From Rozella allomycis CSF55 (taxonomy: Eukaryota): a stretch of DNA of 64,000 nucleotides. The notes beneath the pieces were generated by a model, which was not told the DNA's origin, made no database searches, and saw only the letters and a program-made list of their open reading frames with translations. Shown piece by piece: positions 1 through 64,000 of this stretch. The stretch is taken from positions 62,001-126,000 of the forward strand of contig KE561054.1 of the NCBI GenBank assembly GCA_000442015.1. Reading direction: 5' to 3'. Position numbers and translations under genes: made by a program. How positions within the stretch are numbered: the stretch's first letter is position 1; each line of letters starts with the position of its first letter.

Positions 1-1262
1 TTTCTTGTTCGGAGCTATGAAGAAGCAAAGAGTTGTATTGGACATCTTTGCGCTCCAGCTTTTGAATTAAAGCATCGTGCAATTTCAATTCAGAGAGCAA
101 CTTTTGCTTTAGTTTAGCGATACCATTGGCGCATTCTTTTGAAATAGCTTGGTAAAGCTTGGGGAGGTCACAACCCCAGAGAAAAAACATTTTATTTATA
201 ACTCTTTCAGGCGTTTTAGGTACTTCTTGTAAATGAACATAATTATGTTTTAATAATTTGTATAGTCTTTCTCGTACGTCTTTATTTGGCATCATCGAAT
301 ATTTCGATACCTAAGTGGCGCATATTTTGGAAAATTACTTGTTTCTCTTCAAGGTAGCCCTTATCAAGCAAAACCCTTATCATTCGAACCGATAACGAAT
401 CGAATTTGCTATTTATGACACCAAGGGCAAATTTCTTTTTGAGATATTCTTGCCCGAATGTTACATTTATTATATAGACTCCACCCCCGCTGCGATCAAT
501 CATTTTTAAAAAAGGTGTGTTTTCATGGCAAAGATGGGCAAGAAGATCTTCAAGTTTGTCAACCAACTTGAACTGCTTTTCGTTCTTACAATGCACTCGG
601 ATTTGGTCATAAGATATACTTCCTTGATCTAGTTATCGAAGAATTGTTACTTCCGATGGATCCTTTTGAGTACAGTAGATTTACAATGGATCTCATTAAG
701 CCCATGTCGCTGAGTCTCTCTTCAACTGACTTTACTAATTCTTCGAGAAAAACATAATCATCTAAGCAGGAATATTCAACTGCAACATATTCTACATTCT
801 CTAATACCACGCCCACTCCCTTCTTGGTAATTCGATCGTCTGCATTCTCCAAACTTCTCTTCTTGGATAATTCCTCTTTCAAATCCTCCCTGTCATCATC
901 AAGATCCAATTTTGCTGTAAAAATTTTAAGAATTCCAGTTTTAAGTAATCTCTCAAGTGCATTTTTATCATCTTCCACTTTGGCAAGAGGAACCCTGTGG
1001 TTTACAAAAACATTCAAAAGCAGCTTATATTCCTTTAATTACTAAATTTTATATTTACTTCATTACCAAATATTTTTCTGACTATAGATAAATACAAAGG
1101 TATACGAACCCTTTGCAAACACCTTTCAGTATTCCAGCTAAAGTCCATATTTAGTAACTCATGTTGAAATAAAGGCACCATAAAAATGTATTTATCCTTT
1201 GAGAAAGTATTCAAGGACGCGACTTCTTTTCCAAAATGCTGCTCGAGGAGGAATTTTTGCAT
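1..1262 (-). CDS. RPC82: RNA polymerase III subunit C3 (RPC82/POLR3C), 3' end runs off window
   Basis: Spliced translation gives LLEQHFG...LQRVRIPLYL at the N-terminus and KFDSLSVRMIRVLLDKGYLEEKQ|...MMPNKDVRERLYKLLKHNYVHLQEVPKTPER, matching the RPC3 winged-helix motifs. Example intron: 311-338. Confidence 0.85.
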
Positions 1263-1329
1263 TTTGGAATTTCCTGTAAAAACAAGAATAAAAGACAACG
1301 ATTGAAATTTTATGTTTTTTATTTATAGT

Positions 1330-3861
1330 CTATAGATATTTCGATTTAATAAGTTTGAATACAGTTTCAATGATTACTACTATTCCAATGTAGTAAACGC
1401 AATAAAAAATCATGTATATTTTTCTAATGCCAAAAAATGTAATTAAAACAGAAAATATCATAATTAGAATTTTGTTTGCTTTTGAGAATCTTTATGAAGA
1501 GCCTTTGGCCTAGCTTACCTTTGAGACTTCCTCATTATATGGCAAAGTCCTATGAAAACAAGTGAAAACATTGGTTTGTGGTCATGGAATGATATCCATG
1601 ATGCTGACAAGTTCCTAATCCAAACGGAAAGAACAACGCCATTTAATAATGCCACAAATGTGAATAAATATAGAAAAATATTCGCGTGTCCCGTCTAAAA
1701 ATTTCAACTTCATTAATTACTTTTTCAAAAGGAATCGGTGCAAATAAGAATCCCAGATACGATAACACAATTGAATATTGATAGGGAGCAAGAAATGCAA
1801 CGGCGAATTGAACAATCATCGAAATCGTGTGTCTACTTTTAAAAACTTTCAATTTTTTAATATAATGAGATATTTTGGATATAAATTGAATAATTTGCAT
1901 TACAGCCAAGGATAATCCTACACACACGAAACAGAGAATACAAGAAAGCATAAATGGAACATTAGCACCAAATAGGAAATCACTTTCAGGTGATACATAG
2001 TTTTTAATAGAATTAATGATTATTATTTGAATAGAAACATAAAACCCGGCATGGAGTAATCCTAGGCTGGAGTCTGCATACTTGTCCAGCAATACGCAAA
2101 CCAATCCAAAAACAAAAGGAAAGACAACCAAAGTAAACGAGTATCTTTTACAAATTTGAGAAACTATACTAAAGTAATCCTTTTGGTACCAAAGGCTATA
2201 CTCGCAATCGGGATTTCCATAAAAAGTCAATTGAATATGGCCGTCCAGGCTGGCTAGAAGGGGGTGAAAAAATATTAACTCTTCGTTTGCGAAATACCGA
2301 GACTCGTTACAAGTAATGCGCATAGTAAAGATACACTTGTTGGGATTTTGCACGTACAGCTTGATTGCATTCAAGTTATGGCATTGATTTTCAAGAATTA
2401 AATTATAAGAAATATGATTTTTAAGAGTTGCGTTTTGAAAATCCTTGAGAGGCAGGGACGGAGAATTTGTTTTTTGGCGGGCAAAGAAAAATTTTGAATT
2501 TGTCTCATACCATGTAAATTCAGACCAATGTACTTTCATGCCATAATACAATTCGCTCAAACTGATTTCATTTGACGCATTTTTCCCAAATAATATCAAC
2601 GTTGAGTCAAGATTAACATTATGTCTTGCCGATATATAGGTCATGTGTGGGTTGAAGGTAACTTTTGAATTTTGTGGATCATTAAGGCTATGAAGCGGCA
2701 AGAAAGTAAGTGAGAGGTGGTGAGACTCTACTGTGCAGTCAACATCTCCAGTCCTGCACAGAGCTACGTCAAAATCACGTTTAATCATCAAATTTGTTAA
2801 AATTTCGTATTTGATTCCAGGAAGAATAATGTTAGTTTTTTCTTCCACTTTGTTCAAGGATAATTCACGCCTTTCATATTCGTGTTTTACTGGTTGCTTA
2901 TCGAAGGTCATAGTGACTTCTTTATTACCCCAATGGTACTTAAATAAAGAATAAATCATGCCTTTGTATCTTAAATCGATTTTCTTTAAAATAAGAATTG
3001 TGAATCTCACAAATTGATGGCACCATACTATTTCTTGGTGCCCACATGAAGTCCAAACAAACGGGATTTCACTTAAAAAATAAGTATTTCCAAATTCAGA
3101 CCCGATAATTGAAGACTCTGAATCAATCATCGTGTCTCTCATTCCATTTGCAACAGAAATGACAGCAGCGTCATTTATGTGATATTTTCTTCCGTTGATT
3201 ATATTATAAATGAGATATGATTCATATTCAAGTGGTGCTCGAGGATGGGTATGTGGTGTTGATAACGTTAATACTAATCCAACAGACCCGGGCTTATAAG
3301 ATGGTAAAGAAAATAGCATTCTTGCGACAACTCCTCCCATTGAGTGCCCTATATACATTACTAGATGTTGAATACCGATAATAATAAATTTTTCACTGTA
3401 AAATTCTTCGAGATTTTTGATCACGTCATTTAAGTAATCTGCCTGATCTATGAGAGACCTACCATGAAAAGCAGAAAGTTCTTCATTTGTATCAACACCG
3501 TAAAAGTCAAATGTACTGTCCTGATAAAAGGCCTATATACCTTGTTATTTAGTATTACTTCTGATGCCAACGACCTCATCTGCTTGTAACTTCCAGCATT
3601 TCCGGGAATAAACAAAATCGGAATTCCCTTTTTCTAATGTATTATTATATTCTTGATTACTAAATGGTAACTATCTGTCTGCTCCTTGTACATGTACAAC
3701 GAATACTTTAAGGCATAAGCTGAAGTAATTTCAACTTTAATGTAGGTGGGTCTCATAAACGACATTTCACATTTGTCAATGTCTGATAGGTTCGTTATGT
3801 AGTTTTTAAACGACACCAAAATGACAAAAATAGTTAACCATGGAAAAATGTAAATTAACAT
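1330..3861 (-). CDS. BST1: GPI inositol-deacylase (PGAP1/Bst1)
   Basis: N-terminal TM, CEMSFMRP, PILFIPGNAGSYKQMRSLA, lipase motif GHSMGG, TLSTPH, GHQEIVWC, and multiple C-terminal TMs. Confidence 0.93.
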
Positions 3862-3977
3862 GAAAATGGAATTTCAAAAAATTAATGAAGACAATTGTCA
3901 CACAAACTATACAATAGAAATCTTTATTTGACACATAAATCCTTGTGATGTAGTTTGATTCTTTCGAAATAGACTGG

Positions 3978-5610
3978 ATGGCTCAGCCACGTGCTCCTTC
4001 ATTTCCCAATGTCGGCGAAAACATTCTCTATTCTCCATGATATTCTTACTGGAAATAACCGGAAAATTAATTTATCTGTATCAGAAAGTTTACCAGACCT
4101 TAGAGCAGTTTTTCAACGAACACAAAGAAAGGTAATATATCTATATATTAAAAACAGCATGAAAGCGGAGAAAATGATAACAATGATCATGAAAATGGTA
4201 GCATTACCCCACTTGCATTAGAATTTGAAGACGAGAATCTCACCCCCAAAGAAATTGCAATAAAGTTGAAAACCGAAAACTATTACAAGCAAGACATTAC
4301 AAATTTTTTAAGTTGCAGGTACAAATTTACTTAAATATAAAAAAGAGGAGAAAAAAATCAAAAATGCTTAGAGGAATATATGAAATTGTATGACTTTACT
4401 GGATTAAGGTTAGATGAAGCGTTAAGGTATTTGAAAACAAATTTTATGTTAGGGAATTTACAAAATCATTCTACTTGACCGGTGAAGGACAACAATTGGA
4501 GAGAATTTTAACTCAATTTTCAATACACTTTTACTCTCAAAACTCATCGAACTATGAAAATGAAGGTAATCTACGGCGGATATTTAATAAAGATGTCGTA
4601 GTAATTATAACTAATGCGCTAGTAATGCTCAATACGGATCTACACAACAATAATAATACGAGGAAAATGAGTAGGAATGATTTTGTCATAAATTGTACTC
4701 ATGCTTTGGGCAAAAATAGTATTCCTCAACAAGTATTAAAAGTATTTGTTAAAATTCAATTTTTTACAGGAAATGTACAATTCGGTGAAATCTAACAAAT
4801 TTCAAGTTCCTAACGATATTTCAAGTCAAATAAGCCGTTCGCTCGTCAGAAAATCATCTTTAAAGGTATAAAACAATTCCGAATGCATATAGGCGTCGTC
4901 AGTTAATAGCTTTATCGCCACTACGTCACTCTCTATGGACGGAGAAGACCAGCCTTTAATAATGGAAGGACTTTTGCTTAGAAAATATGTTTTAGAGGCA
5001 CATAAAAAGAGAGCGACAAACAGGTCATGGAAAACCTTTTACGCTGTTCTTCGCGGTTCCGAATTGTACTTCTATAAACCCTTGTCAGTCTCTCTGAAAG
5101 AACAAAAATTCGTAGAGAAAGTTCATATAAGGCATTCATTTACAGAATTTCTACAAGAATACAAAAATAAGACAAATGTTTTTGCTTTAACTCTCATAAA
5201 TGGCGCGGTATTTTTTTTTCAGACCGAAAGTGAGCATAGCATGAAATCTTGGATTAATTACCTTAATTACATGGCCGCCTTGCATTCTGCTCCACCCCTT
5301 CCAGCAGCTCTTGGGTCTGTAGCTAGCGAGTACTTTTTACCCGTGATGCCGTCACATCCGACTCGCTTTAATCCAGTAAACCAAGCATTTTAACTATAAA
5401 CAATAGGATCAGCAAAAAAGTTTCGTTAAAGATAAGATGCTAAAAATTCAAGAAGAAATTTACGAACATATTCAAAAATGTCCAGAAGAGTCATCTATAG
5501 AAACTCCGTCATCATTGATAATGCATAGTTGGAATAAGAAGCTGGAGTTTTTAAATCTTGAAAGGAAAAAATATGCACTGTACTGCCAATCGCTTAACTC
5601 AAATTCGTAA
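3978..5610 (+). CDS. Sec7 + PH domain Arf GEF (PSD/EFA6/Yel1-like); start approximate
   Basis: Sec7 motifs LDEALR, FYLTGEGQQLERIL and LVMLNTDLH; PH domain EGLLLRK...RSWKTFYAVLRG; AALHSAPPLPA motif. Confidence 0.88.
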
Positions 5611-5678
5611 AACTGCAAACCCATGTAATTGATTAAAATTTTGATTTAAAATAAAACTAATAACCTTTAAATGAAAGT

Positions 5679-6491
5679 TTATTCTAAAGGCTTAATCTTA
5701 TTGGATAACATCTTCTTTCTCTTTATATACTCAAAAGTTGTTAGTTCATTCCAGTCTTTTAGTTGAAAATATACAGATTACAAAGATATATATGAAAAAA
5801 AGTTAAATATAGACCAAAAAAGATTCCGGATGTGTCAATTACAATTCGAATTATCATGAAAACTAGAAAATATAACCAAAAAGCAATATACTGAACCAAA
5901 GAGCATCAACGTGATCTATATTGTATTCTATTATTGTTAATACCAAACTGAACCCGCAAAACAATGAGAGAAAACATATCATTGAAATGAAACACCTAAT
6001 TTGGTATTCATGAAATTGCTACCAATAATTTCTTTTTCCAACACAAATATTCAACCAAATACAATGATGATCAAATCCTAGAATGCATTTTTTGCATTTT
6101 TTGCAATGCTTTGTTTTATTATTTGAACTAGAAATATTTAAAGTTATTTGTACACAAAAGATTGACAAATAGAGCAATAATAATTCCCTTTGACTTTCTC
6201 AAAATAGGTAGGAAGGGCAGACGTCAAGATTGTCATTGGGTCAATGGTATCAACATAGACCATTAAAGCCGCGGAACCTAGTAGTCCAACAGTAGCAATG
6301 TAAAAAAGCATGTATTAATCCCACAAATACTTTACTATGTTAAGCATGATTATCAATATTGTTTGATTATCTTTATGGTCTGTGATTAATACCAGAATGT
6401 GGGATGTTGTAATGAATGTGATGCAGGTAATACTCAAGAATTCAAGAAAGCTAGAGCTAATACGATTCAAAAAAGTGTGACTAACACACAT
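5679..6491 (-). CDS. DHHC palmitoyltransferase (ZDHHC1/11-like)
   Basis: Spliced: [44 protein letters not shown] and C-terminal LTTFEYI. The first TM exon joins only through a GT-TG intron at 6309-6335. Confidence 0.85.
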
Positions 6492-6581
6492 GTAATATTT
6501 GGAAATAAAACTTTGTTTGTTTACTAAGTCCAACGTAACAATGACTGTAAGCCACAAGAACAACTACCGAGCCCATACGAG

Positions 6582-7342
6582 ATGAGTGAAGAAGATTTTC
6601 GTTCCTTGATTTGTGAAGAGAATAATCCATTCTGGATAAGATTGATGGAATATATTGAGGAATTAAAGATTCTAACGATTGTAAAATAATGGCATTTTAT
6701 TGCATAGAATAATCAGCTAGACAAGTGGAAAACATTTTTTATCGATTTTTACTCTGAAAAAGCAAAAATGCATTACACTGTACGATCATCAATCGGTGGG
6801 CCTATTTTGCATGACCTATACGTGGAAGGCTCTGAAATACCGTTTTTCATGTATGAAGCCTTTTCTTTACGGGATAAAGCTGTTGATTATCGTTGGCACA
6901 TTAATAATCCACGCCTGTTTTCAAATGGGGACTTGTTCGTTTTGGATTTTCAAAAAGTGTCTATCAGGAGTGATAAGAAGAATAGAAAGGTAATTTAATG
7001 GTGGAGAAATAATTCGAGCTAATTACTGACACGGATTGTAGAATGGTATTCAACTCTATATTTAAAATTGAACTCCATGATGAAGTCATTAATTACACAA
7101 ATACATTTTGTACAAATGTGACATCCAATGAAAAAATGCATGAAAAGGAAGAATTTAATGAAAAGGGATTAACTGTCATGGAGCAAAACTTTTTCCAAGT
7201 CCTGGAGGCAAAATCAACATTAAGACGGATTGCAGGGGTAAATAATGTCAATGAAATCGACAAACCCGAAACTTCGAATGTTGAATCTCTTACGACTTCT
7301 ACATCTGAGAATCTTTTAAATAGTTTGCTAAATTTTGATTAA
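6582..7342 (+). CDS. LIM-domain-binding (Ldb1/SEUSS/Adn1/Mfg1-like) transcription cofactor
   Basis: RLMEYIEEL...[14 protein letters not shown]...IPFFMYEAF...INNPR...LDFQKVS...FNEKGLT resembles the LIM_bind domain pattern. Two short introns. Confidence 0.6.
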
Positions 7343-7367
7343 ACCATCTTTATTGCTAGTATTTTCT

Positions 7368-9691
7368 TTAAATGGAATTACTTGGATTAACTTTGAAAAG
7401 ATAGTCCGCCTTTTAACCTTATTGTGTGTTTTTACCAAAAAATCTACAGGATCCTCCGGTCTTACCTTGCAAACCTCAATCAAGGCTGAAGTAAGGGTGG
7501 GCATAACATTTTTCATCAGATAATGCCTAAGAGGAACTGATTGTGCCTCCAAGACTTCTTTTTCTTGCCTTCTTATGTCTTCTAGCCTTGAATTCCATTC
7601 AGCAACTGCCTTTGATTGTCGTTCATTCTCTTCTTTTTCTAACTTTTCTTTGTGTTTCTTTGCTTCTTCTTCCATCTTAGACTATTTTGAAGGCTATAAA
7701 AGTGTTTACTTTTTCTTCTTCCTCTTTTCGCCTTATTTCAATAATTTCATCTAAAGTGGGCCCATAATTGTGAGCTTTTCCAATAAACTTTTTTAAGGCG
7801 TTAAAAATGTCAGTATCGGACCCATATTTACTCATTTCAACGTTCAACACTGCAATTTCTCTTTCATCGAAAAAGTTCAATAGAGTGGTTTCGTCTGTGT
7901 TATTAAGACGATATTTTTCAAGGCTTGAGTTCACATCTTTTTTCATAAAAAATAAAAATTTACGCTCTTCTAATGATGCTCCTTGATTCATAGCGTTCTT
8001 TTTGACATAGTCATCTGTGGCATCCAGATGAATGACATGTTCTGGGCAAGATAGTTTGTCATATTGGGGAACATTTGATTCTTCTTTATTCTCCTCTTCA
8101 TCGAATGTGCCTTGAAAAAGAAGGCTAGCTTCTTCATTTGTGGTTGGAAACCCATCAAGAACATACCCTTGATTCTTTACGGAAGGCGAATACAGCTTCT
8201 GTTTGATAAATTTTACTAAATATTCCGAGGGTATTTTCTGATCATTTTTAATTAATGCGTTTTTATATTCCTCCAGCTCCTCTCTAGCTGCATCCCTTTG
8301 ATCATCCGCACCATCAATACCATCTTTTGGAGGACTAGTTACTTTCTTTTCCTATTTTACATGACGATTAATAGTTACAAGATTCGATACATGTTCTTTG
8401 ACCACTTCATCGATGTTTAAATAATTAATTTTGTATTCAAGAGACAGCAACTTTGAAAATTTTGTTTTCCCGCTGCATGGCGGTCCGTGAATGAAAATCT
8501 TTACTGGCCATAAATTCCAATGTGTTTTATACTCTTTAATTAGTTGGCCAACATTTTCAACAAAACCATTCTAGTTAAACTATATTCACAAAAATACTTC
8601 AAATTTCCAATCTAAACTCATTTCCTTTATTACCCCAGCGTCAATTTTTAAATTCATCATCAACATATCATAGTCTTTTTGCTCGAAGTGCTTTTCTAAT
8701 AATGCTTCTTCTTTTGGTGTGACATTCACAGTCCCATTCCCCAAATTATCCGCTATTGCCATTTTATACTAATTAATTATTTTACTTGCAATATTTCAAG
8801 GAGAGTTATCTTTGAATCATCGACAGCAACCACGTAATGTGAAGCGGGTTTGGTTTCTATAACTTCCAAGACGATTTGCACCAAATCTTGAAGATATATC
8901 ATCGGTATGAAGTTTGTTCCTTCTCCATAGCACTTTAATGGTTCAACGGTATGCCAAGCTCTCTGCAATAACGAAATTTTATGGTTTAACCTTAAAAAAT
9001 GAATGGAGGATGCTATCTCCACCATGATATATTAAACCTGGCGCAATTACATATGTCTTAAGCGGTCCTTTCTTTCCACACCTTGAAATATTTTTCTCCA
9101 AATTCAAATGATCTTTGAAATTGGGATGTGCTTTGCGTTTTCTGAAATCTTCTTCAGCCAAAATTGCATCAACCTCTTCAGCGTCAATTTTAGTTTTGGC
9201 CCAAGTTATTACAGAAGAGATACAAATAAAGATTTTTGGTCGCTCTTTAAAAAGATCCTTGTTTTCATTGAGAACTGTTGATTTAACGAAAAAAGGTCTT
9301 ACAGTCGATTGCAAATTGACATTCATCAAGATTTTGCATGATGTCGTATACAATTACATCGGATTCCATGAGAACGTCTTTTAAACTAGCATCTGTGGGC
9401 TCCTATTTCTCAAAATCAATTCATTCATGGTACTTTGAGAATTTTAAAGTTTGTGGGTGGCATGAACTCCTTTCTTTCGCAAAAATCATCTTCGTTGTGC
9501 TTCTCCACAACTGTCCCAGTAATTTTGTATGGAACATTTCCATCAGCGACGTCCTTTTTTATGTCCTCTTCTTCATTTAAATTTACTTCTGTGTCTTCTT
9601 GTGGTTTTCTAGACCCGACAATCGTTTTTGATAGAAGCAACCCTATGGAAAATGCTACTGGATCGTTGATCCTGTTTATGAAAACAGACAT
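7368..9691 (-). CDS. AK7: Adenylate kinase 7 (ciliary), with NAD-binding-like N-domain and C-terminal Dpy-30 motif
   Basis: [35 protein letters not shown]-loop [54 protein letters not shown]. Confidence 0.95.
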
Positions 9692-9813
9692 GCAATATAA
9701 ATGTAAACAAATGAATGAGACTTCAGTTATTTTATTGTTTATTATTTCTTTTCTTTTGATTTATCTTTGATTGATTCATTCAACTTTTTGTCTAAGATTT
9801 TTCGGATATTTTA

Positions 9814-10182
9814 ATGGAGTCGCTGAAGCAAAACATGGAGCAAAAACTTTCTTCAAGTGGGACTAGAGACAAGTATAAGCGAAATAATTTAGATTTCTAG
9901 ATTGAAGGTTCTATTGCAGCAGAGATTAATGGAAACCGGGTGGATAGATAACTTGAAAGCACACTGCAGAGGTTTTGAGTATTTTGTTTAATAATAGATG
10001 AAATAAAGCGCAAAAATGGAGTTACTAACGTTAATATCGAGAGTTTAATTCAGGAGATGTTGCCTTATGCCAGATGTATGAATACAGACTAATTTAAAGT
10101 AGCATCAATTCCAGAGAATGTTAAAGGAGAGGTTTTGCTTGAAATCAAACAATTCTTACAAAGAGAACTCGAAAATCTTTAA
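9814..10182 (+). CDS. SUS1: Sus1/ENY2, SAGA and TREX-2 subunit (not in ORF track; 4 exons)
   Basis: Spliced 95 aa: MESLKQNMEQKLSSSGTRDKLKVLLQQRLMETGWIDNLKAHCRDEIK...LPYARSSIPENVKGEVLLEIKQFL. Confidence 0.92.
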
Positions 10183-10204
10183 AATCAAAGAATAAAGCGA
10201 AAAA

Positions 10205-11598
10205 TTAATGTTTTATTTTCTTCCAAATCTGAATATAAGATTCAGACAAGAAAATCATTTCTGGTGCAATTTCTCTAACAGCCAAATCCTGCATCAAGTA
10301 CCAATTTTTTGTTTCCTATTCACTATAATTTCAAGCATGTTACCTCATTAAAAACGTGAACTTTGAAACAACCATCATCGTGAGCGATATTAACAGAGAG
10401 CCTATAATTGACAATCTCGCCATTAACTGGCAAGCCCAGTGAATCGACTGAATAATTCACAATCGTGGGGTTTCTTTCATTGCTCCAATTATTTTTGATG
10501 AACCTTTTAAAATGGAAAATTAAATAGTCCGGTGACTCTAGAATAGTATATGTTTTTCTGAAATTTCCAATCTCAGTTACTTGAGTGCCATTGAATTTTT
10601 CAAGCAGCAAAGCCAAAGAGACTTGAGGTATAATATTCTCTTCATTTTCGTCTCTGTATAATGGTGTTGGAGGTAAATCCAACGAAAGATATAGGAAAGG
10701 AGAGACACAACTATTTTCAACAAATGTTGCGTCATCGACCAAATCAGGTTGAATAGGCTGAGAATCAACTTTGACAAAGCCACGAAAGCATTCATGAATT
10801 ACTATTTTCGCGATTCGCTAATCTTTTTACTCGAATTATTTTTCTTTTTGAGCTCTCGATGCATAGAATTCAGCAACCAAGTCAAGAAGTCCATTGGATC
10901 AGATTGCTTAGTGGAATGAAATTTCATTTCACTTGCATCGGCAATAGTCTTTTACAATATCGCATAAATTTGTACCGCCATCAGTTCGTGAGGACTTACA
11001 TTGGCTCTAAATGCCTTTGGGTTCCAAAGCTTTTTTATGAGATCCGAAACGTTTGAAGTTAACCGCTTCGAAAACTTCCCTAGCAGCATTTCATTTCGAA
11101 ACGCTTGGACATGTGAAAGCGCGTGTATAACAACGTTAACATAGTCATTCGCCTTTATGTTATTTATACCAAGGCACCCAGGGACATATTCCTTTCGTTG
11201 TAGATCGAAACACTTCCTGTCGAACAAAACAAAATCTTCTTTAGTATATTGAGGCAAAATGTTATACTTTTTTAAACAACTTTTTCCTTTACTTTGATAT
11301 CCTCCAATGATGGTTCTTGAACCTCGTATCCATCAGGTAAGCAGAAAATTCGTTTAGATTCTAAATGAGCAAAAACATGGTGGTCTTCATTGACACAGTG
11401 GAAGTACGCCTGTGACTTGGAGCTTTTGCCCTGCAAGTATTTTCCACACACCAAGCAAATGTATATGTTGGTATTTGACAAAGTCACACTGCATATTCTT
11501 TCGTGATCAAAATCTAGATTTTTTCTGTCTATAGTACCCAAGTAGGGGCACTGAATTTGATTTTCTATGCCGTTTTCATCCGCCAACTTTCTTTTCAT
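10205..11598 (-). CDS. SAD1: U4/U6.U5 tri-snRNP protein Sad1/USP39
   Basis: ZnF-UBP CPYLGTIDRKNLDFDHERICSVTLSN; pseudo-USP GINNIKANDYVNV; LDLPPTPL; EMIFLSESYIQIW. Confidence 0.95.
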
Positions 11599-12004
11599 AT
11601 AATTACTAAATTTGACTTTCTACTTCTTTTCGTTCCACCTTTACATCATATGATTTCTAAGTTTAAATTAAAATTTTGAGACGAATATTTTTGTTCATGT
11701 TCAAGAAATCCGATATGCATAATCCTTTTTCGTTGTGAAATGTAAATTTGTGATTCACAATGCAGTATAAGAATTGTATAACAGACAACAGTCTACTAAA
11801 CAGTTTAATGGAAAAATATTTAATAATTAGTCGTGTGTTTTTAATCTCTTCATGAATAGGTATCAAAAGAGCACGTAATTTAATAGCTTACATGCCACAC
11901 TTAAGAATATTGAAAAAATAAAACGCTCCTTTATTCATTCGTAACATAAAATACCCTTGGCATTGTTTATGAAAAACAACGACTAAGCCACTGCGCATAC
12001 CAGC

Positions 12005-12834
12005 ATGCAGCGATTTGCGTCACTTCTCCGACCGAACAACCCACCCCCAGGTTACCTTCCCTCAATTCATACTCTATCCCTGAACGAAGAAAGCTCTAAT
12101 AGTGCCCAAGTTTATACGTCTTCTTCCTCAACATCCCTTGATTCCTGGTTTCCGCCTGATACCGACAGCCCTATTTCAAACGAAGCCAAAAGACTAGATT
12201 CATGGTTAAATGAAGGCTGGAATATACCAGAAGTACCAGGAGCACATACTATTCGTGAACCAGAAAAAGTTGTTCCACTAAAGAAGCCCAGCCTTAATTC
12301 GTGGGAATCTATACCTTGCAATGACGGAAGTGACGCGCAGACCTATCCAATATCAATGAAGACTGTGGATCCTAAAAATGATGTGCCTAAAAGCACCGTT
12401 CACCCATCAACATCCTTTTGTTCCCAGAAAGTCTTGAATCGAATAAAACAAGACAGAGTTACCGTACAGCCTCGATTTCAGAATTCTTTTCACGCGCCAA
12501 CATCCACCAAATCCCAATGTTCTTGTGTAAAAGAAAGTAGCCTTGACGAAATGAACGATCCGATAGTTTACCTCCGATTTTTATTATCCCACAAAGAAAC
12601 AGGCGCCCTTATTGGTAAAAATGGTTCAAGAATAAACCAATATCGAAACAGGAAGGGAATTGTGCTATTAGATGTAAACAATGCTTCACACTCAGTGCCA
12701 TCATTAAAGGGCGAATATCGTGTAATGAAAATACAAGGCCGCCTTTCCGCGGTGAATGAAGTAAGCCACATTTACAATGATCATAGATTATCAAGGAAAT
12801 CATGTCGTTCAAGAATGTGAATGCTGAAGAGTAA
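12005..12834 (+). CDS. Low-complexity N-terminus plus single C-terminal KH RNA-binding domain
   Basis: LRFLLSHKETGALIGKNGSRINQYR (GxxG loop)...YRVMKIQG; one 26-nt intron near the 3' end. Confidence 0.75.
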
Positions 12835-12907
12835 AGATTCGTTTAATTAATTTTAATAAAATGCATATTTTGAAACATAGTTTACGAAGTGTAAATGATA
12901 TTTTATT

Positions 12908-13532
12908 TCATTCATCACTATTATCAGGGCTAGAAAGTTTTTCCGTAATATCTAAAACTTCATCGTAGGTTATGTCACTTCTAGCCTTGATCATTCCTAA
13001 AATCGTAAATTACTCTGAATTGACAGTCAGCAGCGAGATGGTCAACCTCGTTGCAGATAATACAATGTATAGGTGATGGATTTTCGGCTAATTTCTGCTT
13101 CCTTTTCTCATTCAAGGCTTTTCGTTGTTCCTTTTCTATAATAAAGCGATTGCAATCATTTATGAGATGACCACGGCCACCACAGTTATAGCATCTAACG
13201 GTGTTTAAGACAATCTCAGTGGAAGTGTGCGTAATTCTATCATGGACGTCTCTTTCATAAACAAGTTTTGCAATCTATTTGAATAGACTATTGCTCGTTA
13301 CATATATTAAATGTCGTTGTGGACAGTCTTTGAAAACATGGTTTGGTAAATTGCATAATTTGCACGTTACTTCAGGTGGATAAACCCAACAATTTCGAGC
13401 GACATGTCCAGAAAAATTACATAAACGGCAAACCTTCTTTTTGGATTGGCCCTGTGGTATGACAAATGTACTAAAATGTGTTTTTATCTTATTGTAATGG
13501 GATAGAAATCCAAATTTTCTGCATTGATACAT
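12908..13532 (-). CDS. CCHC zinc-knuckle protein (4 knuckles)
   Basis: CRLCNFSGHVARNC, CKLCNLPNHVFKDC, CYNCGGRGHLINDC and CIICNEVDHLAADC across three exons. Confidence 0.8.
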
Positions 13533-13817
13533 CAAGACCCCTGTTAAGTCTGTTATCACAATTCATAGATTTTTGTAAGCTAATGTTTCAATAATAAAAT
13601 TTTAAACAGTAATTTAATATGATATTATGAAAAACCATACATAATATGATAAACAATACAATGTATTTTGGAATTTGGCATGAAAAGAACCAATTTTTTG
13701 TGAACAATAATTAAATCATTAATCTAATCATACGCTTAAGAATGAGTAGAAAGTTTCATGACAACTTCCACGTAAAGGCAAAAATAGGAGAGGAAAGCTT
13801 ATTTCACGAAAGGGTTA

Positions 13818-15662
13818 ATGGATAACGCAAAGTTTAATTTGGACCTGGAGAAACCAAAAAAGAAGATCATGGTTCAAGAGCATGACTTTGTTGATGGGAT
13901 AACACCAAAGGAAATTGAAATGACTCGGTTGGTTTTGCAATGGATGGAAGAACATGGATACAAGTACAACTATAGCACGTATATTTTAACAGAAATTCTA
14001 AACGTTTGTTGGAGCGAGAGTCTGGAATTGCAATGGAGCCAGACCTTGTATCAAAGTTCAAAAAGGCCCTTTTGAGTGGTGATTGGGATTGCGCTGGCAA
14101 TATATTGCCAAAGTTAATTAGACATGATTGTGATTATGAGGTAAAGTATGAAAAGAATAATTTAGTTGACCGCATTGTATCATTTAAAGAAACAGCAATT
14201 CATGGAAAAGATACAGGCCAAAGAAATGGGTGATGCAATTACTATCTTACAAAACGTTTTGACAAAGCTAATCCATGAACCGAAAGAATTCAATATCTTG
14301 GCAAAGTAACTAAATTGTGCATAAAATTAAAGATATATATTGCATTCAAATACTCTGCCAAAATGTTATGAATCTCGTTCAATACTATTGGACAAATTGA
14401 GTGGTATTGTAATTATTTGCGATTTACTCAAGAATTTATTTCGCCAACCTTGTTGATTCCAAAGGCTCGCCTGGAGAAATTGACGGCAAACGGTGTTGCT
14501 CACCAGCTTGAAAATTGTTATTATCATTTGTACGATGAGGGAAATACCATTTCGTTATTGTCTGAACATAACTGTGAAAAGTAAGTATTCCTATGATTAC
14601 TAGTAGGAGCGATTTCCCTAATAAAGCATTCCATAAGTTTAATGATCACAACGATGAAATTTGGTACGTTAGCTTTTCAAACCGCGGACAATATTTAGCA
14701 TCAGCGTCAAAGGATACAAAAGTCCATGTCTATAAATCACCAGTAAGCAAATCGACTATATTTATATTGTTTAAAACTTTATTTTGTTCTTTAAATGGCC
14801 ATTCAGACGCTGTCACGTTTTTAGCATGGAAGGATTGTGACACCCGTTTGTTAACTTGTTCAAATGACACGAGATTGATACTTTGGGATATTGAAGTAAA
14901 TCAAAGTTTAATTTATAAATCAGAAAAGTGGAGATATCGTTCATCAATATAGGGGCCACCAAGGGCCTGTTTTATGCTGCGCCTGGATGCCAGATGGTAC
15001 ATCATTTCTGTCATGTAGCCTTGATATGTCTATTATACTATGGGTATAGCAATAATCTAATGTATAAGAGAATATTGATGGATCTAAACACCACATTTGG
15101 ACTGGATTGAGAGTCACGGACGTTTGTGTTTTAAAAGATGGTTTGCGTGCATTGTTCACTGCGAACGAAACTAAAATAATTCTGGTCAATCTAGAAAATT
15201 TCGAGTTTGTTTGCACAATTCAAGAGTCTGATTCAATCTCATCATTAAAATTGAGTGGCGATTCTTCAAACTTTTTGGTTAATTTGGCTTCACAGGTAAA
15301 TACATTGTTATGGCTTAAAAAAGGAAATCCATCTTTGGAATATTGAGCAAAGGAAACTCGTGTCTACGTATATTGGGCACAAGCAAGGTAAGCTAATTTC
15401 GTACAATTTCTAGGTCGGTATGTAGTACGATCTTGCTTTGGTGGAAAACATGAAAACTTTATTTTAAGTGGAAGCGAAGGTAATTACTTAATTTCTCTTA
15501 GTTTACGATAACAAAGTATATGTTTGGAACAAGAAGCTGGTAAAGTGCATCGACGCTATGGAAGGTCATCAAAAGACAGTAAATTGTGTTGCATGGCATC
15601 CATACAAGCCGATATTTTGTTCAGCGAGTGATGACAAGACCATAATCATTTGGAGCAAATAA
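13818..15662 (+). CDS. GID7: WDR26/Gid7 (LisH-CTLH-WD40), GID E3 ligase subunit; start approximate
   Basis: RLVLQWMEEHGY...LERESG, GDWD, LIPKARLEKL, HNDEIWYVSFS, GHKQGRYVVRSCFGG...FILSGSE, GHQKTVNCVAWHP. Confidence 0.9.
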
Positions 15663-15831
15663 TAAACATTTATTGCTTTTATCGTTTCGTTTCTCATTTT
15701 AAAAGTTCGATAAATCTCAGGAATAAAGTAATACTTCAGTAAAAACGCCAAAGCTTTTTATATTCATCTCGCTGCCTGATCTTTTCTTTAAACAAGATTT
15801 CACTTTGGCTTTTTGGAATTTTCAATTTTTC

Positions 15832-17531
15832 ATGTCCCTATTAACGGACAAACAACAAGAAGAATTGTAATTTTCTTACTATAAATCTATAAAGGAATCT
15901 TTCTATTTTAGATTACCTACACACACGGGGCTTTTCAGTTAGCCTTCACCGATGATCAATGGCTTATTAGCCACGATTACGACAAATTAACACAATTGCT
16001 ATATATTTGCTACGTTTTCTTTACTATCATCCATAATCAGCACATGAGTATACCTAAAACAGTAGAACAAACAAACTTGACTGGAGAAGATATGGAACAA
16101 TTAGCACACATTCTTTTGCCCTGAAGTAATCAACCCATTACAATACTACCTAAAAATAGATAACACAAATCCCTAGGTATACAAATGACATTAGACAGCA
16201 AGCACGATGAGACGTTAAAACNAGAGTTTCACAACTTTAAGCAAGGAAACCGGACTGGATATAGAGAAAGATGGAAAGCAAAGATATTCAGGCCTTTTGG
16301 AGAAAAAATGGATGTCTATTCTAAGACTCCAACGAAAAGTACAATACCTCCTTTCACTTTATTAGATAACAGATTTGGAATCTAAAGTTACGCAATTGCA
16401 ATCCGAAGTAGAATCAGGGGGAATGAAAAAGACGAAAAATAAAGTCGACTTAATTCCCAAACCCCCAGAAAAAATAACGCTTAGTGGACATAGAAGCCCC
16501 GTCACATTTGTTACCTTCCATCCGCGATTTAGTTATTTGGCGTCATGCTCGGAAGATGCTACGATTAAAGTCTACGACTGGGAAACTGGCGAATTGGAGA
16601 AAACACTCAAAGGGCACACAAAGGCTGTGCATTGTATTGATTTTGACCCCAAAGGCGATCTCATCGGTAAAAATGTAGAATATTTGTTATGAAGCAAGCT
16701 GTTCTAGCGATTTGACAATAAAAATATGGGATATGAATGATGATTACAATTGTATTAAAACTCTTTATGGTCATGATCACAGCGTGTCATCAATTAAGTT
16801 TTATAGTGGTGGTGAAATGATTGCCAGTGCTTCCAGAGATAAAGCTATCAAATTATGGGAAATTTCAACGGGGTATTCTGTTTCATAAATTTTCTAAATA
16901 GATTTTGCGTAAAAACAATTCAGGGGCATTCTCAATGGATTCGATCATTAAGCATTTCCGAAGATAACAAATATTTAGCATCATGCTCCTCAGATCAAGT
17001 AGCTATTAATTTTTCGTTTGAAAGACAATTAAAATTTGGGACATTCTAACTGGGGAATGCAAAAACGAAGCAAAAGGACATGAACATGTAATTGAACAAG
17101 TTTGCTTTCTCCCTTCGACGAGTCACACTTTTATCAAATCTTTGTGTCAGCTTAAAGTAAAATTTTGAAAACTTGCAATAAAAGAAAATTGAAGGACCCC
17201 TGCTTGTTTCCGCATCAAGGGACAAGTCGATTAAATTATTTGATGGTCTTTCGGGGCAATGTCTTTATACATTTGTAATATTTTTGATTATCTGATATAG
17301 AATGGACACGATAATTGGGTGCGTGGAGTGGCTGTCCAGCCGATGGGAAAGTATCTCTTGTCTGTTTCCGATGACAAGTCTTTGAGGGTTTGGGATTTAG
17401 AGAGCGGAAAATGTGTTAAACATTTTGAAGCTCATTCCCATTTTGTGACATGTATTGCGATCCACCCATCTGCCCCCTTAGTGGCTACAGGTAGCGTCGA
17501 TCAAAAAGTTTGCGTATGGGAATCTCGATAA
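15832..17531 (+). CDS. PAC1: LIS1/Pac1/NudF dynein regulator, interrupted in the LisH exon by a ~283-bp RT-derived insert
   Basis: [68 protein letters not shown]. Confidence 0.95.
15939..16221 (+). mobile_element. Degenerate non-LTR retrotransposon (LINE) reverse-transcriptase fragment
   Basis: One frame with two stops: [28 protein letters not shown]...MSIPKT...[20 protein letters not shown]. This matches the (Y/F)ADD catalytic region through the (Y)KYLG motif. It ends at an N. Confidence 0.75.
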
Positions 17532-17574
17532 GTAATGCATTTCAAATAAATTAATTTTATTGATAGAAAACACA

Positions 17575-18595
17575 TTAATTTCCAATAAATTCTTTTCCAG
17601 CCTTTGGAAAAATGACGCCAGGGTCTTCAATTGGTGTGGCAGAATAATCTTCAGAAGAAGGCAAATCAGGTTCTTCCACTCGCACGCAATAAAATTGCCG
17701 AAGTGCATTCATCGCCGCCTTAAATGTCTATCGAATAATGCATTTACACTTCTGCGCGCTTGCTTTTCATTTGGCGCGAAACCTTCACCAAGCTTTTCTT
17801 CTCCAGAGTAAACTCCCATAATGTACATGGCGCTTTCAGATCCTTTACCATTTTCAGCTAGAATTCATTTACACGACAGCATTCCTATTACCTATATTCC
17901 GCCCTAGGCTTTTGTAATCGTCTCAAATGAGCAGATAAAATACTATTAACGTAATAATAATGCTTTAATGGATTATAATTCATACTCAAACGGTAACAAA
18001 AATTATTCAATATAAATTGGCGGCAAGCCAAAGCCCCCTGTCAAATTCAATGGAAAAATTTTACCCTTTCCCAGTACAATGCTCCGATCAGTGCAAGCAA
18101 TGATTGACAAGCAATTGTTTTATCAGTCAAATAGTTTTTCTAAATTGCAAAACACGTATAATTACGGGTAATCTGCAAACAACTTTTTGAACACCGTATT
18201 TCTGTGCCACATCAAAAAGCACACTATGTGTATAAAATTCACCGATAGTAGCGGTCAATGGAGCCACCGGGAGTTTTGGGTATTTGAAATAGATGTATTC
18301 CGTAATATACATTTTCAGCGCGGCTGAACCCATATAAGATAATTTTGCAAATCTAGGTAATGAATAAAGGATAATTAAACCTTGTGTTTGAAGGATCGGC
18401 ACTGGGATGTATTATGGCGTCAAGAAATCGTTTAGGAGACAATTCTTCAAGACCCATTCTTGCTGCCAATGCGTGCTCAGCTGCAGTTAGGGGTGACGCA
18501 CTGATTCTTCCTTGAAATTCCAAATTATTTGTCATAGAACGTAACCGTTCTATTTGATAAAGTTTCAGTTTCCGATGAACAGAAAGGGAAGTCAT
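17575..18595 (-). CDS. MRPL3: Mitochondrial ribosomal protein mL44 (MrpL3), RNase III-like + dsRBD; start approximate
   Basis: AIIHPS, AKLSYMG, ITEYIYFKYPKLP, ALIGALY; dsRBD AEYR|ILAENGKGSESAMYIMGVYSGEEKLGEG. Confidence 0.88.
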
Positions 18596-18681
18596 ATAGA
18601 GTGGCGCAGTGTGGTTTCTGTCATGAACTTCAACGTAAAATAAAAAATATATTTGCGGCAATTAATAATTGAAAATAAAAA

Positions 18682-19995
18682 ATGAAATCGTTTGAGATTT
18701 TAGTTGTGGCTGATGTTAAATAATTCTTTCGACCGGAAAGTATCTGTACTAGGGCTTGTTATTAAAGATTCGAAAAAAATTCAGCATGTTTTACAGCTTT
18801 TAAAAAAGTATCTAACATTTAAATAATGTAAAAAGGGAATCTTTGGTTATAAAATATCAAAAATTTCCAGTCGTGAGAGAAATACAGGGAGAAAAGTGTA
18901 TTATTCTTTCAGAATCTATTCAAGGTATCTATTTATGCATTATAACAATAAAGATGAAAAGGAATTCCCAGAATCGGTCCTCGAACAATTAAGAAAAAAT
19001 GACATAGAATGTAACTTTATTAAATCCGAAGTTGTTATCAAATTCGACAATTTAACGAATGATCAGGCTTTGGACATGTTATTACCTAGTGATATTGCTA
19101 GAGTAAAGTCATTTGAGAGGATCGGTCATATTGGTAATGTAATCTTAACTAGTAAAAGAGCGCATTTGAATTTGCTCCCAGAGCACGATTTATACAAGAA
19201 AGAGATTGGAAGATTGATTATTGAAAAAAATCCAGGAATTAGAACGGTTGTGAATAAAATGGACAAAATCGATACTACTTTTCGATTCTTTGCAATGGAA
19301 TTGATTGCTGGGGAATATGATATGCTAGCGAAAGTGAAAGAAGAAAATTGCATTTTTGAGTTTGATTTTTCCAAGGTTTATTGGAATTCTAGACTACAGC
19401 ACGAGCACAAAAGGTTAGTTGATACTTTTAAGCCGGGTGAATATATTTGTAAGCACATTTTTTGATTTATAAAGGCGATTTATTTGCCGGGGTTGGTCCA
19501 TTTGCCATTCCTGCAGGAAAAAAAGAATGCATCGTTTATGCCAATGATTTAAATCCAGAGTCATTCAAATATCTCCAAAGAAATATAAAATTAAACAAAG
19601 TAAATGTAATACTGACTTAATTTTTAGGTAGAAAAGTTTGTCCATTGCTTTAACATGGATGCAAAAGAATTCATCGCCGAATCTACTGGATACCTAACGA
19701 ATTCAGAATTTGATCACTATATAATGAATCTACCTGCCTCTGCTACTTCGTTTCTCAAGGAATTTAACAAGCTGACGTTTGCAAAGCCTCCTACCATTCA
19801 TTGTTATTTGTTTGCACCAAAGAATAGTCAGGACAAGGAAGTTATTAAAGTATGTCCTTACAGTTTTTATTTTAGATTGTCGAAGAAAGCTACGGAAAAG
19901 AAATAACTGGCGAAGTTTCTGTGCATCAAGTTAGAAGTGTGGCGCCCAACAAGGACATGTTTTGTTGCTCATTTAGAATGCCCAAATCAGTGTAA
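18682..19995 (+). CDS. TRM5: tRNA (guanine37-N1)-methyltransferase
   Basis: [75 protein letters not shown]. Confidence 0.96.
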
Positions 19996-20084
19996 GATTT
20001 TCTAAAAGACACGAGTAGAAAAAAAATAAAGCTAAATTAACGATTAAGAATATTATTAATAAATTTTCCATCATGCTTTATTGC

Positions 20085-22174
20085 TTAGTAATCATCATCG
20101 CTGGGTGGTGGGGGTTCTTTTAGAACATCTTCTAAACTTTTATGGCGAGATAATTCTGTTAAAACTTGTTCATCCACAGGCAAAACAGACTTTCTCCTAA
20201 AACGAGAAGGGCTAGGCTTCTCCTCGAATTGTTGCTATTTTATAGCCAGGGTTATACATACCATGTCTTTGACAATGACGTCAAACGCTTCATTTTCATC
20301 CACAGCAGACGATTTATTTTCCTCTGCATTGCCCTGTTCAAATTCTAATTAAATATAGTAAATTGTTTAATACGCTTAATGTACTCTGAAGGAGTGGATT
20401 GCGTTGGAACTCCTTTAGCCAGCCTAGACGCGTTAGCAGCAGCCATGCTTTCTATTCTTGACCAAACCTCGTCCCTATCTTTTTGTTTCTTTTTTTCACT
20501 GGTCGTATTTATAAAGTAAACCTTACAATTGCCTATTCTGTTTAAATTGATTGGTGCATTCATCGAACAGTTTTGGGCTGATTTCCATAAACAACTTTAA
20601 AGCGTTGTAAACAAGACCATGAATCGTCCTATTGAAGAAATAGAGTGATATAAATACCTATTCCAATGTGTTTTTGAATTTTTGTAAAGGGAAGAGAACA
20701 TTATTGGAAGGATTACTTGAGCGTTTTCACCCACAAGATTAATGATATATTCATTATTCCAGTAATAAAGAGCCCTTTCTGCAACCTATCTTTTAAAGAA
20801 TTCCTAAATACCTGAAAGTGTGGAGAGGACACACATTTTGCAATTTGTTGGAACAGTGGGACTTGAATTTTAGAAAACTCTTGAGGCTCAATGATGTCTA
20901 GAATCTCTTCAATCTCATTCAAGAACATGACCTCCTTTGGCGAATTAACCTTTGGCCAATACTTTAAGAGGCCCCCGACAACCTTTGTAATGATTTGAAT
21001 AAAAATACTTCAAATGTTAGTGTCGGATCCTTTTCCAAGAATTGAACCACGCAATATGCTAACTGTGGGTGATATAGCGCTAAAGATTTCGCTTTATGAA
21101 GTGGAATCAAAACTCGCGTTAAAAAGGTCTTGTGCTCTTCCTTTAAAGGTAGCGCAAAACCATTTATAATGCTGCCTAATATTTCCAGTAATTCGGCTAT
21201 CCCATTGTGCCTTTCCGTCTCATAAATAAATTGAAAAAAGACATGGTTTATGGATCGTCGAATAAAAGCTCTCAAATTTAAAAACTTTCCATAAATTCGA
21301 TGAAGAGTTGTCTTTAAGAAATCTCTCTCTCTTGGATCTTCACTGTCAAAGAGATCCAACAATGACAATACAAACTGCTGATCAATATATTTTTTAGCAA
21401 TGTTGGTATTAAAATCAGGCGATTCCAAAAATCTCAAAAAGAATTCATAAACAATTTGCAAATGTGGCCAAGCCTGCTCCAAAATAGGTTCATCCTCTTC
21501 AGGGTCAAATGCGTCGCCGATTGGGTTGCTTTGAGGCGGAATTGGTCTAAACAAATTCATTGAAAACTATCAATACGAACAATTTCGCTTACCACTTTCA
21601 TGATTTCTGGATATATTTGTTCCGTTATTACTCCCCTGTTAGTTGAGATATAATCTACAAGCTCAGTCAAAGTATTAGCTTTGATTTCCTTTCCTTTTAA
21701 ATCAGACATGACATCATTAAAATCAAATATAACACAGCATTGATATAGTTTTTTCAAGAACAATTCATGTCTTTCGCCTAAACTAATGTCTACTTTAACA
21801 TAATGAATTATATCAAACCTTTCAAATTGGCCAATTTTTCTAATTCAACCTTTTCAGTTACATGAAATCTAGATGATCTTTGTCTACGCGGTGTTTTCGA
21901 TAAGGGGATGGAATCTTTGGGTGTATTCTTTAAACGGTTCATGGGATTCGTTTTTGGTGCTTCTTTTTCATTTTTATGCATTATCTAAATATTTAATTTG
22001 TAGCAAAATAATTTACTTCGTCCTTTTTAGGAGGCATTGTCAAGCTGTCTTTTTTAAGAACGATAGAAACCGGTGTTTGTTCCGTTGTTGGGATATCTTC
22101 AGACTCTTTTTTATCGCGAGTATTGGTCTATAACATTTAACCAATCTTTGTACTCTTTTTGTTAGCCGATTCAT
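20085..22174 (-). CDS. RTS1: PP2A regulatory subunit B' (B56/Rts1)
   Basis: [69 protein letters not shown]. Confidence 0.97.
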
Positions 22175-22304
22175 ACAATCCAATCGGGCAATTTACCTCT
22201 TTTAAGCTTTCACTGATGGAAAATTCTTAATTGTCAAAGTACTCAATAAAATCAAGAAAATAAATTTAAAATTGCCATTTATTTGCAAGTAATTTTTTGT
22301 AAAT

Positions 22305-24517
22305 TTAAGATTCGATAAATCGACAAAAGGCCTCAAACAATTCAGCACCGATGACTTTGGCAATCATGTCATTCTTCACTACTGCTAATTTTAAACAATC
22401 GCAATGAAATTTGGCATCGTAATTCGTATAAATTGCGCGACCCATACCTTCCAAAACAATCAAGTCAGCATCGAGGGCGTATTCTGAAATTTTGGAATCA
22501 ATCTTTCGCATATCAAGACAAGGAGAACCACTACCAGTTTCAAAAACTTTTAATAATCCATCTTTATAAGAGTTTTTTATGATTTGATCTTCCACCTGTT
22601 CTAGAATTTCAGAAAGTTCCTTTGCAGTAACATTAGTGACTGACGGTCGACTCAATGCCGCAAGACAAACATGGCATTTCCTTTTTAAAAAATATCTAAC
22701 AAACGGGAGAACTCCCAAAATAAGATCTATGCCGCTATTAGAGACAAAGAAGACAAGTTTTTTGTATTCTTTTCTTTTGATCATATCTTTCGTGATGTCA
22801 TAGTCATTTTTATTTGAGACGTATTTAATTTTTTGCTTGGCTTCTTCCATTGACAGATTCTGGTTAAACAAGAGTTCCACCAAAGATGAGCAGCCCCAGT
22901 CAAATAAATTACCTAAATAATTTTAGTTGGATCTCTACCTACAAATATATTCTCCAATAATTGGCTGACTAAATCTTTCAAGGATAATTGGTCCAGTTTA
23001 TTCAATAATGCAGGCAACAAATCCATAGCTTTTCTGGTTTCATTCATCTTCACGTTTCCAAAAATATCTTCAATTCCAACCTCTCTCAAGCAAAGTTCTC
23101 TAAGATTGAATAAATTTGGAATTGAAAGAGGTCCATAAACGACAGAATTGGCCTTTAGGCGGTTCAAATGCTCAATAAAGAGTTTCGAAAATTTCTCCAT
23201 TTTTTCTTGATCCGATTCTAATCTTAATTTTTTCCAAATCAATGTTGTTTCCTCCATTAAATCAAGCCAATACATTGCCATTTCGGAATTAGAAAGATCG
23301 AAACGATCATATGGGTAAGGGTGCTTTATCATTGAGAAACAAGTCATATTTAAAGTGTTTTGGTCTAGGCAGCCAACTGCGTTTACAGCATGATGAGAAA
23401 TTAAGCTGATCTGTGCAAAATTTTCAGTAAATGAAAATTTTTCCAGTGGAACATTCGAAAAAGTTAAAAACGCGCCCAATGACCCCAAGTAACCCTCATG
23501 CCTAAGAAAATAAGCTTTCATGGAGTCTTTGGACCAAAATTTTATTGCGTAGCTTAATGTTTTCATAGTCGTCGCTGGTTAAATAATAAATTCATTGCTT
23601 ACGATGTCCCCTTATAAAGCAACCACCAAAATAGATTCTCTTGACGCCGTGCTGCGTTGCATTTAGATACGCTATTTGGGCAATATTGTTGGAAACCATG
23701 TAGAGCAAACTTGCAGCGATATCTTCCTGCTTAAATGATTTTGATTCTTTTCCTTTTTGAAAAGCTTTCCCAAACGATGATGCAATTGTGGTGGCTTTTA
23801 GTCCAATTTTTTCATATCCAGCTCCATAAATGTCGCCCACCAGCATGTCTACATTTCTATGATCTCCTTTTTTCGAAATCTCAATCATCTCATCATAAGT
23901 TTTAGCGTCAGTCAAAAGAGATAAAAGACCCCAGAGCGTCCCCCCTCCTAATGCTGTGCCACTAACCCTTTCAAATTTGTTTTCGTCTTCCACCTTAAGA
24001 ATGCTGACACCTGAACCAATATTAACTAAAAGGTATGGAAACACGTCTGAATCAGATCCTAATTCCTTAAATTCCATACGATTTTCTTCATCATATGTAA
24101 AGACTTCAAAGGGAACCTTGAGAAGCAGAAAGTTCAGTCCACCAATTAGACATTCCATCTCATCTTCTTTTTTTAGATTTATTCCCAGTTGTTCTATGAA
24201 TAATTGGTTAAACTTGTATGCCCCACCACCTGTTGCAATTATCTCAAAATTTTCTTTCTTCAGCAAACATCGTATATATTCAATACAAGAACTTATATTT
24301 TCAGTTTCAAATTTTCTAAAATGCAAACGTCCGCCTAACAAAGATCACAAAAATGCCAACCTTTTTCTTCGTCTGTCGAAAAATACACCAATTTAGCCAG
24401 AGATCCTCCAATATCTATAGCTAGATGATTTATATTCCTTGAATAAAACGGTAGCAATATATCTCTGGTATCTTCTTCATGCTCATCTGTTGAGATAGAC
24501 GCACCTTTTAGATTCAT
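22305..24517 (-). CDS. Type II pantothenate kinase fused to DUF89/ARMT1-like domain (PANK4-type architecture)
   Basis: AIDIGGSLAK, ATGGGAYKF, EDEMECL, LLVNIGSGVS, RVSGTALGGGT, FLRHEGYLG; DUF89 GNLFDWG, GSGSPCLD, EGMGRAIYTN. Confidence 0.95.
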
Positions 24518-24808
24518 GAAATTTACTTGTAAACTTTAAAACGATTGGACATAATAAGTTTAAACGATAAAAAAATAGTGATGTTTTATTTACTACTATG
24601 ACAGCTGGATGGGTGTTTTTTCAAGTAGTCCATACAAATTGGCTGCGATTAGTAAACTATGTTTTTTAAATCCAAATCCAATATATAGTTAGTATAGTTA
24701 TATAAAAAATATAGTAGATAATATAGTTTGAAATATCAACTTTGGCATGTTACTAAGACAACCTCATAGGTCTAGCCATAAATTCGAGTCTGAATCCTGT
24801 TGCTAAGT

Positions 24809-25733
24809 ATGTTGGTGTTCACGAACTTTGTGTATGTTGTTAGCGGGTTTGTCCTAGGCATTGCTTTTGCATGTTCTACTATCTGCGTCGCTGTATCTGT
24901 GTATAATCGATCCAGAATCGCTATATTCCATGCAGCTAGCAGCTTAACCTTCACTTGCAGTTCTATACTTGTCAATTACTATTTAACCAATACTGGCGTT
25001 GATTGTTCTGTAAGAGCCCCGATAATAGGGTTCTTCCATGTTGCCCAAATAATGTTTTTTCAGATTGCGCTATGGTTCAGGGTGAAAGCCTCATTTGTGG
25101 TTCCCAATTTTAAAGATGCTCTTTTCAAAAGACAACCAGCCGGATTATTTCTGTTATTTCTCCAATTAGTAATTATTACACAGGCTTTACTCCTTACCGT
25201 TTTATATGCAACTTCAGGATACATTACAGGAGTGCTTTGCGGAAATTCCTATAACCTTGCAATATTATATTCTTGCAACTTCGTTTTCATTTTCTACTTG
25301 TTTGCTACCAACTTGGCCTTTGCTAAAAGAATCCATTCTGCGTATAAGATTTCTCAAAAGAACTCACTTTTCCATCTCATGCTTAACAGCCTTGCACTTC
25401 CATTTACAATTTTGTGCTCTGCCATTGTATATAACGTCGTGGGCCTCTTGAGCACAGACCAAGTTGTTGTTCGCACATTAACTTGGATAGACGGTTCGAT
25501 CTATATGTTTAGCCAGGCAATATTCTGCCTTTCTGATAACTTAACTTCCATGGCTCAAAAAATTGTCAAGAATTCCGGTACAACAAAGAAGGGTAAAGAT
25601 ATTCTAAATAATGAAAGTAGGCACAGAATATAAAGGTCAATCGGCTTCTCAGAGAGGTGGAGGTAATTTATTCTATTTTAATTAGAAAGGAGAACCAGTC
25701 ACTTTGAGTCGTAAAATTGAGATTGAAAACTGA
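24809..25733 (+). CDS. Orphan seven-transmembrane (GPCR-like) protein; ends at 25633 unspliced or about 25733 with two 3' mini-introns
   Basis: Seven hydrophobic segments, a Cys before TM3 and a Cys in the TM4-5 loop, and WFR at the end of TM3. Confidence 0.65.
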
Positions 25734-25885
25734 ATGGAAAACCTTCAAAGTTCAAATAAACAAACTTCATATAGATTGGTGTCATTGGCATTTGTTTTAT
25801 AGAATTATAGAATTTTTACCAAAGATTGAAAAAATGCCATCATTTTTTGATTTTTCCAAGTGGCGAAAATCTAAAAATAGGTCAT

Positions 25886-26908
25886 ATGGCTGTCGTGAAA
25901 CTATTATCCTGCATCTTGGGTGTTTACGCTTGTTTTTTGACTTGGGCTATTCTTCAAGAAAAATTAACATCAGTAGCTTACATCCACAAACTTCCTAACG
26001 GGTTACTTGAAAGCAAAAAATTTAAATATTTCATTTTTATGAACGCAGTACAGGCCTTCGCCGCTGTGATAGTAGCGGGAATATATATAGGTGTAAAAAA
26101 AGATGGATTTGGGAAGATATCAAAGAGAACTATTTTCGAGTATGCTAGGGTTAGTTTATCGGCTACTATGGCGTCGCCTTTTGGGTATGCTTCTTTAAAA
26201 CACATTTCATATCCTACGATGATTCTTGGTAAGTCCTGTAAGCTTGTCCCAGTAATGCTTATGAGCTTGTTTGTCAACAAGCGTCGTTTTGAATGGTTTA
26301 AATATGTTACAGTTTTATTAATTACGATTGGTGTTTCTGGATTCATGTTGAATGATAATGCTGTCAATAACAGCACGGGCAAGAGTGGAAAGTCTACTAG
26401 TCTTTTTGGGTTATTTTTATTGTTTATTAACTTGTTTGTCGATGGTCTGACCAATTCGTGGCAAGATAGATTATTTTTTACATTCAATGTAAAAGCATCA
26501 CAGCTTATGTTTTTTATGAACGCATTTGCATTTACATTTATGACAATATATTTAGGGATGCCTTTTGTATCCAATAATGAACTTTACGAGGCCCTTAATT
26601 TCATTTCTCAGTTTCCTAACGTTCTATCAGATTTAGTCCTTTTTTCATTTTGCGGTGCTATTGGGCAAACTTTTATATTCTACACTCTGGAGCAATATGG
26701 TTCAGTCATTCTTACAACTATTACTGTAACCAGAAAACTAGTCACAATTCTTTTGTCTTTATTATGGTTTGATCATTCGGTTAATGGAAAACAATGGTTT
26801 TTTGTTTCTATTGTGTTTGGAGCCATTTTGATAGAGACATACTTTAGCAAAGTGAAGGCAGGAAAATCAAAGAATCAAAAAAGCATAACGAAAAAGAAAG
26901 CGGAATAA
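25886..26908 (+). CDS. HUT1: SLC35B1/Hut1 ER nucleotide(-sugar) transporter, intronless
   Basis: [58 protein letters not shown]-terminal KKAE ER-retrieval motif. Confidence 0.93.
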
Positions 26909-26985
26909 AATTAGTTTTTCTTAATAATTTACAATTCACCTATATGATTTTTGTTTGTTCCCTTCAGCCACCTCGAGTTGACGAT

Positions 26986-27968
26986 ATGACTGTCCCAGAT
27001 TCAGTAATAGTCCATCCCCTTGTTTTGCTATCCGCTGTTGATCATTATAATAGAGTAGCACAAAATACAAAGAAACGAGTTGTTGGTGCTCTTCTAGGAC
27101 AATGGCAAGGAGGTGCTGTTCACATTACAAACTCATACGCATGTAATATTATGTATTTATTTATTATAGTGCCATTTGAAGAGGACGAAAAGGATCCTTC
27201 TGTTTGGTTTATTGATCACAACTTTCATGAAAACATGTACTCTTTATGTAAAAAGGTGAATGGTAAACTATTTGAATTGTCAAAATGATAGCAAAAGAGA
27301 AACCTGTAGGATGGTACCACAGCGGTCCTAAACTAAGATCAGCAGACCTTAAAATTAATGAGTTATTCAAAAAATACACTCAGGATCCAATTTTGGTTGT
27401 CATTGATGTTAAAATGCAAAGCGAAGGACTTCCTATAGACTCTTACGTGGCCGTAGATGAAATATCAGATGTAAGTATCGAATTATAACATTGATACTAG
27501 GATGGTACATCTACAATAAAAACATTTGCGCATATTTCATCTTTTGTAGATGCGGAAGAAGCTGAAGAAATTGGAGTAGAGCATCTTTTAAGAGACATTA
27601 AAGATTTGGCGGTGGGCTCCCTTTCTTCCAGGGTCACTGAGCAAGTTAATTCACTAAAGGGTCTTGTGACTCAAATGCAAGACATTGAAAGATATTTGGA
27701 AAAGGTTTTAAATGGACAATTGTCTGTTAATCACCCCATTTTGTATAACCTACAAAAGGTATTTAACTTGATGCCAAACACACAATCCCATGATTTAGCC
27801 AAGGCCATCACCACCACAGTTAATGACCAATATGCTGTAACTTACATAGCATCCATGGTTCGTTCAATTACTGCACTCCACGATTTAATTAACAACAAAA
27901 TTACGAACAAGGAAGATGAAACTAAGAGAGATGAAGTTGTGGAAAAGAAGACTGAAATGGTGGCTTAA
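26986..27968 (+). CDS. RPN8: 26S proteasome lid subunit Rpn8/PSMD7
   Basis: [52 protein letters not shown]. Confidence 0.97.
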
Positions 27969-28000
27969 TAAAAGGTTGTTCTTTTTAAATATGATTTATT

Positions 28001-29401
28001 TTAATCCGAATCATAAAACTCTTCGTCTTTCTGAATTAATGAGTCTTTCAAACTATATGATTTCCTGTCGTCTGGATGAATTTCTATTTCTGTTTCATGT
28101 GAAAAATCACTGGGAACTATGTGCATTTGAACAGACGGAGACCCTTGCAAGTATCTGAGATACCCAATGATTTCAGATTTTAGAGAATCGAGGTATTGTC
28201 TAGTATTTAAATTGTCAATTCTTGTGGAAGTGTTAGGATGTAGTTTAAAATCAGGACCGAAAAATTCGTAATAGTCATTGTACGGAAGATCGTTGGAAAT
28301 CGGTGTGTCAACAAGAATGGAAGTCTCATAAGCCCAACAACGACTGACATTTTTTATGGTATATCCACCACCTCCTAGTACAAGACTGTTAAATATATGA
28401 TTAAATGTTACGTAGGAATTTTAAATGACTTTACAAACTGTACACATTCGCCATGCCCTTTCAAGCTAAGATTGAAACACCCCAGTCGATCGCATCCTAG
28501 AGAATCTGCGCCACATTGAAGGACGATTGCCGTTGGCTGAAAGTTTTCGATTACTGCTTGGACAATCGGCTTAAAAATGTAAGCATATCCAGCATCATCA
28601 ATACCGTTCTTTAATGGGACATTCAATGAATACATCTTTCCCTTCTCAACACCTACTTCAGATATGTCTCCAGTTCCTTTCAAAGTAGAATAAACATAGT
28701 ACCTGGGAAAAATCCATCTCCATGCTTGTGAAAAGACAATGTCATTACTCGATCGGTAGTGTAGAACGCCTCCTGTACCCCATCTCCATGATGTACATCA
28801 ATATCAATATAAAGAACCCTGGAGTGATATCTTCGCTATGACATTTCAAAGAGGTTTACTTTAAAAGTTCCAAAATCGCGAGCACTATGTCATTGACATA
28901 ACAAAACCCTGAAGCTTCAAATTTTTTGGCGTGATGCAAACTATTGTCAAAACTCATTCACTTTTTACCCTCCTGACCAATTAACTGCCACATCGCATTG
29001 TCCGTGAATTAACTTGTGAACTCCCTCGAGTGATCCACCGGAATATATACTGCAAAATTCATGCATACCAGGAAATACTGGACAATCTTCACCCATATTA
29101 AACCGCTTGAGTACGCTTGAAAAAGTATTCACGTTCTCTGGCGTGACTCTTCGGTTAAACTGATATTGCAAATGTACCTTTTTAAAAAATCTATGTAATC
29201 TGCATCATGAAATTCAAGTAGTTCTATATCTGTAGCTTTTCGCGGCCTATATACATGCATCTTTTTATGTAGACCATAATGTAGCACTAAATTGTGTGTC
29301 AACGCCAGCCTATGTGGTTTCATGGGATGACCAACGCCATAGTGAAAATTCCCAACTTCCTCGTTGTAAAAATATGCTATTTTGTCTTTAGAATGCTGCA
29401 T
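28001..29401 (-). CDS. HOS2: Class I histone deacetylase, HDAC3/Hos2 type
   Basis: [62 protein letters not shown]. Confidence 0.95.
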
Positions 29402-29443
29402 GACAGTTTTTGAATTTTTACAAAATAAACAGACAAATTTTTT

Positions 29444-30890
29444 ATGTCAATATCCTCTTCTACAGCTAGTGTTGTTGATGTATATGATGACCTTCCTGCA
29501 AGCGAGCAAAATACTCAGGTAGTTTTTGTCTATATGTGGCAAAGAATTATGAAATAACTATAAAGGAATGCATCGATCAATGTCTAGATATACAAGGTAT
29601 TTGTTGGGACAACGAACAGATATCACGTGAAGAATTCCGGAGACACAGGTATAATGGCTTGATAATGACCCTGCAGGAGCAAAAGTTATAGAAATATGAG
29701 GTGTACAGAGAATGTCATATTCGATTACTTTGAATATACCAAGAGTTTAAATAATAATTATTTTTCATTTCACAGAACCTGCTTGAACCAAAAAACAACT
29801 TTCCTCCACTATCAATTACGTAATCTAATTGCAACCACGTCTAAAAATCGCTTAATTTATTCTGGTAATCATTTTGTGTTGTTATGTATCGAAATGACTA
29901 ACGTCATCGAATGGAATCCTGTGACTAGAGAATCCAGAATCCTTTTTGACACACAACAAAGTCAAATGTCATCAATGATGAGAATATGCTCCCTGACAAG
30001 CAAAGGAAAATATATAGTTATTGGAGGTAGTTAATCTAATCAATGTGTAAAGGCTATCAAGGAGAAATACTGGTCTGGGATAACTCGGATCTAAAAGTAT
30101 ATTCTCTATCATCAGAACCTGCCGCAATATTTACACATTTTCAATTTTCAAATTTGAGAGGTATAAAAGTGTATACCCACCAATAGATAACATTGTAGTC
30201 GCAAGTAACAATGATTCCTTTGTGAGATGGTTCGACATTTTTATGGGAACTACATCTCTAGCTATAAAGATGCCTTGGAGTGTTAATGTATTCCTGATAT
30301 TTTATATTTAAAATAAAGGCTTCAGCGTTGTCTGATTCAGAGACATCAATTGCCTGTGTCGGCGACAGCTGCGACTGTGTAATATATGACAGCCGAAATG
30401 GAAAAAGTATAAATATTTGATTTTATCGATAAGTTTCTAATACTTTATACGGTCATAGTGATTTTTGTTTTGCTATTGACTGGTCACCTTGCGGCAAATT
30501 TGTTGCTACAGGATCTCAAGATTGCACCGCTCGGTAAAGCTGATTTGTTTCAATTAAGAGAATTTATGATCTAAGAATGGCTAATAAATGCATTAATGTT
30601 ATGAAAGGAAATATAAGTGGTTTCCGAAACATAAAATTTAGTCCGGATGGGAAATATATTGCAATGTGTGAAACGGCAGATTATGTTCATCTTTATGATA
30701 CTAACGATAAATTCTCCAATGGCCAAATTATAGACTTTTTCGGTAACATTTTCATTTTGTAGAACCAGGTGAAATAACCGGATTTGATTGGAGCCGAAAT
30801 TCAGATTCATTCTTCATTGGATGCTACGATAGCGATTACGGCGGAATTATTGAATTTCAAAAAAGTAGAAATGGCATACCAATAATTTGA
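29444..30890 (+). CDS. WD40-repeat protein of the S. pombe C2A9.03 / DUF2415-like family
   Basis: DIQGICW...[69 protein letters not shown]. Confidence 0.85.
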
Positions 30891-30912
30891 AATAAAAGAT
30901 GCAAAAAGTTTA

Positions 30913-31967
30913 TTACATAAATCGTTTTCCCACTTCATAGGAACTTATCATGATCGCGCAAGCAGGTGCAACTTTCCCCACTCTCGCAGTGACACCCTTG
31001 AAAAGTCCGCGATATCCTTCCTCTTTAAAAATGTGACATAGCGCCTTTGTTACAGAATACCTAGCATTCTCTATGCTATCTAACAATAATGGGCAAAAAT
31101 CGTACTTTTAGTTTCGATTTGCCGCCTGGTCTTGGCTACGTCGAATGGTGTGGTTAAAACCGCCGCGATCATTCCAGACGTAGCACCCGCAATAAAAGAA
31201 ATTATCATTTCTTCCGTAACTTTCGTGTCAAGCTTTCGAATATAAAGCTTTTTTATTTTCGCTTTAGTATTCTCGTATGAAAGCCAGTAGATTGCTATAT
31301 ATCCAACAACATTTAGTTACCTGAAAAGGGAACATCTCGCCAAAGGGTTGGTGACAGTCCTTTCCATAGTGTACCCAACCCGTTTAAAGAAACAGATTGC
31401 TTTATATCTATGATTATACTTTTAATGGTTGTATTTTTCGTTGAGGCCTGGGCCCTGGTTCGAATCAATTCTATTGGGGATATAAATGAAGCAGCTATTG
31501 CTGGATAGTATAGATTATATATATTACTTCTTGCCAGAGCTCCCGAATAAAGAGGAGCCATTGGTGAATCCATTGTTACTTGAGAAAACCAGCCCTTTAA
31601 ATGCTCATATCCGACGTAATAAACAACAGTTGCAGGAACTGACATGACCAAAGTAGGGGAGAGTCCTCTCCATAAACTAGTAAATCCTTCTTGTTTCACT
31701 ATTTTCTTTATGCCGTCAAGAGTCCCTTTATAGCCATTGGTGGCCATAAGAGGTCTAACAGTATCATGGAAGTCATTAGCGAAAATAAAAGTAGATTTCT
31801 GTACAGAAATATTATTTGACACTTGAGCTTGAAGTCTGACTTTCACCACATCCATGGGAGTAACTATTTATGAGTCAAAACACAAATTTACCCAGCAAAG
31901 AAGTTAGAAATGCACCTATACCTGCTGAAATCGCCTTTTGTTTGTCTGATAATGTTTCTGAAGTCAT
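30913..31967 (-). CDS. MTM1: Mitochondrial carrier SLC25A39/40 (Mtm1)
   Basis: TSLLVTPMDVVKVRLQ, SLWRGLSPTLVMSVPATVVYYVGYE, LWRDVPFSAIYW, KVAPACAIMISSYE. Confidence 0.92.
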
Positions 31968-32031
31968 GCCTTTAACTTTTTTGAGCAAGGACAAAGCCTC
32001 ATTCTTAATTTCTGATCATAAGCCCTTTGAA

Positions 32032-33491
32032 ATGTTTTCTTGCCATATTTGCTCACGTTTAATTAGCGATAGATCCTCTTATTATACGTTTACGAAAACG
32101 CTTCTTTTAGGAGACAGATTCTTTAGATATTTTTGTGGAGACTGTCATTCAGGAGAAGAGATTTTATATAGATTAAAGCTATCATGGTAGCCATAAATAA
32201 TCTTTAAGTTAGGCTAGAAGCTGTTTTGTTGGCTCTGTGGAATTTGAATCGGCTCCAAGAATGTAACCTCTTTATCGCTGACCAAAAGCAAGCTATTCAT
32301 TTTATTTATATGCTAGGTACTATCATTCTGATCAAATATGTGAATTTATCGATAAAAATGAGCATAAATTTTGGGTTAATGGTTGTATATAATGCTTTTT
32401 GTCATCAAGGCAGCCAAGAATTCGTCAGTGATAAAGGACACTGTGGTGAAGACATTAGAAGAATTTGAGTTTAAATATTTTTTATCTAGTCGCACTACAT
32501 CATTAAAGCGTAATTATAGTAAGTTGTGCACAATAGACGGGTTATGGACTTTAGCAAATATGAATTGTCTGGACGAGATCCTCGCTGCCGAAAAAGATAC
32601 CGCTTTTGTTGTTTTACCAACTGGAGTTCTAGTTGATCCAATTAATTATAACGGGCAGGTATACGTGTATAACATGAATCATCGCAGAGCACAGTCGCTA
32701 AAAAGCTTAGCAGACGCGAAATTCTTAGCAAAACATACTCAAATTATGATTTCGATCGGCCTAATCCGTCAGGCAATGAGGTTCTGATGTGTCCACTAGC
32801 ATCTCATTCAGCTCCTCAAATTTTGTTTGAACCAAATGGAAAAACGATTTCGAATAAAAAGGTAGATATCTCAGCACGCAACAAAAGGGCTATTGTGTAG
32901 CCAAATCGACTCATGGGTTTGATTATGGCGATTTAGTTTATGAAGTCCATTTGCCTGTTGATTTTCAAGGGCACGTTAGAATAGGATGGTCGCATATTCT
33001 AGGGGATCCCCAAGCCGGGGTAGGATATGATGAATATGGATATTCAATCCGAGATAAAGATGGTCGTGCATTCCATGTTTCTAGATCCAAAGATTATGGC
33101 ACACCATTCGGTAACTACCTTATCGATGAAATATAGGTGCAGGGGACATTTTGGGTTGTGCAATAAAGATGCCGGAATTCGCCCCATCTGAGAAACAAAA
33201 TTATCTTAAAAGCTCCATAAAATCTGAATGGCCCCCTTTAAAGGAAGGAATATTCAACGTTGAAATGGATATTTTAGAAAACAGTCATATCGAATTCTTT
33301 CTAAATGGAAAAAGCCTTGGCTTAGCATTCGCACCAATATACAGAGGTATATGATAAAATTTTCTTGTTTTACAGGAAAGTATTATGCTGCTGCTTCTTT
33401 ATTTGGTGGAGCCAAAGTAGAAGTAAGGTTCAATAACCTGCAATATTCGTACCCTAATTACAAGACATTAGGCAGTGCTTTGCTTGAATAG
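32032..33491 (+). CDS. ASH2: Ash2/Bre2-like COMPASS subunit (PHD-like/WH + SPRY); start approximate
   Basis: LLGDRFFRYFCGDC, W..AVLLALWNL, ICEFIDKN, HSAPQ, KGYCVAKSTHG, GHVRIGWS, VGYDEYGYSIRD, IEFFLNGKSLGLAF. Confidence 0.85.
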
Positions 33492-33727
33492 TAATCAAGA
33501 CTTATTGAATGCTAAAATAAATATTAAAAATTTTGGATCTTTTTACATTTTTTTTTTGAAAGTGATAGCTGTATTTTTTGAAGTAATACAGTTATCGTAC
33601 AAGATGGATTTTGGCTTGGAAGAAGCTAAAATCATTTTCCCGAATATTTTTAAGAAGTACTATGTAAATTTTTAAATAAATTATTTTAAATATAAAAAAA
33701 AACATTTGGAAATATTCAAATATCAGA

Positions 33728-34947
33728 ATGGAAGTAGACGATCACAAAAATGAGTGGACTACACTGGAAAAATATTTACTAGCGCAGTCTGTTTGGAAAT
33801 GTGGCGATTCAAATTGGGTGGCAATATCTAGGCAGCTTAAACAACACGGCTGTTTAGCTGCGCGAAGTAGCGACTTTTTTTCACAAAGGGTATATAAAAT
33901 AACATTTTTTATAACAAGAATTGCGCATCAAAATATCAGGAGTTAGTTGAAGGATTTGAAGGCAACANGTTGAAGGGTTTGAAGGCAACAGGAAAACTAG
34001 ACACGATTTTGCAACAAGCGGAGCAAATGAGCAGAGTAAGTTTCTTTGTTTTATGGAATTAATAGTAGAAGATTTTGGTCCTGTTGTTGTTCGGTTGGCT
34101 AGAATTTTATATGCCGAACGAATGAAAGAGATTAAGCAGTTGGTCGTGTGTATGGCCCAACTTTTCAAGGAAGAAGCTGATAGCTTAAACGCTTTGAAAT
34201 GTACAGATAAATATTCGGTTATTGAGTCGAATATAAAATCTTCCTTAGTTTTACAAAAACAGCTGACTGAATCGCCTGACCCAATGCTTACCCCTGACTT
34301 GGTCTTATTAAGCCTAAAAAACTTTTTAAGCATTGAAATTACCGATGAGTTTAAAGTCGATGAACCATCCAGAAAAAGAACGAAATCAATTGAAGTTTCA
34401 TTAGACTTGAAAAAAGCTAGGATTGATGTTCAACATCAAAATACCACCACTTCAGTTACTAATGAGCACGAAGTGCAAAACGCTGTTACCGTCAATGTCA
34501 ACGAAGAGGCCGAACTCCCCATTTCACATCTTTTTAAGAAAAAGGTTGGAAAAGGTTGGTCTAAATCTGCCATTGTAATGATAAATGAAATTTACGCACA
34601 TCGTTCAGCGACTCCATTCCATACTCCTGTAGTAGAAAAAGATGCCCCGAGATATTTCGAAATTGTCAAAAATCCTATTTGTCTGAACGAAATCAAACAA
34701 AATATCAGAGAAGGGGTAATCAATCACTAAATTTTCTTATTAGTCCATTTCCTCCATTAAAGACCTTCGATTTTCCTTGTCTTTGATGATCACTAATGCG
34801 CTGGTCTATAATGATCCAGAAACGGATGTTTATTATAAAGCTATTCAACTTAATGATTTTATATTGAATAAACTAAAAAATTTTGAATCTTTAGAAGATG
34901 CCTCGAAACGGTTGGCAGCGGAACGTAGAAAGAAAAAACGACAATAA
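33728..34947 (+). CDS. BRD8-like SANT/Myb + bromodomain protein (NuA4/TIP60)
   Basis: WTTLEKYLLAQSVWKCGDSNWVAISR, ARILYAERMKEIK; bromodomain PFHTPV..KDAPRYFEIVKNPICL...NALVYN. Confidence 0.85.
33946..33990. repeat. 22-bp direct duplication flanking a single N (assembly junction); copies differ by one synonymous base
   Basis: GTTGAAGGATTTGAAGGCAACA-N-GTTGAAGGGTTTGAAGGCAACA; GGA vs GGG (both Gly). Confidence 0.9.
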
Positions 34948-34964
34948 ATGTATTTTTCTTTTTA

Positions 34965-35890
34965 TTATAGTCTTCCCATAATATTCATTGCGAACTCAAA
35001 TGCCATAAATGTCATAGCATTCACCGGGAAAGCCCTTAAAATACAAGGAACGAATCCACGGTAAAGGGCAGAGTACCCGCCTTGTTTAACGATTGTACTA
35101 AAACAATTTAAAGAACTTGAGTATTTGGCGTTTTTACCAAAACCATCTGTTTGAATGCATGATTTAATCAAGTCTACGGGATACAAAAACGTCCAAAGAA
35201 TAACACCGGAGGTACCACCAGCCAAAATGACTTGCCAAGAGGAAAGATCGGTTCTACTATTGACGTTATAAAATTTTATGAAGCGATTAATGATTTTTTC
35301 ATATGCTGCAAAATATATTCCATATCCAAAGAATTCCCTGGGTACCAAATGCAAAAGAACTTACCTGATCATAGTTATACAGTGTCCCTTATATAGCCCA
35401 TTAAAACCATGGGATTTGTAGATTTTTTGAATGGCATCTATTGAACCCCTATATAATTCACTATTCTTGGCTTGGACTTGAAGCCTAATTCTAATATGCT
35501 CCACAGGGGTCGATGCAATAGAATTGGATAATCCAGAAATACCACCAGCGACATACAACTGAGAAAGAGTTAAATCTTTCCCACCAAAAACCCTTTTCAT
35601 TGCTTCAAGGGCGCCAAACTGTATAGAGACACATGCGCCAATCCCTATCAATGGCGTTGATGACCCCTTTATTCATCCTATATATAGTTTACTTTATAAA
35701 ATGCCAATGCACCTTCATTCTTAAATGTATTTTTGATGCAAGACATGGTAGAAGGGTATAAATCTGGATTAGATTGCATACGAACCTTAACAGTATCAAA
35801 AGGCTGTCCAACCAAAACTTGAACAATACCACCAAACCATCCGGCTGAAAAATCTTTCAGGTATCTTGTTGCACTGTTTTCTTCATTCAT
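34965..35890 (-). CDS. YMC1: Mitochondrial carrier, Ymc1/Ymc2-like
   Basis: KDFSAGWFGGIVQVLVGQPFDTVKVRMQ, GIGACVSIQFG, PVEHIRIRLQ, YPVDLIKSCIQTD, RAFPVNA. Confidence 0.88.
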
Positions 35891-35974
35891 CGTGGCTTGA
35901 GCGTTGTCAAGATCACATCAAGTAAAAAGTGCAATAAATGTAATAATACTCTCTTTATTTTTAAGATTATTACT

Positions 35975-36625
35975 TCATATCTGCTTCAAAGGTTGTACTT
36001 TTGAATATGGGATAAGCCCAGCCTTACCAGTTCTTTCATTTAATCCATGCAGCCAGCCTTCTGAAACAATAATGCAGTTAGTTAAAGTGTCTCCAAGATC
36101 CATTAAAACCTCGCTAGGATCCTCGGGGCTATTAATTGAGACCGCTTTGCAATGAAATGATTTCTGGAGATCGTAATTGGATTCGGTGGTTTGCAATTGC
36201 ACAAAGCTTGAGTGACTGATAGCTCCGTTATTGCTCTGGTTTTTGTCTATATTATTTATTTGGTATAAATTACTAGGCGATCCCTGTGAATTGTAGGAAT
36301 TCGCTGCCAACGGACTAGTCCCTATCACCTTCATATGATCTGCGGTGTACGCGATATGACTCTGCAGTTTAGAGTTAATTTTTAAACGCTCTAATTCCAA
36401 TGTGTCTGTAACCACTGTTGGCTTTTGTTCAGGATAATGTGCTCTGCAATATGGGATTTTGTCCAGCCCCAGGCAAGTTTTCATTGTCAATTTAATTCCA
36501 CATACGTTGCAACTAAAACACGATTTATGCCATGGTTTTTCAAATACTATTAACAGGTCTACAGGGTATACCGTTTTTTGGCATTTTGAACACTCTTGGC
36601 CATTGTTACTGATATTTTCTTCCAT
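35975..36625 (-). CDS. LASP-like LIM + nebulin-repeat + degenerate SH3 protein, intronless
   Basis: LIM CSKC..TVYP...WHKSCFSCNVC...PYCRAHYP; nebulin-like TVVTDTLELERLKINSKLQSHIAY; SH3-like EGWLHG...TGKAGLIP. Confidence 0.85.
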   Translation of the reverse strand: MEENISNNGQECSKCQKTVYPVDLLIVFEKPWHKSCFSCNVCGIKLTMKTCLGLDKIPYCRAHYPEQKPTVVTDTLELERLKINSKLQSHIAYTADHMKVIGTSPLAANSYNSQGSPSNLYQINNIDKNQSNNGAISHSSFVQLQTTESNYDLQKSFHCKAVSINSPEDPSEVLMDLGDTLTNCIIVSEGWLHGLNERTGKAGLIPYSKVQPLKQI

Positions 36626-36729
36626 CGGAGATTTGTAGCTAATAGAGAATTCTACATCTTGCCAAATACATTGCCTTTTTGCTTATTCCACAGATGAAAT
36701 ATTATGACACATTAAATATACGAATGAAT

Positions 36730-37242
36730 TTATTTATTGATCAAATGCTCAGTAATAGTGGATCGGGAAAAGTCGTTCAGATAGATTAATGTATCATAAC
36801 CCTCTTCCCATTGAACTCTGCATGATCTTTCTGGATAGCACTAGATAATTAACCAGTATATGTTGAAATTACTCCTAAAACGAAAATATTCACCCTACTG
36901 CCATACACTTTTGCCAACCTTATCCATTTGGCCCGTTCGCTTGTCATGGTTAAAGTGTGAGTTAAGACAATTATTTTGAAATCCTCTGTTGAATTTGATT
37001 ATAATATTACTCTTTGAAAATATTCATTTGCCAAATTTAATTCTGCTTTAGTAGAACCTGCAATCACCTTCCAGCTCTGTATATTTTTAATAAATCTAGT
37101 TACAGGATCATTGTCTATTATAGACTTTACGAGATCTGTATCGGTATTTCTATTCCCGTCACCAAAAAGAATTACTTCTCATTCCCGATTAATAGTATAA
37201 GAACCATGTGCCAGAATCTCTGTTGCCAAGGATTACACTCAT
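36730..37242 (-). CDS. Small multi-exon hypothetical protein, possibly a degenerate P-loop-kinase fold; 5' end unresolved
   Basis: Exons joined by 27-32 nt introns: EVILFGDG...KIIVLTHTLTMTSERAKWIRLAKVYG...WEEGYDTLIYL. No Walker A. Not in ORF track. Confidence 0.5.
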
Positions 37243-37266
37243 ATCAAATAGAATTAAATTTTTTTT

Positions 37267-39464
37267 ATGGTTCAGACAACTGGTCAGTCTATCCGTGAGT
37301 CTGTGAATTCCAGTTTTGATATTTTGATATAAATGAAGTTTTGGTCAGTTTTAAGGTACAATTTGATCATGAATGCGTGAGGGCGTTTATTGAGTTTTGT
37401 ATTTCCTTTACTCCAAATTTCTCAATTGAACAAATGAATTATGGAACGACTGAACAGATCTTGAAAACAATTTTTTCATCGGATAACAAAAATATACCTC
37501 AAATTTGCCTAGATTTGACTACATTTTTGCAAAAAGCAGATTCTTTCCAGCTTTATAAACTTCTTCCAGTCCTATTAAGAGAATTTTTTGGCTCTCTGGA
37601 CAAGCCGTATCATATTTTCTATGTGTAACATAAGGGGATACATCAGTAGGATAAAAAATGAAGAAGAACGGATATCTTTGAAAGAATTTCTACGAGTAGA
37701 AGGCCCTTTATTTATCGCTTGCCTTAAGAATTTTTCAAACAGAAACTACCTATACCAAATTGATGGAGAAACATTTCCGGTAGCAATGCAAATATTCTAA
37801 TAATAGTTTCCATTAAAACATTATCTTATGAATCAAGAATTTGAGCTCGTTCCTCAATCCTTTTTGGCAAGGATGTCCAACACATTTATCATAGGAAAGT
37901 GCAACAATCTAGAGTTGGACATTATGGAGTTTTTTCTTTTTAATTTCCTAATATCTGTGAAACATATTCCTTATCTGGAAGTGGAATCTCTTAATTATTC
38001 CACAACGACTTCGGGGTTACGAAAATTGTCTCCTATGTCGTATTTTAAATCATCAAAGGTCTCAGTTCACAATTCAGATCTTATGGTGGAATTATTGGAA
38101 GAATATTTTGCCTATTTTATCGTTTGCGGAAATGAATGCCGTCTTAGCGTTTTGAATTCTCCCTTAGTTGTTGATATTTTTAGTGTGCATGTCCATCAAA
38201 TGATGGCTTCTGATATGATTCTTTTTTTGCTTGCCGCTGTTTCAGAATTTTGGCTTCATATTGAGGATGCCGCTCTTAGACCACCAGTATGATACGAAAT
38301 TAAACCTAATATAGAATAGGATAATTTTAAATAAGCGACTGATGCATTCTGTTAAACTGTTTATCCAGCATTTAATACAACTCGACTTTAATGACATGAT
38401 TCCGGGTTCGGCAACCTTAAAAGCGTAATTGTACCCATTTCGTGTTTATAGCTCTATTTTTACGCTTGTTCAAAGGTGCTTGTACCAATATTTTGTAGTA
38501 GCTTTTGAACATGCCGATGACGTTGAGTTTCCATTATTGACATGGGCCACTTATGCTTTTCCCGCCAACTTATCACAGGAGTATATCCATATGAACTTTG
38601 TATTTTACTCGGTTATTACACAAAGAATATTTGTTCATTTTATAAAACAATGCGAAAAACTGACATCGAGCAAAAAGAATCCTAATGATTTATTGTCTTT
38701 AATGGCCAAATTATTACATATTTTATCATCCAATGAAGCTGTTGTCGATTCGATTAGGATAAGTAAATTTCTTTTGTAAAGTGTAGCTTAGTGGAGGACT
38801 TTGCATGTCAACCTGGTAATGAAATTTCCAACCAAATATCCCAATTTGAAGGAAGTGCCTTTTACTACAAAAGATTTTTCGCGAATGAAGAATGCGAATT
38901 AGTAAAATTACTTTTGACGCATGTTTGGCACTTTAAGGTGCTTTTCAATGACGCGCAGACACAAATGAAGATTCAGGACATATTCAATCAAACTCAAATA
39001 ATTTTTCAAGTAATCACCCTATTTTCCAAATAATGTTATCTATTGAGGATATGGAAACAATAGAATTAAGCTCCTCGTTGATAAAAAAGTCAATTCCACT
39101 CTTTGCTGAATCCGAAAAGGGTTTTCTTACCCAGCAAGGAAAGAATCAATTGAAGCTCGGGGCTAGGAAATGTTCAAACAAAGACCTTGTTCCCCGTTAT
39201 AATGCCGAAAAACTTATAATTCAAACCCATGAAATTGCAATACTGGCTCAATTCCTCTATTCACTTTCCGAAGAAATCAATGGACGCGTAAAATCGAAAA
39301 TGTAACATAAATAGATTGAAAAATTATTAAAGTCGGTTGAATTTGTGGACTCTCGAGTCTTCAAAGTAAATTTACGACCCCTGGCTTCAATTAACTTTCA
39401 ACTACGAGCAGCCACAATAATTTTTGTTTCATGGATAGTTTTCAAAATAATAAATTTATTTTAA
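37267..39464 (+). CDS. SMPD4 (neutral sphingomyelinase 3)/NET13-like protein
   Basis: MEFFLFNF, SEFWL, TWATYAFP, NFVFYS, LTQQGKNQLKLGARKCS, THEIAILAQFLYSLS, VNLRPLAS, C-terminal TM. Confidence 0.75.
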
Positions 39465-39479
39465 TTGGTTTATTTCTAA

Positions 39480-40409
39480 TCACCTATAAAACTGCGTGTA
39501 TTTTTTGGATTCTTCATGAACATCCATGTCTGCTTTCATTTCGTTCAACTCGGCCTTTATCATAGCCGCCAATGCTGGAGTTAATTGCTTGGCAACGAAA
39601 TCACCTTGCCTTTCATAATCATCCGGGTGATGAGTTTCTCCAATAAATATTTCTTTGCTAAAATTTAGTCTTTGTCTTTTGTTTTTTAAGGATTTCACTC
39701 TAGTTTCTTCAAACAGGTTATATGCTGATTGCGTCTTTTTTTCGTCGATTTCTGTCAATGAAACATCAGGTTTGTCTAACTCTGATGCACTCATTTTCGT
39801 ATTAATTGAAGCAAGCGATGTGCATACTGACATGGCGGGAGTATTGGGTTCTGTCGGACCCCTTGCAGGCAAGTACACCAAAGAGCCTGTTAAAGGAAGT
39901 TGATCTGATTTTATTTGTTCGTTTGTTTCATCTTTCAAGGAAAGACTCGCTAATTCTCCGTTTATTTGAGATAATGATGACCATTTTGGGTTTGGCGGTT
40001 TCAGTATGCCTTTTATATTCCCGGTTGTTAATATTTTAGCCTTGTCATCTTTTTCTTTACTTTGCTTCAATGCTAGAAATGAGGGCAATTTAGCTCGCAA
40101 ATTATTCTTTAATTTAGAGAAACCTCGAGATTTTTTCTTTTTGAATTTTTCTTCATCGACTTGATCGCTGGCTTCATCTTGCTCTTCAACACTAGAATTA
40201 AGGCTACTTTCACTTGTTAGAGGTGAACTGTTTTGGGATATATTTGGAATTTGCTCGCTTGAAATTGTAGTAAATGCCGGGATGCCCTCTTTGTCCTCAA
40301 TTCGTTCTATCGAGCCTGTTTTCAAAGGTATAAATATTCTTTCAGCCTCTCGAATGTTATTGAAGTCATTTTCTTCTCTAAATTCAGTGCTCCCACTTAA
40401 TGTGGTCAT
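39480..40409 (-). CDS. PP1-targeting protein with Bni4/Phactr-type C-terminal domain, intronless
   Basis: KGILK (SILK-like), RLNF (RVxF-like), then ETHHPDDYERQGD...LTPALAAMIKAELNEMKADMDVHEESKKYTQFY. Confidence 0.75.
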   Translation of the reverse strand: MTTLSGSTEFREENDFNNIREAERIFIPLKTGSIERIEDKEGIPAFTTISSEQIPNISQNSSPLTSESSLNSSVEEQDEASDQVDEEKFKKKKSRGFSKLKNNLRAKLPSFLALKQSKEKDDKAKILTTGNIKGILKPPNPKWSSLSQINGELASLSLKDETNEQIKSDQLPLTGSLVYLPARGPTEPNTPAMSVCTSLASINTKMSASELDKPDVSLTEIDEKKTQSAYNLFEETRVKSLKNKRQRLNFSKEIFIGETHHPDDYERQGDFVAKQLTPALAAMIKAELNEMKADMDVHEESKKYTQFYR

Positions 40410-40504
40410 CGGAGAATGAAGTAAAGTTATTTTTATACTTTAACCTTTCAATGTATAATATAAAGTGATAAGAAAAACAGATTGTTTATGAACCAAAACG
40501 ATGT

Positions 40505-42651
40505 TTATTTACCATTTCTTACACTGCATAATTCGAATGACCCTGGGTATTTATTCAATATTTCTATCCAGTGACATTGGGTATTGGAAAGTTTATCGTT
40601 TTGACTTTTAACTTCCACAAACATGCATTTGGACTCTAATTTGGGTTTCTTCCTAGAAAAGGACTCTTCTTCCGAGCTATAAGACAAATCTATAATTTGC
40701 GATTCTGAGCTATTCTTCGATTTCCAAAATACTTCATAAATGTCATCATCTGTATCCCTCCAGAGTGTTAAGTCCGGAAAACCACCAATAGACCCCTTAT
40801 AGTCCTTGGCCAATTCATCGCAAATACTAGTGAGAAGGTTTAGATTAATGGCCTTATTTATAACCGAATTACAGAATTACTTTCAAAAAGCATTCTATAT
40901 CATTTCTTGTCAAATGCTTCCAATTAATTCCCACAATTTCTTTGTTCTGGTAAGTATCATAATTTTTATTAAATATTGATATCGACTGATGCTTATCTTT
41001 TAATTCAACAAGTCTGTTTTCGATTAAATTTATTCTGTTATAGTAAAAACTGTCTGTCCCAAAATCAATTGGTGCATCTAACAAATATAAGACGCGTCAT
41101 ATTTACTTTGATATGGGTGAATGAAAACATCTAAAACAGGACAAAATATAATATCGGCAAAGATAATTCCAAAAATAAGACTTAAAATTCTACCCTCACT
41201 GTGAAAAGCCTTCCAACCATCCAGTTGATAATGCTGAGATATGGCGCCAAGATATTCTTTACTTGAATTGCCAATTCTTCAACATTACATGGATTTCCAT
41301 CTAATCCACAAAATATCAACCTTGTAGAGGCGGTATTTTTCGCGAGAATCTTGCCTGTAATTGTTTTAATGGTATATTCTAGAATGGGCCTTTGATTCTT
41401 TTTATACGCCTTATTATAATATTTATTTTTAATGGCATATCTATCCCCGTTACGAACAAAGTGATCTTTAGAGGCTAATAATGAAACTTTAATTATCGAT
41501 GAGTCCATTTTTATGTACTCTATCCACCATTTCCCGCGTCGACCGAGGCAATATTTCACTTGATTTAACAGTTCTTTGAGAATAAATTTGCTATCTTGGT
41601 TTTTAATATTAAGCGCCATAATTTCGAGTATCCTACAAATCTGCCAACCTTGGATAATTTCAATATTAAGATCTTACCAGGACAAAATCGTCTTTTGAAA
41701 TAATCATTTTTGGCTAAAACTAAGGCATTTGAATATGAATCCTGATTTGAAGTTTTGTCAAACGAATTAATTCTATCATAAAAGCATATGATTTTTACCG
41801 AAATTTGGGCTCTACAAAGGTTTCTTTAAAGTATGAAAGAAATTTGGCAATATCCGATTTAATTTCTTTAGCCTTTTCCTTTATGTTATCGTCAAAATCA
41901 ATTTGACTATCTTTTGTAATTAATTCATTGTATAGATATTCCTTTACATTGTAGTAAAGGTGAAAATTCTCTAGAGCATTCTTGCTCTTGAAAAATGAAT
42001 TTCCGCTTATTTCATAGTTAACATAATTTTGTCTTCCAATGTTTGAAAGAATAATAGTGCTAAATGTTTCACGAGAATTACCAAAAAACGCAAAGCACAT
42101 GTAATCAATCCATTCTCGAACTTTAACGCAAAGTGAAAATGCTTTTCCTGTTATTTTACCTTGAATCTCTATTAATATTTCTTTGGTTATATTTTGTTTA
42201 ACTAAATCTCTTAGGTCATTCTTTTTCTAATATCCTCATCAAAAGTCATTTACTTTTTCCTTTGGTTTGGTTTCCAATATTTCATTGCATATTTGTGATA
42301 AATCATCATTAGTTAATTTGTCGATGAAGGAATCAACATCCTCGTAAGCTAGTTGTTAGTGACTTTAAAGTGATTACTTTGACAGAGGTTGTGAGAAACG
42401 AGAGCATCTACACCAGAGCTTATGTCATGTATCTCATCGTATTTTAATTTATTTGTGAATAGAATAGACTGTTGCCGCTGATATGCTCGTAGTAGTAATC
42501 GTTGTTCGTCTGTCTCAAGTCTTTTATATAAGCCCATTAAATCTTGATGCGATTGTTTGAAAATGTGAATATTTTTGATAGCAAACTCAAGAACAACAAG
42601 AAATGATCTTTCGTAATAGGTTAACTGACGTTGTAATTCCTCCATGCCCAA
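40505..42651 (-). CDS. FAN1: Fanconi-associated nuclease 1 (VRR-NUC)
   Basis: YYERSF, RRGKWW, NVEELAIQHY..DGWKAFHSEG, PYQNAPIDF, GGFPDLTLW, FVEVKSQNDKLSNTQCHW. Confidence 0.92.
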
Positions 42652-42951
42652 GAAAAAAACTGAAAAAATACGAAAAAATCCATATTTCTGTCATTAAAAA
42701 CTGCCAATCCACGCAAATAAGATAGGGATGCATTGTAAATGGTAAGTAGAATGATGAATATTTATTTATTGCGAACCTGCACTCGCACTAGCCACTAATA
42801 AATGTCTTTTAAAGTCCAGCATGTACACATTTAAAAATAACAATAATTATAAGAATCAACTTATTTTTTTTATAAGTTAAAGAATAAGATTGCTCCTGAT
42901 AACAAAAATTCTAAAAAGTATGGCGCAGTCGTCAACTAGTCATAAACTTAA

Positions 42952-45900
42952 ATGAGTGGACCGGAGACCGAGTTGAACATATCTTCTCCCAGAGACTATC
43001 AGAGAAAATTATTCACGTATAGTTTAAATAATAATAGCATTGTTTGGCTTCCTACAGGATCTGGAAAGACTTTGATTGCATTAATGCTTCTAAAACATTA
43101 TATAGTAAAGGATATGAAAAAGAAGTGTTTCTTTTTGGTACCTACAGTTGCTTTAGGAATTCAACAATTTGAATACTTGAATGGAAATCTTCCCTGCAAG
43201 GTTTCCTTTGTTTATGGCGGTAGAAATGTAGATCAGTGGTCGAGAGAAACGTGGTATACGGAGATTGAAGAACATCAGTGTTTTGTGATGACACCGCAGT
43301 TATTTCTTGATGGCCATAGACACGCTCTCATAGACAAGTCTTTGATATCAGTTGTAGTATTCGATGAATGTCATCATGCTGTGAAAGGGCATCCATATAA
43401 ATTAATCATGAATGAATTACAAGAAAATTTAGCTAATATTCGAATTCTAGGACTATCAGCTTCACCATCGTCTGCATCGACGATTGGGACCATCGAATCA
43501 ATATATCAATCAAAGATAATAATGCCTGATGATGAAAAAGAAATGGAACAATTTTCTCCCAACCCTGATGTTACAATTTGTAGTTATTCCAACCCACTTT
43601 TGATTGTGGAAACTCGTGGCTTGGTCGATGAACTTCAGTTGGTGTTGGAAGAGTTTGGATCTGGGGGTTTAAATATAGTGATTGATCAAATGATTAAAAG
43701 AAATATAATAAAAAAGAATGAGGTATCTAACTTTGTCTACCCAATGGAACCAATATGGTCTGATAAAATAATGAAGCTAGTTGACATACTAAAGGGACAA
43801 ATGGACAATGATCCAGCCTTTAGATGCGCTATTTTTGTTAAGAAAAGGTTGTATGCTGCTGTTTTGACTGTTATTTTGGAGAAATTGTTACCTAATGTCG
43901 TTCAAGCAAGAACAGCGATGGGCTTTAGTCTTTATAAACGAAAGTCGTCGTTTGGAACACTTTTCGAGGTGGATTCAGTGAAATCGATTGATGATTTTCG
44001 ATCTGGAGTAGCGAACATTCTAGTAGCCACTAGTGTGGCTGAGGAAGGTACAAAATTGTCAAAATAGTTATAGGGATTGATATTCCACAATGCAATGTTG
44101 TTATACGATATGATTTACCAACCAATATGATATCTTTAGTCCAATCCAGGGGTAGAGCGAGACAGAAGAATAGCAAGTACATTCTTATGTTAAACACTTG
44201 TATTACCCAACATAAGAAAATGCTAGAGAAAATACACGAGGAAGAAGAGGCAATGGCAAAAGCAGCCAAAGCGAATTTGAATGAGCCCATTAAAGAGTTT
44301 GAGGTTAATAATTTGTTGGATACCACTCATTTTATATCTGAGACCACTGGCGCAAAGCTAACTCCAAGATCAGCCCTACATGTGCTTAATCGTTATTGCC
44401 AAACATTGAGTAGCGACGGGTACACCTCAAACAGACCAATCATCACTTACAAGCCAGATAATGGACGTTATCTTTGCTCAATAATACTTCCTGCCACTTC
44501 TTTAGCTAATCTTGATGACTTGCCGCCGCCTCAATCATACTCTACCAAAAAGTTGGCAAAGTCCTTTGCTGCATTTGAAATTTGTAAGATTTTATACAAA
44601 CAAGAATATTTAAATCAAAATTTGCTTCCAGATATTGATGATTTATTGAAAAAGAGGAGAGAAAGAAAGATTCTTTCATCCTCTGTCCAGTTCAACATCC
44701 AAGCCTCATTTCTGAAACATCCCGCCAATATTAATAATGATAGATTTGTTGGAATACCAATATTTAAAAAGGATAAGAATACAGGAATATCAGAATGTTT
44801 ATTTTCATTTCTTTTGTCTTGCGATAATACAAATTTAGCGTCATCTATTTTATCCCAGCTGTCCTTTGAGGCTGATTCTTGCTATATCTACGGTGGATCA
44901 CAATTTGTATTGAATGATCTCTGTGCTGAAGAAATTCGAATAATTAGACATTACACCATTACTGCCGTTTCAGTTCTGGATCCTTCCATGAGAAATGGTG
45001 ATTATTTTGATCATTCATTGCCTTACGCTATTCTACCCATGCGTGGTTGTGAAATTGATTGGCAGAGCGTTTATTCAACCATCGCGAATTCCTATTGTAT
45101 GCCAATGCCTAAAGCAGCAGACACAAATGTTATAATCTTCATGCTCGTTAGAGGTGGTGGGAAACGATTCGCTATACTGAATAAAGTCTTGCCGGAAAGG
45201 GTAGACTCACCATTACCTGAAAACATGAAAATTGTTTTGGGGAGAGAAACATTTTATGAACAACTTTCTAAAAAATATGAAAATGTTAATCCAAATGATC
45301 TTCTTGTTAATATTTCACCGATTAACCCGGCAAATTTACTATCTGAAATGGAAATCGATTGTGAAAATTCAGAAACAAAAATGACGAAAACTAAAGCATC
45401 TAGTATTCTTTCTAAACAATTTACTTGTCTTTCCATTTGTTCATTATATCCCATTACACTAAATTTCTATCATCATTTACGTTTCTTGCCTTTGGTTATA
45501 CATGGATTATCATTCAATGCCGCCATGATTCAATTTCCTTTTAAAAATTGCATTTCCAATTATTTCATTTTACGAGAGGCCTTGACTGATTGCCACATTG
45601 ATCCAAAATTTAATTACGAGAGACTCGAGACTCTTGGCGATTCAGTCTTGAAATTCTTAACTTCTATTCATGTCTTTACCGAAAATCCTACAAAATCGGA
45701 AGGGTTTTTGACTGTCTGGAAAGATAATATTGTTTGCAATCATAATTTATGCATTTTATCTAAAAATAATCAATTTAATAAATATTTAATTAGCTCCAAT
45801 TTTACTACAGGAAAAAAGTGGAAAAGCCCTGGCTTTGCTACTGATAAACATGTTGGATCCTTTCGAATAAATGATAAAAGGCTTTCTGATTTGGTAGAGT

Positions 45901-46927
45901 CACTTCTAGGCGCTTCTTACATTGACGGTGGCTTTACGAACTGCTTAAACTTTCTTGGCATTATTAATATCTATAAAACATCAATACCTAAATCAATGGA
46001 CATTTATTATCAAAATGCTTATAAATCAATTTTATTTGGCAGTCAGGTAGATATATCAGATTACCAGGGGCTGCTCTTAGCCCTAAGCAAAGCTTTGGGT
46101 GTGGCAGAGTTTCCTACTGAATTTTATAGATTATTTCTTCAATCAATCAGTCATCCGTCTAATATTAATGGTACTGGATCTTTGCAGCGTTTAGAATTCT
46201 TAGGAGATCCTGTCTTGGACTTTACAATTACAGAACATCTATTTTTGCATTCATATACTCTATCTACCCTTCAAATGACAATTTTGCGTTCAAATTTTGT
46301 TAATCAAGTGATTCTTGGTCATCTCTCATTTGAACTCGGACTGCCTCAACTCTTAATACATGCAAACGAATCAATCAGCAGTATCAACGCCACTTTCAAA
46401 AAGGCTCGTAATTCTAAAAGTGTATTTGAAAAGCCTCCCATTATAAACGCAAAATCAATCAAAGAAGCATGGCTAAACATGTTCAAGCCCCCTTTGCCGC
46501 CAAAACTTTACTGCGATATTTACGAATCTGTTCTTGGTGCATACTTTTTGTCTTATGGCTGGGAAGCAGCAAAAGCTTTAATCCATAAACATTTCAAAAA
46601 GTTATTTGACTTATTTCTTCATCCAGATATTTACATACCGAGTAAACTATTTATCAATTGATTATAGGATTCCCTGCTATTGGTTATTTGGAACACAAAT
46701 TTGGCAAAGAATTGTTGCTCCATTTTTTTGAAGTTCCTTTGGATGCCGATGAAAATTGGGTTGTCACTAATATTGAATCTCTAAAAGCCTCTGAATCAAG
46801 GGGAGATAAATTCTGTAGCATTGGGTATTTCAAAGGAGAATTAATCGGGGTTTTCTTTTCTTTTGGTTGCAAGCGTGACGTGGAAATAGCTATATCTGTG
46901 TGCATAATGGAAAAATACATGAAATAA
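42952..46927 (+). CDS. Dicer (DExH helicase, DUF283, PAZ-like region, RNase IIIa + IIIb)
   Basis: PRDYQ, LPTGSGKT, FDECHHA, ATSVAEEGIDIP, QSRGRAR, LNRYCQTL, NYERLETLGDSVLK/SDLVESLLGA, QRLEFLGDPVLD/DIYESVLGA. Confidence 0.95.
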
Positions 46928-47064
46928 ACTTTTAATTTTTTATGAGTTAACAATTAATGTGACAATGTAATTAAATATTGACACGCTTTTTTGAATGAAT
47001 GTTTGAAAGTTATCTCGTAGTCAAAGAGGACCAAAATTGCGTATTTCAGTATTTTGAGAAATCG

Positions 47065-49585
47065 ATGGATTCTACCGAGTTCAAGTCGAGGACACTTAGA
47101 AGAAACACAAACACAAGTAAATTTATATTTTGGCTAAAATATGTGTTTTCATTTAGTCACCCAGCATATGAATACCTTTTTAAGCTTATTGACAATAACA
47201 GAACTGGTAACAAATAAATAGCAACATTTTAAAATAGGTATTTATATTTGAAGCGTTTATACTTTAGGAATTATAAAGGGCGAACAAATTTTGAGTCTGT
47301 GGCAAAAAACAAGTGTGCCTCAGAATATGTTATCACAGATTTGGGCCTTATGTGATTTTGATAATAAAGGCAGCCTTGATAAACCTGGATTTGACTTGTC
47401 GTGCAAATTAATTGGATTAGCGCAGCATCAAAAGAACTTGGATATACACAGTTTGGGTAAACTTCACTTCAATCAAAAATAGAGCTATTTATACCAATTT
47501 TTGAAGGAGTACAAATCCCTGACAATGTGATTCCTGTCGATGTTCCAATCTCTGTCGAAGAGATTTCAAATTATTCCAAAATGTTTAATTCTTCAAATCC
47601 AGTCAATGCAAGGCTTGATAGTAATAGTATTAATTTATTTTAAAAGGTTCTATTTGTAAATCCATTTTTGTACGGTCTGGATTGAAGTTTGATGTATTGG
47701 GTAGAATTTGGTAATTTTGTAAAGGTTATACGAAAGGGCCCTGGTGGATGTCGACAAAAAGAATAGCCTAAATGAAAAAGAATTTGTGTGTGCAATGATA
47801 ATTATTTCACGTTTATTGGATGGATCTTTAAAACAAGTTCCTACTGTTTTACCCATTTCATTAAAAAACCTACCATCAGCTCAAACGCAAGTTAAGGGCA
47901 TCATTCCCATTGTACCACCTCCTGATCGCATGAAATATGAAAGCTTTTTTAATAAACTAGACAAGGATAATGTCGGAGTTATCAAAGGTGATGAGGTTGT
48001 TGAATTTATGAAACAATCCAAATTGCCTTCATCCACACTGGCTTCTATTTGGTAATTTCTTTGATTAATGCTTGACAGGAATCTAGCAGATGTCACGAAA
48101 GATAACGCTTTAGATAAAGAAGAATTTATTACTGCAATGTTTTATATACAGCAAATACTTTTAGGAAAGGATGTTCCCGGCATTTCTCTTCAAGTGCCAG
48201 CGGTGCCATCCAAGCCTTTAGCCATCCCTACAGCGCAGACCCCAACACTCAACACCACACCTTCAGCATTATCTGATTCAAGCATTGACACTTTGAAAAA
48301 TCAAATAAAAGACATAAATTATAAAGCCGGTTTAAAGGAGGCTGAATTATATGATTTACAAAATTTAACTGAATCAAATGACAAGGAATTTATAAAATTG
48401 ATGAAGCTAAAAGAAGACGCAGAAAATTCACTCATAAAAGCTACACAAGAATTGGAAATTCAACAGGCAAAACAAAAGGAATATGCAGCCAAAAGGGAAT
48501 TGGTCCTTCAACAAATTCACTCTTTGCAACATCAATTAAATGAAGCAACGGCAACGATTGAGGCTATAAAAGCTGAGAAAAATGAATTATTTGATAAATC
48601 CCTGATAGAAGAAGCTTTGATTGCAGAATTGAAGGCAAAGAATGAGACCCTGGTTAAAGAAATTGAGGACTTAAAGAACGAAAAAGAAAACTGGATGAAA
48701 AAGTCCAAAGAAAATGAAATTCAGGCAAATAAATTAAAAGATGAGAACAATTTGCTTGGCAAACAGAAAGAAGAATTGCTTGACCAAATAAAGTTAAGCC
48801 ACTCAATTTCCCCCACTGATCAGACGGGGGCGCTTACTTCAGATCCGTTTGATTCGTTCTCTGAGACTTTCAAAATAAATAAATCGGCGCCCAAAAAAGA
48901 CGAATTTTTCGATTTCGGGGTCACGTTTGATAGCCCTACTATTAAAGGGGAAGGCCCTGTTGAGATTACAGACAACAAAATAGACACTGATGTTTCCAAG
49001 TCCCCAAAAATTGATGATTTTGACGACGCTTTCAAAGATTTTAAAGGAGATGCGACCGTTATTGTGGACTCTCCTCCAGTCCATAATGAAGTTTCCTTAG
49101 ATAAGGCATTTGATGCCTTTAATCCATTTAGCGAGCAAAAAATTAGTAATGAAAATACAGTAGCAGAGTTTGATTCAACTTTATTCTTTTCTCAAGGCCA
49201 ACATTCAAATTTCGAAAATCCATTCTCTGATAATCCCTTTGGTACTGACTTTGACCCTTTTCATTTCAATGAGACAAATAGTTCAAATCCAAAAGTCACT
49301 AATGCTGATCCATTCATTAATACAAACGGCGTTTTAACAGCATTTCCAATCGAATCATCAGTGGCGAACAAGCTGGAATCTCCAAATACCCTGGAAAATT
49401 CAGTTTTGGATAAAAATACAACGGAATTAGTAAATATGGGATTTAGTAAAGATCAAGCTATTGATGCTCTGAAACGCTATGACAACAGTCTTCTGAGGGC
49501 TACCACTTTTCTTCTAGACAACGCTAGTCCCGATTCTACAAAAACTTCTCAATGGGCTGACTTTTCTAATCCTTTCGATAATTAA
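47065..49585 (+). CDS. EDE1: Eps15/Ede1 endocytic scaffold (3 EH, coiled coil, DPF/NPF motifs, UBA); start approximate
   Basis: EH motifs LSQIWALCD, LGRIWALVD and LASIWNLAD; coiled coil; multiple DPF/NPF; UBA LVNMGFSKDQAIDAL. Confidence 0.92.
47207..47267 (+). other. Two abutting mini-introns (31 + 30 nt) around a zero-length exon
   Basis: GTAACAAATAAATAGCAACATTTTAAAATAG|GTATTTATATTTGAAGCGTTTATACTTTAG; removing both restores EH-domain DNNRTGIIKGEQ. Confidence 0.7.
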
Positions 49586-49687
49586 ATAAACTTTTAAAAT
49601 GACATAAAACATCTGTTAAATTTACCCTTTGTTATTTGTAAATGCCGGTCTATTTATAGAAGATTCTCTGCTCAATATCCCCGTGGC

Positions 49688-50987
49688 ATGTCTTCATTCA
49701 CCATAGAAAATATTGGCGGCATCACTTTTAAGGTGCCCGCCAGATATAGATTGATTTCAAGAATCGGACAAGGTGCATATGGCTATGTCGTGTAATTTAT
49801 TCCAATCTTTTTAAATAGTAACGGTTATGATCAAACAGCACATTCTTATGTTGCTATCAAAAAGTTGTCAAATATTACAACTAGCATAAACGACCTTAAA
49901 AGAATATACCGAGAATTGGAAATTATTAAACAGCTAAATCATGAAAATGTAACAATATATCACAACTTTTACGTGTCAGATACTTAAAGTAGACGCAGCA
50001 TTTGTATCGGAAAGTTACGCCAGTTTTGAAGATATATATCTAGTTTCTGAATTGATGGATATGGATCTACATCAATTAATTTCCTCCAAGCAAAATTTAT
50101 CTTATGATCATTGTATTTTTATATCTTATCAGATTGCCCGGGCATTGAAATACTTGCACTCAGCAAATATCATTCACAGAGATTTAAAACCTTCGAATAT
50201 ATTAATCAACATGAATTGTGACGTAAAGGTATGGTTCCTACTAGTAGTTTAATAGCTGGGTGATTTTGGTCTTGCTAGGGACTTAAATGTACATTTAAAT
50301 CAAGATGATAAACAACAAATGTCTGGATACATAGCCACAAGGTGGTATAGAGCACCTGAAATAATATTTCAGGTGAAAAAGTATACAACCGCGAGTATGT
50401 TCATGATTTGACTTTTGTATAGTTGATATATTTTCTTTTGGGTGTATTATGTTTGAAATATTTACTGGCACTCCGCTAATGCCAGGTCGAACTAGTACGA
50501 TTTTTCATTTAAACGGACAGCTATGCATCAAATAAAATTAATGATTCAAACATTGGGATCTCAAGATTTAGAAATATTCCGCACAGCTGAAAATCAAGAT
50601 GTACGGATGTATATTACAAATTGATCACAGATATTTAAAGTTGCTGCAAGCTTTTGTAATAATAAAGAAGAGCCTGGAATGAATAAACTTTTATTGTCTC
50701 TTCCTTTACATGCCAGAAACGTTATCAAAGGATGCCTAGAATTGAATCCGGACAAGCGATTTGATTCCAATGCGCTCATCAAGAACCCTTTCTTTCAAGT
50801 ATTTCATGATCCAAATGATGAGGTAAATGTATATTGATCAAGTTTTAGCCTTCCTGCGCCAATTATAAAATTTCTTCGGATATTCCAAATGATGTTACTA
50901 GATATGACATGAAGAGTAAGGTTATAGACTATTTTGACAAAAGGCCGCGTTTATAATCTTATTCAAAAATTCAATAAAAATTTGTAA
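49688..50987 (+). CDS. MAP kinase (p38/Hog1/ERK-like) with SGY activation motif
   Basis: [52 protein letters not shown] docking site. Confidence 0.93.
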
Positions 50988-50994
50988 TTTTCTA

Positions 50995-51762
50995 ATGATC
51001 AGACCAGCTTCTTCTATCGTTACCGTTTTTGTTGACTGTGAGAACTCATCTTCTGAAAGGAGATTCGATAGATCAATCACTATATTTGAATTAAAGGTTG
51101 AATACTCGTTGTTTCTCATATAGGGTAAGCTAGAACCGATTACTGGCATACCTCTGTCATCTATGCATGTAACGTTGGTTACTTCAACAAATAAAAATGG
51201 TCTTCCGTTGTTAAATGAAGAAGCTTACCTAGGGGCATATCCAGTAGAAGATTATTCAAAGCTTCAAGTCATTGATCTTAACCCGGACAGGATTAAGGGC
51301 TCTTTTACTGATACGTCTCAAGTTAAAAAATTTGAAATAACAGATGAAGAGTATTCGAAGAGAACTGATTCTGTAAGAGCCTTTAAAGAAAGAAACAAAT
51401 TGGGGCGTTTTGCTGAACCTACAGAAGAGACTGTAAAAATTCAAGCAGAATATAAGAAACTTGCAATGGAAATTCAAATTGGAAATAGATGCGAGGTGGA
51501 CTCTGAAGGAATATTAAAACGAGGCACAATTAAGTTTGTGGGCGAAACAGAGTTTAAACCAGGTGTTTGGGTTGGGATTGAGTTTGATGAGCCCGTTGGG
51601 AAACATGATGGATCGTAATTATTTATTTTTTTACAGAAAAGTGTTCAAGGCATCGCATATTTTGCGGCGAAGAAAAACCACGGCGCGTTTGTGAGACCAA
51701 CAAATGTCAAAGTAGGGGATTTTCCAGAAAAAGATATTTTTGAAGAATTAGAAGAATTGTAA
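50995..51762 (+). CDS. ALF1: Tubulin-folding cofactor B (UBL + CAP-Gly)
   Basis: SERRFD...LKGKLEPITGIP, VKKFEITDEEYSKRTDSVRAFK, WVGIEFDEPVGKHDGSVQG. Confidence 0.95.
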
Positions 51763-51778
51763 TAAAATAGTTTTTATT

Positions 51779-53341
51779 TTAATATTTTTGGGAATACAAT
51801 TTAACAGTCCCGTCACTTCCCGCGGATGCAAAGCAAGACAACGATGGATGAAATGAAACATTGTTAACGCACTCACCGTCATTTTTAATTTTCTGTAAAC
51901 ATTCTTTGTTATTGAAATCCCACAAATTTATTGCCTCTTTGTCTTTCATCATAATCTATGGCTTCTTTTACCTGATGTTGATATTAAAAGTCCAGATGAC
52001 GCAAATGATACAGAATAAATTGCCCCAGTTAGTGAATTTATTGTGTGGCTACATTTTCCTGTCCTCATGTCATATATATTTAAGCTTCCATCCTCGTTAC
52101 CCGAGGCAATCATATTGAGGTTTGGATGAAAAGCCAATGAATTTATTTTTGACGACGCATTGGATTCAATGGTTAAAATCGGCTTTTCATTTTCAATATC
52201 CCACAATTTGGCAGAGCCACTAACATAGCCCACAGCAATGTGATTTTGATCAATAAATGAAAAATCAATATCCGTTGGAATTTCATTGTCTGTTTTTAAA
52301 ATCAATTTGAGTGGGGACTCAGAATATAGATCCCACAGCCTAACAGTTTTGTCTGCTGACGAGGACGCCATGATATTTCTATGTGGACTAGAATTAACTT
52401 TCCAAACAATGTCGGAATGGCCTACAAATGTTTGCAAACAAAAATCAGCCTCTCTTATATATTTAATTGTACATTACCAGCAGTATCGTAACATTGTCTT
52501 TCATTAGGGACCAATTGCCATGCATAAATCATGCAATCTAATCCGGAAGAGAAGAATATGTCTTTATCGGTGCGATTGAAACAAATAGATGTTATTCCAC
52601 TTGTATGACGTCGGTATGTCATCTTGGGTTCAATAACTTGCTTTTCCATTATGAGCTCGTCAGTTTTCCAAGCTTTTATAGTACAATCTTCAGAGCAAGT
52701 AAGCAGAAAAGGTCGTTCGGAATGAAACTGGCAATCTGTCACACTGTCTAAATGACTGGTGAAAGAAGACTTTAATTGCCATTCCTCGTTATGAATCTAT
52801 TTCAATATAACAATTTCATTACCCCAGTGGACTCATCTGTGTCATTGCTATGCTTCAAAGATGCAAATAATTTGTCTTCATAGTCATCGTTTACTTTTTT
52901 AGGGGGATTTTTGTGGTCCTGTTTGGGCAAGGACTCATTTAATATCTCTTTAACGTGACAGTATTTCTCCAAAATCGTTGAAAGGGTTGTATGAATCTGA
53001 TTTACAACTAGATTAGATTTTTTTAGATCTTTTTCATGTGATTCTGTGGCATCTGCCTTTACAATCCATTGGTTTTCTTCAGAATTGTTGCTTTGAATAC
53101 CACGATCTTTCATGGCAACTTCAAGCATTTTAATTCTTCTCAATAAAGTCTTATTCATATTTTTGCTGTGATACAAGTCATTCTGGAGTTTGGATATCTT
53201 ATTCTATTTTTGGTCGAAAGATTTCGCTACTTGAAGGGTGGTCCTCTCTGCTTCCCAAGACAGCCTTTCAGATTCAAATTTCAAAATCTCACTTTGAAGA
53301 AAATGAAGAGCACTAGGAAAAGTAAAATGAGTGTTGGACAT
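51779..53341 (-). CDS. Striatin (Far8/Pro11), STRIPAK scaffold
   Basis: FTFPSALHFLQSE..KFESERLSWEAER, LLRRIKMLE, SHLDSV, EPKMTYRRH, GHSDIVW WD40 repeats. Confidence 0.92.
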
Positions 53342-53394
53342 TGAAATTTCGTTACAAGAAAAAACAATAAAACAAGGAAATCTTTATTATGGAA

Positions 53395-54171
53395 TTAGCA
53401 GCAGCCTCCGCCCTGTGTTTGGACTTTGGCTCCTTGCCCTGACAAATTGACTTTGTTGGAAGCGCCAGTAGCCACTGAAGAAGTAGCCATTCTATGTTAC
53501 ATTGGCTTTATCCTTTACCGATCCTTAATTTGTTTTGCCATAGTTAAAAATGCTTGCTCCACATTGGTAGCATTTTTTGCCGAAGTTTCAAGGAATGGAA
53601 TAGAGAGTTGGTCAGCGAATTCCTATTTTAATAATCTCAATATTCAACCTTTGCAACGTTAAAATCAACAACTTTTTTAGATGTCAAGTCAGACTTATTT
53701 CCTACTAATAATTTGTTAACTCCTTCAGAGGCATAACGATCAATTTCTTGAAGCCAATTCTTGACATTGTTAAATGTGTCCTGATCCGTGACGTCGTACA
53801 CAACGATTATTCCATGTGCGCCACGATAATAACTAGAAGTTATTGTACGAAACCTTTCTTGGCCTGCAGTGTCCCACTTTGTTTTCAAATTATGAATAAA
53901 GTACTATTTGTAGTTTCACAGTCTTTCCTTCGAGCTCTATCGTGCGGATTTTCTATATTATAAGAGAATAAATATTACAAAATCAACACCGATAGTACTT
54001 ATAAAACTTTCGGTGTAAGTGTCATCCTAACATAAAACTACGTATTCATTAAATACCGCAAATCGAAGAAGCAAACACGATTTACCAACACCAGAGTCTC
54101 CGATTAAAAGAAGTTTAAAAAGGTAATCGCTAGATATTTAATATTTCTTCTATTTACTATTCAGGATTCAT
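53395..54171 (-). CDS. YPT1: Rab1/Ypt1 GTPase (7 exons)
   Basis: [55 protein letters not shown]-terminal GGGCC. Confidence 0.98.
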
Positions 54172-54311
54172 TTAGAATAAAATAACCAGGGTAACAACTC
54201 TGCCTCATTGCATACATCACAGATTAAATTGAGTTTATTTTAATATTTTTTCACGGAATAAAATCGAAAGGGCATGCTTGATTCTAAATCTGGAATTTCT
54301 GAAACTAGTCA

Positions 54312-55091
54312 ATGGAAACCCCGACTTTGTTAAACCCTAGAATTCCATTCACTAGACAAGTATGGGTATCTCAGATTTGCTCAATTCCACAGGAGAGGGT
54401 GCAAAAGATTGTAAATATTGCTCTTCCTTTTATCCAAAGAATTTCCAAAGAAAACTCGCCCAGAGGAATCCTAACAGTTGCCATAAATTGCCAAAATATG
54501 GAAGAAATAGAGAGAGCAATGAAACGAGGAACAATGATAATTCATTTACGTAAGGAATGTAAGGCATTACAATTTCAAGCTCAATTCTTACAAAAGTATT
54601 TCAAATATGTGGAAGCCATTGGATTGACGTCATGCTCTTTTTCATTGATACTATTTTTCGCTATAAGGAAACATATTAATGTGAATCCAAACTGGTCAAT
54701 TGTTTCATCAATTTCTGATATTTTGAAAAAGATATTATACCGAACTCCCTCGAAACAAAAAGACGGATTTTATTTATTAACGTTTCTAATATTTGTATTC
54801 GGTGTATTTACGTCTACAAGCGCCTCTTTGATTCATTACGGTGTGTCAAGGGCAACAAAGTGGGATCAAATAGTTGATTACAAGTATGTCAAGGTTGAGA
54901 GTTGCGGTCATTCATTTTTGATAAAGCAAGATATGCTGAAAGACAATCAAGTGAAGTTAATCCCATTTTCATCGTTTAAACCAAGTTTTGTACATTTACC
55001 GCTTTACTCGTTTAGTGGCGTTATGCTTTACGCGTTGGCGGCAACTTTTGCACTATCAAAACGACAAATTTCAGACATTACAATCGAATAA
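54312..55091 (+). CDS. Hypothetical intronless membrane protein (about 3 TM)
   Basis: 259-aa ORF fills the gap between YPT1 and SIN1; hydrophobic segments; stop codon within AATAAA. No family recognised. Confidence 0.6.
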   Translation: METPTLLNPRIPFTRQVWVSQICSIPQERVQKIVNIALPFIQRISKENSPRGILTVAINCQNMEEIERAMKRGTMIIHLRKECKALQFQAQFLQKYFKYVEAIGLTSCSFSLILFFAIRKHINVNPNWSIVSSISDILKKILYRTPSKQKDGFYLLTFLIFVFGVFTSTSASLIHYGVSRATKWDQIVDYKYVKVESCGHSFLIKQDMLKDNQVKLIPFSSFKPSFVHLPLYSFSGVMLYALAATFALSKRQISDITIE

Positions 55092-55118
55092 ATATAATCA
55101 TGATTTATTTTTATTTAA

Positions 55119-56703
55119 TTATGACTTATTTGTTTGTATCAAAAATGCAAGGCGACTGCAAATTTCATCTATTATAAAATTGACAAAGAGATTACTGCAA
55201 TCATTTTCCGAAGAAGCTTCAAAATCCAAAGGCAATATTTGGCCTTCATTATNGGTTTATTAAGTAGCATACACGATTGAATTTGACCTACGTGATAAGA
55301 AACCTATTTCATATTTGTTCATAATAGTACCGTTCGATTAGTTTCAAAAAAGTATTTGGATTCCGAATTTATTAAATGCAAATAATCTCCATCGATAGCT
55401 AAAATTTTCTCATGCTTGGTGCCAAAGGTCATTGGGACACGTTTAAAGACAACAAATTGCTAATAATGAATTTATGTATGTCAATACTTTATAATTTGAT
55501 GCATATTCGCCAGTACGTAAGGTTTGGTTCGACTTTAACGATAAATCAATGATTTCGTCTGGGGGCCTTAAAAATATATCCCCGGCTACTCTGAATTTTC
55601 GTAAATTTTTACCGCTTATTCCACGGTCTTTTCTCAATAAATACAATTCCGTTACATTCAACTGTCCAGCAGTTTTATGCAATGGTACATCTGTTTTTGT
55701 GTCACTCATTTTCAAAGTGTAATCATCAGGGCTAACTTTACGTTTTTTGCATACAACATTCAACACTTGTTGAAACGTCATTTCATCGGTGACAGTTATC
55801 GTTGTGGTTTGGCGAACTTCTAATGTACTGTAAACATGAACTTTAATGTATTGCTTCCTCTTTTCTTGCCCCTGTTCTATGTCTATATTGTTTTGTAAAG
55901 AGCTTTACCATTCATTCTATCAACGCATAGAGCAAATGCATCAAATGAAAATTTTTGAATATTTCGATTTTTATCCAAGGCTCGTTAATTCGTTTTAATG
56001 ACCTTACCTGGAAAATCTTCGTCAGCCGTCCCATCATCTTCAGTTATACGCAACGAATAAGAACCAACACTTTTCGAGGGCAATGATACTTTTCCTTCTT
56101 CAACACACCGATAAAGTATGTAGCCAATAACATTTTCAACTGTGGCACTCTTGTTGACACATATAGATATTGAACGATATCGAGACTCTTCTGGATTGGC
56201 AAAAGCGAGCCAAATCTTTAAAGTTATGCCTTCATTTTTACTAACACCCTTTCATCGTCGATTTATTAGTTTACAAATATTCGGTATTGTTTCTCAAAAG
56301 GGTTGATATGTTGTCCTTTTTGTTGAAACAGCTTTGAAAGATTTGAATGAGTAGCCAATGTAATGCACTCACTCTTCTGTAGTGACAAATGCAAGTTTAA
56401 ATCTGTATCATTAGAAACACTCTTAGCTGATTCTTCATCTTCCTCTTGAGCCGCATTAATAAAATCTTCTTCAATGGGTGTTTTATTCTCGATTATTTCT
56501 TGCCTGTTCAATATCTTAAATTCTTCTGTGTAATTTATCACTGGTGACAAGCGTTCTTCAGTATAAAAATGTTTATCATAATATAAAGTGTTTTTTTCTA
56601 CTGATCTTGAGAAATTAAGGCCATTTGATTTTATATTTTCTAATTTCACGCCACAATGTCTTATTTTCCCAATCAAGTAGTCAAAATCATTCAAAAGAGA
56701 CAT
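55119..56703 (-). CDS. AVO1: TORC2 subunit Sin1/Avo1 (CRIM, RBD, PH); N at 55253 in the PH exon
   Basis: SNLSKLF...NPF, TVENVIGYILY, YSLRITEDDG..DEDFPALD, FDAFALC, QVLNVVCKKRK, HEKILAIDGDYLHL, DFEA. Confidence 0.9.
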
Positions 56704-56819
56704 TCAGAAAATTCAAAAAACTAAAGGCATATTTTAAAGTAAATAAATCTAAATATATGGCATAACTTTAAGAAATTCGTTGATAAACCCTTGACTGTTT
56801 TTTCTTTGTAAACAAGCTG

Positions 56820-58325
<1,506 letters not shown>

Positions 58326-58333
58326 AGAATTAG

Positions 58334-59195
58334 TTAAATATTTATTTTAAAATCATTTAGTCTTTCATCATCCCAACTCAGAAATTGGCCTGAAAGTTCA
58401 CGGGGAGCCTCAATTGCTAATTTGGCTAGAACATGACTTGATATATCTACACTTATCCTATTGTCTTTAATATATTCATAATCAGACTGACTCATGCAGT
58501 CTTTACCTAATCCAATGAATTTGATTCCATTACCATTTTCCAATGCGAAATCAGTCATGCTTGTTTTAACCACCCCCGGTCTAACTGCGACGCTTACTAT
58601 GTCTTTTTCTTCAATTGAAAGCTGTTTATTAAGCATATTCATAGAAGCTTTCGTGCTGAATGATTAATTGATGATTGCATTACCAACAATATCCCAACCA
58701 TCCCATATACGCATTTTCGGCTGCTCCAGAACTTACATGAACAATTCTACCCTTAGATTGCCGAAGTAAAGGTAAAAACTTTTGTAGTAATGATATCAAG
58801 GAAAAGAAATTGACATCGAATTGCCTAGTTGAAAATATTTTTAATGGCACTATACCTTTGTAATAAATTCATGTCTAACAATTGTATTCTTTCAATTGGT
58901 TCAATAACCCTTTCGTAAAGCTCATGACTACGTGTTACCCAGCATTTAAAACAATTCCGTCGAGCTTTCCGTATTCCTGCTGAACTAAATTTAAGATGCT
59001 CTCCAAAGTAGCTGGATCGGTCACGTCGCCAACAACGTAAGAAAAATCGCCCTTATATTTTTCATTTGCAAAGTCCTGCATTGGTGATTCCGACCTTGAT
59101 ACACCAACCACATGAACTCCAAATGTTCTTAAATGTTTGCATATAGCGAATCCAATTCCTCTCGAGGCCCCAGTAACAAGAATCACTTTTGTCAT
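58334..59195 (-). CDS. Short-chain dehydrogenase/reductase (Irc24/Nre1/sepiapterin-reductase-like)
   Basis: TGASRGIG, LNAGVIEP, VSSGAA, YCCTK catalytic motif, RPGVVKT, SGQFLSWDD. Confidence 0.9.
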
Positions 59196-59321
59196 TAATA
59201 ATTTTCAAACTTTTTCCAAAAAAATATTATATAGTTTCCGCCGTTGACTTTTATTCCCAAGCCTATAAAATTCGTTTGTTTACAACTAAAACGAAAACAA
59301 GCCCTACGCGATTTAACTTTA

Positions 59322-61138
59322 ATGTTTAATTTTAAGCATTTTCAAAGAGCTGGATTCTTTTCACAAAAGTCAAAGCTTTATAGCTCTTTCAAAAGCAAAA
59401 CGTTCAATTTTAATAGCTACATTTTCATTTTCATTGGAGCCACCACGACTGCACTGGCTTATAAATACTATGTTTCGAATTCAATCGTGGCGGCAGAGAG
59501 CGGGGAGAAAAAACCAAAGTTGGTTGTACTTGGTACAGGATGGGGCTCGGTTGCAGTAAGGCGTGCGTTTAGGTCAATTCTAGCTTCTTAAAAAATTGGA
59601 TCCCCATCAATATGATGTTACTGTTGTATCTCCCCAGAATTATTTTTTATTTACGCCATTGCTCCCATCTGCAATTGTGGGGACAGTCGAAAGCCGGAGC
59701 TTGGTTGAGCCCATACGGAAAATCTTAAGGCCTCTTGACGGCGATTACTTGGAGGGTGTGGCGGAAAGTGTAAATCTATCTATTAGACATGATGCAGGTC
59801 AACTTGGAAAACAAAACTGTGACAGTATCGGGTTCTAACAAGACAAAGTTTGAAGTGCCTTATGACAAATTAGTTATTGCTGTTGGTGCAAATGTTAACA
59901 CCTTTGGCATACCTGGTGTAAAACGTATGTTATTTATGTATGGCAAAGTAGAACACTGCTTCTTTATGAAAAACGTTTCTGATGCCATTGGTATTAGAAA
60001 TAAACTGATTGATTTGTTTGAAAAGGCCAATCTGCCAACTACAAGTCAAAAAGAAAAGAATAGGCTGTTGTCATTTGTTGTTGTTGGCGCGGGACCTACA
60101 GGGGTGGAAACTGCGGCAGAAATATCAGACTTTATCAACGAAGATGTTCCAAAATATTATAAAAACATAAAAGCAGAAGATATCAATATAACTGTTCTTG
60201 AGGGTCTTGATCGGATCTTAAATACCTACGATAACAAGATTGCCGAGTACACTGAAAATCTTTTTAAAAGACAAAACATTAAAATAATTAAAAAAGCTAT
60301 GGTATCTGAAGTTAATGATGGTGATATTGTCTACAAAGACACGGCAAACGATAAGATGGTTAAGATACCTTATGGTTTATGTGGTAATAATGTTTAGCTA
60401 TAAATATGAGTTTGGAGCGGCGGAATTGGGGTCAACCCATTTGTCAGAAGATTTATGGACAATATTCCAGAACAAGAGAATAGTCGAGCTCTTTTGATTG
60501 ATAGTAGACTTCGCGTGAAAGGAACATCTGATATTTACGCTTTAGGTGATTGCTCCTCAATTGATCTTCCCCGCATCAAGAAAGCCGCCTTGGACCTTTT
60601 CAAACAAGCAGACAAAGATGGAAGCAACTCAATTTCTTTTGAAGAATTAAGTGAATTGGTTGATGTGGTCGACAAACATCATCCTCAAGTCGGCCTTCAT
60701 TTTCGATACATCAAGGAAATCTTTCAAACGTACGACAAGGATAAAGATGGAATGCTTTCTATGCCTGAATTCACTTCGATGCTGGAAGAGGTTGATAAAA
60801 AGCTTAAGACAATTCCCGCGACAGCCCAAGTTGCAACACAGCAAGGCGTGTACTTGGCAAGAAAACTGAATGAGCTTTCAGAGACAAAGTTTACCCAAGC
60901 TGAAGTGGAAATGACACCGTTTAGATATCATCATTTAGGTTCATTGGTCTATATCGGCGAAGATCAAGCATCCATTGACTTTGGAGGGGATTTATCAATG
61001 AGTGGCTATTCAACTTACTGGTTGTGGCGATCAATATATTTGAGCGAATTGGTGTCGATGAGAACAAGAATGCTTGTAGGATTTGATTGGTTCAAAAAAT
61101 TTGTATTTGGAAGAGATATAAGCCATGTAACTCAATAA
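59322..61138 (+). CDS. Type II NADH dehydrogenase with EF-hands (external NDE/NDB-type)
   Basis: VVLGTGWG, FLFTPLLPS, VVGAGPTGVE, YALGDC, EF-hands DKDGSNSISFEE and DKDKDGMLSMPE, PATAQVATQQG.YLA, FGRDIS. Confidence 0.95.
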
Positions 61139-61193
61139 AGTTGTGTATTACATTTATGTTTTCTTCTTTTGTAAATAAATACCCCGGCTAAAC

Positions 61194-61728
61194 ATGAACT
61201 CTATTCGCAATTCGTTATTACAAGCACCTTTGAAACCATCTTTGATCCATTTTAGAAATTATAGTCTTGTTAAAGATATTAAGACAGTTCCATTCAACAA
61301 GAAATACCTCCAAATGACTGAGCAGGAAAGACATGATTTAATGCAAGAATGGAAGGAAAAAATGAGAACAGACGATTGGAGAAATTTTACGATTGAAGAA
61401 AAACAAGAAGGTAATTTATATAATTCATGTCCACAGTTTACCTCTTAGCATTTCCATTGCCACCACCTGCAAGAACAGTCAACAAATTTACATTGTTGCT
61501 TGGCTGCGTTGGCGGAATAGCATTTTCTTACATATTAATGAATACAATTCAGTCTTTTGGTAAGCAGTTTGTGCCGATGAAACCTTAGGCAATGGAAGGC
61601 ACCGATTAGACACGCCAGAATATCGTAAACTCAGACACGAATGGCGTGACAAAAATGGTATTAATCCGATCTTTGGACAAGAAGATCATTTTATCCCCCC
61701 AAGATTTGACCCAAATTTGGATGAATAA
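61194..61728 (+). CDS. COX5: Cytochrome c oxidase subunit IV (yeast Cox5-like)
   Basis: Targeting-like N-terminus; MTEQERHDL...DWRNFTIEEKQEVYLLAF, one TM, TPEY...KNGINPIFG. Confidence 0.72.
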
Positions 61729-61804
61729 ACCTTGAATCAATGTTTTAATTTGCTTCAATTTTAGAGTATAGAAAATGGAACAGTTTATTCAATTAAAAAA
61801 CGTA

Positions 61805-62842
61805 TCAACCAGATTTATTTAGAATGACAATTTTACCACGAGTTCTCCCAGATTTACTTTCTTTATAAGCCTCTTCTACCTCTTCAAGTGAACATTGCTT
61901 GCCTACATATGGAATAATGCCATTTCGCTCCACGAAATCAGCCATTTCTTGAAAATATGAATCGTTTAGGTATCCTAACAAAATTTTATAGCGAATAGAA
62001 CCGAATAACTTTTTCCCTAGGATTCCAAATCCCAATTTTACAAAACTTGAAAGTGAAGGGGATTCGTCAGGAGGGCCGGTAATGGTGATGAATAGGCCAT
62101 TTTTTCTTAACATACCTTTAGACGCTAAATTGTAATATTCACCTCCACCTACACAGTCTACACAGAGGTGGAAAAAGTCCTTTTTAGTTTCCAGTTGTTT
62201 TATCAAGTCACCTTTTGTATAATCAACAACAACGTCAATGCCTATATAGTTTTTCATAAATTCTGCATTTCTGGTACTACAAATTCCCCAAATTTGGCCC
62301 ACGCCCATCTTTTTCAGGATTTGACATGTAAAGATGCCTACTCCTCCAGAACAACCGATCACGATCACATTCTTTGAAGAATTATTTTTAACTTCAAAGG
62401 GATCAAGCCTACCATTGACAACTAGACAGTACCAGGCTGTCGTTCCACAAACACCAATTGTCGCAGCTTGGCTCCATTCAAATTCCTTTGGTTTTTTTCT
62501 TACAGAATCTTTATCGACGTTTAATTTAACAAACTCTGCTTGTGTGCCATCACTTTCCGGTGAATGAAGTTTTCCATACACTTCATCTCCAACTTCAAAT
62601 TCAGTGACACCTTCTCCCTTGGCTACAATAACACCAGCATAATCTAAGCCAAGAGTATGAGGGAGAGATATTTTCAAGTATGTTTTCATGTAACCTCCTG
62701 CCACCTTCCAATCTACTGGGTTAATTGATGAAGCAATAACCCTCACTATTATCTCTTTGCCATGTGTTATCTTAGGTTCTTCTCTATCCAAAACTTTGAT
62801 ATTGCCATCCATTGCATAATGGCTTGCCACGACTGCCTTCAT
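61805..62842 (-). CDS. MDR-family NAD(P)H quinone oxidoreductase (RTN4IP1/Yim1-like), intronless
   Basis: ASSINPVDWK, LGLDYAGV, GDEVYG, IGCSGGVG, SKSGRTRGKIV. Confidence 0.9.
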   Translation of the reverse strand: MKAVVASHYAMDGNIKVLDREEPKITHGKEIIVRVIASSINPVDWKVAGGYMKTYLKISLPHTLGLDYAGVIVAKGEGVTEFEVGDEVYGKLHSPESDGTQAEFVKLNVDKDSVRKKPKEFEWSQAATIGVCGTTAWYCLVVNGRLDPFEVKNNSSKNVIVIGCSGGVGIFTCQILKKMGVGQIWGICSTRNAEFMKNYIGIDVVVDYTKGDLIKQLETKKDFFHLCVDCVGGGEYYNLASKGMLRKNGLFITITGPPDESPSLSSFVKLGFGILGKKLFGSIRYKILLGYLNDSYFQEMADFVERNGIIPYVGKQCSLEEVEEAYKESKSGRTRGKIVILNKSG

Positions 62843-63054
62843 TGCTTTTATTGTGCAAAATTAACTTAATTAAGAAATCTTGAATATCAATAATACAATA
62901 TCGAAACTTTGCTATTCAAATTTTTAGTTTTGGTATTAAGTATAGTTACTTGAAGGATAATAGATAATATTTGATAATATTTGGCGGCTCCTATAATGTT
63001 AATATTCGCAATGTAAACTATTCTCATTAAAAATGTTTTAACCAATTTTATTCT

Positions 63055-63971
63055 TTAAACTGTGTTTATCTGAGAATTTGTTTCAAAAATATAACCGTTG
63101 CCTTTGTAGCTCGCCACAGGTAAAAGCCACAGTAGGGGACGATTACCGAAAACCTTTCAAAGGTATAATAAGAGTTTTACTTGAAGAAAATTTTCTCTAT
63201 TTCCTAGATCAAAAACGTTTGCACCGGATGATGTAAATCCAAATCTACTCTTCTCCATACTCTCTATCGTCGTTTTGTTTTTAAGTATTAGTTGCAAATG
63301 GTAAATAAGCAGAATAAATACCGTAAGACCGAAAAGTCCGCTCCCTAAAATACAGAACATCCATTGGAGATTATCGGTATCCCAGTTTTTAGATAGGTCC
63401 CTTGAAACATCTGCTATAGCAGGTGCGAGGACAATTAAAATGCTCAAACAGTACAATGACAAATACCAGAGAAACAAAATAAAAAATTTGTAATTCTTGA
63501 ATCCAACACAATTATTTACCCATGGGCAGTGGTGGTCCATTTTCAAAACACACTTTTTACAAACAGAGCAATGGTGGCACCTGTCTGGTTTAGGAGCATC
63601 GCACTTTCTGCAATATCTTTCTTTTCCATTTTCTTTTCTAGTAATACTTGGTGGGTTTCCAGTCGGAGCAAAATCCATACTTGATGATGATGGACACCCG
63701 GGATTCACGAAACAAGTTTTTAAATAGGAAACAATTAAAAGAACAAATAAAATATGGTAAAATATGACGAAAATGTAAGCATTTGTCTTTTGGACTGCTT
63801 CTGGAAGCCAGTGTTTCGCTGTTGTTAAATATTATGTTAAATCATACCACAGTAGGAAAAAATAATAACATAGTAGCTCCAAAGTATTAGAGAAATCGCT
63901 ATTAAAAAAGGAATCGCATTTGCAATGATTGAAAAGACTTTTGCGCCTCGTTCAAAACTGTGGCTGGCCAT
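63055..63971 (-). CDS. PFA3: DHHC palmitoyltransferase (Pfa3/ZDHHC2/15/20-like)
   Basis: RYCRKCDAPKPDRCHHCSVCKKCVLKMDHHCPWVNNCVGFKNYKFF, NKTTIES, FDLG...NFLQVFG. Confidence 0.93.
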
Positions 63972-64000
63972 GACAGTCGGGGTGGAGAACAAAAAATAGA

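What the first reader, a model, noticed from the sequence alone, without database searches (positions are those of the whole stretch)
6309..39035. A recurrent class of GT...ATG mini-introns (system-level signal)
Seen: besides mL44, three more 26-27 nt introns end in ATG. DHHC 6309-6335 (-), GTAAAGTATTTGTGGGATTAATACATG, has an in-frame stop and supplies the missing first TM. AK7 8760-8785 (-), GTAAAATAATTAATTAGTATAAAATG, restores LEILQ|AIADNLG; the alternative TAG would give a 17-nt intron. SMPD4 39010-39035 (+), GTAATCACCCTATTTTCCAAATAATG, restores IFQ|LS. That is at least 4 of roughly 190 introns, all ending in the same trinucleotide. Established: major-spliceosome introns end in AG almost without exception, and non-AG acceptors are normally rare low-fidelity events. 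Inference: relaxed second-step fidelity or loss of AG recognition (U2AF1, Prp18, Slu7, Prp22 would be the candidates). Standard gene finders would mis-annotate these genes.
Basis: partly seen in the sequence, partly recalled or inferred. Interest (0 to 1): 0.92.

Follow-up and report, generated by a model that had tools for sequence, protein, structure and literature searches.

The report
Mini-introns that end in ATG
In this stretch of the parasitic fungus Rozella allomycis, at least two of about 120-140 tiny (26-nucleotide) introns seem to end in TG where nearly all introns end in AG, and the public gene models misread both genes; no RNA data were available to prove it.

Summary
The window is Rozella allomycis CSF55. 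It uses the standard code and has mini-introns: my gene solver found 117 GT..AG introns of 25-30 nt, with a mode of 26. All claimed sequences are present as written.

Two cases are well supported by comparison:
- **AK7 (8760-8785, minus strand).** All 8 aligned orthologues lack the three residues that the 17-nt TAG alternative would add. An uncultured relative (locus L016) has a 26-nt GT..AAG intron at exactly this position and phase.
- **mL44 (17866-17891, minus strand).** Only a non-AG acceptor keeps a conserved strand that matches yeast and Neurospora mL44. The TAG at 34 nt shifts the frame. The annotated 59-nt AG intron deletes that strand and costs 13 bits.

The other two are undecided. 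SMPD4-like has an in-frame 38-nt GAG alternative. The DHHC ATG may simply be the start codon.

The raw GTAA..ATG pattern is not enriched. No RNA evidence was obtainable. AG recognition is not lost: the first AG at 25 nt or more from the donor is the acceptor in 115 of 117 introns.

I read this as a new variant of the rare, known GT-TG intron class.

The parts
8760..8785 (-). AK7 mini-intron, 26 nt, GTAAAA..AAAATG, phase 0; the best-supported TG acceptor
   Evidence: Sequence. All 8 aligned orthologues lack the 3-residue insertion. Locus L016 has a 26-nt GT..AAG intron at the same alignment column and phase, and 4 of 5 L016 intron positions are shared. It was picked blind by the wildcard gene solver.
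8769..8785 (-). 17-nt GT..TAG alternative used by both public AK7 models (adds three residues)
   Evidence: P0001 and P0017 carry the three extra residues. The solver placed no intron shorter than 23 nt (it searched from 18 nt up). In 5 of the 117 canonical introns the last internal AG ends at position 17 and is skipped.
17866..17891 (-). mL44 mini-intron, 26 nt, GTAATA..TAAATG, phase 2; TG acceptor
   Evidence: It joins ..AEY(R) to ILAENGKGSES.., which matches yeast and Neurospora mL44 chains and P0014. phmmer scores against P0014: 26 nt 38.1 bits, 29 nt 36.0, 32 nt 33.4, 59 nt 24.9; the 34-nt TAG gives an immediate stop.
17833..17891 (-). 59-nt GT..AAG intron used by both public mL44 models; deletes a conserved strand
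   Evidence: P0013 and P0016 read ..AEYSAMYIMG... This costs 13 bits relative to the 26-nt form.
39010..39035 (+). SMPD4-like candidate TG intron, 26 nt, GTAATC..ATAATG, phase 0; undecided
   Evidence: Sequence. There is no AG until position 38. The junction region is not alignable to Pfam mit_SMPDase: only residues 17-89 of the next exon match, E 0.035, below the cut-off.
39010..39047 (+). 38-nt in-frame GT..GAG alternative for the SMPD4-like gene (omits four residues)
   Evidence: The canonical-only solver chose it. It would be longer than the longest GTA-donor intron that I accept inside a gene model (33 nt; my reading; not all longer ones were tested).
6309..6335 (-). DHHC candidate TG intron, 27 nt, GTAAAG..TACATG, phase 0, with in-frame TAA; undecided (the ATG may be the start codon)
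   Evidence: Sequence. Removing it yields two hydrophobic segments (residues 18-36 and 43-71) ahead of the DHHC domain. The upstream frame is open for 76 codons (chance about 0.01). The downstream exon matches Pfam DHHC at E 1.9e-14. No annotated protein of 98 aa or more contains the adjacent exon.
7345..9751 (-). AK7 gene (approximate extent of the solver path)
   Evidence: Named adenylate kinase 7/8 domain protein in EPZ33485.1; orthologues are named adenylate kinase 7.
17578..18597 (-). mL44 gene (approximate extent)
   Evidence: It corresponds to EPZ33492.1 / RKP20959.1.

Best explanation
The window is nuclear DNA of Rozella allomycis, whose spliceosomal introns are almost all 25-30 nt long. 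In these mini-introns the acceptor appears to be chosen mainly by distance: AGs closer than about 25 nt to the donor are skipped, and the first AG after that is used. In a small minority of introns no AG lies in the 25-30 nt window. There, the productive splice uses a UG, always within AUG, at the modal distance of 26 nt (27 in the DHHC candidate). This is well supported by comparison for AK7 and mL44, and possible for the SMPD4-like and DHHC genes. What is shown: the sequences, the reading frames, the homology across the junctions, and the orthologous AG intron in a relative. What is inferred: that the RNA is really cut after the UG, and how. My preferred mechanism is that the short branch-to-acceptor distance docks whatever lies at the right position into the second-step site. 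G(-1) is kept. Either U(-2) is tolerated, or A(-3) and G(-1) fill the AG pocket with the U bulged out. A nearby AG (7-12 nt downstream in three cases) may still help early recognition, as in human TG-AG tandems.
For: Organism: exact or near-exact matches to R. allomycis CSF55 proteins EPZ33485.1, RKP22033.1, EPZ33492.1 and RKP20959.1. Intron population: 117 GT..AG introns of 25-30 nt (26 nt: 38; 27: 24; 28: 23; 29: 23). Their last three bases are TAG 59, AAG 35, CAG 18, GAG 5. The first AG at 25 nt or more is the acceptor in 115 of 117, and 63 of 117 contain skipped internal AGs. AK7: the 26-nt removal aligns without a gap to 8 of 8 orthologues (8 of the 11 non-Rozella hits were aligned). It also aligns without a gap to the relative L016, whose 26-nt GT..AAG intron sits at the same column and phase; 4 of 5 L016 intron positions coincide with window introns. 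The ATG itself appears as the M of the extra residues in proteins from two independent assemblies that differ elsewhere by substitutions, so it is not a read error. The next AGs, at 17 and 33 nt, give an unprecedentedly short intron or a frameshift. mL44: the exon that starts right after the ATG matches mL44 of yeast and Neurospora from its first or second residue and P0014. Every junction that keeps it ends in a non-AG base pair (ATG, AAT or TCT), and 26 nt scores best. Both assemblies keep the same frame relation across the region. A blind solver that allowed any non-AG end at 25-30 nt used 19 wildcards. The only two with TG ends are AK7 and mL44, and both chose 26 nt. ATG makes up 0.0197 of trinucleotides, so two homology-fixed junctions both ending in ATG is about 4e-4 by chance.
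Against: There is no RNA evidence at all. No RNA run holding the stretch was listed, and the one run laid gave only 21-34-nt chance pieces and no joints. The raw pattern is not enriched. The sample is tiny: two solid and two open cases in one 64-kb window. A three-residue insertion (AK7) or a deletion (mL44) relative to orthologues is unusual but not impossible. For mL44, 26 nt beats 29 nt by only 2 bits. In human genes TG acceptors were never found as the sole acceptor, and AG-to-TG mutants activate other AGs (PMC2374985, abstract and section 12). TG is less frequent near canonical 3' ends than in intron interiors (7/262 against 112/1755, p 0.016), but GT is depleted too, so this is general G depletion and not specific support. 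I judged the other 17 wildcards spurious from their position, not by homology tests.
Confidence: 0.65

Rival explanations
1. Only canonical AG acceptors are used, as in the public annotation: a 17-nt intron in AK7, a 59-nt intron in mL44, a 38-nt intron in the SMPD4-like gene, and a DHHC gene that starts at the ATG. The proteins simply carry a lineage-specific insertion or deletion.
For: Both public annotations use these models. All four alternatives keep the frame. Small indels are common in fast-evolving parasites. For SMPD4-like and DHHC nothing tested here excludes it.
Against: 17 nt is shorter than any intron the solver placed (minimum 23) and lies inside the zone where AGs are skipped. 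The 59-nt intron removes residues that match yeast and Neurospora mL44 and loses 13 bits; an open, conserved in-frame stretch inside an 'intron' is not expected. None of 8 orthologues, nor the close relative L016, has the AK7 insertion. The same public AK7 models also skip the conserved [12 protein letters not shown] stretch, so they are not backed by transcripts there.
Confidence: 0.13
2. TG-AG tandem with mixed output. The spliceosome first recognises the nearby downstream AG and then splices partly at the AG (out of frame in AK7 and mL44, so degraded) and partly at the TG (productive), as in human TG-AG tandems. The TG is therefore not the sole acceptor.
For: An AG lies 7, 8 and 12 nt downstream of the TG in AK7, mL44 and SMPD4-like, within the 28-nt limit reported for human tandems (PMC2374985, section 12). 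Canonical introns of 31-33 nt exist in the window.
Against: In DHHC the next AG is 31 nt away. All four have A at -3, whereas human TG sites prefer a pyrimidine there. Wasting transcripts of two housekeeping genes would be costly. The ratio of isoforms cannot be judged without RNA.
Confidence: 0.15
3. Sequence or assembly error, or decaying genes: the true acceptor is AG (an A read as T), or a 1-nt indel hides a canonical intron, or the genes are being lost.
For: The window carries three single N, so the assembly is not perfect. One missing base in the upstream mL44 exon would let the 34-nt TAG intron work (my reading).
Against: The AK7 ATG is seen as M in proteins of two assemblies that differ by substitutions elsewhere. 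Both assemblies give the same frame relation across the mL44 junction. The same A-to-T error at four sites is unlikely. The downstream exons of both genes are intact and conserved.
Confidence: 0.05

Closest known systems
TG 3' splice sites in human U2-type introns (Szafranski et al. 2007, PMC2374985; also GT-TG entries in Parada et al. 2014, PMC4176328)
   Same: A GT donor with ordinary U2-type context, a terminal TG in place of AG, and an AG within a short distance (7-12 nt here in three cases; 28 nt or less in human).
   Different: In human they are always alternative, never the sole site, and involve about 36 genes; -3 prefers a pyrimidine. Here the TG would be the only productive site, at roughly 2-4 of 120-140 introns, always at 26-27 nt from the donor and always preceded by A. 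No RNA proof exists here.
Ultra-short intron systems (dicyemids, myxobolid myxozoans, ciliates, microsporidia; PMC13644364, PMC6543705)
   Same: Modal intron length below 30 nt, reduced splice-site motifs, and a 3' signal reduced to little more than the terminal dinucleotide.
   Different: In the passages I read those papers describe AG as the 3' signal and mention no non-AG class. Rozella is not in the list of sub-30-nt exceptions given in the introduction of PMC13644364.
Low-level GT-TG junctions in fungal annotations (Ganoderma lingzhi, PMC11590231)
   Same: GT-TG is listed among the non-canonical junctions of a fungus.
   Different: There the share is 22 of about 92,000 junctions (0.024%), no more than other non-AG ends. 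Here it is about 1.5-3% of introns in the window, with TG the only non-AG end supported.
Distance-based acceptor choice in U12-type introns and in yeast second-step mutants
   Same: The acceptor is picked by spacing from the branch site, with tolerance for non-AG ends.
   Different: None of the four donors has the U12 box, and nothing is known here about Rozella second-step factors.

Membership tests
U2-type GT-TG introns (TG 3' splice sites) | GT donor with the organism's ordinary U2-type 5' context | tested here: met
   All 4 start with GTAA. Among the 117 canonical mini-introns, 104 start with GTA and 68 with GTAA.
U2-type GT-TG introns (TG 3' splice sites) | The intron ends in TG at the junction fixed by the protein | tested here: met
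   Met for AK7 (gapless only at 26 nt). Met for mL44 (26 nt scores best, and every frame-keeping junction is non-AG). Inconclusive for SMPD4-like and DHHC.
U2-type GT-TG introns (TG 3' splice sites) | The spliced junction is observed in RNA | not testable with these tools
   No RNA holder was listed, and the laid run gave no joints.
U2-type GT-TG introns (TG 3' splice sites) | The TG is alternative to an AG within 28 nt (human rule) | tested here: inconclusive
   An AG lies 7, 8 and 12 nt downstream in AK7, mL44 and SMPD4-like, but 31 nt downstream in DHHC. Whether those AGs are used cannot be seen.
U2-type GT-TG introns (TG 3' splice sites) | Pyrimidine preferred at -3 (human TG sites) | tested here: not met
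   A is at -3 in 4 of 4. The human preference is taken from PMC2374985 section 12.
U12-type (minor spliceosome) introns | Donor box [AG]TATCCTT | tested here: not met
   The donors are GTAAAG, GTAAAA, GTAATA and GTAATC. The box itself is recalled, not taken from a call.
Canonical Rozella mini-introns | Length 25-30 nt and a GTA donor | tested here: met
   The four are 26, 26, 26 and 27 nt, set against the distribution.
Canonical Rozella mini-introns | Terminal AG, being the first AG at 25 nt or more from the donor | tested here: not met
   There is no AG between 18 and 32 nt from the donor in any of the four; the first AG after 25 nt is at 33, 34, 38 and 58 nt.
Host genes (AK7, mL44, DHHC, SMPD4) | Significant match to the family | tested here: met
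   AK7: orthologues at E 1e-40 to 1e-55. mL44: PDB mL44 chains at E 4e-5. DHHC: Pfam PF01529 at E 1.9e-14. SMPD4 is only weak: PF14724 at E 0.035, below the cut-off, so I call it SMPD4-like.

The most novel reading that the evidence does not exclude
Rozella's spliceosome measures the acceptor position with a ruler of about 26 nt and accepts AUG as a true constitutive 3' splice site wherever no AG falls in the window. A(-3) and G(-1) would fill the AG pocket around a bulged U. A per-cent-level share of all its introns would then be obligate non-AG introns, which has not been described for a U2-type spliceosome, and current Rozella gene models would be systematically wrong at these sites.
Probability: 0.3. 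Interest if true: 0.8.

Novelty: new variant of a known kind. Interest (0 to 1): 0.6.

Why it matters
If RNA data confirm it, Rozella would be the first organism known to use UG as the sole productive acceptor of ordinary U2-type introns at an appreciable rate. In human genes TG acceptors are reported never to stand alone. That would make the AG rule of the second catalytic step testable in a natural system with minimal introns, at the base of the lineage that leads to microsporidia with their reduced spliceosomes. There is also a practical consequence. At least two public gene models in this window are wrong at these sites (AK7 gains three residues; mL44 loses a conserved strand). Annotation pipelines that allow only GT/GC-AG will repeat such errors across this genome and probably in its uncultured relatives.

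Tried and rejected
1. A dicyemid origin was my first guess, from the 26-nt introns and about 35% GC. It was rejected when the AK7 and mL44 exons matched Rozella allomycis CSF55 proteins.
2. Whole genome: none is held.
4. RNA: no RNA holder was listed. The one run with the same species label gave only 21-34-nt pieces and no joints on window 1-20000.
5. Raw pattern counts and ORF-linker counts by terminal dinucleotide showed no TG or ATG excess.
6. The ORF-pair screen was too lenient and too noisy to use.
7. Greedy intron removal over-spliced; I used it only to find genes.
8. A metagenome scan with the AK7 exon alone found no relatives; my query also included non-coding ORF residues. The first attempt got no answer.
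9. Pfam on the SMPD4-like exons: the junction is not alignable.
10. A homologue search with the DHHC exon found nothing.
11. The 51-aa mL44 exon against the representative library gave only 3 hits.
12. TG depletion near canonical 3' ends is not specific, because GT is depleted too.
13. A second ATG-ended candidate at 14177-14204(+) was dropped because a canonical 25-nt GTT..AAG intron solves that junction.
14. The orphan donor at 40872(-) turned out to be internal to a canonical 28-nt intron. The other orphans were not checked one by one.
15. Rfam and tRNA scans of the window found nothing.
16. The Rozella genome paper (James et al. 2013) is not held, so I do not know whether its gene models used transcripts. 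Supplementary files were not opened.
17. Split genes re-initiating at the ATG: rejected, because the mL44 ATG is out of frame and L016 has an ordinary intron at the AK7 site.
Full report
**What the window is.** The sequence uses the standard code, is about 35% G+C and is packed with genes split by very short introns. GTAA..TAG spacings peak sharply at 26-29 nt, and so do GTA..AG linkers of open frames. I first suspected a dicyemid. That was wrong. An AK7 exon matched RKP22033.1 of Rozella allomycis CSF55. Cluster look-ups then gave EPZ33485.1 (AK7) and EPZ33492.1 / RKP20959.1 (mL44) from two assemblies of the same strain, which differ by a few substitutions. The window agrees with the EPZ versions. 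A published table gives R. allomycis 2.5 introns per kb of coding sequence (PMC8476143, passages), which fits.

**The intron population.** I wrote a small dynamic-programming gene solver. It scores codon-usage log-odds and allows GT/GC..AG introns of 18-80 nt.
- It placed 138 introns in 25 paths of 25 bits or more.
- Of these, 117 are GT..AG introns of 25-30 nt (25 nt: 6; 26: 38; 27: 24; 28: 23; 29: 23; 30: 3).
- 104 start with GTA. Their last three bases are TAG 59, AAG 35, CAG 18 and GAG 5.
- The longer 'introns' in these paths mostly lie between genes or delete coding sequence. I accept none above 33 nt inside a gene model, though I did not test each one.
- A simple ruler describes acceptor choice: the first AG at 25 nt or more from the donor is the acceptor in 115 of 117. 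Internal AGs are skipped in 63 of 117, and in five of them the last skipped AG ends at position 17.

**Check of the observation.** The mL44 case is at 17866-17891 on the minus strand. As a bare pattern GTAA..ATG is not enriched at 26-27 nt. A filtered count of frame-linking non-AG candidates does not single out TG: TG 4, AT 12, TT 9. Each orphan donor offers two lengths in frame, and many candidates are GTA triplets next to true introns, so this screen has little power. Any signal must come from gene context.

**AK7 (8760-8785, minus strand).**
- Removing 26 nt gives ..LEILQ|AIADNLG... The TAG at 17 nt is also in frame and adds three residues; both public Rozella models use it.
- One search returned eleven non-Rozella AK7 proteins. 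I aligned eight (P0006, P0009 and P0011 were left out). None has an insertion there, so only the 26-nt form is gapless.
- A metagenome scan with an AK7 alignment returned 79 loci. One of them, L016 (1,255 nt), is 59% identical to the exon upstream of the junction and has mini-introns of its own.
- L016 carries five introns of 26-28 nt, and all five end in AG. Four of the five sit at the same alignment column as window introns. The one that matches the claimed intron is 26 nt, phase 0, and ends in AAG.
- So the intron position, phase and length are ancestral, and Rozella has TG where its relative has AG.
- The ATG is not a read error: it is translated as M in the public proteins of both assemblies.
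- The other AGs from this donor end at 17 nt (shorter than any intron placed, and within the skipped zone) and at 33 nt (frameshift).

**mL44 (17866-17891, minus strand).**
- The upstream exon ends ..PRAEY plus two bases. The downstream exon, ILAENGKGSESAMYIMGVYSGEEKLGEGF.., matches mL44 chains of yeast and Neurospora from its first or second residue (E 4e-5 to 1.5e-4). It also matches a 361-aa relative, P0014.
- In that frame a TGA directly precedes the exon. The only junctions that keep it are 26, 29 or 32 nt long, ending in ATG, AAT or TCT.
- The TAG at 34 nt gives an immediate stop.
- The 59-nt AAG intron chosen by both public models deletes the conserved stretch.
- phmmer scores against P0014: 38.1 bits (26 nt), 36.0 (29), 33.4 (32), 24.9 (59).
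- A canonical solution would need a 1-nt assembly error in the upstream exon. However, two assemblies that differ by substitutions keep the same frame relation.

**A blind check.** I let the solver use any non-AG end at 25-30 nt for an extra penalty. It placed 19 wildcards in 56 paths. Their ends were AA 3; GA, AC, CA, CG and TG 2 each; and six others 1 each. The two TG ends are AK7 and mL44, both at 26 nt. The other 17 have non-GTA donors (10), or lie at gene ends or antisense to a gene model. That is my reading of their positions, not a homology test. ATG is 1.97% of trinucleotides, so two junctions fixed by homology both ending in ATG has a chance of about 4e-4. This ignores that the pattern was first noticed by eye.

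**SMPD4-like (39010-39035, plus strand).** The frame downstream is open far upstream, so any length of 2 mod 3 works. The in-frame GAG at 38 nt merely omits four residues. Pfam mit_SMPDase matches only residues 17-89 of the next exon, at E 0.035 and below its cut-off. Homology therefore cannot place the junction, and even the family name is weak. In favour of TG are the modal length and the ATG shared with the two solid cases. In favour of AG is that it is canonical, with a length of 38 nt. Both could be used. I put TG at about one half.

**DHHC (6309-6335, minus strand).** The 27 nt are in frame and contain a TAA. The terminal ATG could simply be the start codon.
- For the intron: removal yields two hydrophobic segments (residues 18-36 and 43-71) ahead of the DHHC domain. 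The upstream frame is open for 76 codons (chance about 0.01). DHHC enzymes are known to have two membrane spans before the catalytic loop (family knowledge, not tested here).
- Against: the upstream codon-usage score is -1.1 bits over 30 codons. No homologue was found. The next AG is 31 nt further on.
- I put it at about one half.

**Mechanism.** None of the four introns has an AG between 18 and 32 nt from the donor. The simplest reading is a distance-defined acceptor that tolerates UG when no AG is in range.
- Human TG acceptors are the nearest precedent. They occur in 36 genes, are always alternative, have an AG within 28 nt, and were never found as the sole site (PMC2374985, abstract and section 12).
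- Three of the four cases here have an AG 7-12 nt downstream, so an AG-assisted tandem mechanism is possible.
- Two things differ: A at -3 in all four (human sites prefer a pyrimidine), and TG being the only productive site.
- None of the donors has the U12 box (the box is recalled).
- Nothing about Rozella's splicing factors could be examined.

**Novelty.** GT-TG junctions are known as rare events (PMC4176328, passages; 0.024% in Ganoderma, PMC11590231). My searches on Rozella with intron, short introns, RNA-seq plus splicing, and U2AF, and on GT-TG, listed no paper that reports non-AG acceptors in Rozella. I saw listings and selected passages only. The Rozella genome paper is not held and supplements were closed. 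I rate this a new variant of a known kind, with moderate-to-high interest, held back by the absence of RNA evidence and the small sample.

**Limits.** There was no genome, no RNA and no earlier-findings tool.

Noticed in passing
whole window: The window is Rozella allomycis CSF55, with a modal intron length of 26 nt (117 GT..AG introns of 25-30 nt). The introduction of a 2026 paper on sub-30-nt introns lists ciliates, microsporidia and dicyemids as the exceptions, but not Rozella (PMC13644364, part read).
   Followed up: partly
window 8586-8620 (-) and AK7 gene 7345-9751 (-): Both public AK7 models (EPZ33485.1, RKP22033.1) also skip the stretch [12 protein letters not shown], which is conserved in all 8 aligned orthologues and in L016. 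They skip other segments as well, so the models look ab initio and contain several errors.
   Followed up: partly
L016 1-1255: This metagenome contig comes from an uncultured relative: 59% identity in the AK7 exon upstream of the junction, and five introns of 26-28 nt that all end in AG. Four of the five positions are shared with Rozella. It would be a useful outgroup for intron evolution in this lineage.
   Followed up: partly
all canonical mini-introns of the window: Acceptor choice follows a ruler: the first AG at 25 nt or more from the donor is used in 115 of 117, and 63 of 117 contain skipped upstream AGs. G is depleted in the last positions before the AG (G at -3 in 5 of 117; GT and TG are both depleted in the zone from position 24 to L-2).
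   Followed up: partly
window 46967-47009 (+): This is a 43-nt GTAATT..AAAG 'intron' in the solver path between the Dicer-like gene and the next gene. It has an in-frame ATG ending at 31 nt. It could be another TG case or an artefact of chaining two genes.
   Followed up: no
window 16222, 33968, 55253: Three isolated N bases, one of them inside the LIS1-like WD40 gene model.
   Followed up: no
window 44043-46658 (+): An uninterrupted open frame of 872 codons lies in the Dicer-like gene (two RNase III-like motifs are visible). It is unusually long for this intron-rich window.
   Followed up: no
window 6336-6585: If the DHHC gene starts at the ATG at 6491 (-), its start codon lies only about 90 nt from the start of the divergent gene on the plus strand (about 6582). 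That implies a very short shared promoter region.
   Followed up: no

What the first reader, a model, noticed from the sequence alone, without database searches (positions are those of the whole stretch)
15480..15507. Candidate GT...CG intron in GID7
Seen: GTAATTACTTAATTTCTCTTAGTTTACG (28 nt). Splicing after ACG gives SGSE|DNKVYVWN, the WD40 SGSED motif. The TAG at 22 nt is in frame but inserts VY into that motif and is shorter than other introns here. Inference: only the terminal G may be obligatory.
Basis: partly seen in the sequence, partly recalled or inferred. Interest (0 to 1): 0.7.

Follow-up and report, generated by a model that had tools for sequence, protein, structure and literature searches.

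The report
Rozella intron lacking its AG acceptor
The last intron of a conserved WD40 gene in the parasitic fungus Rozella has the normal 28-base length but ends in CG instead of AG, and without RNA data it is open whether the cell really splices there or at a too-close TAG six bases upstream.

Summary
Window 15480-15507 is the 28-nt string quoted, in the last intron of a WDR26/GID7 orthologue of Rozella allomycis. Two independent DNA data sets hold the same ACG, so it is not an assembly error. Cutting after ACG gives SGSE|DNKVYVW with no gap against 42 of 45 orthologues. The in-frame TAG (22 nt) adds VY; the in-frame AAG (37 nt) removes DNK.

Introns here are very uniform. With a flat length prior, 90 of 128 predicted introns are 26-29 nt, the mode sits at the minimum (26), and I verified none under 25 or over 31 nt. 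AGs ending at positions 21-25 are bypassed. A second case exists: an AK7 gene (8760-8785, minus) has a 26-nt GT..TG intron that matches 4 of 4 homologues, against a 17-nt TAG reading that adds YKM.

Against the CG reading:
- No RNA data were available.
- Both odd introns have a viable in-frame upstream TAG, against 4 of 131 normal introns (p about 0.002). That is what cryptic-TAG use after loss of the AG predicts.
- "Only the terminal G is obligatory" is not general, because about 131 introns use AG and bypass 14 in-range CG/TG.

My odds: CG used 0.40, TAG 0.33, AAG 0.05, not productively spliced 0.12, other 0.10.

The parts
13818..15664 (+). WDR26/GID7 orthologue: 11 exons, about 523 aa in the CG reading.
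   Evidence: Gene model built by coordinates. Near-identical to GenBank R. allomycis CSF55 proteins P0003 and P0042. Pfam LisH_WDR26 and WD40.
13964..13992 (+). Intron 1, 29 nt, GTA..CAG.
14141..14165 (+). Intron 2, 25 nt, GTA..TAG. It is the shortest intron in the gene.
   Evidence: The public model P0003 and my flat-prior run use a longer cut here.
14306..14332 (+). Intron 3, 27 nt.
14404..14432 (+). Intron 4, 29 nt.
14581..14606 (+). Intron 5, 26 nt, with tandem in-frame TAGs ending at positions 23 and 26. The family favours the 26-nt cut.
   Evidence: Family HMM 563.9 bits (26 nt) against 560.2 bits (23 nt). All 23 orthologues displayed are gap-free for the 26-nt reading.
14896..14923 (+). 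Intron 6, 28 nt.
15044..15070 (+). Intron 7, 27 nt. An out-of-frame AAG ending at position 25 is bypassed for the GAG at 27.
   Evidence: Frame requirement. The variant 15068 G>C in runs X1 and X3 removes the upstream AAG and leaves CAG.
15296..15323 (+). Intron 8, 28 nt.
15388..15413 (+). Intron 9, 26 nt.
15480..15507 (+). The finding: intron 10 in the 28-nt GT..CG reading.
15499..15501 (+). In-frame TAG. It is the acceptor of the rival 22-nt reading, which adds VY, and is the one used by the public models RKP22026.1 and RKP22028.1.
15514..15516 (+). Next downstream AAG, in frame. It is the acceptor of the 37-nt reading, which deletes DNK.
15508..15664 (+). Last exon, coding for the last WD40 repeat, with the stop codon at 15662-15664.
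   Evidence: Pfam WD40 44.7 bits on 15510-15661 alone.
8760..8785 (-). Second case: a 26-nt GT..TG intron in an adenylate kinase 7 gene. An in-frame TAG ending at intron position 17 is the rival acceptor and adds YKM.
   Evidence: 4 of 4 homologues have a 3-column gap exactly at YKM. HMM 144.5 bits against 136.7 bits. The M of YKM in two GenBank models fixes the ATG at the intron end.
39010..39035 (+). Unresolved third candidate: a 26-nt GT..TG reading, against a 38-nt GT..AG reading (to 39047), in an SMPD4-like gene.
   Evidence: The Pfam match does not reach the junction.

Best explanation
This is an old 28-nt spliceosomal intron of the Rozella allomycis WDR26/GID7 gene. It sits inside the invariant Asp codon of the last WD40 repeat, and its acceptor dinucleotide is CG instead of AG.

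In this genome introns carry almost no internal signal. There is GTA at the 5' end, a weak A/T preference just before the end, and AG at the 3' end. Lengths are held to about 25-31 nt, with the mode at the lower limit.

My reading is that the 3' cut is placed mainly by distance from the 5' splice site or branch. An AG is taken when one lies in that range, and AGs ending before about position 25 are out of reach. Intron 10 has no AG in range; its only G in positions 25-31 is G28. I infer that exon ligation happens after that G, probably inefficiently, and gives the family-typical SGSE|DNKVYVW.

Shown: the sequence, the length regime, the bypass of early AGs, the gapless fit to the family, and a second gene with the same anatomy (GT..TG, 26 nt). 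Inferred, not shown: that ligation at CG occurs at all, and its share of transcripts.
For: 1. The CG is real. X1 record 6 has 0 differences and X2 record 13 differs only at 15717-15739.

2. Fit to the family. 42 of 45 orthologue representatives have no residue between the SGSE-type motif and D. The 3 exceptions are two apparent read-throughs of an intron at this same site and one truncated entry. HMM scores are 563.9 bits (CG), 556.7 (TAG) and 548.2 (AAG).

3. Length regime.
- With a flat prior of 12-90 nt, 90 of 128 predicted introns are 26-29 nt (26: 34, 27: 16, 28: 20, 29: 20). Only 5 are under 25 nt. Two of those are the two odd cases, and the other three have canonical alternatives or look spurious.
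- With a flat prior of 15-70 nt, 77 of 100 are 26-29 nt.
- Every out-of-range prediction I checked by homology or by reading fell back into range or vanished. LIS1 is 27 nt, not 34. The 49-nt intron predicted in the gene at 31870-33675 is read-through coding sequence.

4. Early AGs are bypassed.
- In at least 8 of 131 canonical introns, an AG ending at positions 21-25 would cause a premature stop within 19 codons, including 3 at position 22.
- In intron 5 of this same gene an in-frame TAG at 23 loses to the TAG at 26 by homology.

5. Independent second case. The AK7 intron 8760-8785 (minus) is GT..TG and 26 nt. 4 of 4 homologues are gapless for it. Its only in-frame AG alternative is a 17-nt intron, and the next AG (33 nt) is out of frame (sequence, read by me).
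Against: - No RNA evidence of any kind. No listed run is on record as RNA, and the four runs laid were DNA contigs.
- Both odd introns have a viable in-frame upstream TAG, whereas only 4 of 131 canonical introns have a viable in-frame upstream AG. The chance that both fall in that subset is 15/8778 = 0.0017. The cryptic-TAG rival predicts this and the CG reading does not.
- AG is otherwise universal here. About 131 canonical introns end in AG, and 14 CG/TG at positions 25 or later are passed over when an AG follows. That count comes from AG-only models.
- The sequence just upstream of the CG scores no better than that of the TAG: -1.31 against -0.74 on my acceptor matrix.
- From general knowledge of the spliceosome (recalled, no call): the A at position -2 is read during exon ligation, and non-AG sites are normally poor substrates.
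- Both public annotations use the TAG. I do not know what evidence they were built on, so this is weak.
Confidence: 0.4

Rival explanations
1. Cryptic acceptor. The ancestral 28-nt intron ended in AG and a point change made it CG. Splicing now uses the in-frame TAG at 15499-15501, a 22-nt intron. The last 6 intron bases have become coding and the protein carries a real VY insertion (SGSEVYDNK). In the same way, AK7 would use its 17-nt TAG and carry YKM.
For: - It explains why both odd introns have a viable in-frame upstream TAG, against 4 of 131 canonical introns (p about 0.002). Loss of the AG would be tolerated only where such a back-up exists.
- It explains why each insertion sits exactly at the intron's 3' edge.
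- It needs no non-AG chemistry.
- The public models RKP22026.1, RKP22028.1, EPZ33485.1 and RKP22033.1 are built this way.
- Both TAGs have T at -3, the commonest base there (53% of canonical introns).
Against: - 22 and 17 nt lie 3-4 and 8-9 nt below a very sharp lower limit. Counts are 26 nt: 34-42 introns, 25 nt: 1-2, and no other believable case below that. The mode sits at the minimum, which is the signature of a hard functional limit.
- AGs ending at positions 21-25 are bypassed elsewhere, including an in-frame one in this same gene.
- AGs at positions 12-20 are as common inside introns as base composition predicts, so they appear invisible to the machinery.
- 0 of 42 informative orthologues tolerate any insertion at this turn.
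- Both TAGs are followed by T, which is depleted at +1 of real acceptors (matrix).
Confidence: 0.33
2. Next AG downstream. The TAG is too close to be used and the CG is not used either, so the first reachable AG, the AAG at 15514-15516, is the acceptor. That gives a 37-nt intron and SGSE|VYVW without DNK.
For: - It is in frame.
- It needs only canonical GT..AG chemistry.
- The tail ...GATAACAAAG resembles canonical tails here that end ...TAAC(N)AAG (listing).
Against: - It deletes the Asp that is present in 42 of 45 orthologues. The HMM score is 15.7 bits below the CG reading and 8.5 bits below the TAG reading.
- The skipped 9 bases encode D-N-K in frame, exactly as in several orthologues.
- I verified no intron longer than 31 nt in the window.
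- The same rule would frameshift AK7, whose next AG is at 33 nt.
Confidence: 0.05
3. Not productively spliced. The acceptor mutation cripples the intron, transcripts retain it and end at the TAA at 15509-15511, and the protein lacks its last WD40 repeat. The gene is decaying or makes only traces of full-length product by several minor routes.
For: - Non-AG acceptors are normally very poor (recalled, no call).
- My gene finder prefers read-through to the stop at 15511.
- A parasite kept in culture may fix mildly harmful changes (inference).
Against: - The last exon is a perfectly open, family-typical WD40 repeat (Pfam WD40 44.7 bits alone).
- The intron region is the same in DNA data sets that differ elsewhere in the 6-kb stretch laid, at the sites listed, so the state is not a private, recent lesion.
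- All nine other introns and all exons are intact.
- It does not explain the AK7 parallel.
Confidence: 0.12

Closest known systems
Canonical tiny GTA..AG introns of the same genome (about 131 in this window)
   Same: Same 5' end (GTA; A at +3 in 95%), same length class (28 nt), same AT-rich signal-poor interior, and same role of joining two conserved coding exons in frame.
   Different: The last two bases are CG, not AG. No AG lies in positions 25-31.
Cryptic or tandem 3' splice sites (NAGNAG-type choice; activation of a nearby in-frame AG after loss of the normal one)
   Same: Two or three in-frame candidate acceptors lie within 15 nt. An in-frame upstream TAG exists in both odd introns. Intron 5 of this gene is a true tandem-TAG case.
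   Different: Here the upstream AG would make an intron shorter than any other believable one in the window, and the site that fits the family best is not an AG.
[quoted passage not shown]
   Same: The abstract reports many rare dinucleotide permutations beside GC-AG and AT-AC, and a generally more flexible 3' than 5' splice site in fungi, animals and plants.
   Different: The words GT-CG, GT-TG and GT-GG do not occur in that main text. Rozella is not discussed in any paper I found. Here the odd site is tied to a strict length regime.
U12-type (minor spliceosome) introns, whose 3' end is set largely by distance from the branch site and tolerates several terminal dinucleotides (recalled, no call)
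   Same: The idea that distance, not the AG, places the 3' cut.
   Different: The 5' end GTAATTAC and the interior lack the long conserved U12 5' splice-site and branch-site motifs (sequence; the motifs are recalled). So this is not a member, only a functional analogy.
Other tiny-intron systems: Paramecium, Stentor, chlorarachniophyte nucleomorphs, microsporidia (recalled, no call). A note that R. allomycis has introns of about 30 nt lacking conserved motifs is in PMC6349667 (passages read).
   Same: A very narrow length distribution close to a minimum, and weak internal signals.
   Different: As far as I recall, those systems are described as GT..AG. A non-AG end at the modal length has not, to my knowledge, been reported for them.

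Membership tests
U2-type GT-AG spliceosomal intron | GT (here GTA) at the 5' end | tested here: met
   GTAATT at 15480-15485. The donor score of 3.37 is within the canonical range.
U2-type GT-AG spliceosomal intron | AG at the 3' end | tested here: not met
   15506-15507 is CG in the window and in DNA contigs of runs X1 and X2. AG is met only for the 22-nt and 37-nt readings.
U2-type GT-AG spliceosomal intron | Length within the organism's range | tested here: met
   28 nt is modal: 20 of 128 with a flat prior and 25 of 131 with the trained prior. 22 and 37 nt are outside 25-31.
U2-type GT-AG spliceosomal intron | Removal from mRNA at these exact borders | not testable with these tools
   No RNA holder was listed, and the four runs laid were DNA contigs.
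GC-AG or AT-AC non-canonical classes | GC or AT at the 5' end with a matching 3' end | tested here: not met
   The 5' end is GT. A 28-nt GC..TAG alternative starting 6 nt upstream would replace the conserved S-E with I-Y and has G at +3, where 95% of introns have A (my reading; frequencies).
U12-type intron | Long conserved 5' splice-site and branch-site motifs | tested here: not met
   Neither motif (recalled consensus) is present in GTAATTACTTAATTTCTCTTAGTTTACG. Whether Rozella has a minor spliceosome was not tested.
WDR26/GID7 protein family (host gene) | LisH(WDR26)-CTLH N-terminal part plus a C-terminal WD40 propeller | tested here: met
   On P0003, Pfam LisH_WDR26 scores 32.7 bits (cut-off 27) and WD40 80.9 bits (cut-off 27). 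45 orthologue representatives align over nearly the full length. No separate Pfam hit for CTLH was listed.
Cryptic-acceptor (exonised intron tail) event | Insertion relative to homologues lying exactly at the 3' edge of an intron, with an in-frame upstream AG | tested here: met
   VY in GID7 and YKM in AK7 both sit at the edge. Both upstream TAGs are in frame and stop-free. Whether they are used is not testable here.

The most novel reading that the evidence does not exclude
Rozella's spliceosome places the 3' cut with a ruler of about 26-29 nt from the 5' splice site. It will ligate after a G in that range even when the preceding base is C or T. A small class of GT..YG introns (2-3 of about 135 in this window) is therefore functional and is systematically mis-annotated as ultra-short introns with spurious 2-3 residue insertions.
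Probability: 0.35. Interest if true: 0.7.

Novelty: new variant of a known kind. Interest (0 to 1): 0.5.

Why it matters
If the CG (and in AK7 the TG) is really used, Rozella would be a natural system in which 3' splice-site choice is set by distance rather than by the AG. Rozella is a sister lineage of the microsporidia, whose splicing machinery is described as reduced (recalled). That makes a long-standing question, how the second catalytic step picks its site, directly testable with one RNA-seq experiment.

Whichever reading is right, three practical points stand:
- The window shows an extremely uniform intron regime (mode 26 nt, at the minimum). I found it described nowhere in four literature searches.
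- Public Rozella gene models at these loci are wrong or doubtful. GID7 is truncated to 158 aa in one annotation and loses a WD40 stretch in the other.
- Gene finders that demand AG and allow any length will insert false residues at such sites.

Tried and rejected
- RNA evidence. No RNA holder was listed by the look-up of sequencing runs. The four runs laid (X1, X2, X3, X8) were all DNA contigs and showed no splice joints, only two structural joints.
- Whole genome. None is held for this window.
- Related species. The metagenome scan with P0003 gave one locus, L001, covering only the LisH part on a 2.5-kb contig. It is useless for the last intron. The protein searches found no relative closer than about 40-48% identity other than Rozella itself.
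- Blind search for more non-AG introns.
  - The gene finder with any 3' dinucleotide allowed returned the AK7 case plus false fusions of neighbouring genes.
  - An ORF-rescue scan was too noisy. The last base of non-AG candidates showed no G excess, and control start dinucleotides gave similar numbers.
- Branch-site motif. No conserved motif was found, only weak A/T preferences. TTAA starts cluster weakly at position 20. TTAAT occurs upstream of both TAGs but also in 16 of 131 canonical introns at scattered places. I treat it as post hoc.
- Third candidate, 39010-39035 versus 39010-39047. The Pfam mit_SMPDase match (E 0.035) starts 16 residues after the junction, so this is undecided.
- My first reading of the LIS1 intron as 34 nt bypassing a TAG at 27 was wrong. 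Alignments to solved LIS1 chains show the 27-nt TAG intron.
- A 49-nt intron predicted at 33423-33471 is read-through coding sequence.
- Earlier findings of this scan: nothing on this genome or this sequence.
- One search was an empty script.

Full report
**What the window is.**
The DNA is AT-rich (about 35% G+C) and eukaryotic, with the standard genetic code and very many tiny introns. My model of the gene at 13818-15664 is near-identical to GenBank proteins of Rozella allomycis CSF55. P0042 (EPZ33489.1, 158 aa) agrees with the window at the residues where the other annotation differs. P0003 and P0189 (RKP22026.1, RKP22028.1) differ at a few residues. So the window is R. allomycis or something extremely close. 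No whole genome is held for it.

**The observation.**
- Window 15480-15507 reads exactly as quoted and is 28 nt long.
- It lies between exon 15414-15479 (...FILSGSE plus the first base of a codon) and the last exon.
- Three cuts keep the frame: after the TAG at 15501 (22 nt, SGSEVYDNKVYVW), after the ACG at 15507 (28 nt, SGSEDNKVYVW) and after the AAG at 15516 (37 nt, SGSEVYVW).
- The other nine introns are 25-29 nt GTA..AG.
- The CG is not an assembly error. A contig of run X1 over 15427-15716 has no difference from the window. One of X2 over 15427-15938 differs only at 15717, 15728 and 15739. X3 probably agrees, but 10 rows of that table were not shown.

**The host gene and the family test.**
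- P0003 scores above the Pfam cut-offs for LisH_WDR26 and WD40.
- From a search of 1.84 billion representatives with P0003, I kept 46 hits of 400-900 aa. Of those, 45 cover both ends of my model.
- In their alignment, 42 of 45 have the SGSE-type motif followed at once by Asp.
- Two entries (P0048, P0050) read SGSEGK..., which looks like read-through of an intron at the same codon. One (P0103) is truncated.
- An HMM of the 45, with Rozella excluded, scores the CG reading 563.9 bits, the TAG reading 556.7 and the AAG reading 548.2.
- Homology therefore prefers the CG cut by 7 and 16 bits. It cannot show which cut is actually made.

**The intron regime.**
- I wrote a small self-trained gene finder. 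It is imperfect: it fuses some neighbouring genes and truncated GID7 itself.
- With a flat length prior of 12-90 nt, 90 of 128 predicted introns are 26-29 nt and the mode is 26. One is 25 nt and five are shorter (12, 17, 20, 22, 23).
- With a flat prior of 15-70 nt, 77 of 100 are 26-29 nt.
- Of the five short ones, 22 is the finding and 17 is the AK7 case below. The 20-nt one has a 26-nt canonical alternative. The 12- and 23-nt ones look spurious.
- Long outliers that I checked dissolved. A 49-nt prediction in GID7 is really 25 nt. LIS1 is 27 nt, not 34: the exon ending at 16338 aligns to solved LIS1 chains up to residue 64, and the exon read from 16366 aligns from residue 66 at its second residue. 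A 49-nt prediction at 33423 is plain coding sequence running to a stop.
- I verified no intron under 25 or over 31 nt.
- The 131 canonical introns of 25-31 nt carry little information beyond GTA (A at +3 in 95%), A at -4 (60%), T at -3 (53%) and AG. No branch motif stands out.

**Early AGs are bypassed.**
- Among those 131 introns, 25 internal AGs end at position 17 or later.
- At least 8 introns have an AG ending at 21-25 whose use would give a stop within 19 codons. Three of these are at position 22.
- In intron 7 of GID7, the AAG at 25 is out of frame, and a natural variant in X1 and X3 destroys it.
- Intron 5 of GID7 has two in-frame TAGs, at 23 and 26. The family prefers 26 (563.9 against 560.2 bits, and all 23 orthologues displayed are gap-free).
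- A TAG at 22 is therefore the kind of AG this genome normally ignores.

**A second, independent case.**
- On the minus strand, the adenylate kinase 7 gene has GTAAAATAATTAATTAGTATAAAATG (8785 to 8760), 26 nt and ending in TG.
- Both GenBank models splice at the in-frame TAG (a 17-nt intron) and read [12 protein letters not shown]. The M fixes the ATG in two annotations.
- In an alignment with all four homologues found (a chytrid, a lungfish, a rotifer and a JGI protein), there is a 3-column gap exactly at YKM.
- An HMM of the four scores the TG reading 144.5 bits against 136.7.
- The next AG (33 nt) is out of frame. The only in-frame choices are therefore a 17-nt intron or the non-AG cut.

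**What speaks against the CG reading.**
- There is no RNA evidence.
- Both odd introns have a viable in-frame upstream TAG, while only 4 of 131 canonical introns have a viable in-frame upstream AG. Drawing both from that subset has probability 15/8778 = 0.0017.
- The natural explanation for that coincidence is the rival: an AG was lost, and this was tolerated only where an in-frame back-up AG could take over, turning the intron tail into VY or YKM.
- I found no conserved gene in the window broken by an intron that lacks every canonical in-frame alternative. This also fits the rival.
- AG is clearly preferred over a bare G. Canonical introns pass over 6 CG and 8 TG at positions 25-27, with the caveat that those models were built to end in AG.

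**Weighing.**
- The CG reading must accept a 0.002 coincidence and unusual chemistry.
- The TAG reading must accept introns 3-4 and 8-9 nt below a cliff whose mode sits at the minimum, plus an insertion at a turn where 0 of 42 orthologues have one.
- I cannot separate the two with sequence alone.
- My odds are: CG used 0.40, TAG 0.33, AAG 0.05, not productively spliced 0.12, other or mixed 0.10.

**Novelty.**
- Four full-text searches found nothing on Rozella splice-site usage or intron length.
- One paper remarks in passing on introns of about 30 nt without conserved motifs in an R. allomycis ribosomal protein gene (PMC6349667, passages read).
- A survey reports rare non-canonical combinations and a more flexible 3' site in general (PMC7072748, abstract and outline read).
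- Supplementary files of these papers were not opened. They might list Rozella splice sites.

Noticed in passing
window 8760-8785 (-): The adenylate kinase 7 gene has a 26-nt GT..TG intron reading that matches 4 of 4 homologues without a gap. Public models use a 17-nt TAG intron and carry an extra YKM.
   Followed up: yes
window 39010-39047 (+): An SMPD4-like gene has an intron with no AG in positions 25-31. It is either a 38-nt GT..GAG intron or a 26-nt GT..ATG intron (difference LSIE, in frame), and there is no upstream AG at all. Pfam coverage stops short of the junction.
   Followed up: partly
window 15939-16222 (+): A 284-nt stretch ending in an N interrupts the LIS1 (PAC1) reading frame. 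DNA contigs of runs X1 and X2 join 15938 directly to 16223. Leaving the stretch out gives a continuous LIS1 N-terminus that aligns to solved LIS1 chains. It is likely an assembly artefact or an insertion private to one haplotype.
   Followed up: partly
window 13818-15664 (+): The public gene models of GID7 are poor. EPZ33489.1 stops after 158 aa. RKP22026.1 and RKP22028.1 splice out 14750-14923, which is a WD40 stretch that is open in frame. RKP22028.1 is also fused to the KH-domain protein that lies upstream in this window (12005-12834).
   Followed up: partly
window 15068 (+): The variant G>C in runs X1 and X3 removes the out-of-frame AAG inside intron 7 and leaves the frame-keeping acceptor as CAG. 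This fits the view that the AG at position 25 is not the functional site.
   Followed up: no
whole window: Intron lengths are extraordinarily uniform (26-29 nt, mode at the minimum of 26), with almost no internal signal. Several tails end in TAAC followed directly by AG, as if branch site and acceptor were nearly fused.
   Followed up: partly
window 13800/14748 and 15427 (+): Contigs of X1 and X2 show a joint from 13800 to 14748 (skips 947) and loose ends at 15427 and 16200-16221. This hints at structural differences or repeats between assemblies around GID7 and LIS1.
   Followed up: no
window 53395-54170 (-): In a small GTPase gene (Rab-like by my reading, no call) the gene finder missed three short 5' exons. 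Read by eye, all six introns are canonical (28, 30, 26, 28, 26, 27 nt).
   Followed up: partly

What the first reader, a model, noticed from the sequence alone, without database searches (positions are those of the whole stretch)
17866..17891. Non-AG 3' splice site: an obligatory GT...TG intron in mL44
Seen: on the minus strand, reading through ...AEYR hits TAA immediately. The 26-nt segment GTAATAGGAATGCTGTCGTGTAAATG has a normal donor and normal length but ends in ATG. Removing it gives AEYR|ILAENGK, colinear with the mL44 dsRBD (yeast MrpL3 PVSKLVAESGR, from memory). The next TAG (34 nt) gives AGC-TGA (stop), and no in-frame AG lies nearby. Inference: the spliceosome accepts TG as an acceptor in a conserved housekeeping gene. 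This is the cleanest case of a pattern repeated across the window.
Basis: partly seen in the sequence, partly recalled or inferred. Interest (0 to 1): 0.9.

Follow-up and report, generated by a model that had tools for sequence, protein, structure and literature searches.

The report
Probable GT-TG mini-intron in mL44
A conserved mitochondrial ribosomal protein gene of the fungal parasite Rozella only keeps its normal protein sequence if a 26-base intron ending in TG instead of the usual AG is removed, and a second gene nearby shows the same thing, but no RNA data were available to prove it.

Summary
On the minus strand, 17891..17866 is a 26-nt GT...TG segment in an mL44 gene. A 100%-identical protein is named Rozella allomycis CSF55. 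The TG end is not a base-call error: contigs of 4 of 4 runs, three haplotypes, agree.

An in-frame GT-AG intron of 59 nt exists, and both public models use it. That choice deletes 11 residues that 33 of 33 homologues keep. It scores 163.4 bits against 197.2 for the ungapped 26-nt removal. The 26-nt removal is the best of 158 possible removals. In a second haplotype the 59-nt acceptor AG is AA.

In this window, 46 GT-AG introns are 26-31 nt long, with a mode of 26.

An adenylate kinase 7 gene has a second 26-nt GT...AAATG intron at 8785..8760. Only this removal is colinear with 11 of 11 homologues.

No RNA run was available, so splicing at TG is inferred, with confidence about 0.65. TG acceptors are known in human only as alternatives. 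A TG acceptor that gives the only productive mRNA would be a new variant.

The parts
17575..18535 (-). mL44 gene (RNase III-like domain plus dsRBD). It has six exons: 18535-18381, 18352-18166, 18139-18065, 18037-17892, 17865-17748 and 17718-17575. With the 26-nt removal the product is 274 aa.
   Evidence: One search gives the open spliced frame. Searches give the Pfam hits Ribonuclease_3, RM44_endonuclase and dsrm. Searches show that the best solved relatives are the mL44 chains 6ywe_5, 5mrc_5 and 3j6b_5. One search shows a 100%-identical public protein named Rozella allomycis CSF55.
17866..17891 (-). The finding: a 26-nt segment that starts GTAAT and ends AAATG. It is the inferred intron with a TG 3' end.
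   Evidence: Searches give the sequence. One search shows the same letters in 4 of 4 runs. In some searches its removal gives the best profile score (197.2 bits) of 158 in-frame removals. In one search it fits the 26-nt intron consensus at positions 23, 24 and 26 and differs only at position 25, where it has T and 19 of 19 canonical introns have A.
17833..17865 (-). 33 nt that encode 11 residues ((R)ILAENGKGSE). Both public models treat them as intron. They align with the start of the dsRBD strand region of mL44.
   Evidence: 33 of 33 homologues have no gap in these 11 columns; the annotated model shows an 11-residue deletion here; 0 of 1000 shuffles reach the real score; the residues align ungapped to yeast and Neurospora mL44.
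17858..17860 (-). TAG 8 nt downstream of the TG end. It is the first AG at 26 nt or more from the donor. A 34-nt intron ending here is out of frame and gives AGC TGA. It could be the partner AG of a TG-AG tandem.
   Evidence: L=34 is not among the stop-free in-frame removals.
17833..17834 (-). AG used as the acceptor of the 59-nt GT-AG intron in the public models. In the haplotype of X4 and X6, position 17833 is changed (C>T on the + strand), so AG becomes AA.
   Evidence: models. One search gives the SNP at depths 158.5 and 462.4. One search shows that in the 26-nt model the SNP is S199N.
18353..18380 (-). Canonical GT-AG intron 1, 28 nt.
18140..18165 (-). Canonical GT-AG intron 2, 26 nt.
18038..18064 (-). 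Canonical GT-AG intron 3, 27 nt.
17719..17747 (-). Canonical GT-AG intron 5, 29 nt.
8760..8785 (-). Second case: a 26-nt segment starting GTAAA and ending AAATG in an adenylate kinase 7-like gene. The public models instead use a 17-nt GT-AG intron (8785..8769), which adds three residues (YKM).
   Evidence: One search gives the Pfam hits Epimerase, Hydin_ADK/ADK and Dpy-30 on flanking exons. Searches give the public models; 11 of 11 homologues lack the three residues; 150.5 bits for the 26-nt removal against 142.4 for the 17-nt one; none of 46 introns is shorter than 26 nt.

Best explanation
The 26 nt at 17891..17866 (minus strand) are a spliceosomal mini-intron of the standard local type. The donor is GTAAT, and the length equals the local minimum and mode of 26 nt. 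The 3' end is TG instead of AG.

Splicing at this TG yields the only mRNA that encodes a full mL44 with an intact dsRBD. The intron looks like an ordinary 26-nt intron with a single A-to-T change at the second-last position, while the last G is kept.

An out-of-frame TAG lies 8 nt further on. It may help define the intron, as in the TG-AG tandem acceptors described in human, and it may also be used to give an unproductive mRNA.

What is shown:
- the DNA sequence;
- the coding nature of the 33 nt that follow the TG;
- the local intron rules;
- a second gene with the same arrangement.

What is inferred:
- that the spliceosome cuts at the TG;
- any role of the downstream AG.
For: 1. The genomic TG is real. 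Contigs of 4 of 4 runs show no difference and no indel at 17866-17868. They represent three haplotypes that differ at other places.

2. Homology. I built a profile from 33 homologues that were found with the public 263-aa model, which lacks the segment, so the profile is not biased towards the 26-nt reading.
- The 26-nt removal scores 197.2 bits, ungapped.
- The public 59-nt GT-AG model scores 163.4 bits, with an 11-residue deletion.
- Among 158 in-frame, stop-free removals, the three equivalent registers of the 26-nt removal rank first.
- The best AG-ending alternatives have non-GT starts: AA..AG 32 nt (185.2), GG..AG 35 nt (180.6) and AT..AG 38 nt (180.3).
- 33 of 33 homologues are ungapped over the 11 columns.
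- 0 of 1000 shuffles of the 33 nt reach the real score.
- Exon 5 aligns from its first residues to solved mL44 chains.

3. The rival canonical acceptor is AA in the X4/X6 haplotype (depths 158.5 and 462.4). In the 26-nt model the same SNP is S199N, in a column where homologues vary.

4. Local intron rules.
- 46 GT-AG introns measure 26 nt (19), 27 (8), 28 (11), 29 (5), 30 (1) and 31 (2).
- None is longer than 31 nt, so 59 nt would be an outlier.
- The donor GTAAT is the second commonest 5-mer (8 of 46).
- The segment matches the 26-nt consensus except at position 25.

5. Second case. The AK7-like gene at 8785..8760 has a 26-nt GT...AAATG segment. Its removal alone is colinear with 11 of 11 homologues and scores 150.5 bits. 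The 17-nt GT-AG intron of the public models scores 142.4. AGs that would make introns of 8-24 nt lie inside the 46 introns 18 times, and 16 of these cannot be used because they are out of frame or give a stop.

6. Precedent. TG 3' splice sites in U2-type introns were verified in 36 human genes, each with an AG within 28 nt (PMC2374985, abstract and passages).
Against: - There is no transcript evidence. No RNA run holds the stretch, and all four runs laid are DNA contigs without joints.
- A canonical in-frame GT-AG alternative of 59 nt exists, and two public annotations chose it.
- In human, TG acceptors were never the sole acceptor, and AG>TG mutants activated neighbouring AGs rather than the TG (PMC2374985 passages).
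- In all 46 canonical introns the AG used is the first AG at 26 nt or more from the donor. That rule predicts the 34-nt out-of-frame product here.
- No branch-point motif could be placed. The only A residues inside the segment are at positions 3, 4, 6, 9, 10 and 22-24.
- TG ends are not enriched among non-AG candidates in the crude scan: 26 of 517.
- The low-depth X8 contig (depth 3.1) carries a TAC>TAA nonsense change at codon 207. It is probably an error, because 3 of its 5 changes are G>T. If it is real, the gene is dispensable in that genome.
- The haplotype differences in the coding sequence are mostly non-synonymous: 4 amino-acid changes against 1 silent site in X4/X6.
Confidence: 0.65

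Rival explanations
1. The public models are right. The spliceosome uses the in-frame AG 59 nt from the donor (17891..17833), and the protein lacks 11 residues. On this view the 33 nt look coding only because the original acceptor was lost recently (AG to TG) and the sequence has not yet decayed.
For: It is the only GT-AG, in-frame, stop-free solution. Two annotations chose it. In human AG>TG mutants, neighbouring AGs are activated and the TG is not used (PMC2374985 passages).
Against: - It deletes 11 residues that 33 of 33 homologues keep and costs 33.8 bits.
- 59 nt is about twice the longest of the 46 local introns, which is 31 nt.
- The acceptor AG is AA in the X4/X6 haplotype at high depth.
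- An out-of-frame AG at 34 nt lies in between.
- It does not explain the AK7 case.
Confidence: 0.1
2. Only the first AG beyond 26 nt is used, giving a 34-nt intron that ends at 17858. The mRNA then stops at once (AGC TGA). Rozella would make a truncated mL44 without its dsRBD, or a transcript that is degraded, and the downstream exons would no longer be translated.
For: In 46 of 46 canonical introns, the AG used is the first one at 26 nt or more from the donor. A22-A24 of the segment would lie 10-12 nt upstream of that AG.
Against: - The downstream 87 codons are open.
- They are joined by a canonical 29-nt intron.
- They match the dsRBD of homologues without a gap.
- In the AK7 gene the same rule gives a stop after 8 codons, upstream of the intact ADK and Dpy-30 domains (the stop was seen by reading the sequence).

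This product may still coexist with the TG product.
Confidence: 0.1
3. A different non-canonical route restores the frame. Candidates are a GG..AG 35-nt or AA..AG 32-nt intron that ends at the TAG, a +1 ribosomal frameshift at AGC-TGA after 34-nt splicing, or translational bypass.
For: These routes keep an AG acceptor. Their products are open and score 180.6-185.2 bits.
Against: - They score 12-17 bits less than the 26-nt removal and need 2-3 residue deletions.
- They need a non-GT donor, although a consensus GTAAT sits there.
- A single frameshift without splicing is impossible, because the upstream frame closes at TAA (17890-17888) before the downstream frame opens after TGA (17867-17865).
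- None of these routes explains the AK7 case.
Confidence: 0.04
4. Sequence or assembly error: the true genome has AG, or an indel, at the end of the segment.
For: The window holds three single Ns, so the assembly is not perfect.
Against: Independent contig assemblies of 4 of 4 runs from 4 studies agree, with no indel. They cover three haplotypes, at depths 239.8, 158.5, 462.4 and 3.1. X1 may be the source of the window and is then not independent. For the AK7 case, both public models translate the ATG as M.
Confidence: 0.02

Closest known systems
TG-AG tandem 3' splice sites of human U2-type introns (Szafranski et al. 2007, PMC2374985; abstract and passages read)
   Same: The intron has GT at the 5' end and TG at the 3' end, with an otherwise normal donor. 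A canonical AG lies within the 28-nt limit reported there: 8 nt here, and 7 nt in the AK7 case.
   Different: - In human the TG is always an alternative beside a used AG, and was 'never the sole 3' splice site'.
- Here the neighbouring AG gives a frameshifted product, and the TG product is the only one that encodes the conserved protein.
- The introns here are 26 nt long.
- The organism is a fungal-lineage parasite.
- Use of the TG is not shown by RNA.
Miniature introns of Microsporidia (Encephalitozoon cuniculi; PMC6349667, passages read)
   Same: Rozella is treated there as a sister lineage of Microsporidia. [quoted passage not shown]
   Different: The passages I read do not report non-AG acceptors. 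Intron density is far higher in Rozella: 2.5 introns per kb according to PMC8476143 (passages).
Non-canonical splice-site surveys in fungi (Frey and Pucker 2020, PMC7072748; passages read)
   Same: The survey states that the 3' splice site is more flexible than the 5' site, and that GT-AG makes up 98.7% of annotated fungal introns.
   Different: 'GT-TG' occurs 0 times in its main text. The survey relies on annotations, which in Rozella avoid the TG by choosing 59-nt and 17-nt GT-AG introns. I could not see its supplements.
mL44 (yeast MrpL3, human MRPL44), a mitoribosomal large-subunit protein
   Same: It has an RNase III-like domain followed by a dsRBD. The top solved relatives are the mL44 chains 6ywe_5, 5mrc_5, 3j6b_5 and 7qh7_c.
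   Different: Nothing unusual in the protein itself once the 11 residues are restored.

Membership tests
mL44 (mitoribosomal RNase III-like / dsRBD protein) | N-terminal RNase III-like (mL44 endonuclease-like) domain | tested here: met
   Exon 2 hits Ribonuclease_3 at 5.5e-07 (30.8 bits, cutoff 27). P0001 hits Ribonucleas_3_3 at 44.3 bits, Ribonuclease_3 at 35.7 and RM44_endonuclase at 27.6 (cutoff 27).
mL44 (mitoribosomal RNase III-like / dsRBD protein) | C-terminal dsRBD colinear with solved mL44 chains | tested here: met
   The public model scores 21.9 bits on Pfam dsrm, below the cutoff of 23, and matches profile positions 31-65 only. Exon 5 aligns to 5mrc_5 258-293 and 6ywe_5 356-392. With the 26-nt removal the protein is ungapped against a profile of 33 homologues.
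mL44 (mitoribosomal RNase III-like / dsRBD protein) | Presence in the mitochondrial large ribosomal subunit | not testable with these tools
   This needs proteomics or a structure of the Rozella mitoribosome.
U2-type GT-AG spliceosomal intron of this genome | 5' end GT with the local donor consensus (GTAAx) | tested here: met
   The segment starts GTAAT. 35 of 46 local introns start GTAA, and 8 of them start GTAAT.
U2-type GT-AG spliceosomal intron of this genome | Length within the local range | tested here: met
   It is 26 nt, which is both the mode and the minimum of the 46 introns (26-31 nt).
U2-type GT-AG spliceosomal intron of this genome | 3' end AG | tested here: not met
   It ends in TG. 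Position 25 is A in 19 of 19 canonical 26-nt introns and T here. The DNA was confirmed in 4 of 4 runs.
U2-type GT-AG spliceosomal intron of this genome | Absent from the mature mRNA | not testable with these tools
   No RNA holder was listed. Read laying showed DNA contigs only.
U2-type GT-AG spliceosomal intron of this genome | Recognisable branch point | tested here: inconclusive
   The 19 aligned 26-nt introns show no fixed internal A. Only position 23 is A in 16 of 19, and it is A here too.
TG-AG tandem acceptor (PMC2374985) | TG 3' end with a canonical AG within 28 nt | tested here: met
   A TAG lies 8 nt downstream, and in the AK7 case an AG lies 7 nt downstream. The limit of 28 nt is taken from passages of PMC2374985.
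TG-AG tandem acceptor (PMC2374985) | Both TG- and AG-derived transcripts observed | not testable with these tools
   No RNA data.
U12-type (minor spliceosome) intron | Extended, highly conserved 5' splice site and branch-site motifs (the consensus is recalled and comes from no call) | tested here: not met
   By reading: the segment starts GTAATAGG, which is the ordinary local U2-type donor.

The most novel reading that the evidence does not exclude
The Rozella spliceosome, working on introns pinned to a 26-nt minimum, accepts (A)ATG as a constitutive 3' splice site at the minimal distance. A few percent of its introns would then be true GT-TG introns: here 2 beside 46 canonical ones in 64 kb. 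They would include introns in conserved housekeeping genes where the TG product is the only productive mRNA. This would be the first constitutive GT-TG intron class. It would also mean that current Rozella gene models are systematically wrong at such sites.
Probability: 0.35. Interest if true: 0.8.

Novelty: new variant of a known kind. Interest (0 to 1): 0.6.

Why it matters
The rule that U2-type introns end in AG is almost absolute. The one systematic study I read found TG acceptors only as alternatives tied to a nearby AG (PMC2374985).

If transcripts confirm the junction, there would be two conserved genes in which the TG-derived mRNA is the only productive one. That would show that the second catalytic step can rely on a TG acceptor constitutively when intron geometry is tightly constrained to 26 nt.

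It would also give a natural system for studying how the 3' splice site is chosen by distance.

There is a practical point as well. At least two public Rozella protein models are probably wrong at these junctions: mL44 lacks 11 residues and AK7 carries 3 extra. Annotation pipelines restricted to GT-AG will repeat such errors across this genome.

Tried and rejected
- RNA evidence. The look-up of sequencing runs listed no RNA holder: 15 runs listed, 9 hold the stretch, all marked 'DNA?'. The four runs laid are DNA contigs without joints.\n- Whole genome. 81 stretches matched a pattern and none was confirmed. I did not use the second scan. No relative closer than 34-50% identity turned up among 1.84 billion representatives, so conservation of the intron could not be tested.\n- Ciliate-type code (TAA/TAG read as sense), which would allow other junctions. 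Rejected: the standard code gives ORFs up to 872 aa with good Pfam domains.\n- TA-bounded eliminated sequence of a ciliate germline. Rejected by reading: there is no TA repeat 26 nt apart, and the organism is a fungus.\n- IRE1/XBP1-type 26-nt unconventional intron. Rejected by reading: the ends are a normal donor GTAAT and AAATG. The recalled loop motif is absent, and no fold was run.\n- Frameshift without splicing. Impossible, because the three frames close in turn.\n- Other TG candidates from the scans:\n - 39010-39035 (+) and 63560-63538 (-) lie inside continuous ORFs.\n - 50381-50405 (+) is explained by a canonical 28-nt intron at 50395-50422.\n - 36562-36531 (-) lies inside a continuous LIM-like ORF.\n - 61171-61196 (+) is a gene end followed by a start codon.\n - 27475 and 1042 are decoys beside canonical introns.\n - The remaining roughly 35 TG-ending rows were judged only by the look of their translations.\n- 34036 (+), GTAAGT. 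It is not an intron. It is better explained by a frame error at the N at 33968.\n- Window-wide enrichment of TG ends. None was found: 26 of 517.\n- TG ends at 26 nt or more inside longer introns. There were 0, with 5 at position 25. Only about 32 positions are available, so this is not significant.\n- Literature searches. No listed paper treats Rozella intron length or non-AG splice sites. PMC5701793 has 0 occurrences of 'intron'. Supplements are closed and could hold intron tables.

Full report
**What is there**

The window is nuclear DNA of a eukaryote. It has about 35% G+C and uses the standard code, with ORFs up to 872 aa that carry Dicer, PGAP1, UAA-transporter and other domains. Exon 2 of the gene in question is 100% identical to a public protein named 'hypothetical protein O9G_001243 [Rozella allomycis CSF55]'.

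The gene runs from 18535 to 17575 on the minus strand. It has four ordinary GT-AG introns of 28, 26, 27 and 29 nt, plus the 26-nt segment of the finding, 17891..17866, which starts GTAAT and ends AAATG. The protein is an mL44:
- Pfam finds the RNase III-like and mL44 endonuclease-like domains and a dsRBD.
- The best solved relatives are the mL44 chains of the Neurospora, yeast and human mitoribosomes.

**Is the TG real?**

The look-up of sequencing runs listed 15 runs. Nine hold the stretch, and none is on record as RNA. I laid four of them (X1, X4, X6, X8; 4 of 4 laid).
- Each gave contigs colinear with the window over 17560-18560, with no indel and no joint.
- None differed at 17866-17868.
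- X1 is identical to the window and may be its source.
- X4 and X6 share six differences.
- X8 (depth 3.1) has five others, one of them inside the segment (17879).

The TG end therefore stands in three haplotypes and is not a base-call swap.

An in-frame GT-AG intron exists with the same donor. Its acceptor is 59 nt away, at 17834-17833. Both public models (P0001 and P0152, each 263 aa) use it and so skip 11 residues. The segment is therefore not obligatory by open-frame logic alone, and the question becomes which junction fits the evidence.

**Homology test**

I searched 1.84 billion representatives with the public model, which lacks the 11 residues. This gave 669 hits at E<=0.001, and the best 150 were listed. 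From the top 59 I picked by eye 33 single-stretch hits that cover the dsRBD. I dropped P0001 itself, fragments and two-stretch hits. I then built a profile from the 33.
- The 26-nt removal scores 197.2 bits and aligns without a gap.
- The public model scores 163.4 bits with an 11-residue deletion exactly at the junction.
- All 33 of 33 homologues are ungapped across these 11 columns.
- I scored every in-frame, stop-free removal that starts at 17900-17887 and ends at 17868-17826 (158 variants). The three equivalent registers of the 26-nt removal (GG..AT, GT..TG, TA..GA; same protein) rank first.
- The best removals ending in AG need non-GT starts and score 185.2 (AA..AG, 32 nt), 180.6 (GG..AG, 35 nt) and 180.3 (AT..AG, 38 nt).
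- Shuffling the 33 nt gave 0 of 1000 open shuffles at or above the real score (mean 175.6, sd 4.3).
- Exon 5 alone aligns from its first or second residue to yeast mL44 258-293 and Neurospora mL44 356-392.

**Polymorphism**

In the X4/X6 haplotype, position 17833 is changed, so the AG of the 59-nt intron reads AA. In the 26-nt model the same change is S199N, in a column where homologues carry A, S, T, N and others. P0152 carries the amino-acid changes of this haplotype upstream (F7L, T93A, S95N) and yet has the same 263-aa junction. I could not see its DNA, so I cannot say what acceptor that model implies.

Evidence against a constrained gene:
- X4/X6 differ by four amino-acid changes and one silent site.
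- The X8 contig has a TAC>TAA nonsense change at codon 207. At depth 3.1, with three G>T changes among five, I take this for an error, but it is reported here.

**Local intron rules**

I collected 46 GT-AG introns whose flanks are open and coding-like. The selection allowed lengths of 20-36 nt and preferred GTA donors, so the outer limits are partly set by construction.
- Lengths are 26 nt (19), 27 (8), 28 (11), 29 (5), 30 (1) and 31 (2).
- AGs that would give introns of 8-24 nt occur 18 times inside them. Sixteen of the 18 cannot be used, because they are out of frame or give a stop.
- In 46 of 46, the AG used is the first one at 26 nt or more from the donor.
- In the 19 introns of 26 nt, position 23 is A in 16, position 24 is T (10) or A (7), position 25 is A in 19 and position 26 is G in 19.
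- The mL44 segment matches these positions except for T at position 25.

It therefore looks like a minimal standard intron with one change at the second-last base. By the 'first AG at 26 nt or more' rule the spliceosome would take the TAG at 34 nt, which gives AGC TGA. This is the main mechanistic argument against the TG reading, or else an argument for a TG-AG tandem.

**A second case**

In an adenylate kinase 7-like gene on the minus strand, exons carry the end of an epimerase-like domain, ADK and Dpy-30. Its segment 8785..8760 is again 26 nt long, starts GTAAA and ends AAATG.
- The public models (P0151, P0153) use a 17-nt GT-AG intron instead. This inserts three residues at the junction.
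- 11 of 11 homologues, among them a chytrid, a rotifer, a lungfish and a beetle by their source names, lack these three residues.
- A profile of the 11 scores the 26-nt removal at 150.5 bits against 142.4 for the 17-nt one.
- 17 nt is 9 nt below the shortest of the 46 introns.
- The first AG at 26 nt or more (33 nt) is out of frame.

This gives two independent genes with the same length, the same last five letters and the same need.

Against a general pattern: in a crude scan of 573 GTA donors, 316 had no in-frame AG at 18-45 nt. TG made up 26 of 517 non-AG candidate ends at 26-31 nt, which is no excess. The other TG candidates that I checked were false.

**Mechanism**

- Shown: the DNA, the coding nature of the 33 nt, the intron length rule and the second case.
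- Inferred: the U2-type spliceosome cuts after the TG.
- Fit with known biology: in human, TG acts as a 3' splice site in 36 genes, always beside an AG within 28 nt. The authors concluded that an AG is needed early and that a TG may be chosen later (PMC2374985, abstract and passages). Here an AG lies 8 nt (mL44) and 7 nt (AK7) downstream.
- Recalled, from no call: structures of the post-catalytic spliceosome show the last G of the intron paired with the first G. A change at the second-last base would then be the mildest one.
- Open points: no branch point could be placed. Whether the 34-nt product is also made is unknown.

**Comparison and novelty**

TG acceptors are known, so the kind is not new. 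What would be new is a TG acceptor whose product is the only productive mRNA, in conserved genes, in a genome of 26-31-nt introns. The human study states that TG was never the sole acceptor.

- A fungal survey of annotated splice sites does not mention GT-TG in its main text (PMC7072748).
- Four searches found no paper on Rozella intron length or non-AG sites.
- Supplements were closed.
- Microsporidia, treated as relatives of Rozella, have miniature introns of similar size (PMC6349667 passages).

**Verdict**

- Both public models of mL44, and both of AK7, are probably wrong at these junctions.
- Interest is 0.6.

Noticed in passing
window 8760-8785 (-): A second 26-nt GT...AAATG segment lies in an adenylate kinase 7-like gene. 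The public models use a 17-nt GT-AG intron that adds three residues, which are absent from 11 of 11 homologues.
   Followed up: yes
whole window (46 introns listed by coordinates): Introns form a very tight class of 26-31 nt with a mode and hard lower edge at 26. In 46 of 46, the AG used is the first one at 26 nt or more from the donor. No clear branch-point motif is visible. I found no paper describing this for Rozella in four searches.
   Followed up: partly
window 33900-34110 (+), N at 33968: The single N sits between two copies of a 22-nt tandem unit that encodes VEGFEGN twice, in a gene with a SANT/Myb-like start. The reading frame changes at the N. This looks like an assembly ambiguity rather than a non-canonical intron at the GTAAGT of 34036.
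   Followed up: partly
window 17560-18560: At least three haplotypes, about 0.5-0.6% apart, occur in public runs. The reference type and the X4/X6 type were both found in runs of one sample (X2 and X4 of S2). This suggests heterozygosity or a mixed culture.
   Followed up: no
window 17808: The low-depth X8 contig (depth 3.1) has a G>T change on the + strand that turns codon 207 of mL44 (TAC) into TAA. Three of its five differences are G>T, so it is probably an error.
   Followed up: partly
window 42952-46925 (+): A Dicer-like gene (helicase, Dicer dimerisation domain, two RNase III domains) is split by 26-nt introns at 44048-44073 and 46642-46667. At the first of these, an in-frame AG at 20 nt is an alternative.
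   Followed up: no
window 16222 and 55253: Two further single Ns occur in the assembly. I did not examine them.
   Followed up: no

What the first reader, a model, noticed from the sequence alone, without database searches (positions are those of the whole stretch)
51615..51641. Ruler-like acceptor choice: a perfect poly(T)-CAG is skipped for a distal AAG
Seen: in TBCB, GTAATTATTTATTTTTTTACAG (22 nt) is a textbook acceptor but frameshifts the CAP-Gly domain. The conserved GKHDGS|VQG needs AAG at 27 nt. HDAC3 intron 28831-28859 likewise skips TAG at 24 nt for AAG at 29 nt to give [15 protein letters not shown]. Inference: the 3' site is set by distance from the donor (minimum about 25-26 nt), which would also explain the TG/CG acceptors.
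Basis: partly seen in the sequence, partly recalled or inferred. Interest (0 to 1): 0.78.

Follow-up and report, generated by a model that had tools for sequence, protein, structure and literature searches.

The report
Rozella's tiny introns ignore near AGs
In this fungus-like parasite almost every intron is only 26 to 29 bases long, and the cell appears to cut at the first AG that lies at least 26 bases from the intron start, so a perfect-looking site at 22 bases is passed over.

Summary
TBCB intron 51615-51641 is GT..AAG and 27 nt long. Solved CAP-Gly chains, 19 homologues and the public gene model all require exactly 27 nt to be removed. The poly(T)-CAG ending at 22 nt would shift the frame. 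The HDAC3 intron 28831-28859(-) likewise skips a TAG at 24 nt for an AAG at 29 nt.

The window matches two Rozella allomycis CSF55 proteins at 100% identity. ORF-joining scans with no length prior show a sharp intron class of 26-29 nt. GTA donors give 5 candidates at 25 nt; 42, 30, 25 and 26 at 26-29 nt; and 3 at 30 nt.

The rule "first AG ending at 26 nt or more from the donor" fits best at exactly 26. All 14 homology- or model-supported introns obey it. AGs ending at 20-25 nt occur in 18 of 115 introns, at near-background frequency.

I found no branch-point motif. The only interior signal is an A at position 23 from the donor, in every length class. Both skipped AGs lie upstream of it or over it.

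My reading: a donor-anchored branch site, followed by the first usable AG. TG/CG acceptors show no excess. No RNA data were available. This is a new member of the known tiny-intron kind.

The parts
51615..51641 (+). TBCB intron 2: GT..AAG, 27 nt, phase 2, with an in-frame TAA at 51616-51618
51634..51636 (+). Unused CAG behind a T-run, ending 22 nt from the donor (decoy acceptor)
   Evidence: its use shifts the frame; one of 18 such decoys in 115 introns
51637..51637 (+). A at intron position 23, the candidate branch adenosine (inferred, not mapped)
51639..51641 (+). The AAG acceptor that is used; first AG ending at 26 nt or more from the donor
51097..51123 (+). TBCB intron 1: GTT..TAG, 27 nt, phase 0, with an in-frame TAG
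   Evidence: 9-residue gap in 19 homologue alignments
50995..51762 (+). TBCB gene: exons 50995-51096, 51124-51614 and 51642-51762 (stop at 51760-51762); 237 aa
28831..28859 (-). HDAC3 intron 3: GT..AAG, 29 nt. The unused TAG occupies intron positions 22-24 (28836-28838). The A at position 23 is 28837.
28386..29177 (-). The other HDAC3 introns in the public model: 29149-29177 (29 nt), 28941-28968 (28), 28677-28702 (26), 28386-28411 (26)
44048..44073 (+). Dicer intron, 26 nt. An in-frame TAG ending at 20 nt is not used.
   Evidence: Helicase_C profile position 77 on the last upstream residue and 79 on the first downstream residue, with one split codon between
50229..50255 (+). MAPK-like kinase intron, 27 nt. 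The public model uses an in-frame 33-nt alternative, 50223-50255.
   Evidence: 7w5c_A 167|168, 6hkn_A 144|145
3533..3558 (-). PGAP1 intron, 26 nt, with A at position 23. It explains away the apparent 20-nt candidates nearby.

Best explanation
The window is Rozella allomycis nuclear DNA. Its spliceosomal introns are packed against a minimum length. Nearly all begin with GTA, end with AG and are 26-29 nt long.

TBCB intron 2 is an ordinary member of this class. The acceptor used is the first AG whose G lies at least 26 nt from the donor G. AGs nearer than that are not used, however good their context looks.

The most likely mechanism has two steps. First, the branch site is placed by distance from the 5' splice site rather than by a sequence motif: an adenosine at about position 23. 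Second, the next AG at least 3 nt downstream is taken. The TBCB CAG (positions 20-22) lies upstream of A23. The HDAC3 TAG (positions 22-24) contains A23. Neither can therefore serve as the 3' site.

Shown here: the intron boundaries, the 26-nt threshold, the lack of a branch motif, and the donor-anchored A. Inferred: that A23 is the branch point, and that the narrow 26-29 window reflects shrinkage against this lower limit.
For: Identity: P0122 'histone deacetylase 3 [Rozella allomycis CSF55]' and P0241 '[Rozella allomycis CSF55]' match window exons at 100%.

Boundaries: see the observation check.

Length class:
- GT..AG candidates that join open, coding-like frames peak at 26-29 nt. With 40-codon flanks the counts are 8 at 25 nt; 33, 23, 23 and 21 at 26-29; and 4 at 30.
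- With GTA donors the counts are 5; 42, 30, 25 and 26; and 3.
- A length-agnostic dynamic-programming parse gives 35, 25, 16 and 22 at 26-29 nt, against 1 at 25 nt.

Threshold: compatibility with the reading frame is highest at T=26.

All 14 introns fixed by homology or public models obey 'first AG >=26'. 7 decoy AGs, in 5 of these introns, end at positions 8-24.

No AG ends at positions 26 to L-2 in any of the 115 introns.

Decoy AGs are not depleted: 3.0 per position at 20-25 against 4.1 per position at 5-19.

The interior information content is about 0 bits, except at position 23 and position -4.

A at position 23:
- By length class (26, 27, 28, 29 nt) it is 27/40, 20/29, 11/25 and 13/21, against a background of 33%.
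- In classes where position 23 is not also position -4, it is 44/75 (p=4.7e-6). In the 68 introns called by both methods it is 28/39 (p=1.3e-6).
- G at position 23 occurs in 6 of 115 introns.

In-frame alternatives resolved by homology fall inside the 26-29 window: Dicer 26 rather than 20, and MAPK 27 rather than 33.

Precedent: in myxobolids and Dicyema, weak A residues lie further from the AG the longer the intron is (PMC13644364, main text read).
Against: - There is no RNA or lariat evidence. No RNA holder was listed, so actual use of the skipped AGs cannot be excluded.
- Only one 64-kb window was available, giving about 100 introns called from open reading frames, and some are false positives: 14 of 115 failed a strand filter.
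- A23 is absent from about a quarter to a third of introns, including 4 of the 14 best-supported ones.
- In 26-nt introns position 23 is also position -4, which is itself A-rich in the longer classes (39/75). The two signals therefore cannot be separated in the largest class.
- A branch A only 3 nt from the 3' G leaves a single nucleotide between it and the AG. That is shorter than the 5-nt spacing reported for Stentor (PMC9505925, passages) and may be sterically hard.
- In TBCB the A at position 19 (TTTAC) fits the mammalian yUnAy pattern (recalled, from no call) and would explain the skip equally well.
Confidence: 0.6

Rival explanations
1. A pure donor-to-acceptor ruler. The spliceosome cannot join ends closer than 26 nt, whatever the position of the branch site. 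The A at position 23 is incidental or belongs to the acceptor context.
For: - The threshold at 26 is sharp.
- No branch motif was found.
- Position -4 is A-rich on its own (39/75), and in the largest class (26 nt) it coincides with position 23.
Against: - A at position 23 stays enriched in the 27-29 nt classes, where it is not position -4 (44/75, p=4.7e-6; 28/39 in the stricter set).
- The 29-nt class shows two separate A peaks, at position 23 (13/21) and at position 26 = -4 (11/21), with a dip between them (6/21 and 7/21).
- Every spliceosomal intron needs a branch nucleophile (established knowledge), so some placement rule must exist.
Confidence: 0.2
2. A classical 3'-anchored branch site with a minimum branch-to-AG spacing. 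In TBCB the branch would be A19 in TTTAC, so the CAG 1-3 nt downstream is too close and the next AG, 8 nt away, is taken. The apparent donor ruler is then a by-product of uniformly short introns.
For: - TTTAC at positions 15-20 of the TBCB intron fits yUnAy (recalled pattern; sequence).
- In HDAC3 intron 3 the A at position 21 (TCAT) is also 8 nt from the end.
- In Stentor the putative branch A keeps a fixed distance from the 3' end (PMC9505925, passages).
Against: - Aligned at the 3' end, positions -5 to -8 show no significant A enrichment once position 23 is set aside: 29/86, 36/90, 39/94 and 32/115.
- Interior information content is about 0, and C is not enriched after the A.
- A 3'-anchored model does not explain why position 23 stays A-rich as the length changes.
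Confidence: 0.12
3. The near AGs are in fact used part of the time. This would give frameshifted or two-to-three-residue-longer transcripts that are degraded or tolerated. On this view the rule describes only the productive isoform.
For: - No RNA data could be examined.
- All 4 decoy AGs ending at position 20 in the filtered set are in frame with the used site, as would be expected if out-of-frame decoys there were costly.
- Splicing of short microsporidian introns is reported as inefficient (PMC13644364 introduction, read).
Against: - Overall, decoys at 20-25 are not biased toward being in frame (5 of 12; 4 expected) and are not clearly depleted.
- The Dicer in-frame decoy at position 20 would insert two residues into the conserved Helicase_C motif.
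Confidence: 0.08

Closest known systems
Ultra-short introns of myxobolid myxozoans and Dicyema japonicum (Hadjez et al. 2026, PMC13644364; main text read, supplementary logos not seen)
   Same: - Median length is under 30 nt.
- Signals are reduced to GTA...AG, with no pyrimidine tract.
- There are weak A residues whose distance from the AG grows with intron length, that is, A's anchored to the donor.
   Different: - Those are animals; this is a holomycotan parasite.
- Here the A is a single position (23), and the acceptor rule (first AG at 26 nt or more, decoys ignored) is stated and tested. That paper, as far as I read it, makes no such claim.
Paramecium tetraurelia and P. bursaria introns, about 25 nt (abstracts and listings; PMC12862383 passages)
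   Same: Tiny GT-AG introns in very large numbers and with a narrow size range.
   Different: - A different lineage and a different genetic code; here TAA is a stop codon.
- No branch or ruler statement was found in the passages I read.
- Selection against 3n introns without stops in Paramecium is recalled from no call and was not tested here.
Stentor coeruleus 15-16 nt introns (PMC9505925, passages)
   Same: GTA donor, no branch consensus, and a positionally fixed putative branch A.
   Different: In Stentor the A is at position 10 of 15 nt and 11 of 16 nt, so it keeps its distance to the 3' end. Here it keeps its distance to the 5' end. Intron length is 15-16 nt against 26-29 nt.
Mikrocytid introns of 16-17 nt (PMC10245619, abstract and passages)
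   Same: [quoted passage not shown]
   Different: Those are reported as conserved in sequence. Rozella intron interiors carry almost no information.
Encephalitozoon cuniculi (Microsporidia) introns of 22-76 nt (PMC3629993, passages; PMC6349667)
   Same: The sister lineage, with short GT-AG introns.
   Different: [quoted passage not shown]
- Rozella has many introns without such motifs. Whelan et al. 2018 already noted two ~30-nt Rozella S23 introns that lack those motifs.
Branch-to-AG scanning and the AG exclusion zone of yeast and mammalian introns (recalled textbook knowledge; no paper read here)
   Same: The first AG downstream of the branch is used, AGs upstream of the branch are invisible, and no AG lies between the branch and the acceptor (0 found at positions 26 to L-2).
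   Different: - Here the branch would be placed by distance from the donor, with no motif and no pyrimidine tract.
- The branch-to-AG spacing would be only 3-6 nt.

Membership tests
U2-type GT-AG spliceosomal intron | GT at the 5' end and AG at the 3' end | tested here: met
   TBCB intron 2 is GT..AG, and shifting the 27-nt cut by one base gives TA..GT. Only AG is enriched as the terminal dinucleotide at 26-29 nt.
U2-type GT-AG spliceosomal intron | Removal restores a conserved, uninterrupted protein | tested here: met
   Adjacent residues of the solved chains are joined. 19 homologues show a 9-residue gap. The public models agree.
U2-type GT-AG spliceosomal intron | A branch adenosine upstream of the acceptor | tested here: inconclusive
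   There is no motif. A is enriched at position 23, but no branch was mapped.
U2-type GT-AG spliceosomal intron | Spliced form seen in RNA | not testable with these tools
   No RNA holder was listed. The one run laid gave only 12 short pieces that did not fit.
Ultra-short, length-constrained introns (Paramecium, Stentor, mikrocytids, myxobolids, Dicyema) | Typical length under about 30 nt with a very narrow distribution | tested here: met
   Peak at 26-29 nt with a sharp edge at 26.
Ultra-short, length-constrained introns (Paramecium, Stentor, mikrocytids, myxobolids, Dicyema) | Splice signals reduced to GTA...AG with no pyrimidine tract | tested here: met
   Position-specific counts for 115 introns. 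Caveat: set S was selected for GTA donors. Non-GTA donors show no excess at 26-29 nt.
Ultra-short, length-constrained introns (Paramecium, Stentor, mikrocytids, myxobolids, Dicyema) | Deficit of 3n introns that lack in-frame stops | not tested
   My intron calls require the read-through frame to be interrupted, so stop-free 3n introns cannot be seen. Both TBCB introns are 3n and carry a stop.
Branch-to-AG scanning / AG exclusion zone | No AG between the branch site and the acceptor used; AGs upstream are tolerated | tested here: met
   0 AGs end at positions 26 to L-2 in 115 introns. 46 of 115 have an AG ending at positions 12-25.
Non-AG (TG/CG) acceptors set by distance alone | Excess of ORF-compatible 26-29 nt candidates ending in TG or CG | tested here: not met
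   TG 11 against 15.4 expected, CG 3 against 5.3, AG 102 against 17.5.

The most novel reading that the evidence does not exclude
Rozella's spliceosome measures rather than reads. It places the branch nucleophile about 23 nt from the 5' splice site with no branch sequence and no pyrimidine tract. It then accepts only an AG in a window 3 to about 9 nt further on. This would be a natural, genome-wide 'ruler' form of intron definition in the sister lineage of Microsporidia, and the logic would differ from the 3'-anchored branch of Stentor.
Probability: 0.35. Interest if true: 0.65.

Novelty: new member of a known kind. Interest (0 to 1): 0.45.

Why it matters
It gives a simple, testable rule for splice-site choice in a genome with almost no intron sequence signals: GTA, an A near position 23, then the first AG at 26 nt or more.

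The rule already exposes errors in public gene models in this window: a 33-nt intron where homology supports 27 nt, and a fused kinase-TBCB model.

If branch mapping confirms a donor-anchored branch, Rozella would be a fungal-side example of distance-based intron definition. It could be compared with myxozoans, dicyemids and ciliates, and it would bear on how introns shrank on the way to Microsporidia.

The skipped CAG itself is ordinary for this genome.

Tried and rejected
- **Whole genome:** none is held for this window, so all statistics come from 64 kb.
- **RNA evidence:** no RNA holder was listed. The one metatranscriptome run offered (X1) laid only 12 short pieces at 90-99% likeness, with no joint at any intron.
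- **Metagenome scan with the TBCB exon:** 8 loci, none closer than 55% identity, so no second copy of this organism was found. They were useful only for intron-position comparison.
- **Branch-point motif:** none in 115 introns aligned at either end.
- **TG/CG acceptors:** no excess.
- **My dynamic-programming gene parser:** it chains neighbouring genes. It also often picks in-frame alternatives of the wrong length, for example 16 and 41 nt in HDAC3 where the public model has 28 and 29. I used it only as a length-agnostic check and as a filter.
- **Apparent introns under 26 nt in the strict list:** on inspection they overlap a 26-29 nt candidate, or lie antisense to or inside a longer ORF. I left one 25-nt GTG-donor candidate (33475-33499) unresolved. 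The PGAP1 '20-nt' case is coding sequence next to a 26-nt intron.
- **In-frame decoys:** the dsRBD junction at 17719-17747(-), the WD40 junction at 30743 and the RPC82 junction at 623-650(-) could not be resolved by Pfam.
- **Rfam:** no hit in the window.
- **Literature:** James et al. 2013, which I recall as the Rozella genome paper, is not held. Three searches naming Rozella with intron terms that required all their terms turned up only one passage I read that describes short nuclear introns in Rozella: Whelan et al. 2018, about 30 nt.

Full report
**What is at the coordinates**

Window 51615-51641(+) reads GTAATTATTTATTTTTTTACAGAAAAG. It interrupts a tubulin-folding cofactor B (TBCB) gene inside the CAP-Gly motif.

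- Removing the 27 nt (GT..AAG, phase 2) gives ...GKHDGS|VQGIAYFAAKKNHGAFVRP... through to a TAA stop.
- Using the CAG that ends at position 22 gives a frameshift and an early stop.

The junction is fixed by homology.

- The upstream exon aligns to solved CAP-Gly chains up to residue 60 of 1lpl_A, 63 of 1tov_A, 81 of 1whg_A and 52 of 4b6m_A. The downstream exon starts at residues 61, 64, 82 and 53.
- Both TBCB introns are 27 nt and in frame, so tblastn lays whole homologues across the gene. It opens a 9-residue gap at each intron in 19 of the 20 homologues tried. The 20th alignment starts after intron 1, spans intron 2 and was not printed.

The HDAC3 example is also as described. 28831-28859(-) is GTAAACCTCTTTGAAATGTCATAGCGAAG, 29 nt, with an unused TAG ending at position 24.

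**Whose DNA it is**

An HDAC exon finds 'histone deacetylase 3 [Rozella allomycis CSF55]' (P0122) at 100% identity. The TBCB exon finds a 523-aa Rozella allomycis CSF55 protein (P0241) at 100%.

Threading both proteins through the window shows that the public models already use the 27-nt AAG intron in TBCB and the 29-nt AAG intron in HDAC3.

GC content is about 35%, and TAA is used as a stop codon.

**How general the skip is**

I scanned both strands for GT..AG pairs of 12-150 nt that join two open, coding-like frames and whose read-through is interrupted. No length prior was used.

- Candidates sit at a flat background except for a peak at 26-29 nt. With 40-codon flanks the counts are 8 at 25 nt; 33, 23, 23 and 21 at 26-29; and 4 at 30.
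- With GTA donors and 25-codon flanks the counts are 5; 42, 30, 25 and 26; and 3.
- A crude dynamic-programming parser, also without a length prior, gives 1 at 25 nt and 35, 25, 16 and 22 at 26-29 nt.

To locate the threshold objectively, I asked for how many donors the first AG ending at T or later is compatible with the reading frame. The count rises slowly from 122 of 414 at T=12 to a maximum of 148 at T=26, then falls to 126 at T=27.

A few introns of 30-32 nt exist. The eight I inspected have no AG ending between position 26 and their own acceptor, and one has an unused AG ending at 25 (listing, read by eye).

All 14 introns fixed by homology or public models obey 'first AG at 26 or later'. 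7 decoy AGs, in 5 of these introns, end at positions 8-24.

**Decoys**

Set S holds 115 GTA-donor introns of 26-29 nt, each the only such candidate at its junction.

- AG dinucleotides are spread evenly over the interior: 61 end at positions 5-19 (4.1 per position) and 18 at positions 20-25 (3.0 per position).
- None ends at position 23, and none at positions 26 to L-2.
- 18 of 115 introns have a decoy AG ending at 20-25, and 12 of those are YAG.
- A strand filter removes 14 probable false positives. One of these lies antisense inside TBCB. That leaves 12 of 101 introns with such a decoy, 7 of them out of frame with the used site.

Two in-frame ambiguities could be settled by homology.

- In Dicer, the last upstream residue sits at Helicase_C profile position 77 and the first downstream residue at 79. 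Only the one split codon of the 26-nt intron fits between them. The 20-nt alternative would add two more residues (the upstream match alone is weak, E=0.031).
- In the MAPK-like kinase, the exon ending ...NCDVK aligns up to 7w5c_A residue 167 and the next exon starts at 168. The MAPK7 chain 6hkn_A gives 144|145. This supports the 27-nt intron 50229-50255 rather than the public model's 33 nt.

So the TBCB CAG is one of many ignored AGs and is not a special case.

**Looking for a branch site**

I aligned the 115 introns at either end. Only GTA(A), the terminal AG, position -4 (A in 66 of 115) and position 23 from the donor (A in 71 of 115) carry information. Every other interior column is at about 0 bits, and there is no pyrimidine tract.

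Split by length class (26, 27, 28 and 29 nt):

| Measure | 26 nt | 27 nt | 28 nt | 29 nt |
|---|---|---|---|---|
| A at position 23 | 27/40 | 20/29 | 11/25 | 13/21 |

The background A frequency is 33%.

- Leaving out the 26-nt class, where position 23 is also position -4, A23 is 44/75 (p=4.7e-6).
- In the 68 introns called by both of my methods, it is 28/39 (p=1.3e-6).
- Position -4, where it is not position 23, is weaker (39/75 and 20/39). Positions -5 to -8 are at background.
- G is rare at position 23 (6 of 115).
- Among the 14 best-supported introns, 10 have A at position 23.

In TBCB, position 23 is the A just after the CAG (51637). In HDAC3 it is the A of the skipped TAG (28837).

**Reading**

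The empirical rule holds in this window: the acceptor is the first AG at 26 nt or more from the donor, and nearer AGs are ignored.

The best mechanistic reading is that the ruler acts on the branch site. An adenosine about 23 nt from the 5' splice site is chosen by position and not by motif. The first AG at least 3 nt downstream then becomes the acceptor. AGs upstream of the branch or overlapping it are invisible, as in ordinary branch-to-AG scanning (recalled textbook knowledge).

The narrow upper side of the distribution fits introns that have shrunk against this limit. That last point is inference.

Caveats:
- The branch is not mapped.
- In 26-nt introns A23 would lie only 3 nt from the 3' G.
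- A quarter to a third of introns lack A23.
- In TBCB, A19 in TTTAC is an alternative branch that would explain the skip equally well.

**Related sequences**

No close relative of this organism was found in the metagenome collection (best 55% identity).

One distant fungal locus, L001, has an intron at the same codon and phase (phase 2 after GKHDG). That intron is about 80 nt long and has a classical pyrimidine tract and TAG. Seven other loci read the motif without interruption. The intron position therefore appears older than its miniaturisation.

**Literature**

Tiny, narrowly sized introns are known in:
- Paramecium, about 25 nt (listing);
- Stentor, 15-16 nt, with a putative branch A at position 10 or 11, so fixed relative to the 3' end (PMC9505925, passages);
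- mikrocytids, 16-17 nt (PMC10245619, abstract and passages);
- myxobolid myxozoans and Dicyema, 22-27 nt (PMC13644364, main text).

The last paper reports GTA...AG signals and weak A residues that lie further from the AG the longer the intron is. That is the same donor-anchored pattern seen here.

For Rozella, the only passage I read that describes short nuclear introns is one remark that two S23 introns are about 30 nt and lack the microsporidian motifs (PMC6349667; searches). Another paper gives only the intron density, 2.5 per kb (PMC8476143). What I recall as the Rozella genome paper is not held, and supplements were not available, so I cannot say that the length class is unpublished. It is implicit in the public gene models.

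**Verdict**

The rule is best understood through a donor-anchored branch site, which remains to be mapped.

The skipped CAG is ordinary for this genome. The genome-wide rule makes Rozella a new member of the known class of ultra-short-intron organisms, and the rule is useful for annotation.

No RNA evidence could be obtained here.

Noticed in passing
49688-51762 (+): The public Rozella model P0241 (523 aa) fuses the MAPK-like kinase with TBCB through a 301-nt 'intron' at 50823-51123. This drops TBCB exon 1 (50995-51096) and the kinase C-terminus. 19 homologues align to the dropped TBCB exon.
   Followed up: partly
50223-50255 (+): The public model uses a 33-nt intron here, which deletes two residues (VK) just before the DFG motif. 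Contiguity with solved MAPK chains (7w5c_A 167|168) supports the 27-nt intron 50229-50255.
   Followed up: yes
L001:781-920: A distant fungal TBCB on a metagenome contig has an ~80-nt intron, with a pyrimidine tract and TAG, at the same codon and phase as the Rozella 27-nt intron. Loci L002-L008 have no intron there.
   Followed up: partly
51097-51123 and 51615-51641 (+): Both TBCB introns are exactly 27 nt (a multiple of three) and each carries an in-frame stop codon, so retaining either would truncate the protein. Whether 3n introns without stops are avoided genome-wide could not be tested.
   Followed up: no
30743-30768, 44048-44073, 50823-50848 (+); 17719-17747 (-): All four decoy AGs that end at intron position 20 are in frame with the used acceptor. 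Candidate counts also show a small bump at 20 nt (10 against 4-7 at neighbouring lengths). The numbers are small and this is unexplained. The Dicer case was resolved in favour of 26 nt.
   Followed up: partly
3533-3558 (-): The PGAP1 gene has a 26-nt intron here (A at position 23, internal AG ending at 18), flanked by a 25-codon exon that my flank filter missed. The nearby '20-nt intron' candidates at 3439-3462 are coding sequence.
   Followed up: yes
42952-46661 (+): A Dicer-like gene (DEAD/ResIII helicase, Helicase_C, Dicer dimerisation domain, two RNase III domains) is present, split by one 26-nt intron.
   Followed up: no
16222, 33968, 55253: There are three single N bases in the window. 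No Rfam family reaches its gathering score anywhere in the 64 kb.
   Followed up: no
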